Source of the DNA: Mustelus asterias
Taxonomy: Eukaryota
Direction: 5' to 3'
DNA length: 63,906 nt
Assembly (NCBI RefSeq): GCF_964213995.1
Contig: NW_027590205.1
Location: forward strand, 682,001 to 745,906
The position numbers and the translations under genes were made by a program. Shown here in pieces: positions 1-63,906 of the stretch. The notes below the pieces were generated by a model that searched no databases, was not told where the DNA came from, and saw only the letters and a list, made by a program, of their open reading frames with translations. Numbering within the stretch: the stretch's first letter is position 1; each line of letters starts with the position of its first letter.

Positions 1-269
1 GCCCTTTCTCCTGGCTCTCTGCCCTTTCCCCCGGCTCTCGGCCCTTTCCCCAGACTCTGTGCCCTCCCCCCCCCCCCCCCCCCCCCCCCCCAGCTCTCTG
101 CCCTTTAGCACGCCTCCTGTTCTCCCCGGCTCTTTGCCATTGTCCTTGGCCCTGAGCCCCCAGGGATTCCCCCCAGCTCTCCACATTCCCAGGGCAGCTC
201 CCACATTTGAACACCAAACTGCCGCTTGAGATCTTTCTTCTCTCTCGTTGCAGACCTCCACACACAGGT

Positions 270-1400
270 TTAGCGAGTGTGAGTGAGAGAATGTGAGTGC
301 GTGAGGGTGAGTGATTGAAGGAGTGAAAGTGGATGAGTGATGGTGTGTGAGTGATGGAAGGTGGGTAAGTGAGGGTGAGTGATTGAGTGTGAGTGAGTAA
401 GTGTGGGTGAGGGTGAGAGAACGTGAGTAAATGAGGGTGTGTGAGAGAGGGTGGGTGAGTGAAGGTGGCTGAATGTGTGAGTGAAGGTGGGTGAGTGAGT
501 GTCGGTAAGTGAGAATGAATGAATGAGGGTGAGCGAGTGAGGATGCATGAAGGTTAGTGAAGGTGGGTGAGTGAGAGCGAGTGAATGAGGGTGAGGAGTG
601 AATGTGACTTTGTAAGTGAGGGTGAGAGAGTGAGTGAGTCAGGGTGTGTTATTGAGGGTGGTGTGAGAGTGTGTGAGGGAGAATAAATGCGGATGGGTGG
701 ATGAGTGAGGGTGAGTGAGTGAAGGTGTTTGAGTGAGGATGAGTGATTGAGGATCTGTGAGTTAGGGTGGGTGACCTTGAGTGATGGTGAATATGTGAGG
801 GTGTGTGAGTGAATGTAGGTGCGCGAGTCTCAGTGAGTTTGAATGGGTCAGGTGGCGTATGTGAGAGAGAGAGGGTGATTGAGCTTGAGTGTGTGGGGGT
901 GCGTCTGGGTGAGTGAGGGTCGGTAAGTGGGGAGAGTGAGTGAGTGTGAGTGAGAGAGATTGAGACTGGATAAGTGAGGGAGGGTAAATGCGGTGAGTGA
1001 GTGAGAGTGATTGAGACTGGATGAGTGAAGGTGCGTAAGTGGGGTGAGTGAGGGTGAGTGAGAGTGAGTGAGACTGGATAAGTGAGGGTGGGTAAGTAGG
1101 GTGAGTGAGTGAGAGTGAGTGAGACTGGGTGAGTGAGGGTGGGTTAGTGGGATGAGTGAATGAAGGTGACTATGAGTGTTGGTGAGTGACTGAGGCTCTG
1201 AGTGAGTGACTGAGGGTTAGTGAGTGAGGTTGAGTGAGTGATAGCGCGTGATTGTGGGTGGCTGAGTGACAGTGAGTGAATGGGGATGAGTGAGTGAGGA
1301 TGTGTGAGGGTGAGAGAGTGTGAGTGAGTGCTGGTGAGTGAATGAGGGTGTGAGTGTGAGTGAATGAGGGTGAGTGAGTGAATGCGAGTGAGTAAGTGGG
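270..1400. repeat. Low-complexity (GAGT/GAGGGT)n repeat
   Basis: Degenerate gagtgagtgagggt units; the His/Thr/Ser/Leu-rich ORFs here are compositional artefacts. Confidence 0.9.
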
Positions 1401-1411
1401 GGGGCGGGGGG

Positions 1412-1722
1412 ATGGTGGCACGGTGGCACAGTGATTAGCGCTGCTGCCTCAGAGTTGGATTCCCGACTTGTGTCACTGTCTGTGTGGAGTTTGCAAGTTC
1501 CCCCCATGTCTATTTGGGTTTCATTCGGGTGCTCCTGTTTCCTTCCACAGTCCAAAGATGTGCGGGTTCGGTGGATTAGCCGTGCTAAATTGCCCCTTAG
1601 TGTCAGGGTGACTAGTTAGGGTAAATACATGTGGTTATGGGGATCGGGATTGCTGTTGGTGCAGACTCGATGGGCTGAATGGCCTCCTTCTGCACTGTCG
1701 GATCCTATGATTCTATTCTATA
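1412..1722 (+). mobile_element. tRNA-derived SINE (HE1-like shark SINE)
   Basis: Head ggcacggtggcacagtgattagcgctgctgcctca, core tgtgtggagtttgca, LINE-like tail ending in (attct)n. Confidence 0.8.
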
Positions 1723-1744
1723 ATGTCAAGGACAGACACTCTGA

Positions 1745-3010
1745 CGTATGTGAGATGGAAAGTGTGTGAGAGGGTGTTTGGGTGTGTGTGTGAGAGAGAG
1801 AGAGAGAGTGAATGTGTGGGAGGGTGCCTGTGTGTGATAGACTACGTTTGCACGTGTGTAAGACAGTGGGCTGTGCGTGCAAGAGGGGAGAGTGTGTGTG
1901 CGAGAAAGTGTGTGTGAGATAATGTGTGTGTGTGAGAGAGCATGTGTTTGAAGAGTTATTCTTTGTGTGTGATAGTGTGTCTCACCTTGAAAGTGTGTGT
2001 GTGGAGGGGCGGGGAGAATGTATGAGAGAGTACTTCTGTGTGTGATTGAGTGTGTGTTTATGTGAAAAGGAGTGTGTCTATATGAGATACAGGGTGTCTG
2101 TGAAAGAGAGTGCGTGTGCTTGAGAAGGAGGGTCTGTGTGTGGGAGAGAGTGTTGTGTTCATGTGAAAGACAGTGTGTGCGAGAGGGAGTGCCTATTTGA
2201 AAGCAAAATAGTAGGTTCATGAGTGTGTGAAAGTGTGCATGGGATTGCGTGTGAGTGAGAAAGATGTGTACAATGTGTGTGGGTGATAGAAGCAATATTT
2301 TTGAGTGTGTGTGTGTGTGAGCGTGTGTGTCTGTGACAGAGAGAAAGAGTTTTTGTGTGTGAGAGAGAGGCGTTGTGTGTGGTTTATGTGGGTGAGAGTG
2401 TGTCAGACGCATGAGTGCTTTTGCACGTGTGTGAGACAGTGGTCTGTGTGTGCAAGAGGAGAGAGTGTGCGTGAGAGAATGGATATGTGATATCGCGAAT
2501 GTGTGTGTGAGAGAGAGTGTGTGTTTGAAGAGATATTCTTTATGTGTGTGAGAGTGTCTCTGTTCTTCAAAGTGTGTGTGTGTGTGTGTGCGTGTGTGGA
2601 GGGGCGGGGAGAGTGTGAGCGAGAAAAAGTGTGAAAATTAGACAGAGTGGATGTGTGAGTGTGTGTGAGTGAAATAACGATTGAGAGAAAACGTGTCTGT
2701 GATAGGTGGAGTGTTTCAGAGAGATACATTGTGTATACATGTGTGTTCGTGTGTGAGAGACGGAGAGAACTGTGGGCGTGTGAGAGAGAGTCTTTGTGAG
2801 AGACAGTGTTTGAGAGCAAGATTGTGCGTATGTGAGATAATGTGTAAGGGAGTAAGCGTGTGAAAGAGAGAGAAATATGTGCCTGCGTGAGAGAATGCGT
2901 GTGGAAGTGTTCGTATGAGAGAGGGAGCATGTGAATGAGTGTGAGACGAAGTGAGAGTACGGGAATGTGGGAGGGATAGTGCATGTGTGTGTGTGCGTGT
3001 GTGTGTGTGT
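1745..3010. repeat. (GT/GA)n low-complexity region with internal duplication (~1845-2030 vs ~2420-2620)
   Basis: Shared block ttgcacgtgtg...gacagtgg...tgcaagagg in both copies. Confidence 0.85.
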
Positions 3011-6000
3011 TTCCTGGCCCCAACACAGTGACCACGCGCACAGAAACAGAACAGACATAAACGGTGCAACAATCGAGTGCCCAGCAGATAGATCTGTTCA
3101 ATCTGTCAATTTCATTCAAACTGTTGGATTCTAATTGATCAATGGCCAACTTACAACAACAGAAAATTAATAACCTATTTTAAATTAAACTGATATTCAT
3201 TTCAAAACTCCTTTCGACTGTTAATTATTCCTCTGTCTCACTTCTCGAAAGCTATGTAAAAATGTAATTTCGCCGAAAATGAGCAATCAAAAATAACAGA
3301 TTCAGGACAGTTCAATGTCCCTAACAGAGATGCAGTGACACAGCAAGAAGTAACCAAATCAAGAAACATTTAGATTGAAAATCATTACCTGATTAGATCT
3401 AATTTCTTAATTAAATGTACTCAACAAATTAATCAAAGCAAAGCACTTTATCGAGTGAGCACAGCTGAGTAAAGTAATGTTTTGTTTCTGAATACATTTC
3501 CGATACAATTGAATATTCTCTAAAACGGATTGTATTTTGCACGCCTGTACAATATTCAAGGTAGTTTGTTTTGAATTAATCAGCAGCATTATTATATTTT
3601 AAGTTATTGTTAATTACTAGTTAGTTCTCCTGTCAGCTCATTTGTACTCTGTAATAAAATGGGTTTTCAATCATTCAAAATGTGCTTCTGCCTCCAACAT
3701 TGTTAAATAATTAGGTTACAATTAAATCTTAGACAATGTTAAATATAATTTCAAATTACTGAACAGAAACATTCAGACATCTGTCATTCATTTACTTAAA
3801 TCTAATCACATTGTAATATTTTACTTTTTCACTTTTACTACAAGTGTCTTATTATAACCTGCAAAAGTGTTAAAATTGCATACTGCTGAATATGTATAGA
3901 CTGTAACGGCCTGGCAGTTTGAAGTCAATAATACTGCTTCCAAGATTTAGTAATTTAGAACATCCATATAACTTAATTACTGAACACATTGTTTAATTAA
4001 AGAAGATCTGAATTAAACAGTGCAAACACAAAGAGGACAATTGATTCAAATCCTCTGTAACACTAAAACATGATGCAGAATGTAAGTCCAGACTTTTTCT
4101 TCATTATAATATTTAATATGAATTAAACATAAGGTTCAGATAGAATCAATTCTTCTATTCTGTCATTTATTCTTCCCATAATTCTATCCTGTGTTCAGCA
4201 GTAATGGGAGACATGATGTTATTATCAAGTGCAGAGATAAGATTATTTTTATAGTATTTATAATAGTATAATATTTTTATTTAAATTAATCTTTTTGAAT
4301 TTCAAGCATTAACTTGTCCATCTCTAGCCAGTTTCTGTTGACACTTTACTACAATTCAAACACAATTATGTGAACAATTGCATGAGTGTCAGCGAATTCC
4401 ACCTGTCAGAAAACTCTGTTCGCTCTGTCAAATTTATTCAAACTGTTTGATTCTAATTGATCTAAGGTCAAATTACAACTGCAAAAAAGTCAATAAAAAA
4501 TTTAAATTAACCTGATGTTCATTTCAAAACTCCCTTCGCCTTTTAACTATCTCTCCCTGTCTGTCTCAAATCATGAAAACTGGGCAAAAATGTATTTTTT
4601 CTGAAAATGAGCACCTCAAATATAACAGATTCAGGGTAGTGTAATCTCCCTAACAGAGATACAGTGTCTCTGTAAGAATTGTAATTCATGATTTATTTTA
4701 ATATGTAAGCATCAGTTAACTTGAATAAAAGCCCAAACATCTAATTATTTTATTTTTCCGAAACCTTTTTCCTTTATCCCTGCAAGAATTTTCAAACGCA
4801 GTTTTATTTTCATTTAGCCAGAAAACGTGTAACCGCTCAGTTTCACAGAGTTGAAACAATACAGAAACAATTGAGAAACACCAAACCATTTCACAAATTT
4901 TGAGATGAGATTAGTAATTAATTATCTCGGTATCCAATTACAAATTACTTGGAAGGAATAATCTGATTGCGACTGCACAGAAAGAAAATGTAATAATCGG
5001 ATACATAAATTGCCAAAAAGCAACGTCTTATTCTGCAAAACTCGTATTCCAGTGAATGCGAACTTAATCTGGGATATAACGACTAATGCAAAGTATCTTG
5101 TTGAATTGAGCGCTGCTATGGAAACAGCACGTTATCATTGAAATAGTTTCTGGAATTATCACAAAATATTTCCAGCCCAGAAACTTTTCTGGTCATTTTA
5201 ATTGAACAGAACTATTAGAGGTGATTAATGAATAATGATATTAACATAAAAAAATCTTTGGTGAATATGGAGTTATATTGCCGATCAATAATTGTTTGAT
5301 TTATCTTAATTTCATGATCAAATTGGTTAATGAGAAGTTTGTGATTGCAGCAATGACTTAGTGTCCAAGTGAACTTTGTAAGTCATGATTTATTTTAATA
5401 TTTAAACATTAGTTAAAATTTATAAAAATGTTGTGATATCTTGATTTCATTTTTTTCCAAAACCTGCCTGTTTTCTACTACAAGGACTTTCAAACTCAGA
5501 GATTCTTTGCATTCAACCAGAAAACGTGTAACCGCTCAGTGCCGCCGAGTTTCAACAATGCAGAAACAATGCGGAAACACCAAATCACTTCGCAAATTTT
5601 AAACTATCATAGAATCTCCTGAACATAAACACTCCAAAGCACATCACTGAGGGAATTATTCCGCTTCATGAAGAAGCAGCTCAATTATTCATTCAACATA
5701 ATAAAATGTAACATTGCAAGAAAATCTCAATATCGAATCCAGCAAAACAGCTCTTCACCAAATGTATGAATTATTAAACAAAACAGAAATCTGGAATAAT
5801 AGCAATAGCATTGTGAAGAGATAGAATATATCCAACACATTAATATGGAAACTTTACCACATTTTATTCATATTGGATCATATTTCAAACATATTTAAAC
5901 ATTTGGATGGTAAAAGCTGCAGCAATCACTGAGATTTAACATTGCAGGTTAACCAAATAGTGAATGCAGTGGCAAACTATATTCTGAACAAACTGCGTAA

Positions 6001-6863
6001 ACTGTGATTTAGTTTAACCTGCAATTATCAATTATGATTTTCAAAAATGCCAATGGAATAAAGCCTGCCTGATTTCAACATATAATCATGCGTCAAGCAG
6101 TTTCAGACGCGAAGACTGTTTGTATTCAATCACAAAGTGTGTAACAGCTGTGTCACCGAGATTAAATAATGCAGAATCGCCAAACCATTTCAAAAATTTT
6201 ACTTATTCAAAGTCACCCAGACCCACAATCTCCTCAACAGAAAAAATATATATCACTGAACCCCGCATAATGCAGAAGCAGCTCAATTCTACAAACGCTT
6301 TCAATAGAATCAAATGTAACATTGACAGCAAATCTCAAATTTAAATCCAGCCAATCCGCTCATCACCAAACTAATCAATTATTAAATTAACAGAAATATG
6401 TCAGAACCACACCGGCATTGCGAGTAAGCGGAATATGATCACTCAATTAATACAGAATCTTTAACACATTTTTAAAATATTGGGTTAGATTTCAAATGCG
6501 TGTGCAGCAGATGGCACAACCCGCAGCCACTAGATGTCACCGAGTTTATACACTGCAGAAACATCGAACTGTTTAACAGAAGTTAGACAGTAACTTTTAA
6601 AGTAACCCAGCCACACAATGTCCTCAGCAGATAAACACCAAAATACAACAACCAAGGATTGAATCCCTCAGCATCGCCTTGTCAATTAACAGTATAATTT
6701 TATAACCCCCATTTTCAGCAGAATCACATGAAACATTGTTCAGATTTTTAGTACAGAATCCGCCAAACCACATTTCAGTGAACGAATGAATTAATAAAAT
6801 CGATAAAAAATATAAAACAAAAGCTCAAGTAAAACAGTTACTAAATAATTGCATGGTTCTTAC

Positions 6864-6912
6864 CTGCAGTCACCGTCACCATGGTCCCTTGTCCCCAAGT
6901 AGTCAAAGTAGT
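6864..6912 (-). CDS. IGHJ: Immunoglobulin heavy-chain J segment
   Basis: Encodes WGQGTMVTVTA followed by donor GTAAG; RSS heptamer 6913-6919, 23-bp spacer, nonamer 6943-6951. Confidence 0.95.
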
Positions 6913-7305
6913 CACAGTGTCACATTCGCTTGGCTGGATCATACAATAACTGGCTCTGCAAAAAATAGACAGAAAAGCCGCCATTATTTTAAATATTCAC
7001 AAACCTGAGGAAAAGCAAAGTCAATTAATATTCATGAGATTATTATTGTATTTGTGGATACCGTTCGCTCTACATAAATAACCCTTATGTTTTGTATTTC
7101 ACCGGGTATAACATGAACATGTTACTGAAAACACCAAATGATAATTGAATAGTTATCATAAATTTTCCATTTGATTCTCGCTGTTTGTACAGAGCTGGGC
7201 ATAAATAATACAGCACTGCAAATAATTTTGGATTGCAAAACAGAGCACTGACCCAGTCTCGGTCAATTAGTGCTGAGGGTTTTTGTATTGACAGTAACTG
7301 ATGTG

Positions 7306-7318
7306 CCACCCCAGTTAT
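7306..7318 (-). CDS. IGHD: IgH D2 segment (ATAACTGGGGTGG), 12/12 RSS
   Basis: V-side RSS: heptamer 7319-7325, 12 bp, nonamer 7338-7346. J-side RSS: CACATCA 7305-7299, 12 bp, ACAAAAACC 7286-7278. Confidence 0.92.
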
Positions 7319-7694
7319 CACAGTGAGACACAGCATGACAAATACTGAGTCTGACTGCTAACTGTAAAATACAGAGATTTAATTTCACTACTCTCAAAAA
7401 TCTGATTCTGCCTCTTCTAAGAGCGAATGAGTGAGATATTGTAGCTTGTCCAAGTCATTATATTTACAAGGGGTATCGGAATGCTTTTAAACCCTCTATG
7501 TAGATTTAGCATATCGTTCAACACAGATTTTACGGGAAGATGTTTATACCTTTTCACAAACTAATATTGCTTCTGCGCATTATTTCATTGAAGCCTCTTT
7601 TACTTTGAAAATCCTGCTGTGGTGCTGATCACCAATTTGAGCGATCTCTTTCCATGAGGTTTTGTATGAGGATGTCGCTGTGCTCAGCACTGTG

Positions 7695-7709
7695 ACCCCA
7701 CTGTAGTAT
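7695..7709 (-). CDS. IGHD: IgH D1 segment (ATACTACAGTGGGGT), 12/22 RSS
   Basis: V-side RSS: heptamer 7710-7716, 12 bp, nonamer 7729-7737. D2-side RSS: CACAGTG 7694-7688, 22 bp, ACAAAACCT 7665-7657; the classic shark IgM D1 arrangement. Confidence 0.95.
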
Positions 7710-8148
7710 CACAGTGACACACACTCGCACAAAAACTGCACTTACTTTCTGTTCAGTACTGCCGCTCAATATTCACTTCAAATAGACCATTATTCGTGAT
7801 GTAATTTACACTTCATGCAACAGTTTACAAAACACAATCTAAAAACATCTCCTCCAAGTATCAGAAATATTAAAACGAGCATTATATCCAGGTGTGTAAT
7901 TGCTGAAACTGTTAACAGTAAATATAAACAGAGTGAAAAGCTCAGCCCATTATGTCTGTGTGTTTTCTTGGTTTAATGTTTAATTTTCACTAAGTTAGGT
8001 TTGTCAGGAGCAGTTTGTGTTTTGCTTCTGATCACTGTCGTTAGTGTTATATTTAAAACAGATACTGACCTTCAGGTTATGATGAAAGTTGCTGAATTCC
8101 CTCTCGAGCTGTTCTTGTTCGGGTCCATCCCTAGTTCCTCTCGCTGTG

Positions 8149-8631
8149 GTCTCTTGCACAGTAATAGATGGCGGTGTCTTCGGTCTTCAGCCTCGTCATT
8201 TCCAAAGAGAAGATGTTGCTTGAAGTGTCTTTGGACGCAGTAAATCGATCCTTAATTGCTGGGGCGTAGCTGTTGCTGGATGAAGTATAGTACCACACCA
8301 GCCACTCCAGCCCCTGTCCTGGAACCTGTCGGATCCAGCTCATGGCATAGCTGCTAAGATCGAAGCCGCTGGTTTTACAGGTCAGTGTCAGGGAGCCTCC
8401 GGGACGCCCGGTCTCTGCCTCTGGCTGAGTCAACACAACCTGCGTCTGGACACCTGTAAAAATAGATCAAAAAACCCGAGGATTAATCCTGGTGTAATGA
8501 TTTTTGAGTCGGGAATATTACAGAGATGGACTAAAACTGAGACAGTAACTGTGGGAGACTTAGACAATGAAAAATAACTACTCACCGGATAAGAAAGTCA
8601 GCAACAAACTGAGAGAAATTGCCGACCTCAT
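8149..8631 (-). CDS. IGHV: IgM-type VH gene (leader exon 8631-8586, V exon 8453-8149)
   Basis: Leader [20 protein letters not shown] phase-1 intron, [39 protein letters not shown]...YYCAR with an open frame; RSS CACAGCG(8148-8142)-23-ACAAGAACA(8118-8110). Confidence 0.96.
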
Positions 8632-8720
8632 CCTTCTGGTGATTTGGGGGAAATGGTTGTGTCAGGAACTCAGTGAACAAACCACCTCCCGGACTGTAGG
8701 ATTCCGGTCCCAGTGAGCGG

Positions 8721-8730
8721 TATTTAAATA
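8721..8730 (-). promoter_or_regulatory. TATA-like element of the VH promoter
   Basis: TATTTAAATA about 90 bp upstream of the leader ATG, next to a GC-rich stretch. Confidence 0.55.
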
Positions 8731-10499
8731 CCCGGCAGAAGGGGGCGGCTTTCCAGGCGCCGCCTGTTGATTCCCTGCTGGAGGCGGCGACAGGATCCAG
8801 GTCCCACCTTCCACACCCCCCAATAGAATGGACTTCCAGATTTACAATAGGTTAATATTAAAATGGACATTTTGTCTGTGTCGGGATATTTGTTTGGCTG
8901 AATATGTTAATTGTATTGTCTCCATTATTTCTGATGGTGATATTGCAGTTCATCATTTCTTTATTTAAAATAACTAATTCCATTGTAAATATGGTGATTT
9001 TATTACCACGCCCCAAGAAGAACACAAATCTAACAATGATGAAATAACATTTTTGGAGAATAAGGAGACCGTCAGTCTATTTTGCGACAATTCTGGGTCT
9101 CTGTCACATCACAATAATAAAGCATCATTTATCAGAAGAATTTTTACCGATTTCTGTAACTAAATGCGGAGTATGAACAAAGTGATTGCATTTACAGTGC
9201 GGATGGCTATCACTGTACAATTTGGGTTTGGAGATGAGAAGAAACTCTCACACAATACAATGTTTCTCCTTATATTTGTCAAACTGCCCCAATCTCGAAG
9301 ACAGCCCTTTGAAAATAATAAGAATCCTGCCCTCCTGATAATTAAATAGTGAGTTGACAGAGAAACATAAAATTAACCTCGACTTTTGACAGAGAAGTTA
9401 ATGAATGGAACGGACACGAAGATCATTAAAATTCTTCTTCAGCATCCAGATCATTGCAGGTCACTCTATCGGCCACCGGCTGTCTAACATTCGCTGGTAT
9501 TGCGAACACAAGATATCAGGGCTTTGCACAATATCACAAGAATAAATGTTTTATCTTCCATTGAATCAGGTTATGAACTGATCATTTCTCCACTCATTGG
9601 CAGCTATGATTGGAACTCTTCAATAACAGGAATCAGATTATTCTGTACAATAGAATAGGGTGTTAATCAGGTACAAGAGACGCTGCTGTTTAAGTGTGAT
9701 ACAGAACGTTCAGAATATTCCAGGAATTCCCGCTGTTCATGTCAGTTTTATGATGTTCCCTTAATATTATTTCGATGCATTTTATGCCATTGCACTGATT
9801 TCAATTGACTGGGGAATTGGGACCATCAACATCTCTCTCTCGTATTTCATGAAGTGGTTAATAAACTGACTTTAATTATTGGAATGGCATTTACTTGGAA
9901 GTTATACAAATGAAAAAGCATCTGGTCACATTATTGTTTTGCGATACTATTTACTCACATAATGAACAGGACAGTGAATGAAAATATTTGATTAGAATGA
10001 TTACGATTTAAAATGTGTCATTCTTGTGGGAATGAAACATTTATTGTTTAAATGGCTGAATCCCATTTTGTCCGTTTTGGTTCACGCTAATCTGTCCCAC
10101 ACAGTATTTGGCAGCAATCCAGCCTTCTGCCAAATGCTCAAAGTTATTGACAGGAAGCATCTGGGGGTGTTGTGCAGCAGAACAAAGATCTGTTTCCTCA
10201 GTACTGACCGCTTGGCTGCAAGCCAACTTAAAACCATTCACATTGTCAATCAGGCCTATTTATAAATAAATCTACCCAGCAACAGTACTGCAGGCACTTT
10301 ACTTTTTTAAAGTTGTAAATCTAGATGAATTTTTCCCATCTCTAATGAAAGGAAAGTCATGCAGCTTCTCTGGCACCCTGTTAGCAACAATGATGATTTT
10401 TCCAACACATCAGGATATTGTGATAGATGGATAGAAAGAATTACAGGCAAACGGAGAAATGTCTCAGAGAGACGATACATGAACATGTATGTTTGTATT

Positions 10500-10855
10500 T
10501 TCTTTCCCTTTATCTTTCCATGGGATGTTTGGATGCAAAGACCGGCAGTTTTTGCCTGTCCCAAATTCCCTTGAACTGAGTGGTTTTCTCGGCCACTTCT
10601 GAACATATGAAGGAGTCAGCTATTTTGCTGTCCATCTGGAGTCACATCCGTGTGAGACCAGGTCGCGATGGCAGATTTCACTCATTGGGGAATCAGAGAG
10701 GGTCCGATGGTCGCCATTAGTATCTGTTCCATATCTATTAATTGAATTCAAATTCCACCAGCTGCAATGCTCCGATTTAAATCCCTGTCCCCACATCATT
10801 GTCCTGGGCCTCTGGATCACTGGGCCACTTCAATTAATATTACGTCACCATCTGC
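10500..10855 (-). mobile_element. Decayed shark tRNA-SINE
   Basis: Resembles a common shark SINE (ctggagtcacat...gatggcagatttc...aattcaaattcc). Confidence 0.55.
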
Positions 10856-11924
10856 GCAAACAATAAATGAATGACTGTGTTGATGCAGGAATGAATGACC
10901 GTTGAATGAATGATATGAATATCAGTTGGATGCCTGAATATTTTGATTGAGGAATCAGTGAACGGATTGGTGGATGCATTGTTAAATGGTACTGAAAGAT
11001 GCTGTTCCACATTCCCATATTTGTACTTGACTGGTTCATAAATTGAAACAGTTCCTTGATTCCATTTCTGTCAGTGTAATAATTTCATACTTCCAGAGGG
11101 TCTGGGTGAAATCAAACCCGATTTTCTCGGGAGTTAGCAAGCTGATCCTCACGAAAAGAAGAGGGCGTTTTCCTGCGGCACGGATGTTTCATTTCTCTGT
11201 TGATACTGAATATTCATATCCAAGATCGAAAGAGGGAACATGATTTGGCTGAGGAGGGAGGATTGTAATATTTGAAACATGTGCAGCAAATCACTCACCA
11301 TGCCCTCACCCAAATTAGTGAAGGTAACATGCTGTAAAATAAATAATGTGGCAACAGATATATTGTGAAACTCACTGGACAACTACAAGTGTTACATTAT
11401 TTCCCAAAACTGTGTAATAATGAATCGGGATTTAAAAATTCAGTAAAATCATATTAGGTGCAAGGTACTTTAATGCATTTCATTACTGTGGAAATCACCA
11501 CACCAGCTATGTATCAGGAGTTTATATTTACACATGCCGGGTTGATGCAACTGTTAATCGAGGTAATCAGCCTGATAACTGAGAGATAGATAGGAAGCAG
11601 CCTCTCGGTGCCTCAGTCACTTTCCATCAGGGTCACCCAAGTACCTTCTCGGGTAGTTTTTCCTGAAAGAATCCGAGTGTCTTGTGGAGAGGAAAGAATC
11701 TCAGAATAGACTGAAGACTGAACCCTGGATATCCCAGGAGGCAGTGACTGCTCATAAACCCAGTCATGGATTAAAATAAAGAAACGGAAATTTAAAGCAG
11801 TAACCTTTGCTGGTCCTGATGGAAGCGGCCGGATAACATATTTAACCTTTGGAATCAACTATTACTCGTCAAGGAAAAGAAAGGTTTTTTGCTGGTCTAG
11901 CACCCTTTTTGGATTCTGGACAAA

Positions 11925-12233
11925 CAAAGAACAATACAGCACAGGAACAGGCCCTTCGGCCCTCCAAGCCTGCGCCGCTCATGTGCCCAACTAGACCATT
12001 CGTTTGTATCCCTCTATTCCCAGTCTGTTCATGTGGCTATCTAGATAAGTCTTAAACGATCCCAGCCTGTCCGCCTCAATCACCTTGCTTGGGAGTGCAT
12101 TCCAGGCCCCCACCACCCTCTGTGTAAAATACGTCCCCCTGACATCTGTGTTGAACCTTGCCCCCCTCACCTTGAAACCGTGACCCCTTGTGTTCGTCAC
12201 CTCCGACCTGGGAAAAAGCTTCCCACTGTTCAC
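11925..12233 (-). mobile_element. CR1 LINE 3' fragment
   Basis: TRGHGFK...FTQRVVGAWNALP ORF2 C-terminus plus 3'UTR. Confidence 0.85.
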
Positions 12234-13659
12234 CTGAAAGCACTTTACAAATTATGGAAGTTTATTTCCAGTGTAGCCGCTGTGTGCTGTTTGAAACATT
12301 ATTTATACAGAGGACACGGGGCATTGTGGATCACCCGCCAGAAAGAATTGTCACTCTGACGCTCATAGTCAAATGAAGAGGTTTGCAAGTCCCGGTATTT
12401 TCTGGGTACTTTGAGATTGTGAACAATAGTAAGCAAAATCTTACATCAGATCTTACACCTCTCTCTCTCCTTCTTTCGCTGTCCCTCTCTCTTTCGCTGT
12501 CCCTCCCCTTTCGCTGTCCCTCTCTCTGATCAACGCTATTAATTAGAAACATTGCGCTGATTTTTTCCTACAGACTACCCTGTGACCGTTCACCATGAAA
12601 TGCAATGGTTTGCAAAGTTCACTCTCTAAGTCTCCTCTGCCATAACATTGACAATTCATCACAGGTGCTTGTCCTAAATATACCACTGTTCACAGTGAAA
12701 TGTCACTTCGCAACATTATTTCCTGTAATTTACAGCTGTCACCTGTGAGAGCGGTGAACTGTAGTTTTATGTAGTTTCGGTTAAACATAAATTCTTGGAG
12801 AGCCACCTAGTGGAATGATCTGTGTAAACACAATTATTCTCGAATATTGCGGTATGATGTTACTAAAATATTACTATGCCCGATTATTACGGATTTTATT
12901 GCTTTGATTTTATTATTCCTGCTGCTTATGCTTTTTTCATTGTTTTACTTTTGTTACGTTTACTATTTAATATTAATTCCGACATTAGTTTCCTCGTTTA
13001 CTGCCAACCAAAGTAACTAAAATTGAAACAATACCATTTAATCTCGAACGAATGTGTGAACAGGGGGTCTATTTACATAATTTGTATGTGTTGGTATTTT
13101 AAAGTCATGATTTCATTGGGATCTTGGCGGATTCATATTGCTAAAACAAGCTTCTTGGTCCAGAATGGCTGAGGCATTACAATAAATCGGCAGGGTTTAA
13201 AATAAAAGTGGAATTTTCTCTCATGTTCACTGCATTGCAATAATAACAATATGTGCAAGAATAATGCGGCAAAATCATGTAACAACATCTTTCAGGAACT
13301 TGAGAATTCGGTGAATTTCCAGGAATTAGCCTTAGATAGCCACTAGATGGAGCTGCCTCACCATGTTTGTGTGTTTACTGCTGCAGGTTGCAGTTTCATA
13401 AATACATTTAATTGGTATAATGCGGGCATACTAAGGTATTACACTTTAAAACTTTGTGAGGTCTCAGTAGAATATATTATATTGCATGAAAATATAAACA
13501 TTAGCTGGGCAGCAGCTGCGCAAATTTTATTTTTTGCAATCAATACAATTAATGTTAGAAAAATCAAAGCAACTAATTGTTTCCCTGGAGCTTCACATGA
13601 CATATAAATCTTACCACACTCCAGTGTAATGCAGAAAGCACGTAGATTTTCTGATTGAA

Positions 13660-16169
13660 ATGCATATAGCACCAAAAGGTCTGCTGTTTGCCATTTACTA
13701 TCCCGTCCTTGCCGCTATCGGGATTCCAGGTAAGGTCTGTTAGTTCGCTTTATCTCATTAATGACCCTCTCGTAATGTAATTCAGGCTAATAATAGGAAT
13801 ATTCTTTTTACGGCATAAGTGATACATTTGCTCATTGATCTATATGAATTCTAATGATATACTGATGTAACTTCCACTCTTTTAGAGTTTCATGTTTTTT
13901 TTATTTACTTTAGCTGCCTTAATTCTTCGTATTAGCGTAAAATTGTTCCACTTTTTGGCATTACTTCCCGAATTTTTTCCTCCCTCCAACAGTGTCTTCT
14001 ATTTATCTCTACACTCTCACATGTAAAGTGCACTCTTGTGTTATTGGCAATACTGCCGTGGGAGTATTATTTTTAGGTTGTGAGTTGCAAAAATTGTCCA
14101 TTTGGCATTACTGGTGTTGATGAATTCTCACTTGGATATCACTGCATCCGTACAAATTCTTGTCTGGCTGGCGCTATGTTTGTGGGTGAATTCCGACATT
14201 TGCATCACTGTTAAATTATTGATCTTGTTTATCGCTGACATTGACAGTGACGAAGTAAATTGCATAAATGGTTCATGGTTTGAGGGATTAGAATATTGGT
14301 CGATTTTCGGATGAAAATAAGAAAATATTTTATTGAATAGTCATTGTAAGGTTCCGAGTTGTTAATAGCTGTGTGACGCATGTAGCAGCCGCCCTTTGCT
14401 GTATTGTTTACATTTGCTTGAACTGACAAAGCAGAGTGTTTTTGCCCGAGCCCCGAATGGACAGTGCATAAAACTGTCTCGGCTCTTTACTATTAACTGC
14501 TGCGGATGGTACCACGTTGAGTACAGCTGAGTTCTGGGCTTCTTATTGCTCGTATCATCTGTCATGATTGAGCAATGTTCCCAGCTTTCATATTGTTTTT
14601 GATATTGACTGAGGCCAGGTATCTGGTGACAGCTATCACATCAAAGACGCAAAGTTTTGAGTTCAAACATCCACTGCAGGTCAAAGTTGATCATTATTCG
14701 GAGAAATGCTGTTCAACCCTGAGGAAATGTTGCATTGCAGGTGGGCCATTCTCCTGTTGCCAAGTCATCATCTGGCTCAGATTGGCACAGAACGTCTCAG
14801 GTAATTATCAGGTCAAGAAACTTGATTTACCACTATGTCCTATTCAAAAAACCCTCTGCAAAATCAGAGAAACGCTCATTGTCCATTCGCTATTCCTGAA
14901 GATGATTATGATCAAGTTGATTTAATGGAATTGCCACAATCATTTTACAGTAATTCATTCAATGTGACCACGTTCAGACCCGGGCGAGATGGAATGTGCT
15001 TTCTGGTTGGATTTAAGACATGCGTTGTTTTGTGCTTTTGTTACCGAGTGGAATGATTGCTATGATTGCCTGGTGACTTGATTTCTTTTTCTAGCCTATT
15101 TCCCACAGTGTTGTAATGTGATTTCAATGCAATTCTCTAACGGTTCTATTGATATGCGCCATTAAAAAATGATATGAAAATGATCGAACTTACTTCGAAT
15201 TCGGATGCTGATATTCATCAAAACTAAACCAGTCACCATTTTTTTTCCTCTTTTACAGCTAACTTGGCAGTGATTGTGATCTTGTCTCGAAGATCATGTG
15301 GTCTCTCCGGATGTATTCGGTGTTACGTCGTGTCGATGGCAGTTACGGACCTCCTGGTCATTATCACAACCGTGATATTAAACAAGATTGCTGGTATTTA
15401 TTTCCCAGTCAGTTTCCTGTCGATAACACCAATATGCAATCTCCGCACTGTGCTAATCTACTCAGCAATAGACAGTTCAGCATGGTTAACGGTCGCTTTC
15501 ACTTTTGATCGATTTGTAGCTATTTCCTGTCAGAAGATGAAAATAAAATACTGCAAGGAGAAAACAGCAGCATGGGTGATAGGGATAATCTCTGCTCTGA
15601 GCTTTGTAAAAAATGGCTTCTTGTATTTTGTGTTTGAACCTCTATACGTAATTAATAATATGCCGTGGTTCTGTGTGGTGAAATCGATATTCTATACATC
15701 AGTTGCATGGGCCGCATACGAGTGGATTTGTTCCATTTTAATGCCCTGCATCCCGTTCATTGTGGTTTTATTGCTCAATGCCCTGACCGTCAGACACATT
15801 CTCGCGGCCAACAAAGCCCGCAGGAGACTCCAGACACTGAGCAATGGCGAGAATCAGGGTGATGCACAGATGGATAAGAGGAGAAGGTCCATGGTTTTGC
15901 TCTTTGCAATCTCGGGTAGTTTCATTTTGTTATATTCATTATTTTTCACAACGATCCTCTATATCCAAATTGCAGAGGTTCCTTATTCCTCAGTTCCTGA
16001 TATCAGTGAACCATCATTTATCTTGGAAGAAAGCGGACATATGCTTCAGTTGTTGAGTTCCTGTACCAACCCATTTATTTACGCTGGGGTGCAGTCTAAA
16101 TTCAGAACAGAGTTAAAAAATGTTGTGAACTTCCCACTGAGCCGACTTGTTAAATTACTTAGGTTTTGA
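13660..16169 (+). CDS. Class A GPCR, GPR139/GPR142-like; exon 1 13660-13729, exon 2 15259-16169 (~326 aa)
   Basis: Exon 1 MHIAPKGLLFAIYYPVLAAIGIP with GTAAG donor; acceptor ttttacag restores ANL; seven hydrophobic segments with MAVTDL, FDRF and NPFIY motifs; frame intact. Confidence 0.88.
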
Positions 16170-17487
16170 GAAGAGGAAAATTATGCATGAATTTTTCATT
16201 TAAGCTCCAAAAATTTCCGGGCTTGATCATAGCACTCACGGCCGCCCTCCCAATTTTGAGTCACGCTTAATCATTCACCAAATATGTGAATATAATTATA
16301 TGGGAGAGATTCTCGATTCGATCTGCATTTTCACCCAAAAAAAAGCTTTCCAGTTCTCTTCTCGGTACAGCCTCGAGGACTGTGTTCCTGTCAACTTCGA
16401 GGGCATTTGCAGTTGGAATCAGAAGGTTATGTCTCCTGAGGTTACCAGCCCATTGCCAGTGTACTCGAAGTAACGGCAGGAGAGACAGACCGGTGAGCAC
16501 AGCATAAAACAGCCAAACGTGTAGTGAGGCAGCGTCCATCTTGGCGGAAGACTAGTGGGGGGGGGGGGGGCGTCTGGGGGGTGGGAGTAGAGGTACTCAG
16601 ATTCAAAGTGATGACAAAAACCTGGTGTGTGCTCGGTGGTGTCAGATGCTGCAGCTGCTGTGGACATGAGAACATCTGGAAAATAGTTGACAGGCTATGC
16701 ACTCTCATGCGTGGAGTTTTATTCATGAAGGATGAATTTAGAGCAGCTGGGAAGGCCAATTCTCTGTCTCTCCACAATTCCTTCACATGCAAATGTCATA
16801 AGTGGACTCACCGTCCATTCTTCCATTCTGAATTAACGATATTGTTATATAATTGCATTTTAGAAGTTTTTATTTGAGTAGCTCAGGTTCTTTATGATGT
16901 AATTATTGGAAGAAATCAATTTCATTCTAAAATTAAGTGGCATTGACACGAATGTTGCCATAAAATAAAGGGAAAAGCTGAAGCAGGAAGATTCATTGCC
17001 TCTTTGACATTCAGATTGCTCAGAGATATCTTTATTTGACACTATTCCGTGCATGCTTTCAGTGAATCGAGCAGAATTCGTCTCCCAATGCGTGCTCCGT
17101 AACCTGTGCTCTCGAAGTTCGTAAGAACTGGTGAACTGTGTCAAACGATAATTGCTCTCTTCGTTTCATGTTTTTGCTGATGGCTCTTCATATGTATATT
17201 TGAAATAAATTCACCAGTAAACTCATGCAACGCAATGAGAAGTCGTTTCAATCCTCATTTTATCAATTAAATGTTGGTGGACAAGTACAGTCAGTAGACA
17301 TATGACCTTGATATTATCATTCTTATAGTGCATGCAACTTGAACTTGCCCTTCCTGTATGTTCGAATTCCAAAATAATACGGTAAAAAAACAGCGGATGA
17401 ATGTTTTCTCTCGATTACGAACTTGTAACTGCTTTCATCTCTTAGTCACCGAAACGGCTGTCTGTTTGACAAGTAAATATTAACATG

Positions 17488-20400
17488 ATTGTTCCACTGG
17501 AGCAAGCTGAGAGGGAGTGATTGGAGGCAGCAGGGCTGGTGAGAGATTAATTGAATTGTTTATTTATTTAGTTAGTCAGCTAGCGTGTGTTTTTTTTTTG
17601 GCCTTTACTTTTGCAGTTGTATTTTAAGTTTAAAGTGAAAACTGGAAGTGGGCTGCTAAGGAGTCTGGGAAGGGTTTTTATTTTAACTTTAAAAGTCAGT
17701 TACCTGGGAGGTTCCTCCTCATTGTTCCACTGGAGCAAGCTGAGAGGGAGTGATTGGAGTCAGCAGTGCTGGTGAGAGATTAATTGAATTGTTTATTTAT
17801 TTAATTAGTTAGCTCGTGTGTGTTTTCTTTGGCCTTTACTTTTGCAGTTGTATTTTAAGTTTAAAGTGAAAACTGGAAGTGGGCTGCGAAGGAGTCTGGG
17901 AAGGGTTTTTTAAGTGCGTGAAGTATAAAAGGTCGGCTGCAGTATACAGCGGGCAGCGTCGGGAGCGGGCTGTGGAGTGAGTGGGAAACAGAGTGTGAGC
18001 TATAAGGCTTTGGCTCACAGGGCTTAGGCAGAAAGGACAAGCAGGTGTGAGTTTAATTCATTTTTGCTGTTTCTACCTGGTACTGGCAAGGTATCTAGAG
18101 GGGGTGGGTGTGCGGGCAGTGCTATGTTCCTCTTGCACTATGTTTAAGGTGAGGGACGACGACAGTGTCCCTGCTGATTACACCTGTGGGAAGTGCACCC
18201 ATCTGCAGCTCCTCCAAAACCGTGTGAGGGAACTGGAGCTGGAGTTGGATGAACTTAGGATCATTAGGGACGCAGAGGTGGCCGTAGACAGAAGCTTTAG
18301 GAATACAGTTACTCCGAGGAATGAAAACAGATGGGTGACGGTGAGAGGGGCTGGGAGGAAGCAGTCCGTGCAGGGATCCCCGGTGGTTGTTCCCCTCAGC
18401 AACAAGTATTCCGCTTTGGATACGGTTGAGGGGGATGACATACCAGTGGTGAGCCGCAGTGAGAGGATCTCCAGCACTGTGTCCGTCTCTGTGGCTCGGG
18501 AGGGTAAGGGCAGAGCGGGAGGGCAATAGTTATTGGTGACTCGTTAGAGGGATAGATAGGAGGTTCTGTGGCAGCAAAAGAGACTCACGGATGGTATGTT
18601 GCCAAGGTCCGTGACGTCTCAGACCGTGTTTTCCGGATTCTGAAGGGGGAGGGGAAACAGTCACAAGTCGTGGTACACATTGGTATCAATGACATAGGTA
18701 AGAGAAGGGACGGGGATTTAAAGCGGGAATTTCTGGAGCTGGGCTGGAAGCTGAGAGCCAAGACGAAACATGTAGTCATCTCTGGTACGTTGCCGGTGCC
18801 ACGTGATAGCGAGTTGAGGAACAGGGAGAGAGTGCAGTTAAACATGTGGTTGCAGGCATGGTGTAGGAGGGAGGGTTTCAGATACGTGGATAATTGGAAC
18901 ACATTCTGGGGAAGGTGGGACCTGTACAAACAGGACGGGGTGCACCTGAACCAGAGGGGCGCCAATATCCTAGGAGGGAAATTTGTTACGGCTCTTCAGG
19001 GGGGTTTAAACTAATTTGTCAGGGGAGTGGGAAAAGGAGTTGTAGTCCAGAAGTCAGTGAGGGTGGTGAGGTATTGGGGAAGGTATCAGGGTCAAGGGTG
19101 GGTACCGGTAGACAGGAAGGTGGGTTGAAGTGTGTCTACTTCAATGCAAGGAGCATCTGGAACAAGGTAGATGAACTTGGGGCGTGGATTGGTACTTGGG
19201 ACTACGATGTTGTGGCCATTACGGAGACGTGGGTAGAACAAGGACAGGAATGGTTGTTGGACGTTCCGGGGTATAGATGTTTCACTAAGTGTAGGGAAGC
19301 TGGTAAAAGAGGTGGAGGAGTGGCATTGTTAATCAAGGATAGTTTAACGGCTGCGGAAAGGCACTTCGAGGGGGATCTGCACACTGAGGTAATATGGGCT
19401 GAGGTTAGAAATAGGAAAGGAGCGGTCACGTTGTTGGGAGTTTACTATAGGCCCCCAAATAGTAACAGAGATGTGGAGGAAGAAATTGCTAAGCAGATTA
19501 TGGATATGTGTGGGGGTCACAGGGTAGTTGTCATGGGGGACTGTAACTTTCCAAATATTGATTGGAACCTTTGGAGGTCAAATAGTTCGGATGGGGCAGT
19601 TTTTGTGCAGTGTGTGCAGGAGGGGTTCCTGACACAATATGTGGATAGGCCAACAAGAGGTGAGGCCACATTGGATTTGGTACTGGGAAATGAACCGGGC
19701 CAAGTGTTAGATTTGGTTGTGGGAGAGCACTTTGGAGATAGTGACCACAATTCGGTGTCTTTTGTTATTGCAATGGAGAGGGATAGGGCCGTACGGCAGG
19801 GCAAGGTTTACAATTGGGGGAGAAGTAATTATGATGCGATTAGGCAAGAATTAGGGGGCATAAGTTGGGAACAGAAACTGTCAGGAAAAGGAACTAATGA
19901 AAAGTGGAACTTTTTCAAGGAACAAATACTGGATGTCCTTGATAGGTATGTCCCTTGATAGGTATTCTCCAAGGCGGCCTTCGCGACACACGACAGCGCA
20001 GAGTCGCGGAGCAGAAACTGATAGCCAGGTTCCGCACACACAAGGACGGCCTCAACCGGGATATTGGGTTTATGTCACACTATTTCACATAAATATTTCT
20101 GCTTTTTTCCTCCTGAGTCTTTATCATGCGATCCTAGAATCAGAATTTATGTCACACTATTTGTAACTCCCACAGTTGCGTGGACCTGCAGAGTTTCACT
20201 GGCTGTCTTGTCTGGAGACAATACACATCTTTTTAGCCTGTCTTGATGCTCTCTCCACTCCCATTGTTTTGTTTCTTAAAGACCGGATTAGTTGTAAGTA
20301 TTCGCATTCCAACCATTATTCATGTAAATTGAGTCTGTGTCTTTATAAGTTCTGTTTGTGAACAGAATTCCCACTCACCTGAAGAAGGGGCTCAGAGCCT

Positions 20401-22509
20401 CGAAAGCTTGTGTGGCTTTTGCTACCAAATAAACCTGTTGGACTTTAACCTGGTGTTGTTAAACTTCTTAATGTCCCTGTCAGGCAGGGAGGAAATGGCC
20501 GAGTGAGGGAACAATGGTTCACAAAAGAGGTGGAATGTCTTGTGAAAAGGAAGAGGGAAGCTTATGTAGGGATGAGGAAACAAGGTTCAGATGGCTCGAT
20601 TGAGGGTTACAAGTTAGCAAGGAATGAGCTGAAAAAGGGGCTTAGGAGAGCTAGGAGGGGACATGAGAAGTCCGTGGCGGGTCGGATCAAGGAAAACCCC
20701 AAGGCTTTTTACTCTTATGTGAGGAATAAAAGAATGACCAGGATGAGGTTAGGGCCGGTCAAGGACAGTAGTGGGAACTTGTGTATGGAGTCAGTAGAGA
20801 TAGGCGAGGTGATGAATGAATACTTTTCTTCAGTGTTCACCAAGGAGAGGGGCCATGTTTTTGAGGAACAGAAGGTGTTACAGGCTAATAGGCTGGAGGA
20901 AATAGATGTTTGGAGGGAGGATGTCCTGGCAGTTTTGAATAAACTGAAGGTCGATAAGTCCCCTGGGCCTGATGAAATGTATCCTAGGATTCTTTGGGAG
21001 GCAAGGGATGAGATTGCAGAGCCTTTGGCTTTGATCTTTGGGTCCTCGCTGTCCACGGGGATGGTGCCAGAGGACTGGAGAATGGCGAATGTTGTTCCTC
21101 TGTTTAAGAAAGGGAATAGATATGACCCTGGTAATTATAGACCGGTTAGTCTTACTTCGGTGGTTGGTAAATTGATGGAAAAGGTCCTTAGAGATGGGAT
21201 TTATGACCATTTAGAAAGATGCGGATTAATCCGAGATAGTCAGCACGGATTCGTGAAGGGCAAGTCGTGCCTCACAAATTTGATAGAATTTTTTGAGGAG
21301 GTAACTAAGTGTGTTGATGAAGGTAGGGCAGTTGATGTCATATACATGGATTTTAGTAAGGCGTTTGATAAGGTCCCCCATGGTCGGCTTATGATGAAAG
21401 TGAGGAGGTGTGGGATAGAGGGAAAGTTGGCCGATTGGATAGGTAACTGGCTGTCTGATCGAAGACAGAGGGTGGTGGTCGATGGAAAATTTTCGGATTG
21501 GAGGCAGGTTGCTAGCGGAGTGCCGCAGGGATCAATGCTTGGTCTCTGCTCTTTGTGATTTTTATTAATGACTTAGAGGAGGGGGCTGAAGGGTGGATCA
21601 GTAAATTTGCTGATGACACCAAGATTGGTGGAGTAGTGGATGAGGTGGAGCGCTGTTGTAGGCTGCAAAGACACATAGATAGGATGCCAAGCTGGGCTGA
21701 AAAAATGGCAAATGGAGTTTAACCCTGATAAATGTGAGGTGATTCATTTTGGTAGGACTCATTTAAATGTGGATTACAGGGTCAAAGGTAGGGTTCTGAA
21801 GACTGTGGAGGAACAGAGAGATCTTGGGGTCCATATCCACAGATCTCTGAAGGTTGCCACTCCAGTGGATAGAGCTGTGAAGAAGGCCTATAGTGTGTTA
21901 GCTTTTATGAACAGGGGGTTGGCGTTTAAGAGCAGTGGGGTTATGCAGCAACTGTACAGGACCTTAGTGAGACCACATTTGGAATATTGTGTGCAGTTCT
22001 GGTCACCTCACTATAAGAAGGATGTGGAAGCGCTGGAAAGAGTGCAGAGGAGATTTACCAGGATGCTGCCTGGTTTGGAGGGTCGGTCTTATGAGGAAAG
22101 GTTGAGGGAGCTAGGGCTGTTCTCTCTGGAGCGGAGGAGGCTGAGGGGAGACTTCATAGAGGTTTATAAAATGATGAAGGGGATAGATAGAGTGAACGTT
22201 CAAAGATTATTTCCTCGGGTGGATGGAGCCATTACAAGGCGGCATAACTACAGGGTTCGTGGTGGGAGATACAGGAAGGATATCAGAGGTAGGTTCTTTA
22301 CGCAGAGAGTGGTTGGGGTGTGGAATGGACTGCCTGCAGTGATAGTGGAGTCAGACACTTTAGGAACATTTAAGCGGTTATTGGCTAGGTACATGGAGCA
22401 CACCAGGATGATAGGGAGTGGGATAGCTTGATCTTGGTTTCAGATAAAGCTCGGCACAACATCGTGGGCCGAAGGGCCTGTTCTGTGCTGTACTGTTCTA
22501 TGTTCTATG
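17488..22509 (+). mobile_element. Full-length decayed CR1 LINE (ORF1 Zn-finger/leucine-zipper/SGNH esterase; ORF2 APE-RT)
   Basis: ORF1 CSSC...CGKC, ELELELDEL, VIGDS, HIGIND, DGVHLN; ORF2 YFNARS, SDHN, FADD; (gttctat)n tail; several frameshifts; 5' end has a ~233-bp tandem duplication (17488 and 17721). Confidence 0.93.
19956..20470 (+). mobile_element. Penelope-like element 3' fragment inserted in CR1 ORF2
   Basis: ILQGGLRDTRQRRVAEQKLIARFRTHKDGLNRDIGFMSHY (GIY-YIG endonuclease C-terminus) plus pLTR; TSD atgtccct at 19948-19955 and 20471-20478. Confidence 0.85.
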
Positions 22510-23876
22510 AGCTGATTCAGGAAATGTTTCGACCGCTACCACTAGAGTCAAAAGGCTCGTCCCCTACCTCGTTTGTTGTTAGTTCTCCACGCATTTTCCT
22601 CCACGCAACAGCTTGAGAAAAATGCAATTTCACGCGGTGTGGGAAAGTCCACTTCGCCAAAACAAGGCAAATGAGCGATATTGTTCCTTTCAGCCTTTCC
22701 AACTATTTCAATTCTAACCCAAATGATTCCTGCATAGATAGATGCATATGAGTCGGCCTGTGTGTGTGTGTTCTTGGAGTTCCGCAGCTGTTCGACTGTT
22801 TTGCAACTGACCAGCCGGCACTGGAAGTTCCAGATCAAGAACTTTATTCATGTTAAAGCAAGAACGTCTGTCAGCCACTGGGGATCGCAAGCACTCCGAA
22901 TAAGAAAATGCAATGCCAGCTATGAACTTTAGCTCAACTACAAGCAATTATGTTCGACCATGAATAGATTTGTTTACAAATTATCTATGCCCATTCCGTT
23001 TAATATTTGGGATTACATAATGTATAACATGTGAGTATAGTTGTCCAATTACAATTTAAGTACATCTATTTAACTGCAATATCAACCATACATTCCATTC
23101 TATTGATCCACCAACGTCACGACATAATACCTATATATTTAATTGACCAATAGTTTATCGACTTCCATGTTTTCAGCGAATGTACACAAGTTTCAGCTGC
23201 ACAGAGTTCAATTTGATTCTTGTGTGTATATTATATCAAGAAATCCTTCGTGTAATTAAAACAACCATTGCCCTTGAATATTATTTGTATCTGAGAAACA
23301 TTTTGTTTCATCAGGGTCTCTCTGTCTTTGAAATTTTAACAGAATGCAACTTAAAAAAAAACTTGTATGATTTTTAACGCTTTCAGTACATATGTGTGTG
23401 TTTGTTGGTGTGTGCCTGTGTGTGTGTTTGTCTGTGCGTTTTTGTTCGTGCTTGGCCGTGTGTTTGTCTGCGTGTTTGTCTACGTGCTTGTCCATGTGTG
23501 TGCCTGTGTGTGTACTTGTCTTTCTGGCGGGCACGTTCGACATTTTTCCGATTGGCTTTCTGTTTCTGTCTGACCAATGGCTTATAGTTCAGAGTGAAAT
23601 CGGACCCTAAATATGCTGGAATCAAGAATTCAGATAAGCAAATACACTTTAAACATACACGAATAAAATATAAGTAGGGCTGGGCTGGATTTGTGACGGG
23701 ACGAAGAAAAGAAATAATAGCTGAGGAATGGAAAATTGAGAGAAATCTTTCGAGCCTTAATCACACTGTGTCCGTGCTGTATCAAAAAAAGAAGAGATAT
23801 CAACGTTTTCCCATTTTGCAGCTCTTGATCTACAAGAAACGAAGATACAGATAAAACAACTGATTTGGATTCCAAA

Positions 23877-24074
23877 NNNNNNNNNNNNNNNNNNNNNNNN
23901 NNNNNNNNNNNNNNNNNNNNNNNNNNNNNNNNNNNNNNNNNNNNNNNNNNNNNNNNNNNNNNNNNNNNNNNNNNNNNNNNNNNNNNNNNNNNNNNNNNNN
24001 NNNNNNNNNNNNNNNNNNNNNNNNNNNNNNNNNNNNNNNNNNNNNNNNNNNNNNNNNNNNNNNNNNNNNNNNNN
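23877..24074. other. Assembly gap (N run)
   Basis: About 200 N, typical of a fixed-size scaffold join. Confidence 0.99.
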
Positions 24075-24839
24075 CTATTTCTCTCTCTATCTCATACGCA
24101 CACACACAGATATATATGGACAGGCACACTTATAAACACAGAGACACTCACTCACACAGAGCAGAACAGACAGAAAAAAACAGAATTTTTCACAAGCACC
24201 CACAAATTAACAAAAAGACCATCACAGACACAAACAAAAAGAGGAACCAAGTTCACATATCAGGAAGTAGTCCTAAATCTTGATAAAATATACTATGTGT
24301 TTCAGCTGGTGTAGTGTGCTAATTGCTGGACCCCACACTTTGGGAAGCACATGAACACTTCCTTTAAGGCACAGAGATTTACTGGAATGGTCCCCAGGAT
24401 AAGATCGAACAGTTTCTCAGAGGGGCTGGTGAAAGTTGGGATATTTACCTCCGAACAGAGGTTTAATGGAGCAGTTTAAAATCATGACATGTAAATCAAG
24501 TCCTAAAATCTCCAACAAGAGGAGGTAGTTGCTCTTTATCAATCCTGTCCATTGCCATTAAGGTTTGATTGAAACTATATATGATATCATTCCTTCACTC
24601 TAACACCAGGGATTCAGTGTAAAGCTTCACCTCCACTGCAGATCCAAAAGTCCAAAGCCTGCTGGGAGTGGATTTATTTACAGTTTAAAATTCCCTCCGC
24701 TCTATCCTAGTGTCGTTTGAGATTTTTAATATGGAAATCAACCTCAAGATTCACAGCTCATCAGTGTGGGATTTTAAATCTGATTTTTCTTCTCCCCTCA
24801 CTTATCTTTTGCACTTTTGCAGTCACTCACGGTCTGGTT

Positions 24840-25690
24840 TTGCACTCCAAAGAAGTGTTCCGTGGTGCTTGAATTATCCAATGCTGGAGATGGAGACTCT
24901 GCCACAGCTTTCTTCGGTGGTGGGCAGGTGGGACACTCTGGATAATGTGCTCTCTTTCTGATGTTGATGTTTTGCCACCATGTGCTGTGCCCAGTGATGC
25001 TCGAGGTGATTCACGGATGTTTCTTCTCCATTTTGGTCATTCTACGGCAAGCAATTCCCAAGTGTCGATTCGGATGCTGTATTAATTTAGGGAGGCTTTC
25101 CGAGTGTCCTTATTCCTCTCCCCTCGAGTGATCGCGTACCTATACAGAGCTCGGTGCAGAGCACATGTTTTGGGAGATTTGAGTATGGCATGCGACTATG
25201 TGCCTTGTCGGTCACAGCTGGTCGAGTGTGACCAGTGCCTCGATATTGGGGATATTTGCATGGGAGAGGACACTCACATTCGTACGTCTATCCTCCCTGT
25301 TGCTCGAATTTGCAAAGGCAATATTGGTGATATCTCCAAATGGATTTGAGATGTCTGCAGTACATAACCCATGTTTCTCATGATTACAGCATGGTGGGGA
25401 CCACGAGCCTAGTGCTGGGTTTGAGATTTCCGTGTTTGAACATTCTGTTTCAGGCGTCCAAAGACTGCACTGGCACACTGGGGTCGATGCTGAATTTCAT
25501 CGCCAATTTCTGTTCCTGCCGAGAGGAGGCACCTGACTTATTGGAAATGATCCACGTTGTCCAAGGACTCCCCTTGGATCCTGATGGCTTGGAGGGTAGC
25601 TTTGTGTTGCAGGGGAGCACTGGTAGAGAACTTTTTAATTTTTACTGTTTAGTCCGACGCCCATCCTGTCATATGCCTTGCTGAATGTGT
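24840..25690 (-). mobile_element. Decayed RTE-clade LINE fragment
   Basis: Reverse translation gives LDNVDHF...EIGDEIQHRPQCASAVFGRL, typical of the RTE RT C-terminal region. Confidence 0.65.
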
Positions 25691-25940
25691 CCACAAATGC
25701 ACTGCCTGTTGATCGAATCGTTTGAGCTTTTAGTGGTGGAGTATTGACAAATGGGGTAACTTAATCAATCTCTTTGCACATGAGAAGTATCTAAATGGTG
25801 TCTGTCTGGTGAAAAGTAGTTGAGACCTGCTCATATCGGACATTATCTTCTTGAATGGCGGGTCAGGCGTGAGGGACCAACAGATTTCTCATATAGCAAA
25901 CCTGCCATCCCAGGAATCAGCCTGGTAAACCTTCGCTCTA

Positions 25941-27775
25941 GAACATAGAACATAGAACATAGAACATTACAGCGCAGAACAGGCCCTTCGGCCCACGATG
26001 TTGCACCGACCAGTTAAAAAAAAACTGTGACCCTCCAACCTAAACCAATTTCTTTTCGTCCATGAACCTATCTACGGATCTCTTAAACGCCCCCAAACTA
26101 GGCGCATTTACTACTGATGCTGGCAGGGCATTCCAATCCCTCACCACCCTCTGGGTAAAGAACCTACCCCTGACATCGGTTCTATAACTACCCCCCCTCA
26201 ATTTAAAGCCATGCCCCCTCGTGCTGGATTTCTCCATCAGAGGAAAAAGGCTATCACTATCCACCCTATCTAAACCTCTAATCATCTTATATGTTTCAAT
26301 AAGATCCCCTCTTAGCCGCCGCCTTTCCAGCGAAAACAATCCCAAATCCCTCAGCCTCTCCTCATAGGATCTCCCCTCCATACCAGGCAACATCCTGGTA
26401 AACCTCCTCTGCACCCTCTCCAAAGCCTCCACATCCTTCCTGTAATGTGGGGACCAGAACTGCACACAGTACTCCAAGTGCGGCCGCACCAGAGTTGTGT
26501 ACAGTTGCAACATAACGCTACGACTCCTAAATTCAATCCCCCTACCAATAAACGCCAAGACACCATATGCCTTCTTAACAACCTTATCTACTTGATTCCC
26601 AACTTTCAGGGATCTATGCACACATACACCTAGATCCCTCTGCTCCTCCACACTATTCAAAGTCCTCCCGTTAGCCCTATACTCAACACATCTGTTATTC
26701 CTACCAAAGTGAATTACCTCACACTTCTCCGCATTAAACTCCATCCGCCACCTCTCGGCCCAACTTTGCAACCTGTCTAAGTCTTCCTGCAAACTACGAC
26801 ACCCTTCCTCACTGTCTACCACACCACCGACTTTGGTGTCATCAGCAAATTTGCTAATCCACCCAACTATACCCTCATCCAGATCATTAATAAATATTAC
26901 AAACAGCAGTGGCCCCAAAACAGATCCCTGAGGTACACCACTTGTAACCGCACTCCATGATGAATATTTACTATCAACCACCACCCTCTGTTTCCTATCC
27001 GCTAGCCAATTCCTGATCCAATTTCCTAGATCACCCCCAATCCCATACATCTGCATTTTCTGCAGAAGCCTACCATGGTGAACCTTATCAAACGCCTTAC
27101 TAAAATCCATATATACCACGTCCACTGCCTTGCCCCCATCCACCTCCTTGGTCACTTTCTCAAAAAACTCAATAAGGTTAGTAAGGCACGACCTACCTGC
27201 CACAAAACCATGCTGACTATCACCTATCAATTCATTACTCTCCAAATAACTATAAATCCTATCCCTTATAATTTTTTCCAACATCTTGCCGACAACAGAA
27301 GTGAGACTCACCGGTCTATAATTCCCGGGGAAGTCTCTGTTCCCCTTCTTAAACAATGGGACAACATTCGCTAACCTCCAATCTTCTGGTACTATACCAG
27401 AGGCCAACGACGACCTGAAGATCAGAGCCAGAGGCTCTGCAATCACTTCTCTTGCCTCCCAGAGAATCCTTGGATAAATCCCATCCGGACCAGGGGATTT
27501 ATCTATTTTCAGACCCTCCAGAATATCCTGCACATCCTCCTTATCAACTGTAATACTGTCTATTCTACTCCCTTGCAACCCAGTGTCCTCCTCAGCTATA
27601 TTCATGTCCCCTTGCGTGAACACCGAAGAGAAATATTGGTTCAATGCTTCACCAATCTCCTCCGGTTCCACACATAACTTCCCTCTGCCATCTATAACTG
27701 GCCCTAAACTTGCCCTAACCAACCTTCTGTTCTTGACATACCTATAGAACGCCTTAGGATTCTCTTTAACCCTAC
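25941..27775 (-). mobile_element. 5'-truncated CR1 LINE with uninterrupted RT frame
   Basis: About 578 codons from KENPKAF to the stop with PQGSVLGP and FADD; (atgttct)n tail; inserted in an older LINE fragment. Confidence 0.93.
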
Positions 27776-28553
27776 CCTCTACTCCCTCTATACCAAGGAT
27801 ATCCTTCCTCAAATAGTAAAGCTCTGATTTCAATCAGTCAATATTTCTTCTCCACAAATATAAAATGGGACAATTCTGAAGCTGCATTTGATAATTGATC
27901 ACTTTTAAAATGTGTCGCCTGACAGAAAGGCACCTGATCCATATCTTTTCTAAGTACAGCTTAACGAAGTTATTCACCTGGGGTAATCTGCAAATTTGTT
28001 CGAATTTGATCGGAGAATGATTGGATTTGATCCGGGAATAATATGACCGCCAAATGTGACATTTCACAATACTGATAATGGATGAGCTCTGCGGGGAATA
28101 TCGTTCAGCTGGGGCTGTATTGTCCCCTTCCCTTTCTGTGCATTTTCGATGAGATCCGACTCTCTTTTCCTGACACAGAACACTTGATTATCGACCTGCA
28201 CTAGTTTTTGTATGAGGCCCATGGGAGGCTCATGCACTGTGGGTCTCAGTGCACAGTAATACACGGCGCTGTCAGTCATCTTCAAATCTTTCATTGACAA
28301 GTGAAAAGTGCTTTGTTTCTGGTTGAGGTTCCCGCTGAAATGTTCAAAGCCGGGAGCCGTCTCGTTAAACCCATAACTATCGGCTCTGAGCAGATACCGA
28401 GGAGCTCGGTGTGTATACTGGCGATACCAGAACAGGTAATGTTGTACAGCTGAACTCGGTACCGAGTAACTGCAGGGTATTGCTGAATCTTCACCCTCTG
28501 CTGCTTCAACTCCTGGTTCTGACTGGGATACTGAGTCTCCGTTACTCACGTCT

Positions 28554-28872
28554 GCCTTTGGCTAAGATCAAGTGTAGTATGGATCGCCTGCACTTGGTTG
28601 AGGTCATTAGGTTACGCTGAGGCTTCATATGTTTCATATGAAGCAATTTTTAAAAGCGGCATCTCGGCCTTTTGGCTAAGATGCAAATGAGCTCAAGTCT
28701 TGGAGGAGGAACCTCCCCCTTCTCCAATCAGCTTGACTCATGTAGATCAGGCCCAGGACAGGGGGGTTTTGGTCTCCCGTCCTGTCTTGTCAGCCTGGAT
28801 CTGAAATGTCTCAACTTGTTGAGACTCTGAATTGGATTTGATTTGATTGAATTGGAAAAGTATTAAAAAAAA
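28554..28872 (+). mobile_element. U2 snRNA-headed short retroelement
   Basis: gcctttggctaagatcaagtgtagtat (U2 nt ~12-39), a second U2 piece tctcggccttttggctaagat at ~28662-28682, (gattt)n and an A-tail. Confidence 0.7.
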
Positions 28873-29014
28873 GAAAATATACAGCGGATACAAAGCGGGT
28901 TAGGAGACAGAGGAAGACAATAGTCACACAGAGCTGGGAAACGGAAATTGCACAAGGGTTGAAATATACTTTACAATATAAGATCAGAATCACTGACCTG
29001 GGATCAGAGCAATA

Positions 29015-32000
29015 GTAAGAAGTCTCACAACACCAGGTTAAAGTCCAACAGGTTTTTTTTTATTTCAAAAATATACTTTATTCACACAAAAAAAACTCTC
29101 CAATAAAACATTGCAAAATTACAGATCCAAAAGTCATAAACAGTGTAAAAAAGAATCATTTTTACAGTCCAATACCGTGCTCATTTACAAAAACATTACA
29201 TTCCATTACATTTCATTTCTTAAAACTATATACATGTGTCAGAGTTTACTGTGTGCCGTTATTTTTCAGGTTGGCACACAGTTACGCAGGCCGAGAGTAT
29301 TCTGCAGTTACCTGGCCCTCGGTCTGCCTCGGTTGAGACGCTTTACACGGTGGCCTTTCCCCATTGTGCCATGGCGGCGGCTGCCCCAAGCTTGAGCGCG
29401 TCCCTGAGCACGTAGTCCTGGACCTTGGAATGTGCCAGTCTGCAACACTCGGTCGAGGACAATTCTTTCAGCTGGAAGATCAGCAAGTTTCGGGCGGACC
29501 AAAGCGCGTCCTTCACCGAGTTGATGACCCTCCAGCAGCAGTTGATATTTGTCTCGGTGTGCGTCCCCGGAAACAGCCCGTAGAGCACAGAGTCCTGCGT
29601 CACCGAGCTGCTCGGGACGAACCGCGACAAATACCACTGCATCTCGTTCCAGACCTTCTTTGCAAAGGCACATTCCACAAGGAGGTGTGCCACCGTCTCA
29701 TCAGCCCCGCAGCCGCTTCGAGGGCAGCGTGCGGTGAGGTTGAGACCCCGGGCGTGCATAAAGGATCTGACGGGGAGTGCCCTTCTCACCACCAGCCAAG
29801 CCAGGTCTTGGTGCTTGTTTGTGAGTTCTGGTGATGAGGTATTCTGCCAAATGACATTGACAGTCCGCTCAGGGAACCATCCGACAGGATCTGCCGTCTC
29901 CTTTTCTCTCAGGGCCTCAAGGACATTACGTGCTGACCACTGCTTGATAGCCATGTGGTCAAAGGTGTGTTTCCGGAAGAATTTCTCCACGAAGGACAGG
30001 TGCTGCGGTACGGTCCAACTACTTGGAGCGTTCCGCGGCAATGTGGCCTGACCCATCCTCCGCAACACTTGGGACAGGTAGAACCTCAAAAAATAGTGGC
30101 ACTTGCTGTTGCTGTACCGAGGATCTACACACAGCTTGATGCAGCCGCACACAAAGGTGGCCATCAGGATGAGGGCGGCGTTGGGAACGTTTTTCCCTTC
30201 ATTCTCTGGAGATTTGTGCATCGCCTCCCTCCGGACACGATCCATCTTTGATCTCCAGATGAACTTAAAGATGGCCCGGGTCACTGCTGTTGCGCAGGAC
30301 TTGGGGAGAGGCCACACCTGCGCCACGTACAACAACACGGACAGAACCTCGCATTGGATCACAAGGTTCTTCCCAGTGATGGAGAGGGAGCGTTGCTCCC
30401 ACAATCCCAATTTTTGTCTGGCTTTGGCGATGCGCTCCTCCCAGTTTTTGGCGCATGCCCCTGCCGCTCTGAACCATATCCCCAGCACCTTGAGGTAGTC
30501 TACCCTAATGGTGAAGGGGACAAAGGATGTGTCAGGCCAGTTCCCAAAGAACATGGCCTCACTCTTACCCTGGTTGACTTTGGCCCCCGAGTCCAGCTCG
30601 AACTGCTCACAGACTCGGAGGAGCCTGCGAACAGATGAGGGGTCCGAGCAGAAAACAGCCACGTCATCCATGTAGAGGGAGGCTTTAACTTGCGTCCCTC
30701 CGCTGCCTGGGATTGTAACCCCTTTGATGCCTGGGTCGCTTCTGAGGGCCTCGGCAAAGGGTTCAATGCAACACACAAAAAGGACGGAGGAGAGAGGGCA
30801 GCCCTGCCTGACTCCAGACCTGATTTGAAACATATCTGATTCCCACCCATTGATTGAAACTGCGCTACTGATGTCTGTGTAGAGCAGTTGGATCCAAATG
30901 CGGATTCCCTCCCCAAAGCCCATTTTGGAGAGCACATCCATCATGTAGCTGTGCGATATTCTGTCAAACGCCTTCTCCTGGTCTAGACTGATGAGGCAGG
31001 TGTCCACCTGCCTGTCCTGCACGTTCGGCGATCGTATCCCTGAGTAGCGCGAGGCTATCAGAGATCTTCCTGCCGGGTACAGCACAGGTTTGATCAGGAT
31101 GGATCACTGACCCCAGAGCAGACTTGACCCGGTTGGTGATGACCTTGGCCAGAATCTTGTAATCCACATTCAATAGTGAAATAGGTCTCCAATTTCTAAT
31201 CTCTTCCCATTCCCCCTTCTGCTTGTAGATGAGGGTAATGATGCCTTTCCTCATGGATTCTGACATGCTGCCTTCCAGAAGCATACTCTCGTATACTTCC
31301 AGGAGGTCCGGGCCCGTCAAGTCCCACAACGCCGAGTAAAGCTCAGCCGGTAAGCCGTCGCTACCGGGAGTTTTACCCTTCTGAAGGGACTCGACTGCCT
31401 TTGTCAGCTCATCCAGAGCTACCGGTCTGTCCAGGCTCTCCCGCTCGCCGTCGTCCAAGACTTGCGTGATAGACGACAGGAAAGACTGGGAGGCCGTGCT
31501 GTCTGTTGGCTTCAGGTCATACAGTCCGGCATAGAAGGATTTGCAAATCCTCAGGATGTCAGACTGCGATGACCTTACAGAGCCATCTTCTTCCTTCAGG
31601 CTTGTGATCACAGAGGTTTCTCTGTGCACCTCCTGGAAGAAGAAACGCGAGCACGTTTCGTCCTGCTCCACAGAGCGGACCCTGGACCGGAAGATAACCT
31701 TGGAGGCCTCCGAGGCAAAGAGCGAGGCTTGCTGGCTCTTCACCTCCCGGAGGTCCTCCTTGACATCCACCCCCATCGACTGCAGTTGGAGTAGCTCCTG
31801 CATGCTTTTCTGGAGTCGGGACATTTCCCCCCGTCTCTCCCTGGCCTTCTGAACCCCTTTTCGGATAAAGAATCTCTTGATGTTGCCCTTGATGGTTTCC
31901 CACCAGAGCGATGGAGACTCAAAGAAGGGTTTCACGGTTCTCCAACCGTGGTAAACCCTCTTGAGTTCCTCGAGGTTCTCTGGGGTCAACAGTTCTACAT

Positions 32001-32316
32001 TAAGCTTCCAGGACCCCCTGCCCACTTTCTGGTTTTCCTCCAGCTGACAGTCTGCCAGCAGGAGGCAGTGGTCAGAGAAGAACACCGGCTTGACGTCGGT
32101 GGACCTGACCATGAGCGCGCGGGATGCAAACATGAAGTCGATCCTGGAGCGGACAGACCCGTCTGGCCGCGACCCCTTTGGTAGCAAATACCATAAGCTT
32201 TCGGAGCACAGCTCCTTCGTCAGATGGAGTGGAACCTGAGTAAACCTGTTGGACTTTAACCTGGTGTTGTGAGACTTCTTACTGTGCTTACCCCAGTCCA
32301 ACGCCGGCATCTCCAC
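29015..32316. mobile_element. Penelope pLTR insertion (inverted pieces), host of a nested Tx1
   Basis: pLTR pieces at 29015-29053 and 32177-32233 (minus) and 32241-32316 (plus); flanking duplication atcagagcaata at 29003-29014 and 32317-32328. Confidence 0.8.
29054..32176 (-). mobile_element. Tx1-clade (L1-like) non-LTR retrotransposon, 5'-truncated
   Basis: APE end (SRID...SDH), RT (WRPISLLNVDYKI, QGCPLS, YMDD), C-terminal C-x4-C...H-x4-C knuckle; frameshift near 31030; AATAAA and poly(A). Confidence 0.92.
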
Positions 32317-32934
32317 ATCAGAGCAATAACCAGGGTCAGGAACATTTTCACCCCCATGGTTCCAATCTGAGCTCCAGAATTAGGGAGGGTGATCTCTGTC
32401 TGAACGGGACCTGGAATGTGAGAAATTGAAAGAATTAGCAAGGTGTGATGCGATTGGCTGGGATTTATTTTCCTCGCCCATTTTTATATCTGCAAAAAGT
32501 CACTCTGCAGAAGGCGACTGTGATGTTTGATAAGTGATCAGAGCGCGCCCTCCCGTGGACAGTACCAGCGCATTGGAAACAGATGCAGAACGAAGAGCCC
32601 AGATATGTACAGTCTGAGAAATATAAAAACCCAGAAATATCTAGTACAGGTACAACACGGACAAGAGGAAATATCCGCTCCACATGCACACCATTAATAC
32701 CCCTTCGGGTTTTAAGGCTTTAAGAAAGTTATCTCTCAATCTCCGAAACTCAGTGGATACAAATCCAGCATCAGTACCCTTCTGCTTATCCAGAAAACCC
32801 GCTCATACCTGGTAATACATTCTCTGGACGTTTGCTAACGCATTACCATCTTTCTATAGATAAGGAATCAAGTATTGTACACAATACTCCAGATGTGATT
32901 TCTCCAATGCCCTACACAACAGAAACATACTCGA

Positions 32935-33325
32935 ATTTAGAAGAATGGGTGGAGATCAAATTGAGGAATACAAGATGACAAAAGATATGGATAAAGTAGA
33001 CGTGGAGCGGATGTTCCTCTTGTGGGGCATTCTTCGAGGAGAGGGCACAGACTTTGGATAAGGGGTAGCAAATTTAAAACAGTTGAGGAGAAACTACTTC
33101 TCCCAAAGGGTTGTGAATCTGTGAATTCCCTACCCCAAAGTGCGGTGGATGCTTGAGTAAACGTAAGGAGGTGTTAGACAGATTTTTTAATTGGGAAAGG
33201 ATTGAAGGGTTATGAGAGAAAGTAGGAAAATGGGGATGAGGATCTTATCAGCCATGATCGAATGGTGGAGCGGACTCGATGGGCCGAATGTCCCAATTCT
33301 GTTCCTATATCTTATGAACTTATGA
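32935..33325 (+). mobile_element. Decayed CR1-type LINE 3' fragment
   Basis: gaggagaaactacttctcccaaagggttgtgaatctgtg and typical 3'UTR. Confidence 0.7.
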
Positions 33326-33671
33326 CCCTTCCTATTTAATGATACATTCCCCAGCAATAAATGGTAACATTTTATGACGTTTCTAATTAATTGCTGTACC
33401 TGTATATTAGCCCTTCTTGATTCACGGCCTTGGACAGCCCAACCCCTCTGTACCTCAGAATTTTGTGATCTCTCACCATTTAGATATTAAGCATATTTAA
33501 TGTTCATCATGCCAAAATGGACATTTTCACATTTGCCTATATTACACTAAATTTGACGGAGGTTTGCCAATTCTTTTAACCTATTTATGTCCCTTGATCG
33601 TCTCCTTACATCCTCTTCACCACTTATTTTCCTATCTACCTTTTTGTCGTCATCAAACTTTGCATCCATAT

Positions 33672-33908
33672 CTGCTCTATAAAATATTACTGTGTATTCT
33701 GATAATTTAATCCGTTCTCCTGGATGACTGCTCTGTGAATATCACTGTATAATCCAACAATTAATCCGGTTCTGCTGGATTCCTGCTCTGTAACATATCA
33801 CTGTGTAATCCAATAATTAATCCAGTTCTCCTGGATTCCTGCTCTGTAACATATCAGTTGTAACCCAGCAATTAATCCAATTCTCCCGGATTCCTGCTCT
33901 ACAATATA
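33672..33908. repeat. Minisatellite, ~55-56-bp unit, ~4 copies
   Basis: ctgctct...aattaatcc..ttct.ctggat recurs at 33672, 33728, 33783, 33839 and 33894. Confidence 0.85.
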
Positions 33909-34721
33909 CCGAGTAGAGGGCAACTAAATAACAATAAGGGAGGAGAAGATGAAATATGAGTGTAAGCTAGCCAGTAATATAAAAGTACATAGAAAGAATT
34001 TTTTTTTCAAGATATAAAAGGTAAGAGAGAGGCAAAGAGTAGTCATTGGACCACTGGAAAATAAGGCTGGAGAAGTAATAATAGGAAACAAAGCAATGAC
34101 AGAGGAACTGAATATTTACTTTGCATCAGTCTTCACGGTGGAAGACACCAGTGGAAATAGTAGGTGTGAATGGCCAAACGGCAGAGAAGCTGAAATCAGA
34201 GGGTAAGCTGTGACAGATGAAGATAAGGGGGGAGGAGGGAGATTGGTGGGAGAGAGGTAAAATTGGTGGGAGAGAGGTGAAAACGGGGAGAAAGGGAAGC
34301 AAAGGTGGAGAAAAGATAAGGAAAGGGGAAAGAATAGGAGGCGGATAAGAAAGACAATACAGGAATAAAAGGAAGAGAACAGTTAAAAAATTAATAAAAT
34401 TAACCGACTTCCTGTTCTCACTCCGCCTTACAGGTTGAAGCGATTAAATGGACAAGTTTGGGTCTCATCCCTTTCCAGGTCCCCGAGGGGGAACAAACTC
34501 CTTAGTTTATTTCTCCCGACGCTGAGAGCCAAGGGAGCCGTGCGCTGATTGGGTCATTTGAAGACAATGGAATTCTAAGGTTGGATGTCAATGAATGACG
34601 GTGTCAGGAATGAACCAATCAACAACGGCCCGGATGTAACTCAACTTCTCACCCGCTCTTGACAATTAAAATGTTAACTTCAACCCTCTCTGCTCACATC
34701 CCGCTCGACCTCTCTGCAAAC

Positions 34722-35614
34722 ATGTCTCCTGTGACTCTGAGCTTATTCCTCACAGCTGCAGCTCTACTAACCGGTAGGTTCACAAGTTACAAACTCTGCG
34801 TTTCACATATTTACCATTCACTGCATTCAATTGAGCAGTTCGATTAACGCACTGGTAAAAATATATATTGATTCTAATATCAATTAGAATCATCTTTGTC
34901 TCACCAAGGGAGGAGGCAAAATACCTCAGCTGAATGAGAGTGAAGAGTTAAGGTGGGATTGCAGGCCCCGCCGGAGCCGCTGAGGGACTTTGACAAACTT
35001 GATAAAATCTGGATGAAAGCGTTGACAAACCCGAGATCTATAAACCCACGGACAGTTTAGTTTCCCCATCAAATAACGTGAAACGAAGGCGAGGATCTGA
35101 TCTCCTCAGGAGGTGTTCATTTAACGGAGTGTCATTTAACCGCGACAAACACGTTCCCGTTACAACCTGCGTGTTGCGGGATTTATATTCCTGTTTAGAT
35201 CCTGTGATTCGTTTTTCAGATTATTGGCCAGGGTGACGGGCCGAATCCGGCCATTAAACAAAGTGAACTGACATCGTTTAATTTAGCATTACTCTTGGCT
35301 CTTACAGGACAATGTGGAGGAGATCCAGTTTCACAGATACCGGCTGCAGTCACAGTGAGTGAAGGAGATGATGTTCAGTTATTCTGTAATTATACAACTG
35401 CAAGCTTTGACAATTATTACCTATTCAGGTACCGTCAGTATCCCAGCGGATCCATGGAGTACCTGCTGAGGGGAAGCAAATATACCGGGAACAAAGAGAG
35501 ATTCCCAGGGGACCGTTTATCAGCAGAGCTCAATGATACAACCCGTACCGTCCCGCTGAAAATGTGTAAAACAGAGCTGGCAGACGCCGGGGTTTATTAC
35601 TGCGCACTGAGACC
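34722..35614 (+). CDS. TCR alpha/delta V segment 2 (leader 34722-34773, V exon 35308-35614); ORF with W41R
   Basis: Leader MSPVTLSLFLTAAALLTG; DPVSQIP...C...YLF-R-YRQY...DAGVYYCALR; RSS CACAGAG(35615-35621)-23-ACAAAAACT. Confidence 0.88.
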
Positions 35615-35727
35615 CACAGAGACACAGAGCTGGGCTGAACCTGTACAAAAACTCTCAAAACCTCACTCAACATGAACAGGATAAACAGGAGTCCCAAGAT
35701 AAACAGGAGTTGGGACGGTGAGAATAG

Positions 35728-35799
35728 TGGTTCCACCGAGATTCGGACTCAGACTGCTGGATTGAAAGTCCAACGTGCTCACCGTTACATCATGAAACC
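35728..35799 (-). pseudogene. tRNA-Gln-derived pseudogene (anticodon now reads TTC)
   Basis: 72 nt GGTTTCATGATGTAACGGTGAGCACGTTGGACTTTCAATCCAGCAGTCTGAGTCCGAATCTCGGTGGAACCA; D-stem mismatch, T-loop TCC. Confidence 0.8.
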
Positions 35800-36102
35800 A
35801 ACAGGCGCCGGTATAAGGCAGGAGGTCTTTCACTCAGATCTCACACATACACATTCTTGGTCAATAAGGGCTGTTGCTGTTTGACACCAACTGCTCCTTT
35901 CTATCGACAGAGCGTTAAAGAGGAGCGAAAATGAAAAAGAGAAACACTGATGTTGCAGGCATCTGTCGACAGAGGCCCAGCAATGTGCATTGTAATAGCA
36001 GTGGAATAGGCTGGCAAATTGTCCTCTCGATTCGCACTTGGTGAAAACTTTAAGCGGAATGTCCTTCAGCAAAGCAATCATCGGCATTGACAAAGAAAAG
36101 CA

Positions 36103-36174
36103 AGGTGCTGCGGAGATTTGAACTCAGATCGCTGGATTCAAAGTCAAGAGTAATACCCATTACACCACAGAACC
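36103..36174 (-). pseudogene. tRNA-Gln(TTG)-like pseudogene
   Basis: 72 nt GGTTCTGTGGTGTAATGGGTATTACTCTTGACTTTGAATCCAGCGATCTGAGTTCAAATCTCCGCAGCACCT; stem mismatches, B-box intact. Confidence 0.8.
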
Positions 36175-36414
36175 CAGAAAATCGCAAACAGATGCAAATG
36201 ACTTATGAAACACAACTACTTCTGCTGATATCTCCCGGTACGGCTTGCGAAGGAAATTATTTGCTATAGATTTGGAGGGCTGTGTTGTTCACTGGATTTA
36301 CTACAATAAAGTTTATAAAATGTCTATCTCTTTGATGAAGCACAGGCGACAAACTGTCAGGACTGCTCCTCTATAGGTTTTTGTACGACTCGTATTGATC
36401 TTTACAACACTGTG

Positions 36415-36933
36415 CCTCGACTGCACAGAAATAGGTAGCAGTGTCTGTCACCCGAGTGCCACCAACATTCAGAACGCTTCGTTTCTCTGCAACAATGTTC
36501 CGAGCACTGATCCTGCCCTGATCGCTGGTACCGCTCACCAGGTGCTGCACGGTTCGGTCCGGGTATTGTCTGTACCATTGTAGGACCAGTCCAGTTGCAG
36601 TAGTGGAACATTTCAACGATGCCAGGTCTATCTCAGTAACCACCACAGACTCTGGAGACTGTGATACCTCTTCACTACCAGCGGCATCTGGGAAGGATAT
36701 GTAGATACGCAATAATATCATAAAATTAAAATCTCATAGTGCAATACAATGTTGCACAATGAAGTACAATTGAATGCATAATACAAGATAACACAACAAA
36801 ACAGAATACTATTTAACAGAACGTAGCATTGCTAATGTGTGAAATATCGCTGTCAGAAATAGCGACCACACTTACACTGAGGGAAGAGTAAGAAATCCAG
36901 GGAGATGATCACTGAAGCGAAGCTGAGCTTCAT
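36415..36933 (-). CDS. TCR alpha-like V segment 3 (leader 36933-36876, V exon 36687-36415), apparently functional
   Basis: Leader MKLSFASVIISLDFLLFPQ, GT-AG intron, EEVSQSPES...C...WYRQYP...DTATYFCAVE; consensus RSS CACAGTG(36414-36408)-23-ACAAAAACC. Confidence 0.88.
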
Positions 36934-37140
36934 GTCGGAACCTATCGACACTTGTAAAACAGTTGTAGGAAGATCTCAGGACAGGAAAAGCTCCTGGGAA
37001 AGCAAAGCTATTGGACATGAATCTGAGCCCAACACCAGTTATACTCTCGCGACCAGAGCTGGATCTCTGAGACTTTTGATCAGGGAGTGAAATAGTGAGG
37101 GAGCTCCAGCATCGATAGGGTGTGGGGGAGGAGCGTGCGC

Positions 37141-37261
37141 AAGAGTCAGAGCATCCCGCATTGTGACATCAGAGCAACAGACATTGTGACATCAGAGTAT
37201 CCGCCTCTGTGACGTCAGAATGCGGGCATGTGCGGCGTCACCATGCAGCCCTTTGACGTCA
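37141..37261. promoter_or_regulatory. Array of CRE-like motifs upstream of V3
   Basis: TGACATCA 37164 and 37187; TGACGTCA 37210 and 37254; degenerate copies at 37141 and 37233. Confidence 0.65.
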
Positions 37262-37544
37262 GTGGGTCTGGTCTGAGGGACAGAAACATCTCTCCCGGAG
37301 CTGATCTGAATATCCAGCCCTGAGTTTGTGGGAATTTACAACTGATCAGAAACTGGTTTAACCTGTAAACTGATTTGATGACGGATCTGCCGGTCTGATC
37401 GGAATCTGCAGTTAATTTTCTCGGTCATGACTGGAAAAAAAATGGGTGAATGTTTAGTCCGAGGTTAATGTGTTTTCCGCTGGGTGTGTGTGTTTTGATG
37501 CGGCTGAGAACAGCACTGCTCACAGTGGCTGTATCTATCCAGAT

Positions 37545-37985
37545 TCTATCCTTTGTCTAACATCAAGTGTAATTTGCTAACCCTGCACTTGATAGAAATC
37601 AATAAGGTTACATCGAGGTTTCTTTTGAATCAATTTTTGAAAAATGCCATCTGGGCCTTTTGCTAAGATGAAGCTCAGGTCAAGCGCTGGAAGGAATATA
37701 ATACCTGCTCCAATCAGCTAGGATGTTGTTAATCAAGCCCAAGACTGGAGGAATGGGCCCTGTGTTGTCGGCTTCGATCTGCAACGTCTCTCTTGCAGCG
37801 ACTTTTGAGTGGACCAATTCGGTTTTTGATTGGATATAACTAAAACAAAAAGCCGGCATCTCGGTCTTTGGACTCGGATCAAGCATCAAATGGAGCCCAA
37901 GATCAGGTGCGATGCTCTTTCATGTCAGCTTGGATCTTTTGCGAGGACCATGAATTAGATTCAATTTGAATTGGTTTTGGGGGCG
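37545..37985 (+). mobile_element. Older, diverged U2-headed element related to 28554-28872
   Basis: cctttgtctaacatcaagtgta, atctgggccttttgctaagat, atctcggtctttggactcggatcaag; shared motifs ctgcacttg, ctccaatcagct, gatctg.aa.gtctc in the same order. Confidence 0.6.
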
Positions 37986-38288
37986 ATTAGGAGATGGATT
38001 CTGGCTTGGCCAGTCCACTCTGCGCATTGGCTTTGCAACGTTAAGCAATTACTATTTTACAATGCGACAGACAGGAGCTCCCGAAGACAATGCAAAGTGC
38101 GGGGTTGGATTGGTTTCCATCATAAATTCCGTCAGTGAGTCCTTATTCTGATCAACTGTTCAGAGTCCAATTTCTCCAGCTGGAGATGGAGAGAGGTTTG
38201 GCTGCCTGACCGGTGCTGTTGCTGTTGTTTGTTTCACGATTGGCTGCAAACATGAGTAAGACTTCCTGCGAGCGCAGTTCAATATCAT

Positions 38289-39996
38289 CCACATTGGATT
38301 TGGTACTGGGAAATGAACCGGACCAAGTGTTAGATTTGGTTGTGGGAGAGCACTTTGGAGATAGTGACCACAATTTGGTGTCTTTCTTTATTGCAATGGA
38401 GAGGGATAGGGCTGTACGGCAGGGCAAGGTTTATAATTGGGGGAGGGGTAATTATGATGGGATTAGGCAAGAATTAGGGAGCATAAGACGGGAACAGAAA
38501 CTGTCAGGGAAAGGCACAAATGAAAAATGGAGCTTGTTCAAGGAACAAATACTGCATGTCCTTGATAGGTATGTCCCTGTCAGGCAGGGAGGAAATGGCC
38601 GAGTGAGGGAACCATGGTTCACAAAAGAGGTTGAATGTCTTGTCAAGAGGAAGAAGGAAGCGTATGTAAGGATGAGAAAGCAAGGTTCAGTTGGGTCCAT
38701 TGAGGGTTACAAGTTAGCAAGGAATGAGCTGAAAAAAGGGCTCAGGAGAGCTAGGAGGGAGCATGAGATGTCCTTGTGGGTCGGATCAAGGAAAACCCCA
38801 AGGCTTTTTACTCTTATGTGAGGAATAAAAGAATGACCAGGGTGAGGTTAGGGCCGGTCAAGGACAGTAGTGGGAACTTGTGCATGGAGTCAGAAGAGAT
38901 AGGAGAGGCGATGAATGAATACTTTTCTTCAGTGTTCACCAAGGAGAAGGGCCATGTTTTTGAGGATGAGAGTGTGATACAGGCTGATAGGCTGGAGGAG
39001 GCAGATGTTCTGAGGGAAGATGTATTAGCAATTTTGAAAAACCTGAAGGTCGATAAATCCCCTGGGCCAGATGAGATATTTCCTAGGATTCTTTGGGAGG
39101 CAAGGGATGAGATTGCAGAGCCTTTGGCTTTGATCTTTGGGTCCTCACTGTCCACGGGGATAGTGCCAGAGGACTGGAGAGTGGCGAATGTTCAAGAAAG
39201 GAAATAGGAATGACCCTGGTAATTATAGACCGGTTTGTCTTACTTCGGTGGTTGGTAAGTTAATGGAAAAGGTCCTGAGGGATAGGATTTACGACCATTT
39301 AGAAAGATGCAGCTTAATCCGGGATAGTCAACACGGATTCGTGAAGGGTAAGTCTTGCCTCACAAATTTGATTGAATTTTTTGAGGAGGTAACTAAGTGT
39401 GTCAATGAAGGTGGAGCAGTTGATGTCATATACATGGATTTTAGTAAGGCGTTTGATAAGGTCCCCCATGGTCAGCTCATGAAGAAAGTAAGGAGGTGTG
39501 GGATAGAGGGAAATTTGGCACTGGAAAGAGTGCAAAGGAGATTTACCAGGATGCTGCCTGGTTTGGAGGGTAGGTCTTATGAGGAAAGGTTGAGGGAGCT
39601 AGGGCTTTTCTCTTTAGAGTGGAGGAGATTGAGAGGCGACTTCATGGAGCTTTATAAGATGATGAGGGGGGAGAGATAGAGTGGATGTTCAGAGACTATT
39701 TCCTCGGGTGGATGTAGCTGTTACTAGGAGGCATAACTATAAGGTTCATGGTGGGAGATATAGGAGGGATGTATGAGGTAGGTTCTTTACTCAGAGAGTG
39801 GTTGGGGTGTGGAATGGACTGCCTGCTGTGATAGTGGAGTCAGACACTTTAGGAACATTTAAGTGGTTATTGGATAGGCACATGGAGCACACCAGGATGA
39901 TAGGGAGTGGGATAGCTTGATTTTGGTTTCGGAAAAGGTTTGGCACAACATCGTGGGCTGAAGGGCCTGTTCTGTGCTGTACTGTTCTATGTTCTA
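38289..39996 (+). mobile_element. CR1 LINE, 5'-truncated and internally deleted
   Basis: Same family as 17488-22509; jumps from GIEGNLA to LERVQRR near 39518. Confidence 0.9.
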
Positions 39997-40124
39997 TCTC
40001 ATGTACAGATAGTTGCCCCCATCATGATGCTTTCCAAAACTCCTTACCTACCATCCTTGGGCTTTCTTTGTACTGAGATTCCCTTCGTTTGAAAAGGGGT
40101 GGATTAAAAGTTCTCAAAATTAGT

Positions 40125-40410
40125 TTTTTTTAAAGTTTATTTATTTGTCACAAGTAAGGCTTGCATTAACACTGCAATGAAGCTACTGTGAAATTCCCCC
40201 AGTTGCCACACTCCGGTGCCTGTTCAGGTCAATGCACCCTAACCAGCACGTCTTTCAGACTGAGAGAGGAAACCAGAGCAGCCGAAGGAAACCCAAGCAG
40301 ACACGGGGAGAATATGCAAACTCCACACAGACAGAGACCCAAGCCGGGAATCGAACCCGGGTCCCTGGCGCTGTGACGCAGCAGTGCTAAAAACTGTGCC
40401 ACCATGCCGT
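40125..40410 (-). mobile_element. HE1-like SINE
   Basis: Reverse complement of the tRNA head (gggaatcgaacccgggtcc...gcagtgcta) and core tgcaaactccacacaga. Confidence 0.8.
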
Positions 40411-41794
40411 CACTGTCACTGTGCCACCATGGATGTCAGCGCCCTTTCTTTGTTTTAATCTAATGACCACATGGTCTGGGAATCATTTCTATTTCATAAT
40501 TTCTCCTTTTCAACACTTTCCTTCAGTATCCAATTCCAGAATTTTCCTTTTCATTGTGTTAATTGCGTCAGGAATAAATCTTTGGATCCGACAGGAAGTT
40601 TAACTCAAGATCAATCCAACACAGGATTGGTCAGAATCATTTCACATGTCCCAAATTTTAAATAACCATTACAAATTAAAATTCTCATTCTCACGTGTGA
40701 ATTGTATCTGGATTGAAATTCCTGCATGTTTAGTAAACTATCCTGGAATCCTGTCTCTGGCCAGTAAATATGGTTCCAGGTTCATAACTTATGAAAAAAA
40801 GCTTTATTAATCACACTTACTTTTTTAAAATCTGTTTGATTTAAATCACAGACAGAAAGCCTCAAAGCTTGAAGCATTGAATCCATAAATATCATCCATA
40901 CACAAGCAGAGAAACTTAGCATGTGCTTTACAACAACAATAACCAGAATGAATTTCTTAAGCGTTCTTGTGGTTCTGCTTTTAAACTTCCAGAAATGCCT
41001 TTAATTAAAGACTCAAGATAAGGTTAATTTCCCAGAAAGATAAACCTTAACAAATGTAGCCCAAAACAATGATAAAACGCATCTACAAACATCCATAAAA
41101 CAAATGAAACATGCAGGTTCTCACAGCTTGTAAATTTCAAGCAATGAATCGTCAGCATTCTCTCTCTCTCAGCTATAGCTTCTTAAAGCGACAGAGCACT
41201 ACAAGCTCACAACTCCTTGAATAAGATACAAGATCCTTCATTCTAACCGTTTTTAGCCAACTTCCAAGACCTGATTCATAGGCAAAATCGCAAACAAGTT
41301 GCCACCGGAAAAATCTTTGTTCTTTACCTGGGGTTGAGGTGACAACACGATAAAATTCTCAGTTATTCCAAATTCCTCCAGGCTATGCGTAAATTTCCAC
41401 ATTTAACTGGATCCCATAAATCCTCAATTATAAACTAAAATAGACAGATGAGTTTCTGAGTGATTTAAAAACAAATCAAATGTCTGCTGAAAGGATTAAC
41501 TTTTCTACAGAACCTAAAGGGGTGGGGAGTGAGCGGGAAAAACTTGGCACACAATTACGTCACTTTGTACAAGTTTAAAAAACTTCTCTATCAACCAAAC
41601 AAACTTGATTTTAAACTTCATCGATTAATTTTTTATTATTTTCCTCAACCTAATTATTTTCATTTGATCAGTTTTTGTTAGGGATGGGTAACTTCTGTTC
41701 TTTATAAACTGGTTCACTCATTTTGTTAATTCTACATGGGCTCGGGAATCAGAACCCAGACTTTATCATCCTGACCATTTTAGTCCTTTTGCCA

Positions 41795-42400
41795 CCAGAG
41801 GGGAACAATGGGTGGGGGCGGGGCTCCCGGGTCCGATCGCCCGCCAGGGCCTGCGCACTGGAACCCGGAGACGTCACCGCGGAGCAGAGTGATTCCGATT
41901 GGTTGATTCAGGCAGGCCTCCATTGTGATGTCACAATGCGGAAGTTGGCCAATGAGCTTCAGAGTGAAACTCCCTCCTCTGGACAACATCTGGGAGGAAA
42001 TCAATGTTTCCCCGTTTCCATTTCTTTTCTCATTCTGGGGGAAATTGGGGACTTGCAGCAACTGAAGGGAAAGGAAGTGAATTCAGTCTGTATATTCCAC
42101 ACATTTAACTCCAGTAATGTAGACATTTATCTGTCTGGCAGCCTGCAGGGAAATTTTCAGCTCTCTGTGTCCAGGGCAGGAAGCAGTGAGCATGGATCTG
42201 TCAAACAGCCTCAATCAGCACCTTCAGGAGAATTGGGAGGGTGAATATTAGATACAGCAGAGTGAGAATGGAGGGAGAGTGTGTGGGAGGGAGATTCACA
42301 GCTTTGGGGAATGAGAGAGGAAAGAATGTTCCATAGAAATTAGAATAGTCTGTTCTCAATTTCTCTCCTGTGCTGACAGTGATGACTTTTGTAAATTCCT
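41795..42400 (+). promoter_or_regulatory. Orphan copy of a ZNF promoter/5'-exon module
   Basis: Near-identical to 50205-50810, but no ZNF exon follows on the + strand. Confidence 0.7.
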
Positions 42401-43031
42401 TGATTTCTTTAAAACAAAAATTAAACATTCCCATTTGATTTCAGGGATTAACATATTCTGTTAGTTTGTTCTTTATTGTCAATGTCAGGCTGGGGTTGTT
42501 CCTCTTGGAGCAAAGGAGGTTGAGGGGAGATTTGATAGAGGTGGACAAGATTCTGACAGGTTTAGATAAGGTGGACAAAGAAAAGCTGTTCCCATTAGCT
42601 GACGGGACAAGGACGAGGGGGGTCACAGATTTATGGTTTTGGGTCAGAGAGGAAGGGGGGACGTGAGGAAGAATATTTTGATGCAGCGAATGGTTATGAC
42701 CTGGAACTCGCTGCCTACAAGGGTGAAGGACAATAAACAATTACAAAGGAAATTGGTTGGACATTTGGGGCGTTTCAAACAGAAATGCTGACTAAATATC
42801 TCTGAACTTCCTAACACTGTCACTCTGTGATCCTTGAGAAATCTGAAACCAGGTATTCGCAACAAGACTCAAAGAGCATCAGCCCACTGGAGGCAAAGTC
42901 GTGAGACCGACCAGTCCAGCAGAAAGAAACCCTCCGACCCTCCCCAATGACCAACTGTGAGAATGAACAAAATGCAGTCCTGGATGTAATTGAGAGCAGA
43001 AACAATAACAGCAGAATCCAAAGCCCTGGAA

Positions 43032-44378
43032 TCACTCATGAACCTTTTGGTGTCTCAGCAGGTGGGATGAAACTCTGAATCCCTTCCCACACTGAGAGCA
43101 GGTGAATGGCCTCTCCCCAGTGTGAATGCGCTGGTGTGTCCGCAGGTCAGATAATTGACTGAACCCCTTCCCACACTGAGAGCAGGTGAATGGTTTCTCC
43201 CCAGTGTGAACTCGCTGGTGTCTCTGCAGGGTGGATAAATCAGTGAATCCCTTGCCACACTGAGAGCAGGTGAACGGTCTCTCCCCAGTGTGAATTCGCT
43301 GGTGCGTCTGGAGGTTAGATAATTGACTGAACCCCTTCCCACACTGAGAGCAGGTGAAAGGCCACTCCCCAGTGTGAACTCGCTGGTGTCTCCGCAGGGT
43401 GGATAAATCAGTGAATCCCTTCCCACACTGAGAGCAGGTGAATGGTCTCTCCCCAGTGTGAATTCGCTGGTGCGTCTGCAGGTTAGATAATTGACTGAAT
43501 CCCTTCCCACACTGAGAGCAGGTGAATGGCCACTCCCCAGTGTGAACTCGCTGATGTGCCTGCAGGCTGGATAACTGACAGAATCCCTTCTCACACTGAG
43601 AGCAGGTGAATGGCCTTTCCCCAGTGTGAACTCGCTGGTGTGTCTGCAGGTTAGATAATTGACTGAATCCCTTCCCACACTGAGAGCAGGTGAATGGCCT
43701 CTCCCCAGTGTGAACTCGCTGGTGTCTCCGCAGGGTGAATAAATCAGTGAATCCCTTCTCACACTGAGAGCAGGTGAACGGTCTCTCCCCAGTGTGAACA
43801 CGCAGGTGCGTCTGCAGCTTAGATAATTGACTGAATCCCTTCTCACACTGAGAGCAGGTGAACGGCCTCTCCCCAGTGTGAACTCGCTGGTGTCTCCGCA
43901 GGGTGGATAAATCAGTGAATCCTTTCTCACACTGAGAGCAGGTGAATGGTCTCTCCCCAGTGTGAACTCGCTCGTGTCTCTGCAGGTTAGCTAATTGACT
44001 GAACCCCTTCTCACACTCAGAGCAGGTGAACGGCCTCTCCCCAGTGTGAACTCGCTGGTGATTCCGCAGGCTGGATAAATCAGTGAATCCCTTCTCACAC
44101 TGAGAGCAGGTGAACGGTCTCTCCCCAGTATGAACTCGCTGGTGTGCCTGCAGGCTGGATAACTGAGTGAATCCCTTCCCACACTGAGAGCAGGTGAATG
44201 GTCTCTCCCCAGTATGAACTCGCTGGTGTGCCTGCAGGTGAGATAACCGAGTGAATCCCTCCCCACACTGAGAGCAAGTAAATGGTCTCTCCCCAGTGTG
44301 GCTGCGCCGATGAGCTTCCAGCTCATGTGGGTATCTGTATCCCTTCCCACAGTCTGCACATTTCCATGGTTTCTCCAT
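43032..44378 (-). CDS. C2H2 zinc-finger protein, 16 tandem fingers
   Basis: [11 protein letters not shown] repeats in an open frame from ATG 44378; splice acceptor tttacag with exon start at 44702; no KRAB or SET domain seen. Confidence 0.9.
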
Positions 44379-45411
44379 GGTGCAGGTGTCCTTGCCTCTC
44401 TCTTCAGTTGAAGACTCGTCCACACACAGAACAGTCCCCCCACCCCCGCTGTGAATGGTGTGATATTTATTCAGGCTGTGTAACTGGTTCAAGCTCAGTG
44501 CACTGGAACACTCTCACTCCTGTGTGGCAATGTGTTGGCGCTTTTACAGTCACATTAATGTTTGAAATCTTTTCAAGTCATCAGGCCGGACAACCATTTC
44601 TCCTCGATTCAAAGGCCAATGTTATTCAGGTCCCAAGGAATGTGACTGTCAGATCTAGATGTGACGTTTGAGATTTCAGCCTGTGATTCCTCTTTCAATA
44701 TCCTGTAAAACAAGTTTAGAGAAGTCATCAGTGTCAGTGCAGGATAGAAATTCAGAACACACAATTCTAGTTTCTATGGAACATTCTTTCCTCTCTCCAG
44801 ACTCGAAACATTGGCTCTTTTCTCTCTCCATCTGGTGGATAGCGTGGGAAATGATGCTGTGGTAGATCAGCCAATTTTCAATGAATGGTTGAGGCAATTC
44901 GATGGGCTGAATGGCCAACTGCAGCTCCTGTTTCTTATGATTTGTGTGTGGTGGACAGGAAGCAGTGAGCATGGATCCGTCAATCAGCCTCAATCAGCAC
45001 CTTCAGGAGAATTGGGAGGGTGGATATTAGATACAGCAGAGTGAGAATGGAGGGAGAGTGTGTGGGATGGAGATTTACAGCTTTTGGGGAACGAGAGAGG
45101 AAAGAATGTTCATTAGAATCATAGAGTTCTTACATCTGATCAACCGTCCCTGAGCCTTCACAATGAATCTCTCTTCTCAGGACACTCTTATCTCTGACTT
45201 GTCTGTGCTGCTCGCAGTCTCACAAAGCAGCTGCCTGTGTGCTGATACAAGGGGCCCTGCGAGGCAAGTTTAATGCTCCATGACTGTGTCTTTAATGACT
45301 GAATAACTATAGGAATATGGTCAAGTCAGCTAAATCACATGATGCTTTATATTTCGGTTAGTAACGGTCCATTTTGTTAACATAGCACATTTGGATATAT
45401 AAATACATATA

Positions 45412-45590
45412 AAAGCAAAATATTGCGGATGCTGGAATCTTAAACCAAAACAGAAAATGCTGGAAAATGTCAGCAGGTCTGACAGCATCTGTGGAGAGAG
45501 AATAGAGCCAACATTTAAAGTCTGGATGACCCTTCATCAGAGTTCTGACAAAGGGTCATCCAGACTCGAAACGTTGGTCTATTCTCTCTC
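45412..45590. mobile_element. Penelope-type pLTR remnant with inverted repeat
   Basis: tgcggatgctggaatc...aaaatgctgga head; inverted arms 45494-45540 and 45545-45590. Confidence 0.7.
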
Positions 45591-46189
45591 TATAAATATA
45601 TATAGGACAGCTGCCTCAGCCTTGGCCCACTCTAACACATGCACGAAGCAGGGCTGACTATGTGGAAATGCTCAGATTATAGTTTCCTGCCTTCTCTGTA
45701 ACAGCGAGTGAAAATGTTTTTCGGCTTGCAGACCTTCAAAGGAGTCAGTGTCTGCTATTTCAGCACGAACAGGCTAATCTTCACCTACGTAGGCCCCAGA
45801 ACATTCTGCTTTTCGGCCTTCACCAGAGGGTGAGCAAGACCAGATTTCTCCATAACAAATACCAAAGGCGAGATATGGGGATATGCTATGCAAATAAAAG
45901 ATGAGCAGAAGTCAATTTTGAATGTGAAAGAGTGAAAAGCTAGGATTTAATTGGCGAATATGTCCGTCAATGAAGGATTAGAAACATTCCTGGTTTCTGA
46001 TTTGCTGTAATTGACTATTATTGCCAAGTTATTTTTCTGTAACATCAGAACCACTTGCGGGACAGCTGCACAGGGTTTCTCATTGTGCACAAGTTATTAA
46101 AGGCCCCACATTCGATTGTGCGTGGTGTCCAGTGCTGTTTGTACTCAAGTCGACTAAGAATGCCTAAAGTTGCTGTGACCCAGGATCTC

Positions 46190-49100
46190 TGACAACTCTC
46201 CCTAACCAGACCTTGACTATCCAAAGGTTGGTCAGAATCCTCTCCAGTAACTTACCCGCCACTGTTGTCAGGCTCACCGGCCTGTAATTACCAGGCTTCT
46301 CTTTGCAACCCTTCTTAAACAATGGAACAACATTAGCCAATCTCTCGTCTTCCAGAACTTTGTCAGTGGAAAGGGATGAAGCAAATACCTCTGCAAGACC
46401 CTCTGCAATTTCTTCCCCAAACTCCCACAAGATCCAAGGATGCACTTGATTTGATTTATTGTTGTCACACGTATTAGTATACAGTGAAAAGAATTGTTTC
46501 TTGTGGCTATACTGACAAAGCATACAGTTCATAGAGAAGGAAAGGAGAGAGTGCAGAATGTAGTGTTACAGTCATAGCTAAGGTGGACAGAAAGATCAAC
46601 TTAGAGCGAGGTAGGTCCATTCAAAAGTCTGATGGCAACAGGGAAGAAGCTGTTCTTGAGTTGGTTGGTACGTGAGCTCAGACTTTTGTATCGTTCCCTC
46701 AAAGGAAAAAGGTGGAAGAGAGAATCTCCGGGGTGCGAGGGTTGATTATGCTGGCTGCTTTTCCGAGGCAACCGGATGTGTACACAGAGTCAATGGATGG
46801 GAGGCAGGTTTGGGTGATGGACTGGGCTTCATTCACAATCCTTTGAGAAACACTTTGTTGAGAAAAGCATGGATATTAAGGAACTCGAGGAAATAAATCG
46901 TGATGACTTGAGGAGTGCACATATAACAGAGAAGGTGGTGTTGGATGTTTTAAAGCGCATCAAGGTAGATAAATCCCCGGGAACTGATGAAGTGTATCCC
47001 AGGACATTGTGGAAGGCTAGGGAGGAAATTATGGGTCCCCTAGCAGAGATATTTGAATCATCAATAGTCACAGGTGAGGTGCCTGAAGATTGGAGGGTGG
47101 CAAATGTTGTGCCTTTGTTTAAAAAGGGCTGCAGGTAAAAGTATGGGAACGAGAGGCCGGTGAGCCTCACATCTGTAGGGGGTAAGTTGTTAGAAGGTAT
47201 TTTGAGAGTCAGGATCTGCAGGAATTTAGAGATGCAAGGACTGATTAGGGGCAGTCAGCAAGGCTTTGAGAGTGGAAAATCATGTCTCACAAATTTGATT
47301 GAGTTTTTTGAAGAGGTAACTAAGAAGGTAAATGAGGGCAGTGCAGTTGATGTTGTCTACATGGATTTTAGCAAGGCCTTTGACAAGGTACCATATGGTA
47401 GGTTGTTGCATAAGGTTAAATCTCACGGGATCCAGGGTAAGGTAGCCAAATGGATACAAAATTGGCTTGGTGACAGAAGACAGAGGATAGTTGTGGAGGG
47501 TTGTTTTTCAAACTGGAGGTCTGTTATTTGTCATTTATATTAATGATTTGGATGAGAATTTAGGAATGATTTGGATGAGAATTTAGTAGGCATGGTTAGT
47601 AAGTTTATAGATGACACCAAGATTGGTAGCATAGTGATCAGTGAGGAAGGTTATTGAGGATTGCGATGGGATCCTGATCAATTGGGCCAGTGGGCTGACG
47701 AATGGCAGATGGAGTTTAATTCAGACAAATGCGAAGTGATGCATTTTGGTAGATTGAACCAGGGCAGGACTTACTCAGTTAATGGTTGGGCATTGGGGAG
47801 AGATACAGAACAAAGAGATCTAGAGGTACAGGTTCATAGCTCCTTGAAAGTGGAGTCACAGGTGGACAGAGTGGTGAAGAAGGCATTCGGCATGCTTGGT
47901 TTCATTGGTCAGAACAGTGAATACAGGAGTTGGGACGTCTTGTTGAAGTTGTAAAAGACATTGGTAATGCCACACTTGGAATACTGTGTACAGTTCTGGT
48001 CACCCTATTATAGAAAGGATATTATTAAACTAGAAAGAGTGCAGAAAAGATTTACTAGGATGCTACCATGACTTGATGGTTTGAGTTATAAGGAGAGGCT
48101 GGATAGACTGGGAATTTTTTCCTCTGGAGTGTAGGAGGCTTAGGAGTGAACTTATAGAGGTCTGTAAAATAATGAGGGGCATAGACCTGCTGGTCAATAT
48201 CTTTTCCCAAAGGTAGGGGAGTTTAAAACTAAAGGGCATATGTTTAAGGTGAGAGGGAAGAGATATAAAAGGGTCCAGAGGGGCAATTTCTTTCACACAG
48301 AGTGTTGTGAGTGTCTGGAATAAGCTGCCAGAGGTAGTAGTAGAGGCGGGTACAATTTTGTCTTTTAAAAAGCATTTAGACAGTTACATGGGTAAGATGG
48401 GTATAGAGGGATATGCGCCAAACACGGGCAATTGGGACTAGCTTCGGGGTTAAAAAAAGGGGCAGCATGGACAAGCTGGGCCAAAGGGCTTGCTTCCATG
48501 CTGTAAACCTGTATGACTCTATGACTTTGTAGTTTCCTGTGGTCTTGGGCAGAGCTGGAGCTATACCAAGCTGTGATACAACCAGAAAGAATGCTCTCGA
48601 TGGCGCATCTGTAAAAGTTGGTGAGAGTCGTAGAAGAAATGCCAAATTTCCTTCGTCTCCTGAGAAATAGAGGCATTGATCAGGCCCAGAAGATTTATCC
48701 ACCTTAACGCACTTCAGGGCTGCAATACCTCCTCCCTAGTAATATGCGTGTGGCCCGAGACATCACCACTTGTTTCCCTTATTGCTTTAGCACCCATCAT
48801 GTTTCCCTCAGTAAACACCAAGGAGAAATATCCATTAAAAATCTCACCCATCTCCTGTGGCTCCATGCTCAGATGGCCATGCTGATTTTTAAGGGAACCT
48901 ATTCTCTCTCTCTCGAGCCACCGTTTTACTCTCAGTATAGTTACAGAACCTCTTGGGATTTTCTTCAACCTTACCTGCCAGATCCATATCATACCCTCTT
49001 TTTGCCCTTCTGATTTCTTCTCAAGTGTTCCCTTACACGTTTTATAGTCATAGAGGTTTACAGCATGGAAACAGGCCCTTCGGCCCAACTTCTCCATGCC

Positions 49101-49570
49101 ACCCTTTTTTTAATGACTCAGCAAATCCCAATTGCCTGCGTGTCACCCATATCCCTCGATAGTCATCTTACTCATGTCACTGTCTAAATGCTTTTTAAAA
49201 GACAAGTGTACCAGTCTCTACTATTACCTGTGGCAGCTTGTTCCAGACATTGAGGGATTTACTTGTCCCCGATTGCCTAAACCCAATGTATGCTTCCTTC
49301 TTTTACTTGGCCAGAGCCTCAATATCCCTTGTCAGCCAGGGATCCCTATATTTATCATTCTTTCCCTTCACTCTAACAGGAATATACTACTCCTGGACTC
49401 TTTATCACACTTTTAAAAGCCTCACATTTGCCAGTCATTCCTTTCCCTTCAAACAAACTCACCGAATCGAAATCTGCTGGATCCTACCTAATGCTGACAA
49501 AATTGGCCCTACTCCAGTTTAGGGTTTGAACCTGTGGACACGCCTTATCTTTTTCCAGAACTATTTAAAA
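46190..49570. mobile_element. Patchwork of CR1/LINE fragments; main piece CR1 46845-48520 (+)
   Basis: [22 protein letters not shown], with stops and frameshifts. Confidence 0.85.
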
Positions 49571-49712
49571 ACTAATGGTGTTTTGCTCAGAGTCTGCAGC
49601 CTCCCTGGATTCACTTCCTTTTCTTTCCCTTCAGTTGCTGCAAGTCCCCAATTTCCCCCAGAATGAGAAAAGAAATGGAAAAGGGGGACAAAAGAAAGTG
49701 TTTTACTCACAG

Positions 49713-49864
49713 GATAAAAGCAAATTACTGCGGATGCTGGAATCTGAAACCAAAAGAGAAAATGCTGGAAAATCTCAAAGCTTGGACTCGAAAGGTCAGG
49801 TCTTTTCTCTCCTTACTGATGCTGCCAGACCTGCTGAGATTTTCCAGCATTTTCTCGTTTGGTA
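49713..49864. mobile_element. Short Penelope-derived inverted-repeat insertion
   Basis: Inverted arms accaaaagagaaaatgctggaaaatctca / tgagattttccagcattttctcgtttggt; flanking duplication ttttactcacag at 49701-49712 and 49865-49876. Confidence 0.65.
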
Positions 49865-50034
49865 TTTTACTCACAGATGTTGGAGAGGGGAGGAAGTTTC
49901 AGTCTGTCTGAAGCTCAATCTTCATTCACACAAAGCCTGCGCTCTGATTGCTGGAGGACCAGAGTCCTTCCGGTCCTCCAACTCTTTCCATTGGTCAACA
50001 CTTCAAGCATAAAGGTCTGGGGGGTGGGCACTCC

Positions 50035-50091
50035 CCGGAACATGCGCAGCTTCCCCTCTCCCTTGCACATGCACAGTCCAGTTTTTTGGGT

Positions 50092-50124
<33 letters not shown>

Positions 50125-50660
50125 CGATCACCGAGCAGCTTCTCGCTCTGGCTGGAGCCGCCAACCGGTTGCCTGGAAACCTTGGCTCCAGTCGGTGGAG
50201 GGGGAGGGGAACAATGGGTGGGGGCGGGGCTCCCGGGTCCGCGCGCCCGGGCCTGCGCACTGGAACCCGGAGACGTCACCGCGGAGCACAGTGATTCCTA
50301 TTGGCTGATTCAGGCAGGCTCCATTGTGATGTCACAATACGGAAGTTGTCCAATGAGCTTCAGAGTGAAATTTCCTCCTCTGGGCAACATCTGGGAGGAA
50401 ATCAATGTTTCCCCCTTTCCATTTCTTTTCTCATTCTGGGGGAAATTGGGGACTTGCAGCAACTGAAGGGAAGGGAAAGGAAGTGAATCCAGTCTGTATA
50501 TTCCACACATTGTTCGGCCGGTCAGGTAGACATGTTCCTGTTTGGCAGCCTGCATGGAGATTTCCAGCTCTCTGTGTCCAGAACAGGAAGCAGTGAGCAT
50601 GGATCTGTCAATCAGCCTCAATCAGCACCTTCAGGAGAATTGGGAGGGTGAATATTAGAT
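50035..50660 (+). promoter_or_regulatory. GC-rich ZNF promoter and non-coding 5' exons
   Basis: NRF1-like catgcgca, GC box ggggcgggg, CRE-like gacgtca, ATTGG; small exon aacaggaagcagtgagc...gggagg followed by gtgaat. Confidence 0.6.
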
Positions 50661-51145
50661 ACAGCAGAGTGAGAATGGAGGGAGAGTGTGTGGGATGGAG
50701 ATTTACAGCTTTTGGAGAATGAGAGAGGAAAGAATGCTCCATAGAAACTGGAACTGTCTGTTCTGAATTTCTGTCCTGTACTGACACTGATGAATTTTGT
50801 AAATTCCTTTTGCAGGATATCAGAAGGCGAAAATTTAAAGACGAATATCAAACCAAACTTCACATCGAAATCTAACATCGTCACTCAGTTCATTGGGACC
50901 TGAATATCATCAACCTTTGAATCTAGAATGGAAATGTTTCTCTGCTTCAGGAGATTTTGAACATGTGTGACTGGAAAAGCACCGAGACACACACACACTG
51001 AAACATGCACACACCTGAGTGACTGTGGAAAGAACTTTAACCAGTTAAACAGCCTGAAAATACATTGCAGCAGAGAGACCGCACCCATGTTATGTTGTAA
51101 CTGAACTGATTGTCAAGCCTGGAGAGTCACAAGGACACCCGCACC

Positions 51146-51436
51146 ATGGAGAAATTGTGTAAATGTGGGAACTGTGGGAAAGGATTCAGGTACCCATCTG
51201 CACTGGAAACTCATCGGTGCAGTCACACTGGGGAGAGACCATTCGCCTGCCCTGTGTGTGGGAAGGGATTCAGTCAGTTATCCCATTTACAAACACACCA
51301 GGGAGTTCACACTGGGGAGAGGGCATTCACCTGCTCTGTGTGTGGGAAAGGATTCACTCAGTTATCCAACCTGCTGAAACACAAGATGTCAGAAGCACTG
51401 GAATCAGAGAAAAATTGCAATCTTCAAATATTCTAA
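51146..51436 (+). pseudogene. Truncated C2H2 zinc-finger gene (2 intact + 1 partial finger)
   Basis: [23 protein letters not shown]...; acceptor ttttgcag near 50815; the array ends abruptly. Confidence 0.7.
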
Positions 51437-51569
51437 CTCCCTGCAAAAGGAGATTACAAGAGTCATGTGTCAATTGTGGCTTGAAATTAAGAAATACACA
51501 TTTTTTGGGGGCTTGAGATTGCTGTAAAAATCCTCTTTTTCTAACCATCTGTAAAAGGAGATTCCAAAA

Positions 51570-51900
51570 CCACAGAATCTCTGCAATGCAGAAGGAGGCC
51601 TTTTAGCCGATCGAGTCTGCACCAAGTTTCTAACAGAGCACCTTTACTCAGGCCCTATCCCTGTAACCTGATGTACGTACATCACTAATCCTTTCCTTCC
51701 CCCTCATCTTGGGACACAAAGGGACAATTTAGCATAGTCGATCAACCCACTCTTTGGAGTGTGGGAGGAAACCAGAGCACCCAGAGGAAACCCACACAGA
51801 CAGAGGGAGAATGTGCAAACTCATACAGACAATCACCCGAGGCTGGAATTGAACCGGGTCTCTGGCGCTATGAGACAGAAGTGCTAACCACTGTGTCACC
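51570..51900 (-). mobile_element. HE1-like SINE
   Basis: ggaaaccagagcacccagaggaaacccac...gaattgaaccgggtc...gtgctaaccactgtg. Confidence 0.75.
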
Positions 51901-52114
51901 CCCAACAGTCATTTGTCAGTCCCGAATATAAATCCATAACATTCTCCCCTCCTGTTTTCTAGCATAAGATTACTTAAGATGGAATATACTTACATTGGAA
52001 GCAATTCAGACAAGGTTCACGAGCTGATTTCGGGCATGAAGGGGTCTGTTTTATGAGGAAAGGTTCGGCAGGGTACATCTATGCTCATTGGATTTTTGAT
52101 AAATGAGATGTGAT

Positions 52115-52582
52115 TGTTGGAGTGAAATTAAGACTGTGACCTTTGAAAGTTAATGCGTGCGTGACTACAGGGACCGGCTGCACCCAGCACTTATCCTGTG
52201 GTTAACAAAGATCATTCTGTTGCTGACTAAATAACGAACTAACCTTTGAGCTACATCCTGTTATTGTATAAAAAATACGGAACAGACAAAAAAAACCAGA
52301 CCGCGAGGTCCAGATGGTCCGTTTAGCTTCAGATAAAGCGGAACCGAAACAAGAAGTTGTGGGTTTTTGCAAACGGCTGTTTTTGAAGGAATGTGATTGG
52401 AGGTCAGTTGTTGCTAGGGGAGCCCAATTGGCTAAATACATGTAATCACCCAAAGTTAACGACGAAGTAACCGCTAATGTCTGTATGATTAAAGTGTATA
52501 AAAGACGGCGAGCCGCCGCTCCAAATTGAGAAGGTGAAAGGCAGCATCCATGAACCCGGCCTGTCAGTCAATGACTCAAACA
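52115..52582. mobile_element. Possible solo LTR
   Basis: TG...CA ends with short inverted termini (tgttggagt / actcaaaca) and TATA-like tgtataaaag; no TSD found. Confidence 0.35.
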
Positions 52583-52599
52583 TTGTCTCTCCTGGACAC

Positions 52600-52930
52600 C
52601 CAAATCCTGAAGCTCCGCCCACTGGCCGCGCATGCGCTCTGCTCCCCGCTAAACAAAGATGGCGGCCGCGGCACTGGGCCTGATCCCGGATAAAATCCCC
52701 GCAGCTGCAAACCCGGGACCGGAAGGCTCTTATTCAGACCTTGCGGCCTACAGCAGATGTTTATGAAGCCTCTGCTCCCTCCCCACCCCAACTCCCGGCT
52801 CCATTCCTCCCTCCGCCCCACCGACTCTCACCCCTTGAAATAAGCATCTCCACACTCGCAGGGCTCCGAGCAAAGTGACTATGCGCATGCCCCAGATACA
52901 ACGCTGCGTCTGCGTACTGGGCTCCTGTAG
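52600..52930. promoter_or_regulatory. CpG-rich promoter-like segment
   Basis: NRF1 gcgcatgcgc (~52628), YY1 aagatggcggc (~52656), second tgcgcatgc (~52882). Confidence 0.55.
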
Positions 52931-54339
52931 CGTGAATAGGGCACTTTCACACCCGCAACGGATGCTGGGTAATAACCGCCATTGAAACTACATACAGTTA
53001 ATTCAAAATAACATTGTTAGCATTTGAGGTAAATTAATGAAATATTGAGAATTGGTGATCTGCTGTGCTCCATTTCTTAAAGTTCTGCTGCAGGACCATG
53101 CAATGGTTTCAAAGCTTTTATAACGTTTCCCCTCTCACTCCTTTTATGGCACTGATTCTGGCTGGGTTCAATCGCACAGTCACTGGTACTTCTCTCTGTC
53201 CCTGATACTGAATATTCACTCTTTTCGAGAATGATACAGCACAAATAGAAACCATTTGGCCCATTGTGTCTCTGCTGGCTCTCGAGGAGAGCTATCCAAT
53301 TAATTCCACAGCCCAGCTGGTCGAGTCAGAACAATGCATATCTGCTGTAGTAATCTGAGACCTTAATGGAAAAGGGTTTCCACAGTTAAGCATATCAGGT
53401 GCCTGGTAGAATTTAGTTGAATGTTTCTGCAGATCCCATATACTGCAGTGACATTATCCTAAAGGGCCAAGGGAGTATTCCAGTGTGTTAACCAGAATCA
53501 TCCAGGGCACAACCTCAGGCGAAAGAGGGCACAACCTCAGGCGAAAGGGATGATCCTTTAAACAGAGATTAGGAGGAATTTCTTCAGCCAGAGCTTGGTG
53601 AATCTGTGGAACTCTTTGCCACAGAAGGCTGTGGAGGCCAGGTCATTGAGTGTCTTTAAGACAGAGATAGATTGGTTCTTGATTAATGAGGGGATCAGGG
53701 GTTATGGGGAAAAGGCAGGAGAATGGGGATGAGAAAAATATCAGCCATGCCTAAATGGCGGAGCAGACTCAATGGGCCGAGTGGCCTAATTCTGCTCCTA
53801 TGTCTAATAGTTATGGTTAAGAGTGGATGAATGTTAGAATTACAAAGAACAGGCATTCATATCCTGAATTTTCATAATTATCATTTGTCTGGTATGTTTC
53901 AGTATGAAAGAATCCCATGTACTTATCAGGTGAGAGGTCGTGTCCAAATGACCTGAGAAAGACAAATCACTGTTAGATTGCACTGGGGTTTATGTGATCA
54001 GGTTTTGGTTTTATGAACAAGGTCTGTATCAGACTGGAGCTGTGTCTTTGATTCTCCACAACAGTTGGAGTATCCTTACTAAATATCCACCACAACCACA
54101 ACAGTCCGGAAGACTGAGGTTATTGTGATCACAGCCCTTCAAATTGGATGCACAAATTCTTTCCCACACGGAGCAGGTGAATGGTCTTTTCCCTATGTGT
54201 GTACATTGAGGCAGTGGCATAGTGATATTGTCACTGGAGCAGTAACCCAGAGACCCAGGGCAATGTTCTGACCATGAAACCATTGCTGATTGCTCACTAA
54301 CATCCTCTGGGGAAGGAAATCTGCAGTCCCTCTCCCCAC

Positions 54340-54540
54340 CCTATACCCGTAATCCCATACATTTAGCATGGCCATTCCACCTCGCCTGCACATCTTTGGA
54401 GTGTGGAAGAAACCGGAGCACACGGAGGAAATCCACACAGACACAGAAAGAATGTGCAAACTCCACACAGGTTGAAATTGAACTCAGGTGTCTGGATCTG
54501 TGAGGCAGCAGTGCGAACCGCCATGCCACCGTGCTGCCCA
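54340..54540 (-). mobile_element. HE1-like SINE
   Basis: ccggagcacacggaggaaatccac...tgcaaactccacacag...gccaccgtgctgccc. Confidence 0.75.
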
Positions 54541-55196
54541 AATAGGAGACCAAAAGTCTCCTTGGGAGACACCAAGTTCAAAGACTTTGGAGAGGAAAGG
54601 GAGGCTGGAGATGGGGCCATAATTTGCAAGCAAAGTGGGATCAAAGGGTTTTTTTTCAGAAAGGGTGATGTTTGTGTATTTAAAAGTGAGAGGAACAAAA
54701 CCAGAAGAGAGAGAGAGAATCATTAACAATATCAGCCAATATGGGGAAGTTGGATGGTCGGCAATTTAGTGGAAATAGAGTCAGGGCAAAACAGGAAAGA
54801 AACTGTTGAAAGATGTGGGTTCGGGGCTCAGACAGGGAAAGGCTTTAGATATATTAGTTTGGCTCAGTGGGAGGGTGGAAGAGAGGGAAGCAGCAGGGGC
54901 AGCTGAATGGGTTGGCTCAATCCGAGTGACAAAGAAGCTCCATGACTTCATCATACTTTTTGTTGGGGGTCAGGATGGAGGAGACAGGGGAGAGGGAGAG
55001 CCATTTGAAAGGAATGGACTTGAGTCAGAGATAAAAAAAGTTTCAACAGATTGTTTAACATAAAAGCAGATTGATTTGACTTTCATCCAGGACATTAGTA
55101 TTTATATGTGGGCTCAAATTTATTTACATCAGAGGCGAATGACCACAATCAACATGTTTGTGATTTGTGATAAACAGCAGAATCAAACTCCAGCAG

Positions 55197-56393
55197 TCAC
55201 TTGTCAACTCGCTGATGGCTCAACAGGTTGTATTTCTGAGTGAATCCCTTTCCACATTTGGAGCAGGTGAACGGCCTCTCCCCAGTGTGAATTCGCTGGT
55301 GGACAGTGAGTTGGGATGGTCGCCTGAACCCAGTCCCGCAGTGAGTGCACTTGAACGGTCTCTCATCAGTGTGACCACGTTGATGAGACATCAGATCGCT
55401 GCAGCTTTTATAGCATTTCCCGCAGTCTGGACATTTAAAAGGTCTCTCCTCACTGTGAACACGTTGATGGGACACTAGATTGCTGGAACTTTTACAGCAC
55501 TTCCCGCAATCTGGACATTTAAACGGTCTCTCATCGGTGTGAACTTGCTGATGTGCCATGAGGTGTGATGTCCGAGTGAATCCCTTCCCACAGTCGGTGC
55601 AGGTGAACGGCCGCTCCCCAGTGTGAATTCGCTGGTGTTCAGTGAGTTGAGATGACCACCTGAACCCAGTCCCGCAGTGAGAGCACCTGAACGGTCTCTC
55701 ATCAGTGTGAACACGTTGATGGAACATTAGTTCTCTGGAACCTCTATAACACTTCTCGCAGTCTGGGCATTTAAATGGTCTCTCCTCAGTGTGAACACGT
55801 TGATGGAACATCACTTCCTTTAAACTTTTATAGCACTTGCCACATTCTGGACATTTAAATGGTCTCTCCTCTGTGTGAACTCGCTGGTGTGTCTGCAGTG
55901 TAGATGACTGAGTGAATCCCTTCCCACACTCGGAGCAGGTGAATGGTCTCTCTCCCTTGTGAACCCGCTGGTGTCTCAGCAGGTTGAATGACTGCGTGAA
56001 TCGCATCCCACATTCAGAGCAGGTGAATGGCTTCTCCCCAGTGTGAGTGCGCTGGTGTGTCAGCAGGTTAGATGATTGAGTGAATCCCTTTCCACACTCG
56101 GAGCAGATAAATGGCCTCTCTCCAGTGTGAACTCGCTGGTGTGTCAGCAGGGTGGATGACTGAGTGAATCCTCTCCCACACTCAGAGCAGGTGAACAGCC
56201 TCTCCCCAGTGTTACTGTATTGGTGAATTTCCAGCTCAGACAGGTCTCTGAATCCTTCCCCACATTTCCACGGTTTCTCCTCAGTGTGACTGCACTTGTG
56301 TCTTGACAGGCCAGATGATTGTCTGAATCCTTGTCCACACACAGAACACGTGTACAGTTTTGCCCCATTGTGAATGGTGGTTTTCCCTTCCAT
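55197..56393 (-). CDS. C2H2 zinc-finger protein (~12 intact + 2 degenerate fingers)
   Basis: Open frame from ATG 56393; acceptor aatttcacag with exon start at 56501; internal 4-finger duplication (CPDC-CPDC-CxHC-CxxC twice). Confidence 0.88.
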
Positions 56394-57099
56394 GCTCAAG
56401 GTTCAGTTATATTCAGGTTACAATAAATTGGGCGACTCAGTCAGATCCTGATGTGATGTTTGGTCTGAGTTTCCTGACGCAAATCCTCCCCTTCTAAAAC
56501 TCTGTGAAATTGATTTAAAACAGTGAAAAGGGAGTGAGAGAGATCCCACAAAAACACAAAGGCAGGTTGTGAAATTGAGCTGAATGAATCTGGTCATTTG
56601 TGGGGCCGGCACTAGAAAAAGTTACCATGGAAACTGCTGGATTGTCATAAAACCTCAACTGGTTCACTAATGCCTTTCAGGGAAGATAATCTGCCATCCA
56701 GTCTGGGACTACACAAGGCTCTGGCCTCAATGGATGGAGAGAGAGGTGGGGGCAAAGGAGGGACTTAATGTATCTACAACTCAACCAGTGGTTTGAACCT
56801 TAAAACCGTTAACCTGCACACCGAGAAGGATCAGGGTAAGAGGTGTATGTGAACACCATCATCTCCAAATTCCCTCCAACTTTACACACCATCCTCCCTT
56901 GTCTGACACCCAGGATTGGATGAGCAGTAATTGCCTTCGTTAAATATTGGAAGATGAAGGCTATCATCTTCAGCCCTGCAACAAATTCCACTTCCGAACC
57001 ACTGACTCCATCTGTCCCCATTGCGACTGTCTGAGGCTGAACCAGAGTATTCACAGTCTCAGTAACATGTTTCACTTCAAACTGAGCTTCCAAACATAT

Positions 57100-57900
57100 C
57101 CTCATAGAATCTACAGCACGGAGACAGGCCCTTCGGCCCAAACTGGTCCATGCCCACCAGAAATGCCCATGTAAGCTAACTCCATTTGGCCCATATCCTT
57201 CTAAACCTTTCCTATCCATGTATCTGTCCAAATGCCTTTTAAATGTTGACAATGTCCCTGCCTCAACCACTTCCTCCGGCAGCTCATTCCACATACGTAC
57301 CACCCTCTGTGTAAAAAAGCTGCTCCTCAGGTTCCCATTAATTCTTTCTCCTCTTAACTTAAACTTATGCCCTCTAATTCTTAATTCCCCAACCCTGGGA
57401 AAAAGACTGAGTGCATTCAACCTATCCATGCCTCTCATGATCTTACACACCTCTATAAGATCACCCCTCAGTCTCCTACGCTCCAAAGAAAAAAGTCCTA
57501 ACTCATCCAATCTCTCCCTATAACTTGAGTCCTGGCAACATCCTTGTAAATCTCTTCTGCACTCTCTCCAGTTTAATAACATCTTTCCAAATCAAGGTGA
57601 CCAAAACTGAACACAATATTCCAGGTGCAGCCTCACCAAAGTCCTGTACAACTGCAACATAACTTCCCAACTCCTATACTCAATGCCCTGACTGATAAAG
57701 GCCAGCATGTCAAAAGCCTTCTTCACTGCCCTATCTATGTGTGACTCCACCTTAAGAGAACCGTGCACCTGGACTCCAAGGTCCCTCTGTTCCACGATAC
57801 TCCCTGAGGTCCGACCATTCACTGTGAAAGTTCTACCTTGGTTTGACTTTCCATGATGCAACACCTCACACTGATCTGTATTTAACTCTATTTGCCACAT
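57100..57900 (-). mobile_element. CR1 LINE 3' fragment
   Basis: EQRDLGV...[11 protein letters not shown]...FFTQRVVRMWNELP. Confidence 0.85.
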
Positions 57901-57979
57901 CACCACCTACACTACCTATTTCCACCTCAGTGACATCGCCCCACTTTGTCCTGGCCTCAGCTCACCTGCTGCTGAAACC

Positions 57980-60450
57980 AGGTGGAGGAAGAAATTGCTA
58001 AGCAGATTATGGATAGGTGTGGGGGGCACAGGGTAGTTGTCATGGGGGACTTTAACTTTCCAAATATTGATTGGTACCTTTGTAGGTCGAATAGTTCGGA
58101 TGGGGCAGTTTTTGTGCAGTGTGTGCAGGAGGGTTTCCTGACACAATATGTGGATAGGCCGACAAGAGATGGGGTCACAGTGGATTTGGTACTGGGAAAT
58201 GAACCGGGCCAAGTGTTAGATTTGGTTGTGGGAGAGCACTTTGGAGATAGTGACCACAATTCGGTGTCTTTTGTTATTGCAATGGAGAAGGATAGGGCCG
58301 TACGGCAGGGCAAGGTTTATAATTGGGGGAAGAGGTAATTATGATGCGATTAGGCAAGAATTAGGGGGCATAAGATGGGAACAGAAACTGTCAGGGAAAG
58401 GCACTAATGAAAAGTGGAATTTTTTCAAGGAACAAATACTGTGTGTCCTTGATAGGTATGTCCCTGTCAGGCAGGGAGGAAATGGCCGAGTGAGGGAACC
58501 ATGGTTCACAAAAGAGGTGGGAAGCTTATGAGGAAACAAGGTTCAGATGGCTCGATTGAGGGTTACAAGTTAGCAAGGAATGAGCTGAAAAAGGGGCTTA
58601 GGAGAGCTAGGAGGGGACATGAGAAGTCCTTGGCGGGTCGGATCAAGGAAAACCCCAAGGCTTTTTACTCTTATGTGAGGAATAAACGAATGACCAGGGT
58701 GAGGTTAGGGCCGGTCAAGGACAGTAGTGGGAACTTGTGTATGGAGTCAGTAGAGATAGGAGAGGTGATGAATGAATACTTTTCTTCAGTGTTCACCAAG
58801 GAGAGGGGTCATGTTTTTGAGGAAGAGAAGGCGTTACAGGCTAATAGGCTGGAGGAAGTAGATGTTCGGCGGGAGGATGTACTAGCAGTTTTGAATAAAC
58901 TGAAGGTCGATAAGTCTCCTGGGCCTGATGAAATATATCCTAGGATTCTTTGGGAGGCAAGGGATGAGATTGCAGAGCCTTTGGCTTTGATCTTTGGGTC
59001 CTCACGGTCCACGGGGATGGTGCCAGAGGACTGGAGAGTGGCGAGTGTTGTTCCTCTGTTTAAGAAAGGGAATAGAAATGACCCTGGTAATTATAGGCCG
59101 GTTAGTCTTACTTCGGTGGTTGGTAAGTTGATGGAAAAGGTCCTTAGGGATGGGATTTATGACCATTTAGAAAGATGTGGATTAATCAGCGGATAGTCAG
59201 CACGGATTCGTGAAGGGCAAGTCGTGCCTCACAAATTTGATAGAATTTTTTGAGGAGGTAACTAAGTGTGTTGATGAAGGTAGGGCAGTTGATGTCATAT
59301 ACATGGATTTTAGTAAGGCGTTTGATAAGGTCCCCCATGGTCAGCTTATGATGAAAGTAAGGAGGTTGGGATAGAGGGAAAGTTGGCCGATTGGATAGGT
59401 AACTGGCTATCTGATCGAAGACAGAGGGTGGTGGTGAATGGAAAATTTTAGGACTGGAGGCAGGTTGCTAGCGGAGTGCCACAAGGATCAGTGCTTGGTC
59501 CTCTGCTATTTGTGATTTTTATTAATGACCTAGAGGAGGGGGCTGAAGGGTGGATCAGTAAATTTGCTGATGACACCAAGATTGGTGGAGTAGTGGATGA
59601 GGTGGAGGGCTGTTGTAGACTGCAAAGAGACATAGATAGGATGCAAAGCTGGGCTGAAAAATGGCAGATGGAGTTTAACCCTGATAAATGTGAGGTGATT
59701 CATTTTGGTAGGACAGATTTAAATGTGGATTCCAGGGTCAAAGGTAGGGTTCTGAAGACTGTGGAGGAACAGAGAGATCTTGGGGTCCATATCCACAGAT
59801 CTCTGAAGGTTGCCACTCAAATGGATAGAGCTGTGAAGAAGGCCTATAGTGTGTTAGCTTTTATTAACAGGGGGTTGGAGTTTAAGAGCCGTGGGGTTAT
59901 GCTGCAACTGTACAGGACCTTGGTGAGACCACATTTGGAATATTGTGTGCAGTTCTGATCACCTCACTATAAGAAGGATGTGGAAGCGCTGGAAAGAGTG
60001 CAGAGGAGATTTACCAGGATGCTGCCTGGTTTGAAGGGTAAGTCTTCTGAGGAAAGGTCGAGGGAGCTTGGGCTGTTCTCTCTGGAGCGGAGGAGGTTGA
60101 GAGGAGACTAAATAGAGGTTTATAAAATGATGAAGGGGACAGATAGAGTGAACGTTCAAAGACTATTTCCTCGGGTGGATGGAGGTATGACAAGGGGGCA
60201 TAATTATAGGGTTCATGGTGGGAGATATAGGAAGGATATCAGAGGTAGGTTCTTTACGCAGAGAGTGGTTGGGGTGTGGAATGGACTGCCTGCAGTGATA
60301 GTGGAGTCAGACACTTTAGGAACATTTAAGCGGTTATTGGATAGGCACATGGAGCACACCAGGATGATAGGGAGTGGGATAGCTTGATCTTGGTTTCAGA
60401 TAAAGCTCGGCACAACATCGTGGGCCGAAGGGCCTGTTCTATTTTCTATG
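57980..60450 (+). mobile_element. CR1 LINE, 5'-truncated, frameshifted
   Basis: Highly similar to 19470-22509 without the Penelope insert. Confidence 0.92.
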
Positions 60451-60452
60451 TA

Positions 60453-61185
60453 TGACTTACTCAGTTAATGGTAGGTGTTGGGGAGAGTTATAGCACAAAA
60501 AGATCTAAGGGTACATGTTCATAGCTCCTTGAAAGTGGAGTCACAGGTGGACAGAGTGGAGAATAAGGCATTCGGCATGCTTGGTTTCATTGGTCAGAAC
60601 ATTGAATACAGGAGTTCGGACATCTTGTTGAAGTTGCGCAAGACATTGGTAAGGCCACACTTGGAATACTATGTACAGTTCTGGTCACCCTATTATAGAA
60701 AGGATATTATGAAACTAGAAAGAGTGCAGTAGAGATTTACTCGGATGCTACCGGACTTGATGGTTTGAGTTATAAGGAGAGGCTGGATAGACTGGGACTT
60801 TTTTCTCTTGGTCTGAGGAGGCTGAGGGTGATGTTATGAAGGCCTATAAAATAATGAGGGGCATAGATCAGCTAGATAGTCAATATCTTTTCCCAAAGGT
60901 AGGGGAGTCTAAAACTGGAGGGCATAGGTTTAAGGTGAGAGGGGAGAGATAGAAAAATGTCCAAAGGGGCAATTGTTTCGCACAGAGGGTGGTGAGTGTC
61001 TGGAACAAGCTGCCAGAGGTCGTAGTAGAGGGGGTACAATTTTGTATTTTAAAAAGCATTTAGACATGGGTACAGAGGAATATGGGCGAAATGCGGACAA
61101 TTGGGACAAGCTCAGGGGTTTTAAAAAAAGGGTGGCATGGACAAGTTGGGCCGAAGGGTATGTTTCCATGCTGTAAACCTCTATG
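60453..61185 (+). mobile_element. CR1 LINE 3' fragment
   Basis: Same subfamily as 47770-48520. Confidence 0.85.
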
Positions 61186-61580
61186 CCCTGTTTGCCCTGG
61201 ATCAAACTGACACCCAGGAACTCCCAAATGCTGCAGCTTGAATGTGTACTGATAAACTATTTCTTTTATCCAATGATAATTTATTTTGGTTTTTAAGTAT
61301 TTTATTAACCTTAACACCTGTTGCTATACTATTTTGATCCTTAGGAACAGAATAAATCTTCGTTACTTAGCAGATACTCACCAAAAATCTGGCTTCTTCT
61401 CCTGTCGAAGAGTAAGATCACTTCCCAAAGGCTGAGAAAGTTAGAAAGCAAAAGGGCACCTCTTTCCCTTCCTTCCCTAACTCCCTTAATTACCCAACTC
61501 CCAGAATTATATTCTAAGCTGCACTCAAGTGATGCCGGTTCAGAGCTGTTTCTGAGCTGTAGATTCAATACAATACTCAC

Positions 61581-63405
61581 TTGCAGACATGGACATCAAG
61601 GCCTGTATGGGTCTCCAGGCCATCATGCACACATCATGATAGGGAGGATGGAGATGGTGTTGCCAGCCATGTACATGATGAACAGATTCATGGGCAGCTG
61701 TTTCAATGGGCCCAAGGCGGTGTCCCAGCAGGACTGAAAACAGAAAGTGAGCAGGGTATCAGTAAAGGGGGCCGGTTTGGGGAGGCCATATGCTGATCTT
61801 ATACCCAGGCCTGGAAGTAAGGATGACGATTAACCCTTTAACACACAGGCTGCTGTGGTTCACCAAGGTACTTCACCACCGTGGACAAACCAGGGGCGTT
61901 GTCAGCCACACACTAAAGACACATTCAAATCCAACTTACTTTCTCAACCAGGATCCGGTCTGTTTCTTGGACGCAGATGTCCGGTAGCTGTTTGTCCGAA
62001 TATACGACTGGGTACATGGAGTCTCTCTGGCCACACTGTTGATCACGGCTCCTATGAGAAACAGAAAACACAAGTGGGTCACCCTTTCAAGACCTTCTTT
62101 AAAGAGGGAGTCTCTCTGTTGACGACCCCAACATGGTGGCAATAGTGCCAGCACGAACTAAAGCTTGGGCAAACCTCAGACACACACTGCCGTTGTGTCC
62201 ACTGAACTGCCACGGGAATGGAGGGCTGCAGAAGTGGATTTAGTGTGAATTGATAATCAGGGTGCCAATCCGCTTGCCCTCCATTTAGGGACAAAGTGAC
62301 AAATCACCACATGTACCAAATTATCTCGGGGACCTGGGGTGGAGGGTGCTGCACGCAGCAGTGCCGTGCAACCGTAGGTTTTTCCGGTACACGGGCTCCC
62401 AAGACTGCCCTTTCTGTGGCCTCGTGGAGTCCGTGGACCATGTCTACGTTCTGTGTTTTAGGCTGCACACCCTTTTTGGTTTCCTCAAACACCTTTTACT
62501 GATGTTTTGTTTGCACTTCAGTCCCACGCTCCTGATCTACGGGCACCTGGTGCGGAGAGGGGCGGGTCGGGATGCCGACCTCCTCGTGAACCTGCTCCTG
62601 GGCCTGGCGAGACGCGCCATCAATAGGTCCAGGCAGCGGGCGATCAACGGGGCCGTCCATCCCGACTGTCTGCCCCTCTACCGCGGCTACATTCGCGGCC
62701 AGGTGTCTCTGGAGAGGGAGCATGTGGTGTCCACGGGCGCGGTTGACGCCTTCCGCGACCGCTGGGCGCCGCAGGGGCTGGGGTGTATTATCGACCCCGA
62801 TAATCACCTTTTGGTTTGACGTTTTAAGTTTCCTTTCGACTTTGATTTTGGTTCGGGCTGTTCCCCCCTTCCTTTTGGGGAGCCGCCCCTTTTACTTTGT
62901 CCCTAAGTTAATTTGAGTTCGTTTACTTGATTGGTGCCGAAAGAGCTACCAAATTGTATCTTGAAAACAAACACTGCGGGACATTGAGAGAGATCCAGTT
63001 CAGCACCCGGCCCTGGAAACGAGCAATCGTTCCTCCAACCACCACCGCAGTTGGCACCTGATCAGGTGGAGGGGCTGAAACCAAAAGGGCATCTCAGGGT
63101 CATGACCTGGGGAAAAGATGCCAAGTGGGGTCTGAGTGGTTTCTGGGGGATTTGAGGGGCTGCTTTGTGCTGAGGAGCTCGGTGAGGGGTAAAAGAGGCG
63201 CGAAAAACCCGGGGTTGGGAAGTTTTGGGTTGGTGCCACGTCCCCGGGTCAGTGTGCGGTGGCGTCCCCTCGGGAGAGGCGGGCTGACCCGGCTTGTCGC
63301 TTACTCGAGACCCCGGCTCCCCGCGCGGCCTCCGCACCTGCTGGTGCCGCTCAGGGTCCGCTTGTGCCAGCACGCGCGGTTGTCAAGCCCCGCCCCTGCA
63401 GCCAT
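61581..63405 (-). pseudogene. EMC4: EMC4 (TMEM85) truncated unprocessed pseudogene; exons 63405-63338, 62051-61940, 61733-61581
   Basis: MAAGAGLDNRACWHKRTLSGTSR / [37 protein letters not shown] / [34 protein letters not shown] match EMC4; GT-AG introns; a 1-nt deletion in exon 3 gives TGA; later exons not found. Confidence 0.88.
62323..62946 (+). mobile_element. Tx1-clade 3' fragment in EMC4 intron 1
   Basis: CPFCGLVESVDHVYVLC zinc knuckle; TSD taccaaatt at 62314-62322 and 62947-62955. Confidence 0.82.
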
Positions 63406-63595
63406 GACAACGCCGCCGACAGTTAATCGTCCCCCCTTTCAAATCTGATTCCGATCAAGAGAAGAAGCCGCGTATTTCCGTCAACAAAACACTCCCGCTC
63501 CAATGCGCATGTGCAAGCCCAACCGCCTTAGCGTTCTGCGGGCACCGCCCAAAGCCCCGCCCCCACATCGTCGTCATCTTTTTTAGGGGCGCATC
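63406..63595 (-). promoter_or_regulatory. CpG-island promoter upstream of EMC4 exon 1
   Basis: NRF1-like tgcgcatgtgca (~63504), GC box gccccgcccc (~63554), high CpG content. Confidence 0.6.
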
Positions 63596-63906
63596 TATTC
63601 CGACACTTCACCTTCTGTCCAAATGGAGCACGTTTGCCCCGCACAAAGATGGACATCACTTAATGTCAGAGATATTTGCAATATTGAGTCCAGATGACCC
63701 TTTATCAAAGCAAAAAGAAATAGCAAGTGGGAGGTATTTATACTGCAGGGTGAGGGAATGAAAGATGAGCCATAGCCACAGAAACCAGGGGAAAAGACTG
63801 CTAATGGCTGTCCACATTCTCTCTGTGGACAACCATTATAGCACCAGGGACTCATGTTCGTTTCTCGGCTTGGGTGACTGTCTGTGCGGAGTCTGCACGT
63901 TCTCCA

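What the first reader, a model, noticed from the sequence alone, without database searches (positions are those of the whole stretch)
6864..36933. IgM V-D-D-J minilocus about 20 kb from TCR alpha/delta V segments
Seen: a complete germline IgH V-D1-D2-J set and three TCR alpha/delta-type Vs with 23-RSS in one window, with no C exon in the ~6.8 kb downstream of JH. Known: sharks make IgHV-TCRdelta chimeric rearrangements and have IgH V segments linked to the TCR alpha/delta locus. Inference: V1 and V3 lie in the same orientation upstream of the IgH D segments, so their 23-RSS could join the 12-RSS of D1/D2 by deletion, giving a TCRV-DH-JH hybrid, the reverse of the known chimera. Caveat: a scaffold gap separates the two parts.
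Basis: partly seen in the sequence, partly recalled or inferred. Interest (0 to 1): 0.72.

Follow-up and report, generated by a model that had tools for sequence, protein, structure and literature searches.

The report
Ordinary shark IgM beside TCR Vs
This is a complete, ordinary shark antibody (IgM) gene lying near three T-cell-receptor V segments, a layout already published for sharks; only one of the three is both intact and oriented to join the antibody gene, and it more likely joins T-cell-receptor genes instead.

Summary
The segments are real. The window holds an IgM VH-D1-D2-JH with the usual signals and three TCR alpha/delta-type Vs. Two premises fail. Cmu is not missing: CH1-CH4, the secretory tail and a TM exon lie just beyond the window start (JH-CH1 9.3 kb). 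The N run is bridged colinearly in two paralogous copies. V1 has lost its own leader to a retroelement; V2 faces away and lacks the conserved Trp; only V3 is an intact, co-oriented candidate, 28.6 kb from D1. The same contig carries a TCR-delta-type D-J-C unit about 0.6 Mb away, to which V3 (and the VH) would join by inversion. TCR Vs 28-64 kb upstream of co-oriented IgM genes are already listed for great white shark (PMC12227049, Table S1), and nurse-shark IgH rearranges within its minilocus (96 of 97 clones, PMC2435157). In this assembly the deletion-compatible geometry is rare (1 of 84 VH within 50 kb), and CTCF-like motifs bracket the V-D-D-J. Public contigs showed IgM V-D-D joints and listed no hybrid joint, a weak test. 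Earlier scan notes report the same interleaving and the multiplied delta genes on other pieces of this genome. Verdict: known layout; the reverse hybrid is legal by the 12/23 rule, unshown, probably a rare by-product.

The parts
6504..6540 (+). Two tandem CTCF-like motifs in the JH-Cmu intron (binding untested)
   Evidence: the 6527 site is identical in the C71 paralogue, the 6504 site differs by one base
6864..6912 (-). IgM JH (WGQG frame open, GT donor); one extra base against the C71 paralogue puts the YFDY codons out of register with WGQG
6913..6951 (+). JH 23-RSS
7278..7305 (-). D2 3' 12-RSS (non-consensus heptamer, consensus nonamer)
7306..7318 (-). IgM D2
7319..7346 (+). D2 5' 12-RSS
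7657..7694 (-). D1 3' RSS, spacer 22 (23 in the C71 paralogue)
7695..7709 (-). IgM D1
7710..7737 (+). D1 5' 12-RSS
8110..8148 (-). VH 23-RSS (3 mismatches, same in the C71 paralogue except one spacer base)
8149..8453 (-). IgM VH exon, open, AG acceptor
   Evidence: 96% identical to the C71 cluster
8586..8631 (-). VH leader exon, GT donor
12800..13353 (.). Divergent pair of CTCF-like motifs (12800-12813 minus, 13340-13353 plus) between VH and the TCR Vs, in DNA shared with TCR-V-rich contigs (binding untested)
28203..28241 (-). V1 23-RSS (1 mismatch)
28242..28552 (-). V1: TCR alpha/delta-type V exon, open frame, but homology to family members stops at 28554; own intron and leader not found; likely pseudogene
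28555..32300 (-). Non-LTR retroelement (RVT_1, zf-RVT) replacing V1's 5' flank; variants switch from the V1-block type to the V2/V3-block type at about 30.1-30.7 kb
32315..32586 (-). Orphan TCR-V-type promoter/leader (72% to V1-family upstream DNA), cut off by a repeat before a usable donor
34722..35614 (+). V2: leader and V exon in frame, conserved Trp replaced by Arg, faces away from the IgM cluster
35615..35653 (+). V2 23-RSS (non-consensus heptamer)
36376..36414 (-). V3 23-RSS, perfect consensus
36415..36687 (-). V3: intact TCR alpha/delta-type V exon
36876..36933 (-). V3 leader exon, GT donor, splices in frame

Best explanation
This is a complete shark IgM gene cluster (VH-D1-D2-JH-Cmu1-4 with secretory tail and TM exon) that likely rearranges within itself, and the three TCR V segments are likely passengers brought next to it by segmental duplication within the antigen-receptor complex. 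Shown: the segments, signals, Cmu exons, the block mosaic and a TCR-delta-type D-J-C unit on the same contig. Inferred: V1 is a dead copy, V2 is impaired and misoriented, and intact V3 would be used in T cells with TCR D/J segments, either by a 0.6-Mb inversion to the delta unit on this contig or with another delta or alpha unit. The VH could reach the same delta D by inversion, which would give the known VH-TCR-delta chimera. A V3-to-D1/D2 deletion is allowed by the 12/23 rule and would at most be a rare by-product in thymocytes.
For: Cmu1-4, tail and TM exon present, frames open, 4 of 4 C exons score as C1-set; a 22.7-kb block is 96-97% identical to a full cluster on C71, which has no TCR V exon of its own in the 44 kb fetched upstream of its VH. 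VH RSS 373 bases from D1 against 20,466 (V1) and 28,639 (V3). Delta-type unit at C173:118-146 kb, plus strand: one 12-D-23 segment, six J, C, connecting and TM exons; 10 of the 13 best PDB matches to the TM exon are named delta chains. V1/V2/V3 families have many close copies on other Ig-bearing contigs. Upstream co-oriented TCR V within 50 kb: 1 of 84 VH hits; within 70 kb 7 co-oriented against 34 opposite. Published layout: PMC12227049 section 6 and Table S1. 96 of 97 partial rearrangements within the minilocus and no IgH transcripts in thymocytes in nurse shark (PMC2435157 passages). Two contigs in run X20 join VH to D2 and one in X23 joins D1 to D2. CTCF-like motifs: 5 against 0.68 expected, 0 of 100 shuffles, four of them bracketing the V-D-D-J.
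Against: No call shows which D or J V3 really joins. V3's RSS is a perfect consensus while the VH's has 3 mismatches. In nurse-shark thymocytes most IgH are partly rearranged and accessible, and the PCRs quoted there are primed in VH/leader and JH, so they could not see a TCR-V-to-D joint. The delta unit is 0.6 Mb away and the contig ends 27 kb beyond V3, so a nearer partner may be unseen. With 2 mismatches allowed the CTCF-like count is not above chance (13 against 10.4), and the motif is a recalled consensus. The VH/TCR-V counts come from capped hit lists and from duplicated, non-independent copies. No paralogue spans the whole IgM-to-V3 distance, so long-range order rests on this one assembly.
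Confidence: 0.82

Rival explanations
1. Functional reverse chimera: V3 joins D1 or D2 by a 29-kb deletion and gives an expressed TCR-V/D/JH/Cmu chain that pairs with a light chain.
For: V3 is intact with a perfect 23-RSS, upstream and co-oriented; Cmu is complete, so a joint would have a constant region; the opposite chimera is documented (PMC5931798, PMC12227049 passages).
Against: V1 is leaderless; the geometry occurs at 1 of 84 VH within 50 kb and is absent from the 44 kb fetched upstream of the 96%-identical paralogue, so it looks recent and unselected; shark IgH rearranges within the minilocus; no such chain appeared in the listings and passages of six literature searches, though four key papers could not be read.
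Confidence: 0.05
2. Non-functional by-product: V3 or V1 joins a free 12-RSS of D1/D2 now and then in thymocytes, where TCR Vs and IgH D segments are both open to RAG, giving DNA joints and perhaps sterile transcripts but no surface receptor.
For: 12/23 compatibility and 20-29 kb distance; widespread partial IgH rearrangement in thymocytes and one apparent inter-locus joint among 97.
Against: CTCF-like motifs lie between VH and the TCR Vs; the VH RSS is met first, 373 bases from D1; no loose end listed at the V3 coding end, and three contigs cross it in germline form (only the best-supported rows are shown). This reading is compatible with the best explanation and differs only in frequency.
Confidence: 0.25
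3. Assembly artefact: the IgM block, the V1 block and the V2/V3 block were joined by the assembler through shared LINE copies and are not neighbours in the animal.
For: Block boundaries fall in or next to repeats; the V1 and V2/V3 blocks switch inside a 3-kb shared retroelement, with 99.1% and 99.3% twins on C187 and C87; the contig is a small unplaced piece and the window is its end.
Against: The N run is bridged in two paralogues; the switch zone is mixed over about 0.5 kb and has private variants, more like a crossover with conversion than a clean join; all pieces between VH and V1 match other antigen-receptor contigs; the same layout is published in another shark.
Confidence: 0.1

Closest known systems
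Elasmobranch antigen-receptor complex (AgRC), Flajnik et al. 2025, PMC12227049 (read: abstract, sections 6 and 15, passages, Table S1 in full; supplementary PDF not read)
   Same: States that TCR alpha/delta-type V exons lie between IgH clusters. Table S1, great white shark chr 27, lists co-oriented TCR V upstream of IgM models at about 28, 41, 61 and 64 kb (three of the four IgM are marked 'pseudo?').
   Different: The passages read discuss VH-to-TCR-delta joining only, not TCR-V-to-IgH-D joining, and describe TCR alpha/delta as a translocon, whereas this assembly holds 19 delta-type C exons.
Shark IgM minilocus VH-D1-D2-JH-Cmu (nurse shark; Malecek et al. 2008, PMC2435157, passages)
   Same: One VH, two D, one JH within 2 kb, about 400 bases apart, then Cmu.
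   Different: JH-CH1 is 9.3 kb here (including a 965-base insertion absent from the C71 paralogue) against 6.3-6.8 kb quoted for nurse shark; JH carries one extra base.
IgHV-TCR-delta chimeric rearrangements of sharks (Criscitiello 2010, Deiss 2019; seen only as cited in PMC12227049, PMC5931798, PMC5192425, PMC6795676)
   Same: An IgM VH with a 23-RSS lies on one contig with a delta-type D-J-C and could join it, here by inversion over 572 kb.
Inverted V downstream of TCR C-delta (mentioned in PMC12227049 section 15; human TRDV3 recalled)
   Same: V3 and V1 lie downstream of and opposite to a delta-type D-J-C.
   Different: Distance is 0.6 Mb with IgM clusters and other genes between; use is not shown.

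Membership tests
Shark IgM minilocus | One VH, two D, one JH within about 2 kb | tested here: met
   6864-8631
Shark IgM minilocus | RSS order V-23, 12-D1-22/23, 12-D2-12, 23-J (pattern recalled) | tested here: met
Shark IgM minilocus | Own Cmu1-4 with secretory tail and TM exon downstream, same strand | tested here: met
   C173:679.6-672.5 kb
Shark IgM minilocus | This very copy rearranges and is expressed | tested here: inconclusive
   V-D-D and D-D joints in contigs of runs X20 and X23 belong to this family but cannot be assigned to this copy
TCR alpha/delta V gene (functional) | V-set exon closest to TCR alpha V, 23-RSS | tested here: met
   V3 clear; V1 and V2 lists mixed with multi-V antibody constructs; 23-RSS
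TCR alpha/delta V gene (functional) | Leader, splice sites, Cys-Trp-Cys intact | tested here: not met
   Met for V3 only (1 of 3); V1 lacks its own leader and intron, V2 has Trp to Arg
Elasmobranch antigen-receptor complex | IgH clusters interleaved with TCR alpha/delta V, NAR-TCR and delta D-J-C on one piece of DNA | tested here: met
   whole contig C173 scanned: NAR-TCR-type V pair, Ig-type Vs, delta-type D-J-C, TCR Vs, a Cmu relic and this cluster
Elasmobranch antigen-receptor complex | Linkage to PSMB5 and UrIg2 | not tested
   contig is unplaced; no search made
TCR delta unit at C173:118-146 kb | 12-D-23 segment before 12-RSS J segments and an alpha/delta-type C with TM | tested here: met
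   delta rather than alpha is inferred from the D and the NAR-TCR cassette; automatic names of relatives say 'alpha chain-like' and the single best TM match is an alpha chain by 0.4 bit
Ig/TCR chimeric rearrangement (TCR V on IgH D-J-C) | Somatic junction joining TCR V to IgH D or JH | tested here: inconclusive
Ig/TCR chimeric rearrangement (TCR V on IgH D-J-C) | Expressed chain paired at the cell surface | not testable with these tools
   needs repertoire sequencing and protein work

The most novel reading that the evidence does not exclude
V3 joins this cluster's D1/D2 in developing lymphocytes and yields a TCR-V/D/JH/Cmu chain, so that V exchange in the shark antigen-receptor complex runs both ways; the contig gives a clean, primer-testable case because V3 and Cmu are both intact, and the CTCF-like bracket would be the boundary that normally suppresses it.
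Probability: 0.07. Interest if true: 0.75.

Novelty: already known. Interest (0 to 1): 0.2.

Why it matters
As it stands it is one more instance of a published layout. It offers a concrete locus for a cheap test of whether Ig/TCR V exchange is one-way, and of whether the known VH-TCR-delta 'trans' rearrangements are in fact cis inversions to nearby delta units. [quoted passage not shown]

Tried and rejected
Orphan or C-less minilocus: rejected, Cmu lies just outside the window. N run as a break between unrelated DNA: rejected (the third V1 paralogue, C88, matches only the right flank). Public runs: no RNA holder listed; 5 of 23 listed runs were laid, all as assembled contigs; they cannot show absence of rare joints. 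Protein searches for longer chains carrying V1 or V3 gave two uninformative gene models and nothing. The Pfam TCR-alpha-C family PF09291 found no match in the genome, so the alpha locus was not located. A DNA search across 10.5-19.5 kb was swamped by a LINE; the narrower one found only partial matches. The 5' flank of V1 looks like U2 snRNA from recall, but Rfam at gathering threshold reported only two tRNAs, so the label is not claimed. The V1-family pseudogene 1 kb before a Cmu2-4 relic at C173:332 kb was checked as a possible inherited TCR-V/Cmu fusion: it keeps a decayed RSS and no D or J, so it is not a joint. Four key papers were not held, so whether the reverse hybrid was already sought and missed is open.
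Full report
Observation. An RSS scan and translation confirm an IgH V-D-D-J on the minus strand: leader 8586-8631, VH 8149-8453 with a 23-RSS, D1 7695-7709 flanked 12 and 22, D2 7306-7318 flanked 12 and 12, JH 6864-6912 with a 23-RSS. Three more V-set exons carry 23-RSSs: V1 (minus), V2 (plus), V3 (minus). V3's nearest solved relatives are TCR alpha chains; V1 and V2 give lists in which TCR alpha chains are mixed with multi-V antibody constructs. Seven RSSs with at most two mismatches were found against a mean of 1.08 and a maximum of 6 in 100 shuffles.

The cluster is complete. The window is the last 63.9 kb of a 746-kb contig, C173. Just beyond the window start lie CH1, CH2, CH3, CH4 with the secretory tail, and a TM exon, all in open frames on the same strand; 4 of 4 C exons score as C1-set. 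JH to CH1 is 9,288 bases, including a 965-base insertion absent from a paralogous cluster on C71 that is 96-97% identical over 22.7 kb. JH has one extra base against that paralogue, which shifts its 5' codons but leaves the WGQG frame and donor intact. So the lack of a C exon in the window reflects where the window was cut.

The gap. The 198-N run is the only N in the contig. Its flanks align colinearly, about 105 bases apart, in two of three V1 paralogues fetched (C159, C187); the third (C88) matches the right flank only. The N run is therefore not the weak point. The weaker points are block borders. The window is a mosaic: an IgM block shared with C71 up to 11.5 kb, mixed pieces shared with other antigen-receptor contigs from 12.6 to 17.4 kb, a V1 block (to 32.2 kb), and a V2/V3 block 99.3% identical to C87 (29.1-41.8 kb). 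The last two overlap in a retroelement in which the window's variants switch from one type to the other at about 30.1-30.7 kb, with a mixed zone and private variants. I read this as a crossover between repeats; an assembly join is not excluded.

Which TCR V could act. V1's similarity to its family stops at 28554, at the splice acceptor, where the retroelement begins; no V1-family leader was found in 17-20 kb fetched upstream of its three closest copies, and the leader-like piece at 32.3-32.6 kb belongs to the other block and is cut by a repeat. V1 is likely a pseudogene with a live RSS. V2 is in frame but has Arg for the conserved Trp, a non-consensus heptamer, and faces away. V3 has a leader, correct splice sites, an open frame and a perfect RSS. 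So 1 of 3 is a real candidate, 28,639 bases from D1, against 373 for the VH.

A natural target. A note from earlier in the scan led me to fetch the whole contig. At 118-146 kb on the plus strand lie a 12-D-23 segment, six J segments, a C exon, a connecting exon and a TM exon, preceded by a NAR-TCR-type V pair and Ig-type Vs. Ten of the 13 best PDB matches to the TM exon are named delta chains, though the single best is an alpha chain by 0.4 bit; named relatives are shark gene models at 50-94% identity with automatic 'alpha chain-like' names. I call it delta because of the D segment and the NAR-TCR cassette (inference). V3, V1 and the VH lie downstream of it in the opposite orientation, 572-600 kb away, so each could join its D by inversion. 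The assembly holds 19 such C exons at 81-100% identity; some may be haplotigs.

How common is the geometry. Using 84 of the 150 VH hits (the IgM-type ones, 69% identity or more) and 199 TCR-V hits on the contigs that carry them (picked), 18 of 84 VH have a TCR V within 50 kb and 43 of 84 within 70 kb. An upstream, co-oriented TCR V within 50 kb occurs at 1 of 84, this one; within 70 kb the upstream pairs are 7 co-oriented and 34 opposite. The lists are capped and the copies are related, so this is descriptive, but it shows no conservation of the deletion-compatible layout. The 96%-identical cluster on C71 has no TCR V exon of its own in the 44 kb fetched upstream.

Boundary motifs. A recalled CTCF consensus matches five times at one mismatch, against 0.68 expected and 0 of 100 shuffles; at two mismatches the count is not above chance. 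Two sites lie behind JH and a divergent pair lies between VH and V1, so a convergent pair encloses the V-D-D-J. The 6527 site and one at the 3' end of Cmu are kept on C71; the pair at 12.8-13.4 kb is outside the shared block. Binding and function are untested.

Reads. No RNA holder was listed. Contigs of 5 of 23 runs were laid. Two contigs in X20 join VH to D2 with inserted letters and one in X23 joins D1 to D2: IgM-internal joints of this family. On V2-V3, three listed contigs cross the V3 coding end in germline form and no listed loose end lies there (105 loose-end rows not shown). This is a weak test.

Literature. PMC12227049 (abstract, sections 6 and 15, passages, Table S1) states that TCR alpha/delta-type V exons lie between IgH clusters; its table lists, in great white shark, co-oriented TCR V about 28, 41, 61 and 64 kb upstream of IgM models. 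PMC2435157 (passages) reports that 96 of 97 partial IgH rearrangements stayed within the minilocus, and that thymocytes rearrange IgH partly but do not transcribe it; the PCRs quoted there could not detect a TCR-V joint. PMC5931798, PMC6795676 and PMC5192425 (passages) describe only the VH-on-TCR-delta direction. Six searches brought no report of the reverse hybrid in what I read, but four key papers were not held and the supplementary PDF of PMC12227049 was not read.

Verdict. A real but known arrangement: a complete IgM cluster among duplicated TCR V segments. The reverse hybrid is formally possible for V3, unshown, and most likely at best a rare thymocyte by-product (about 0.25); an expressed receptor is unlikely (about 0.05-0.07). 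Interest 0.2.

Noticed in passing
G000:C173:94,000-146,000 (L088-L094): A self-contained TCR-delta-type unit (NAR-TCR-type V pair, Ig-type Vs, one D, six J, C); 19 such C exons in the assembly. Noted before by the scan on other pieces.
   Followed up: partly
window 6504-6540, 12800-12813, 13340-13353; C173:671740: CTCF-like motifs bracket the IgM V-D-D-J; the JH-intron site and a site at the 3' end of Cmu are kept in the C71 paralogue.
   Followed up: partly
genome-wide: TCR Vs upstream of IgM VH within 70 kb are mostly in the opposite orientation (34 against 7); may reflect one ancestral duplication unit or selection against deletional joins.
   Followed up: partly
G000:C173:328,700-332,400: Broken V1-family TCR V with decayed RSS 1 kb upstream of a Cmu2-4 relic lacking V-D-J-CH1.
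   Followed up: partly
G000:C173:99,717-100,000: Five tandem perfect 23-RSSs, 61 bases apart, behind the NAR-TCR supporting V.
   Followed up: no
window 29054-32174: Crossover between two duplicated blocks inside a shared non-LTR retroelement, at about 30.1-30.7 kb.
   Followed up: yes
window 35727-35799 and 36102-36175: tRNA-Glu and tRNA-Gln genes between the facing RSSs of V2 and V3.
   Followed up: no
window 15228-16166 (+): Intronless rhodopsin-family GPCR frame between VH and V1, with many copies on antigen-receptor contigs.
   Followed up: no
window 43035-44513 and 55200-56402 (-): C2H2 zinc-finger array frames (Pfam-scanned for the first; the second seen); similar arrays recur along the contig.
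   Followed up: no
window 6897: One extra base in JH against the C71 paralogue and one public contig; real variant or assembly error not decided.
   Followed up: partly
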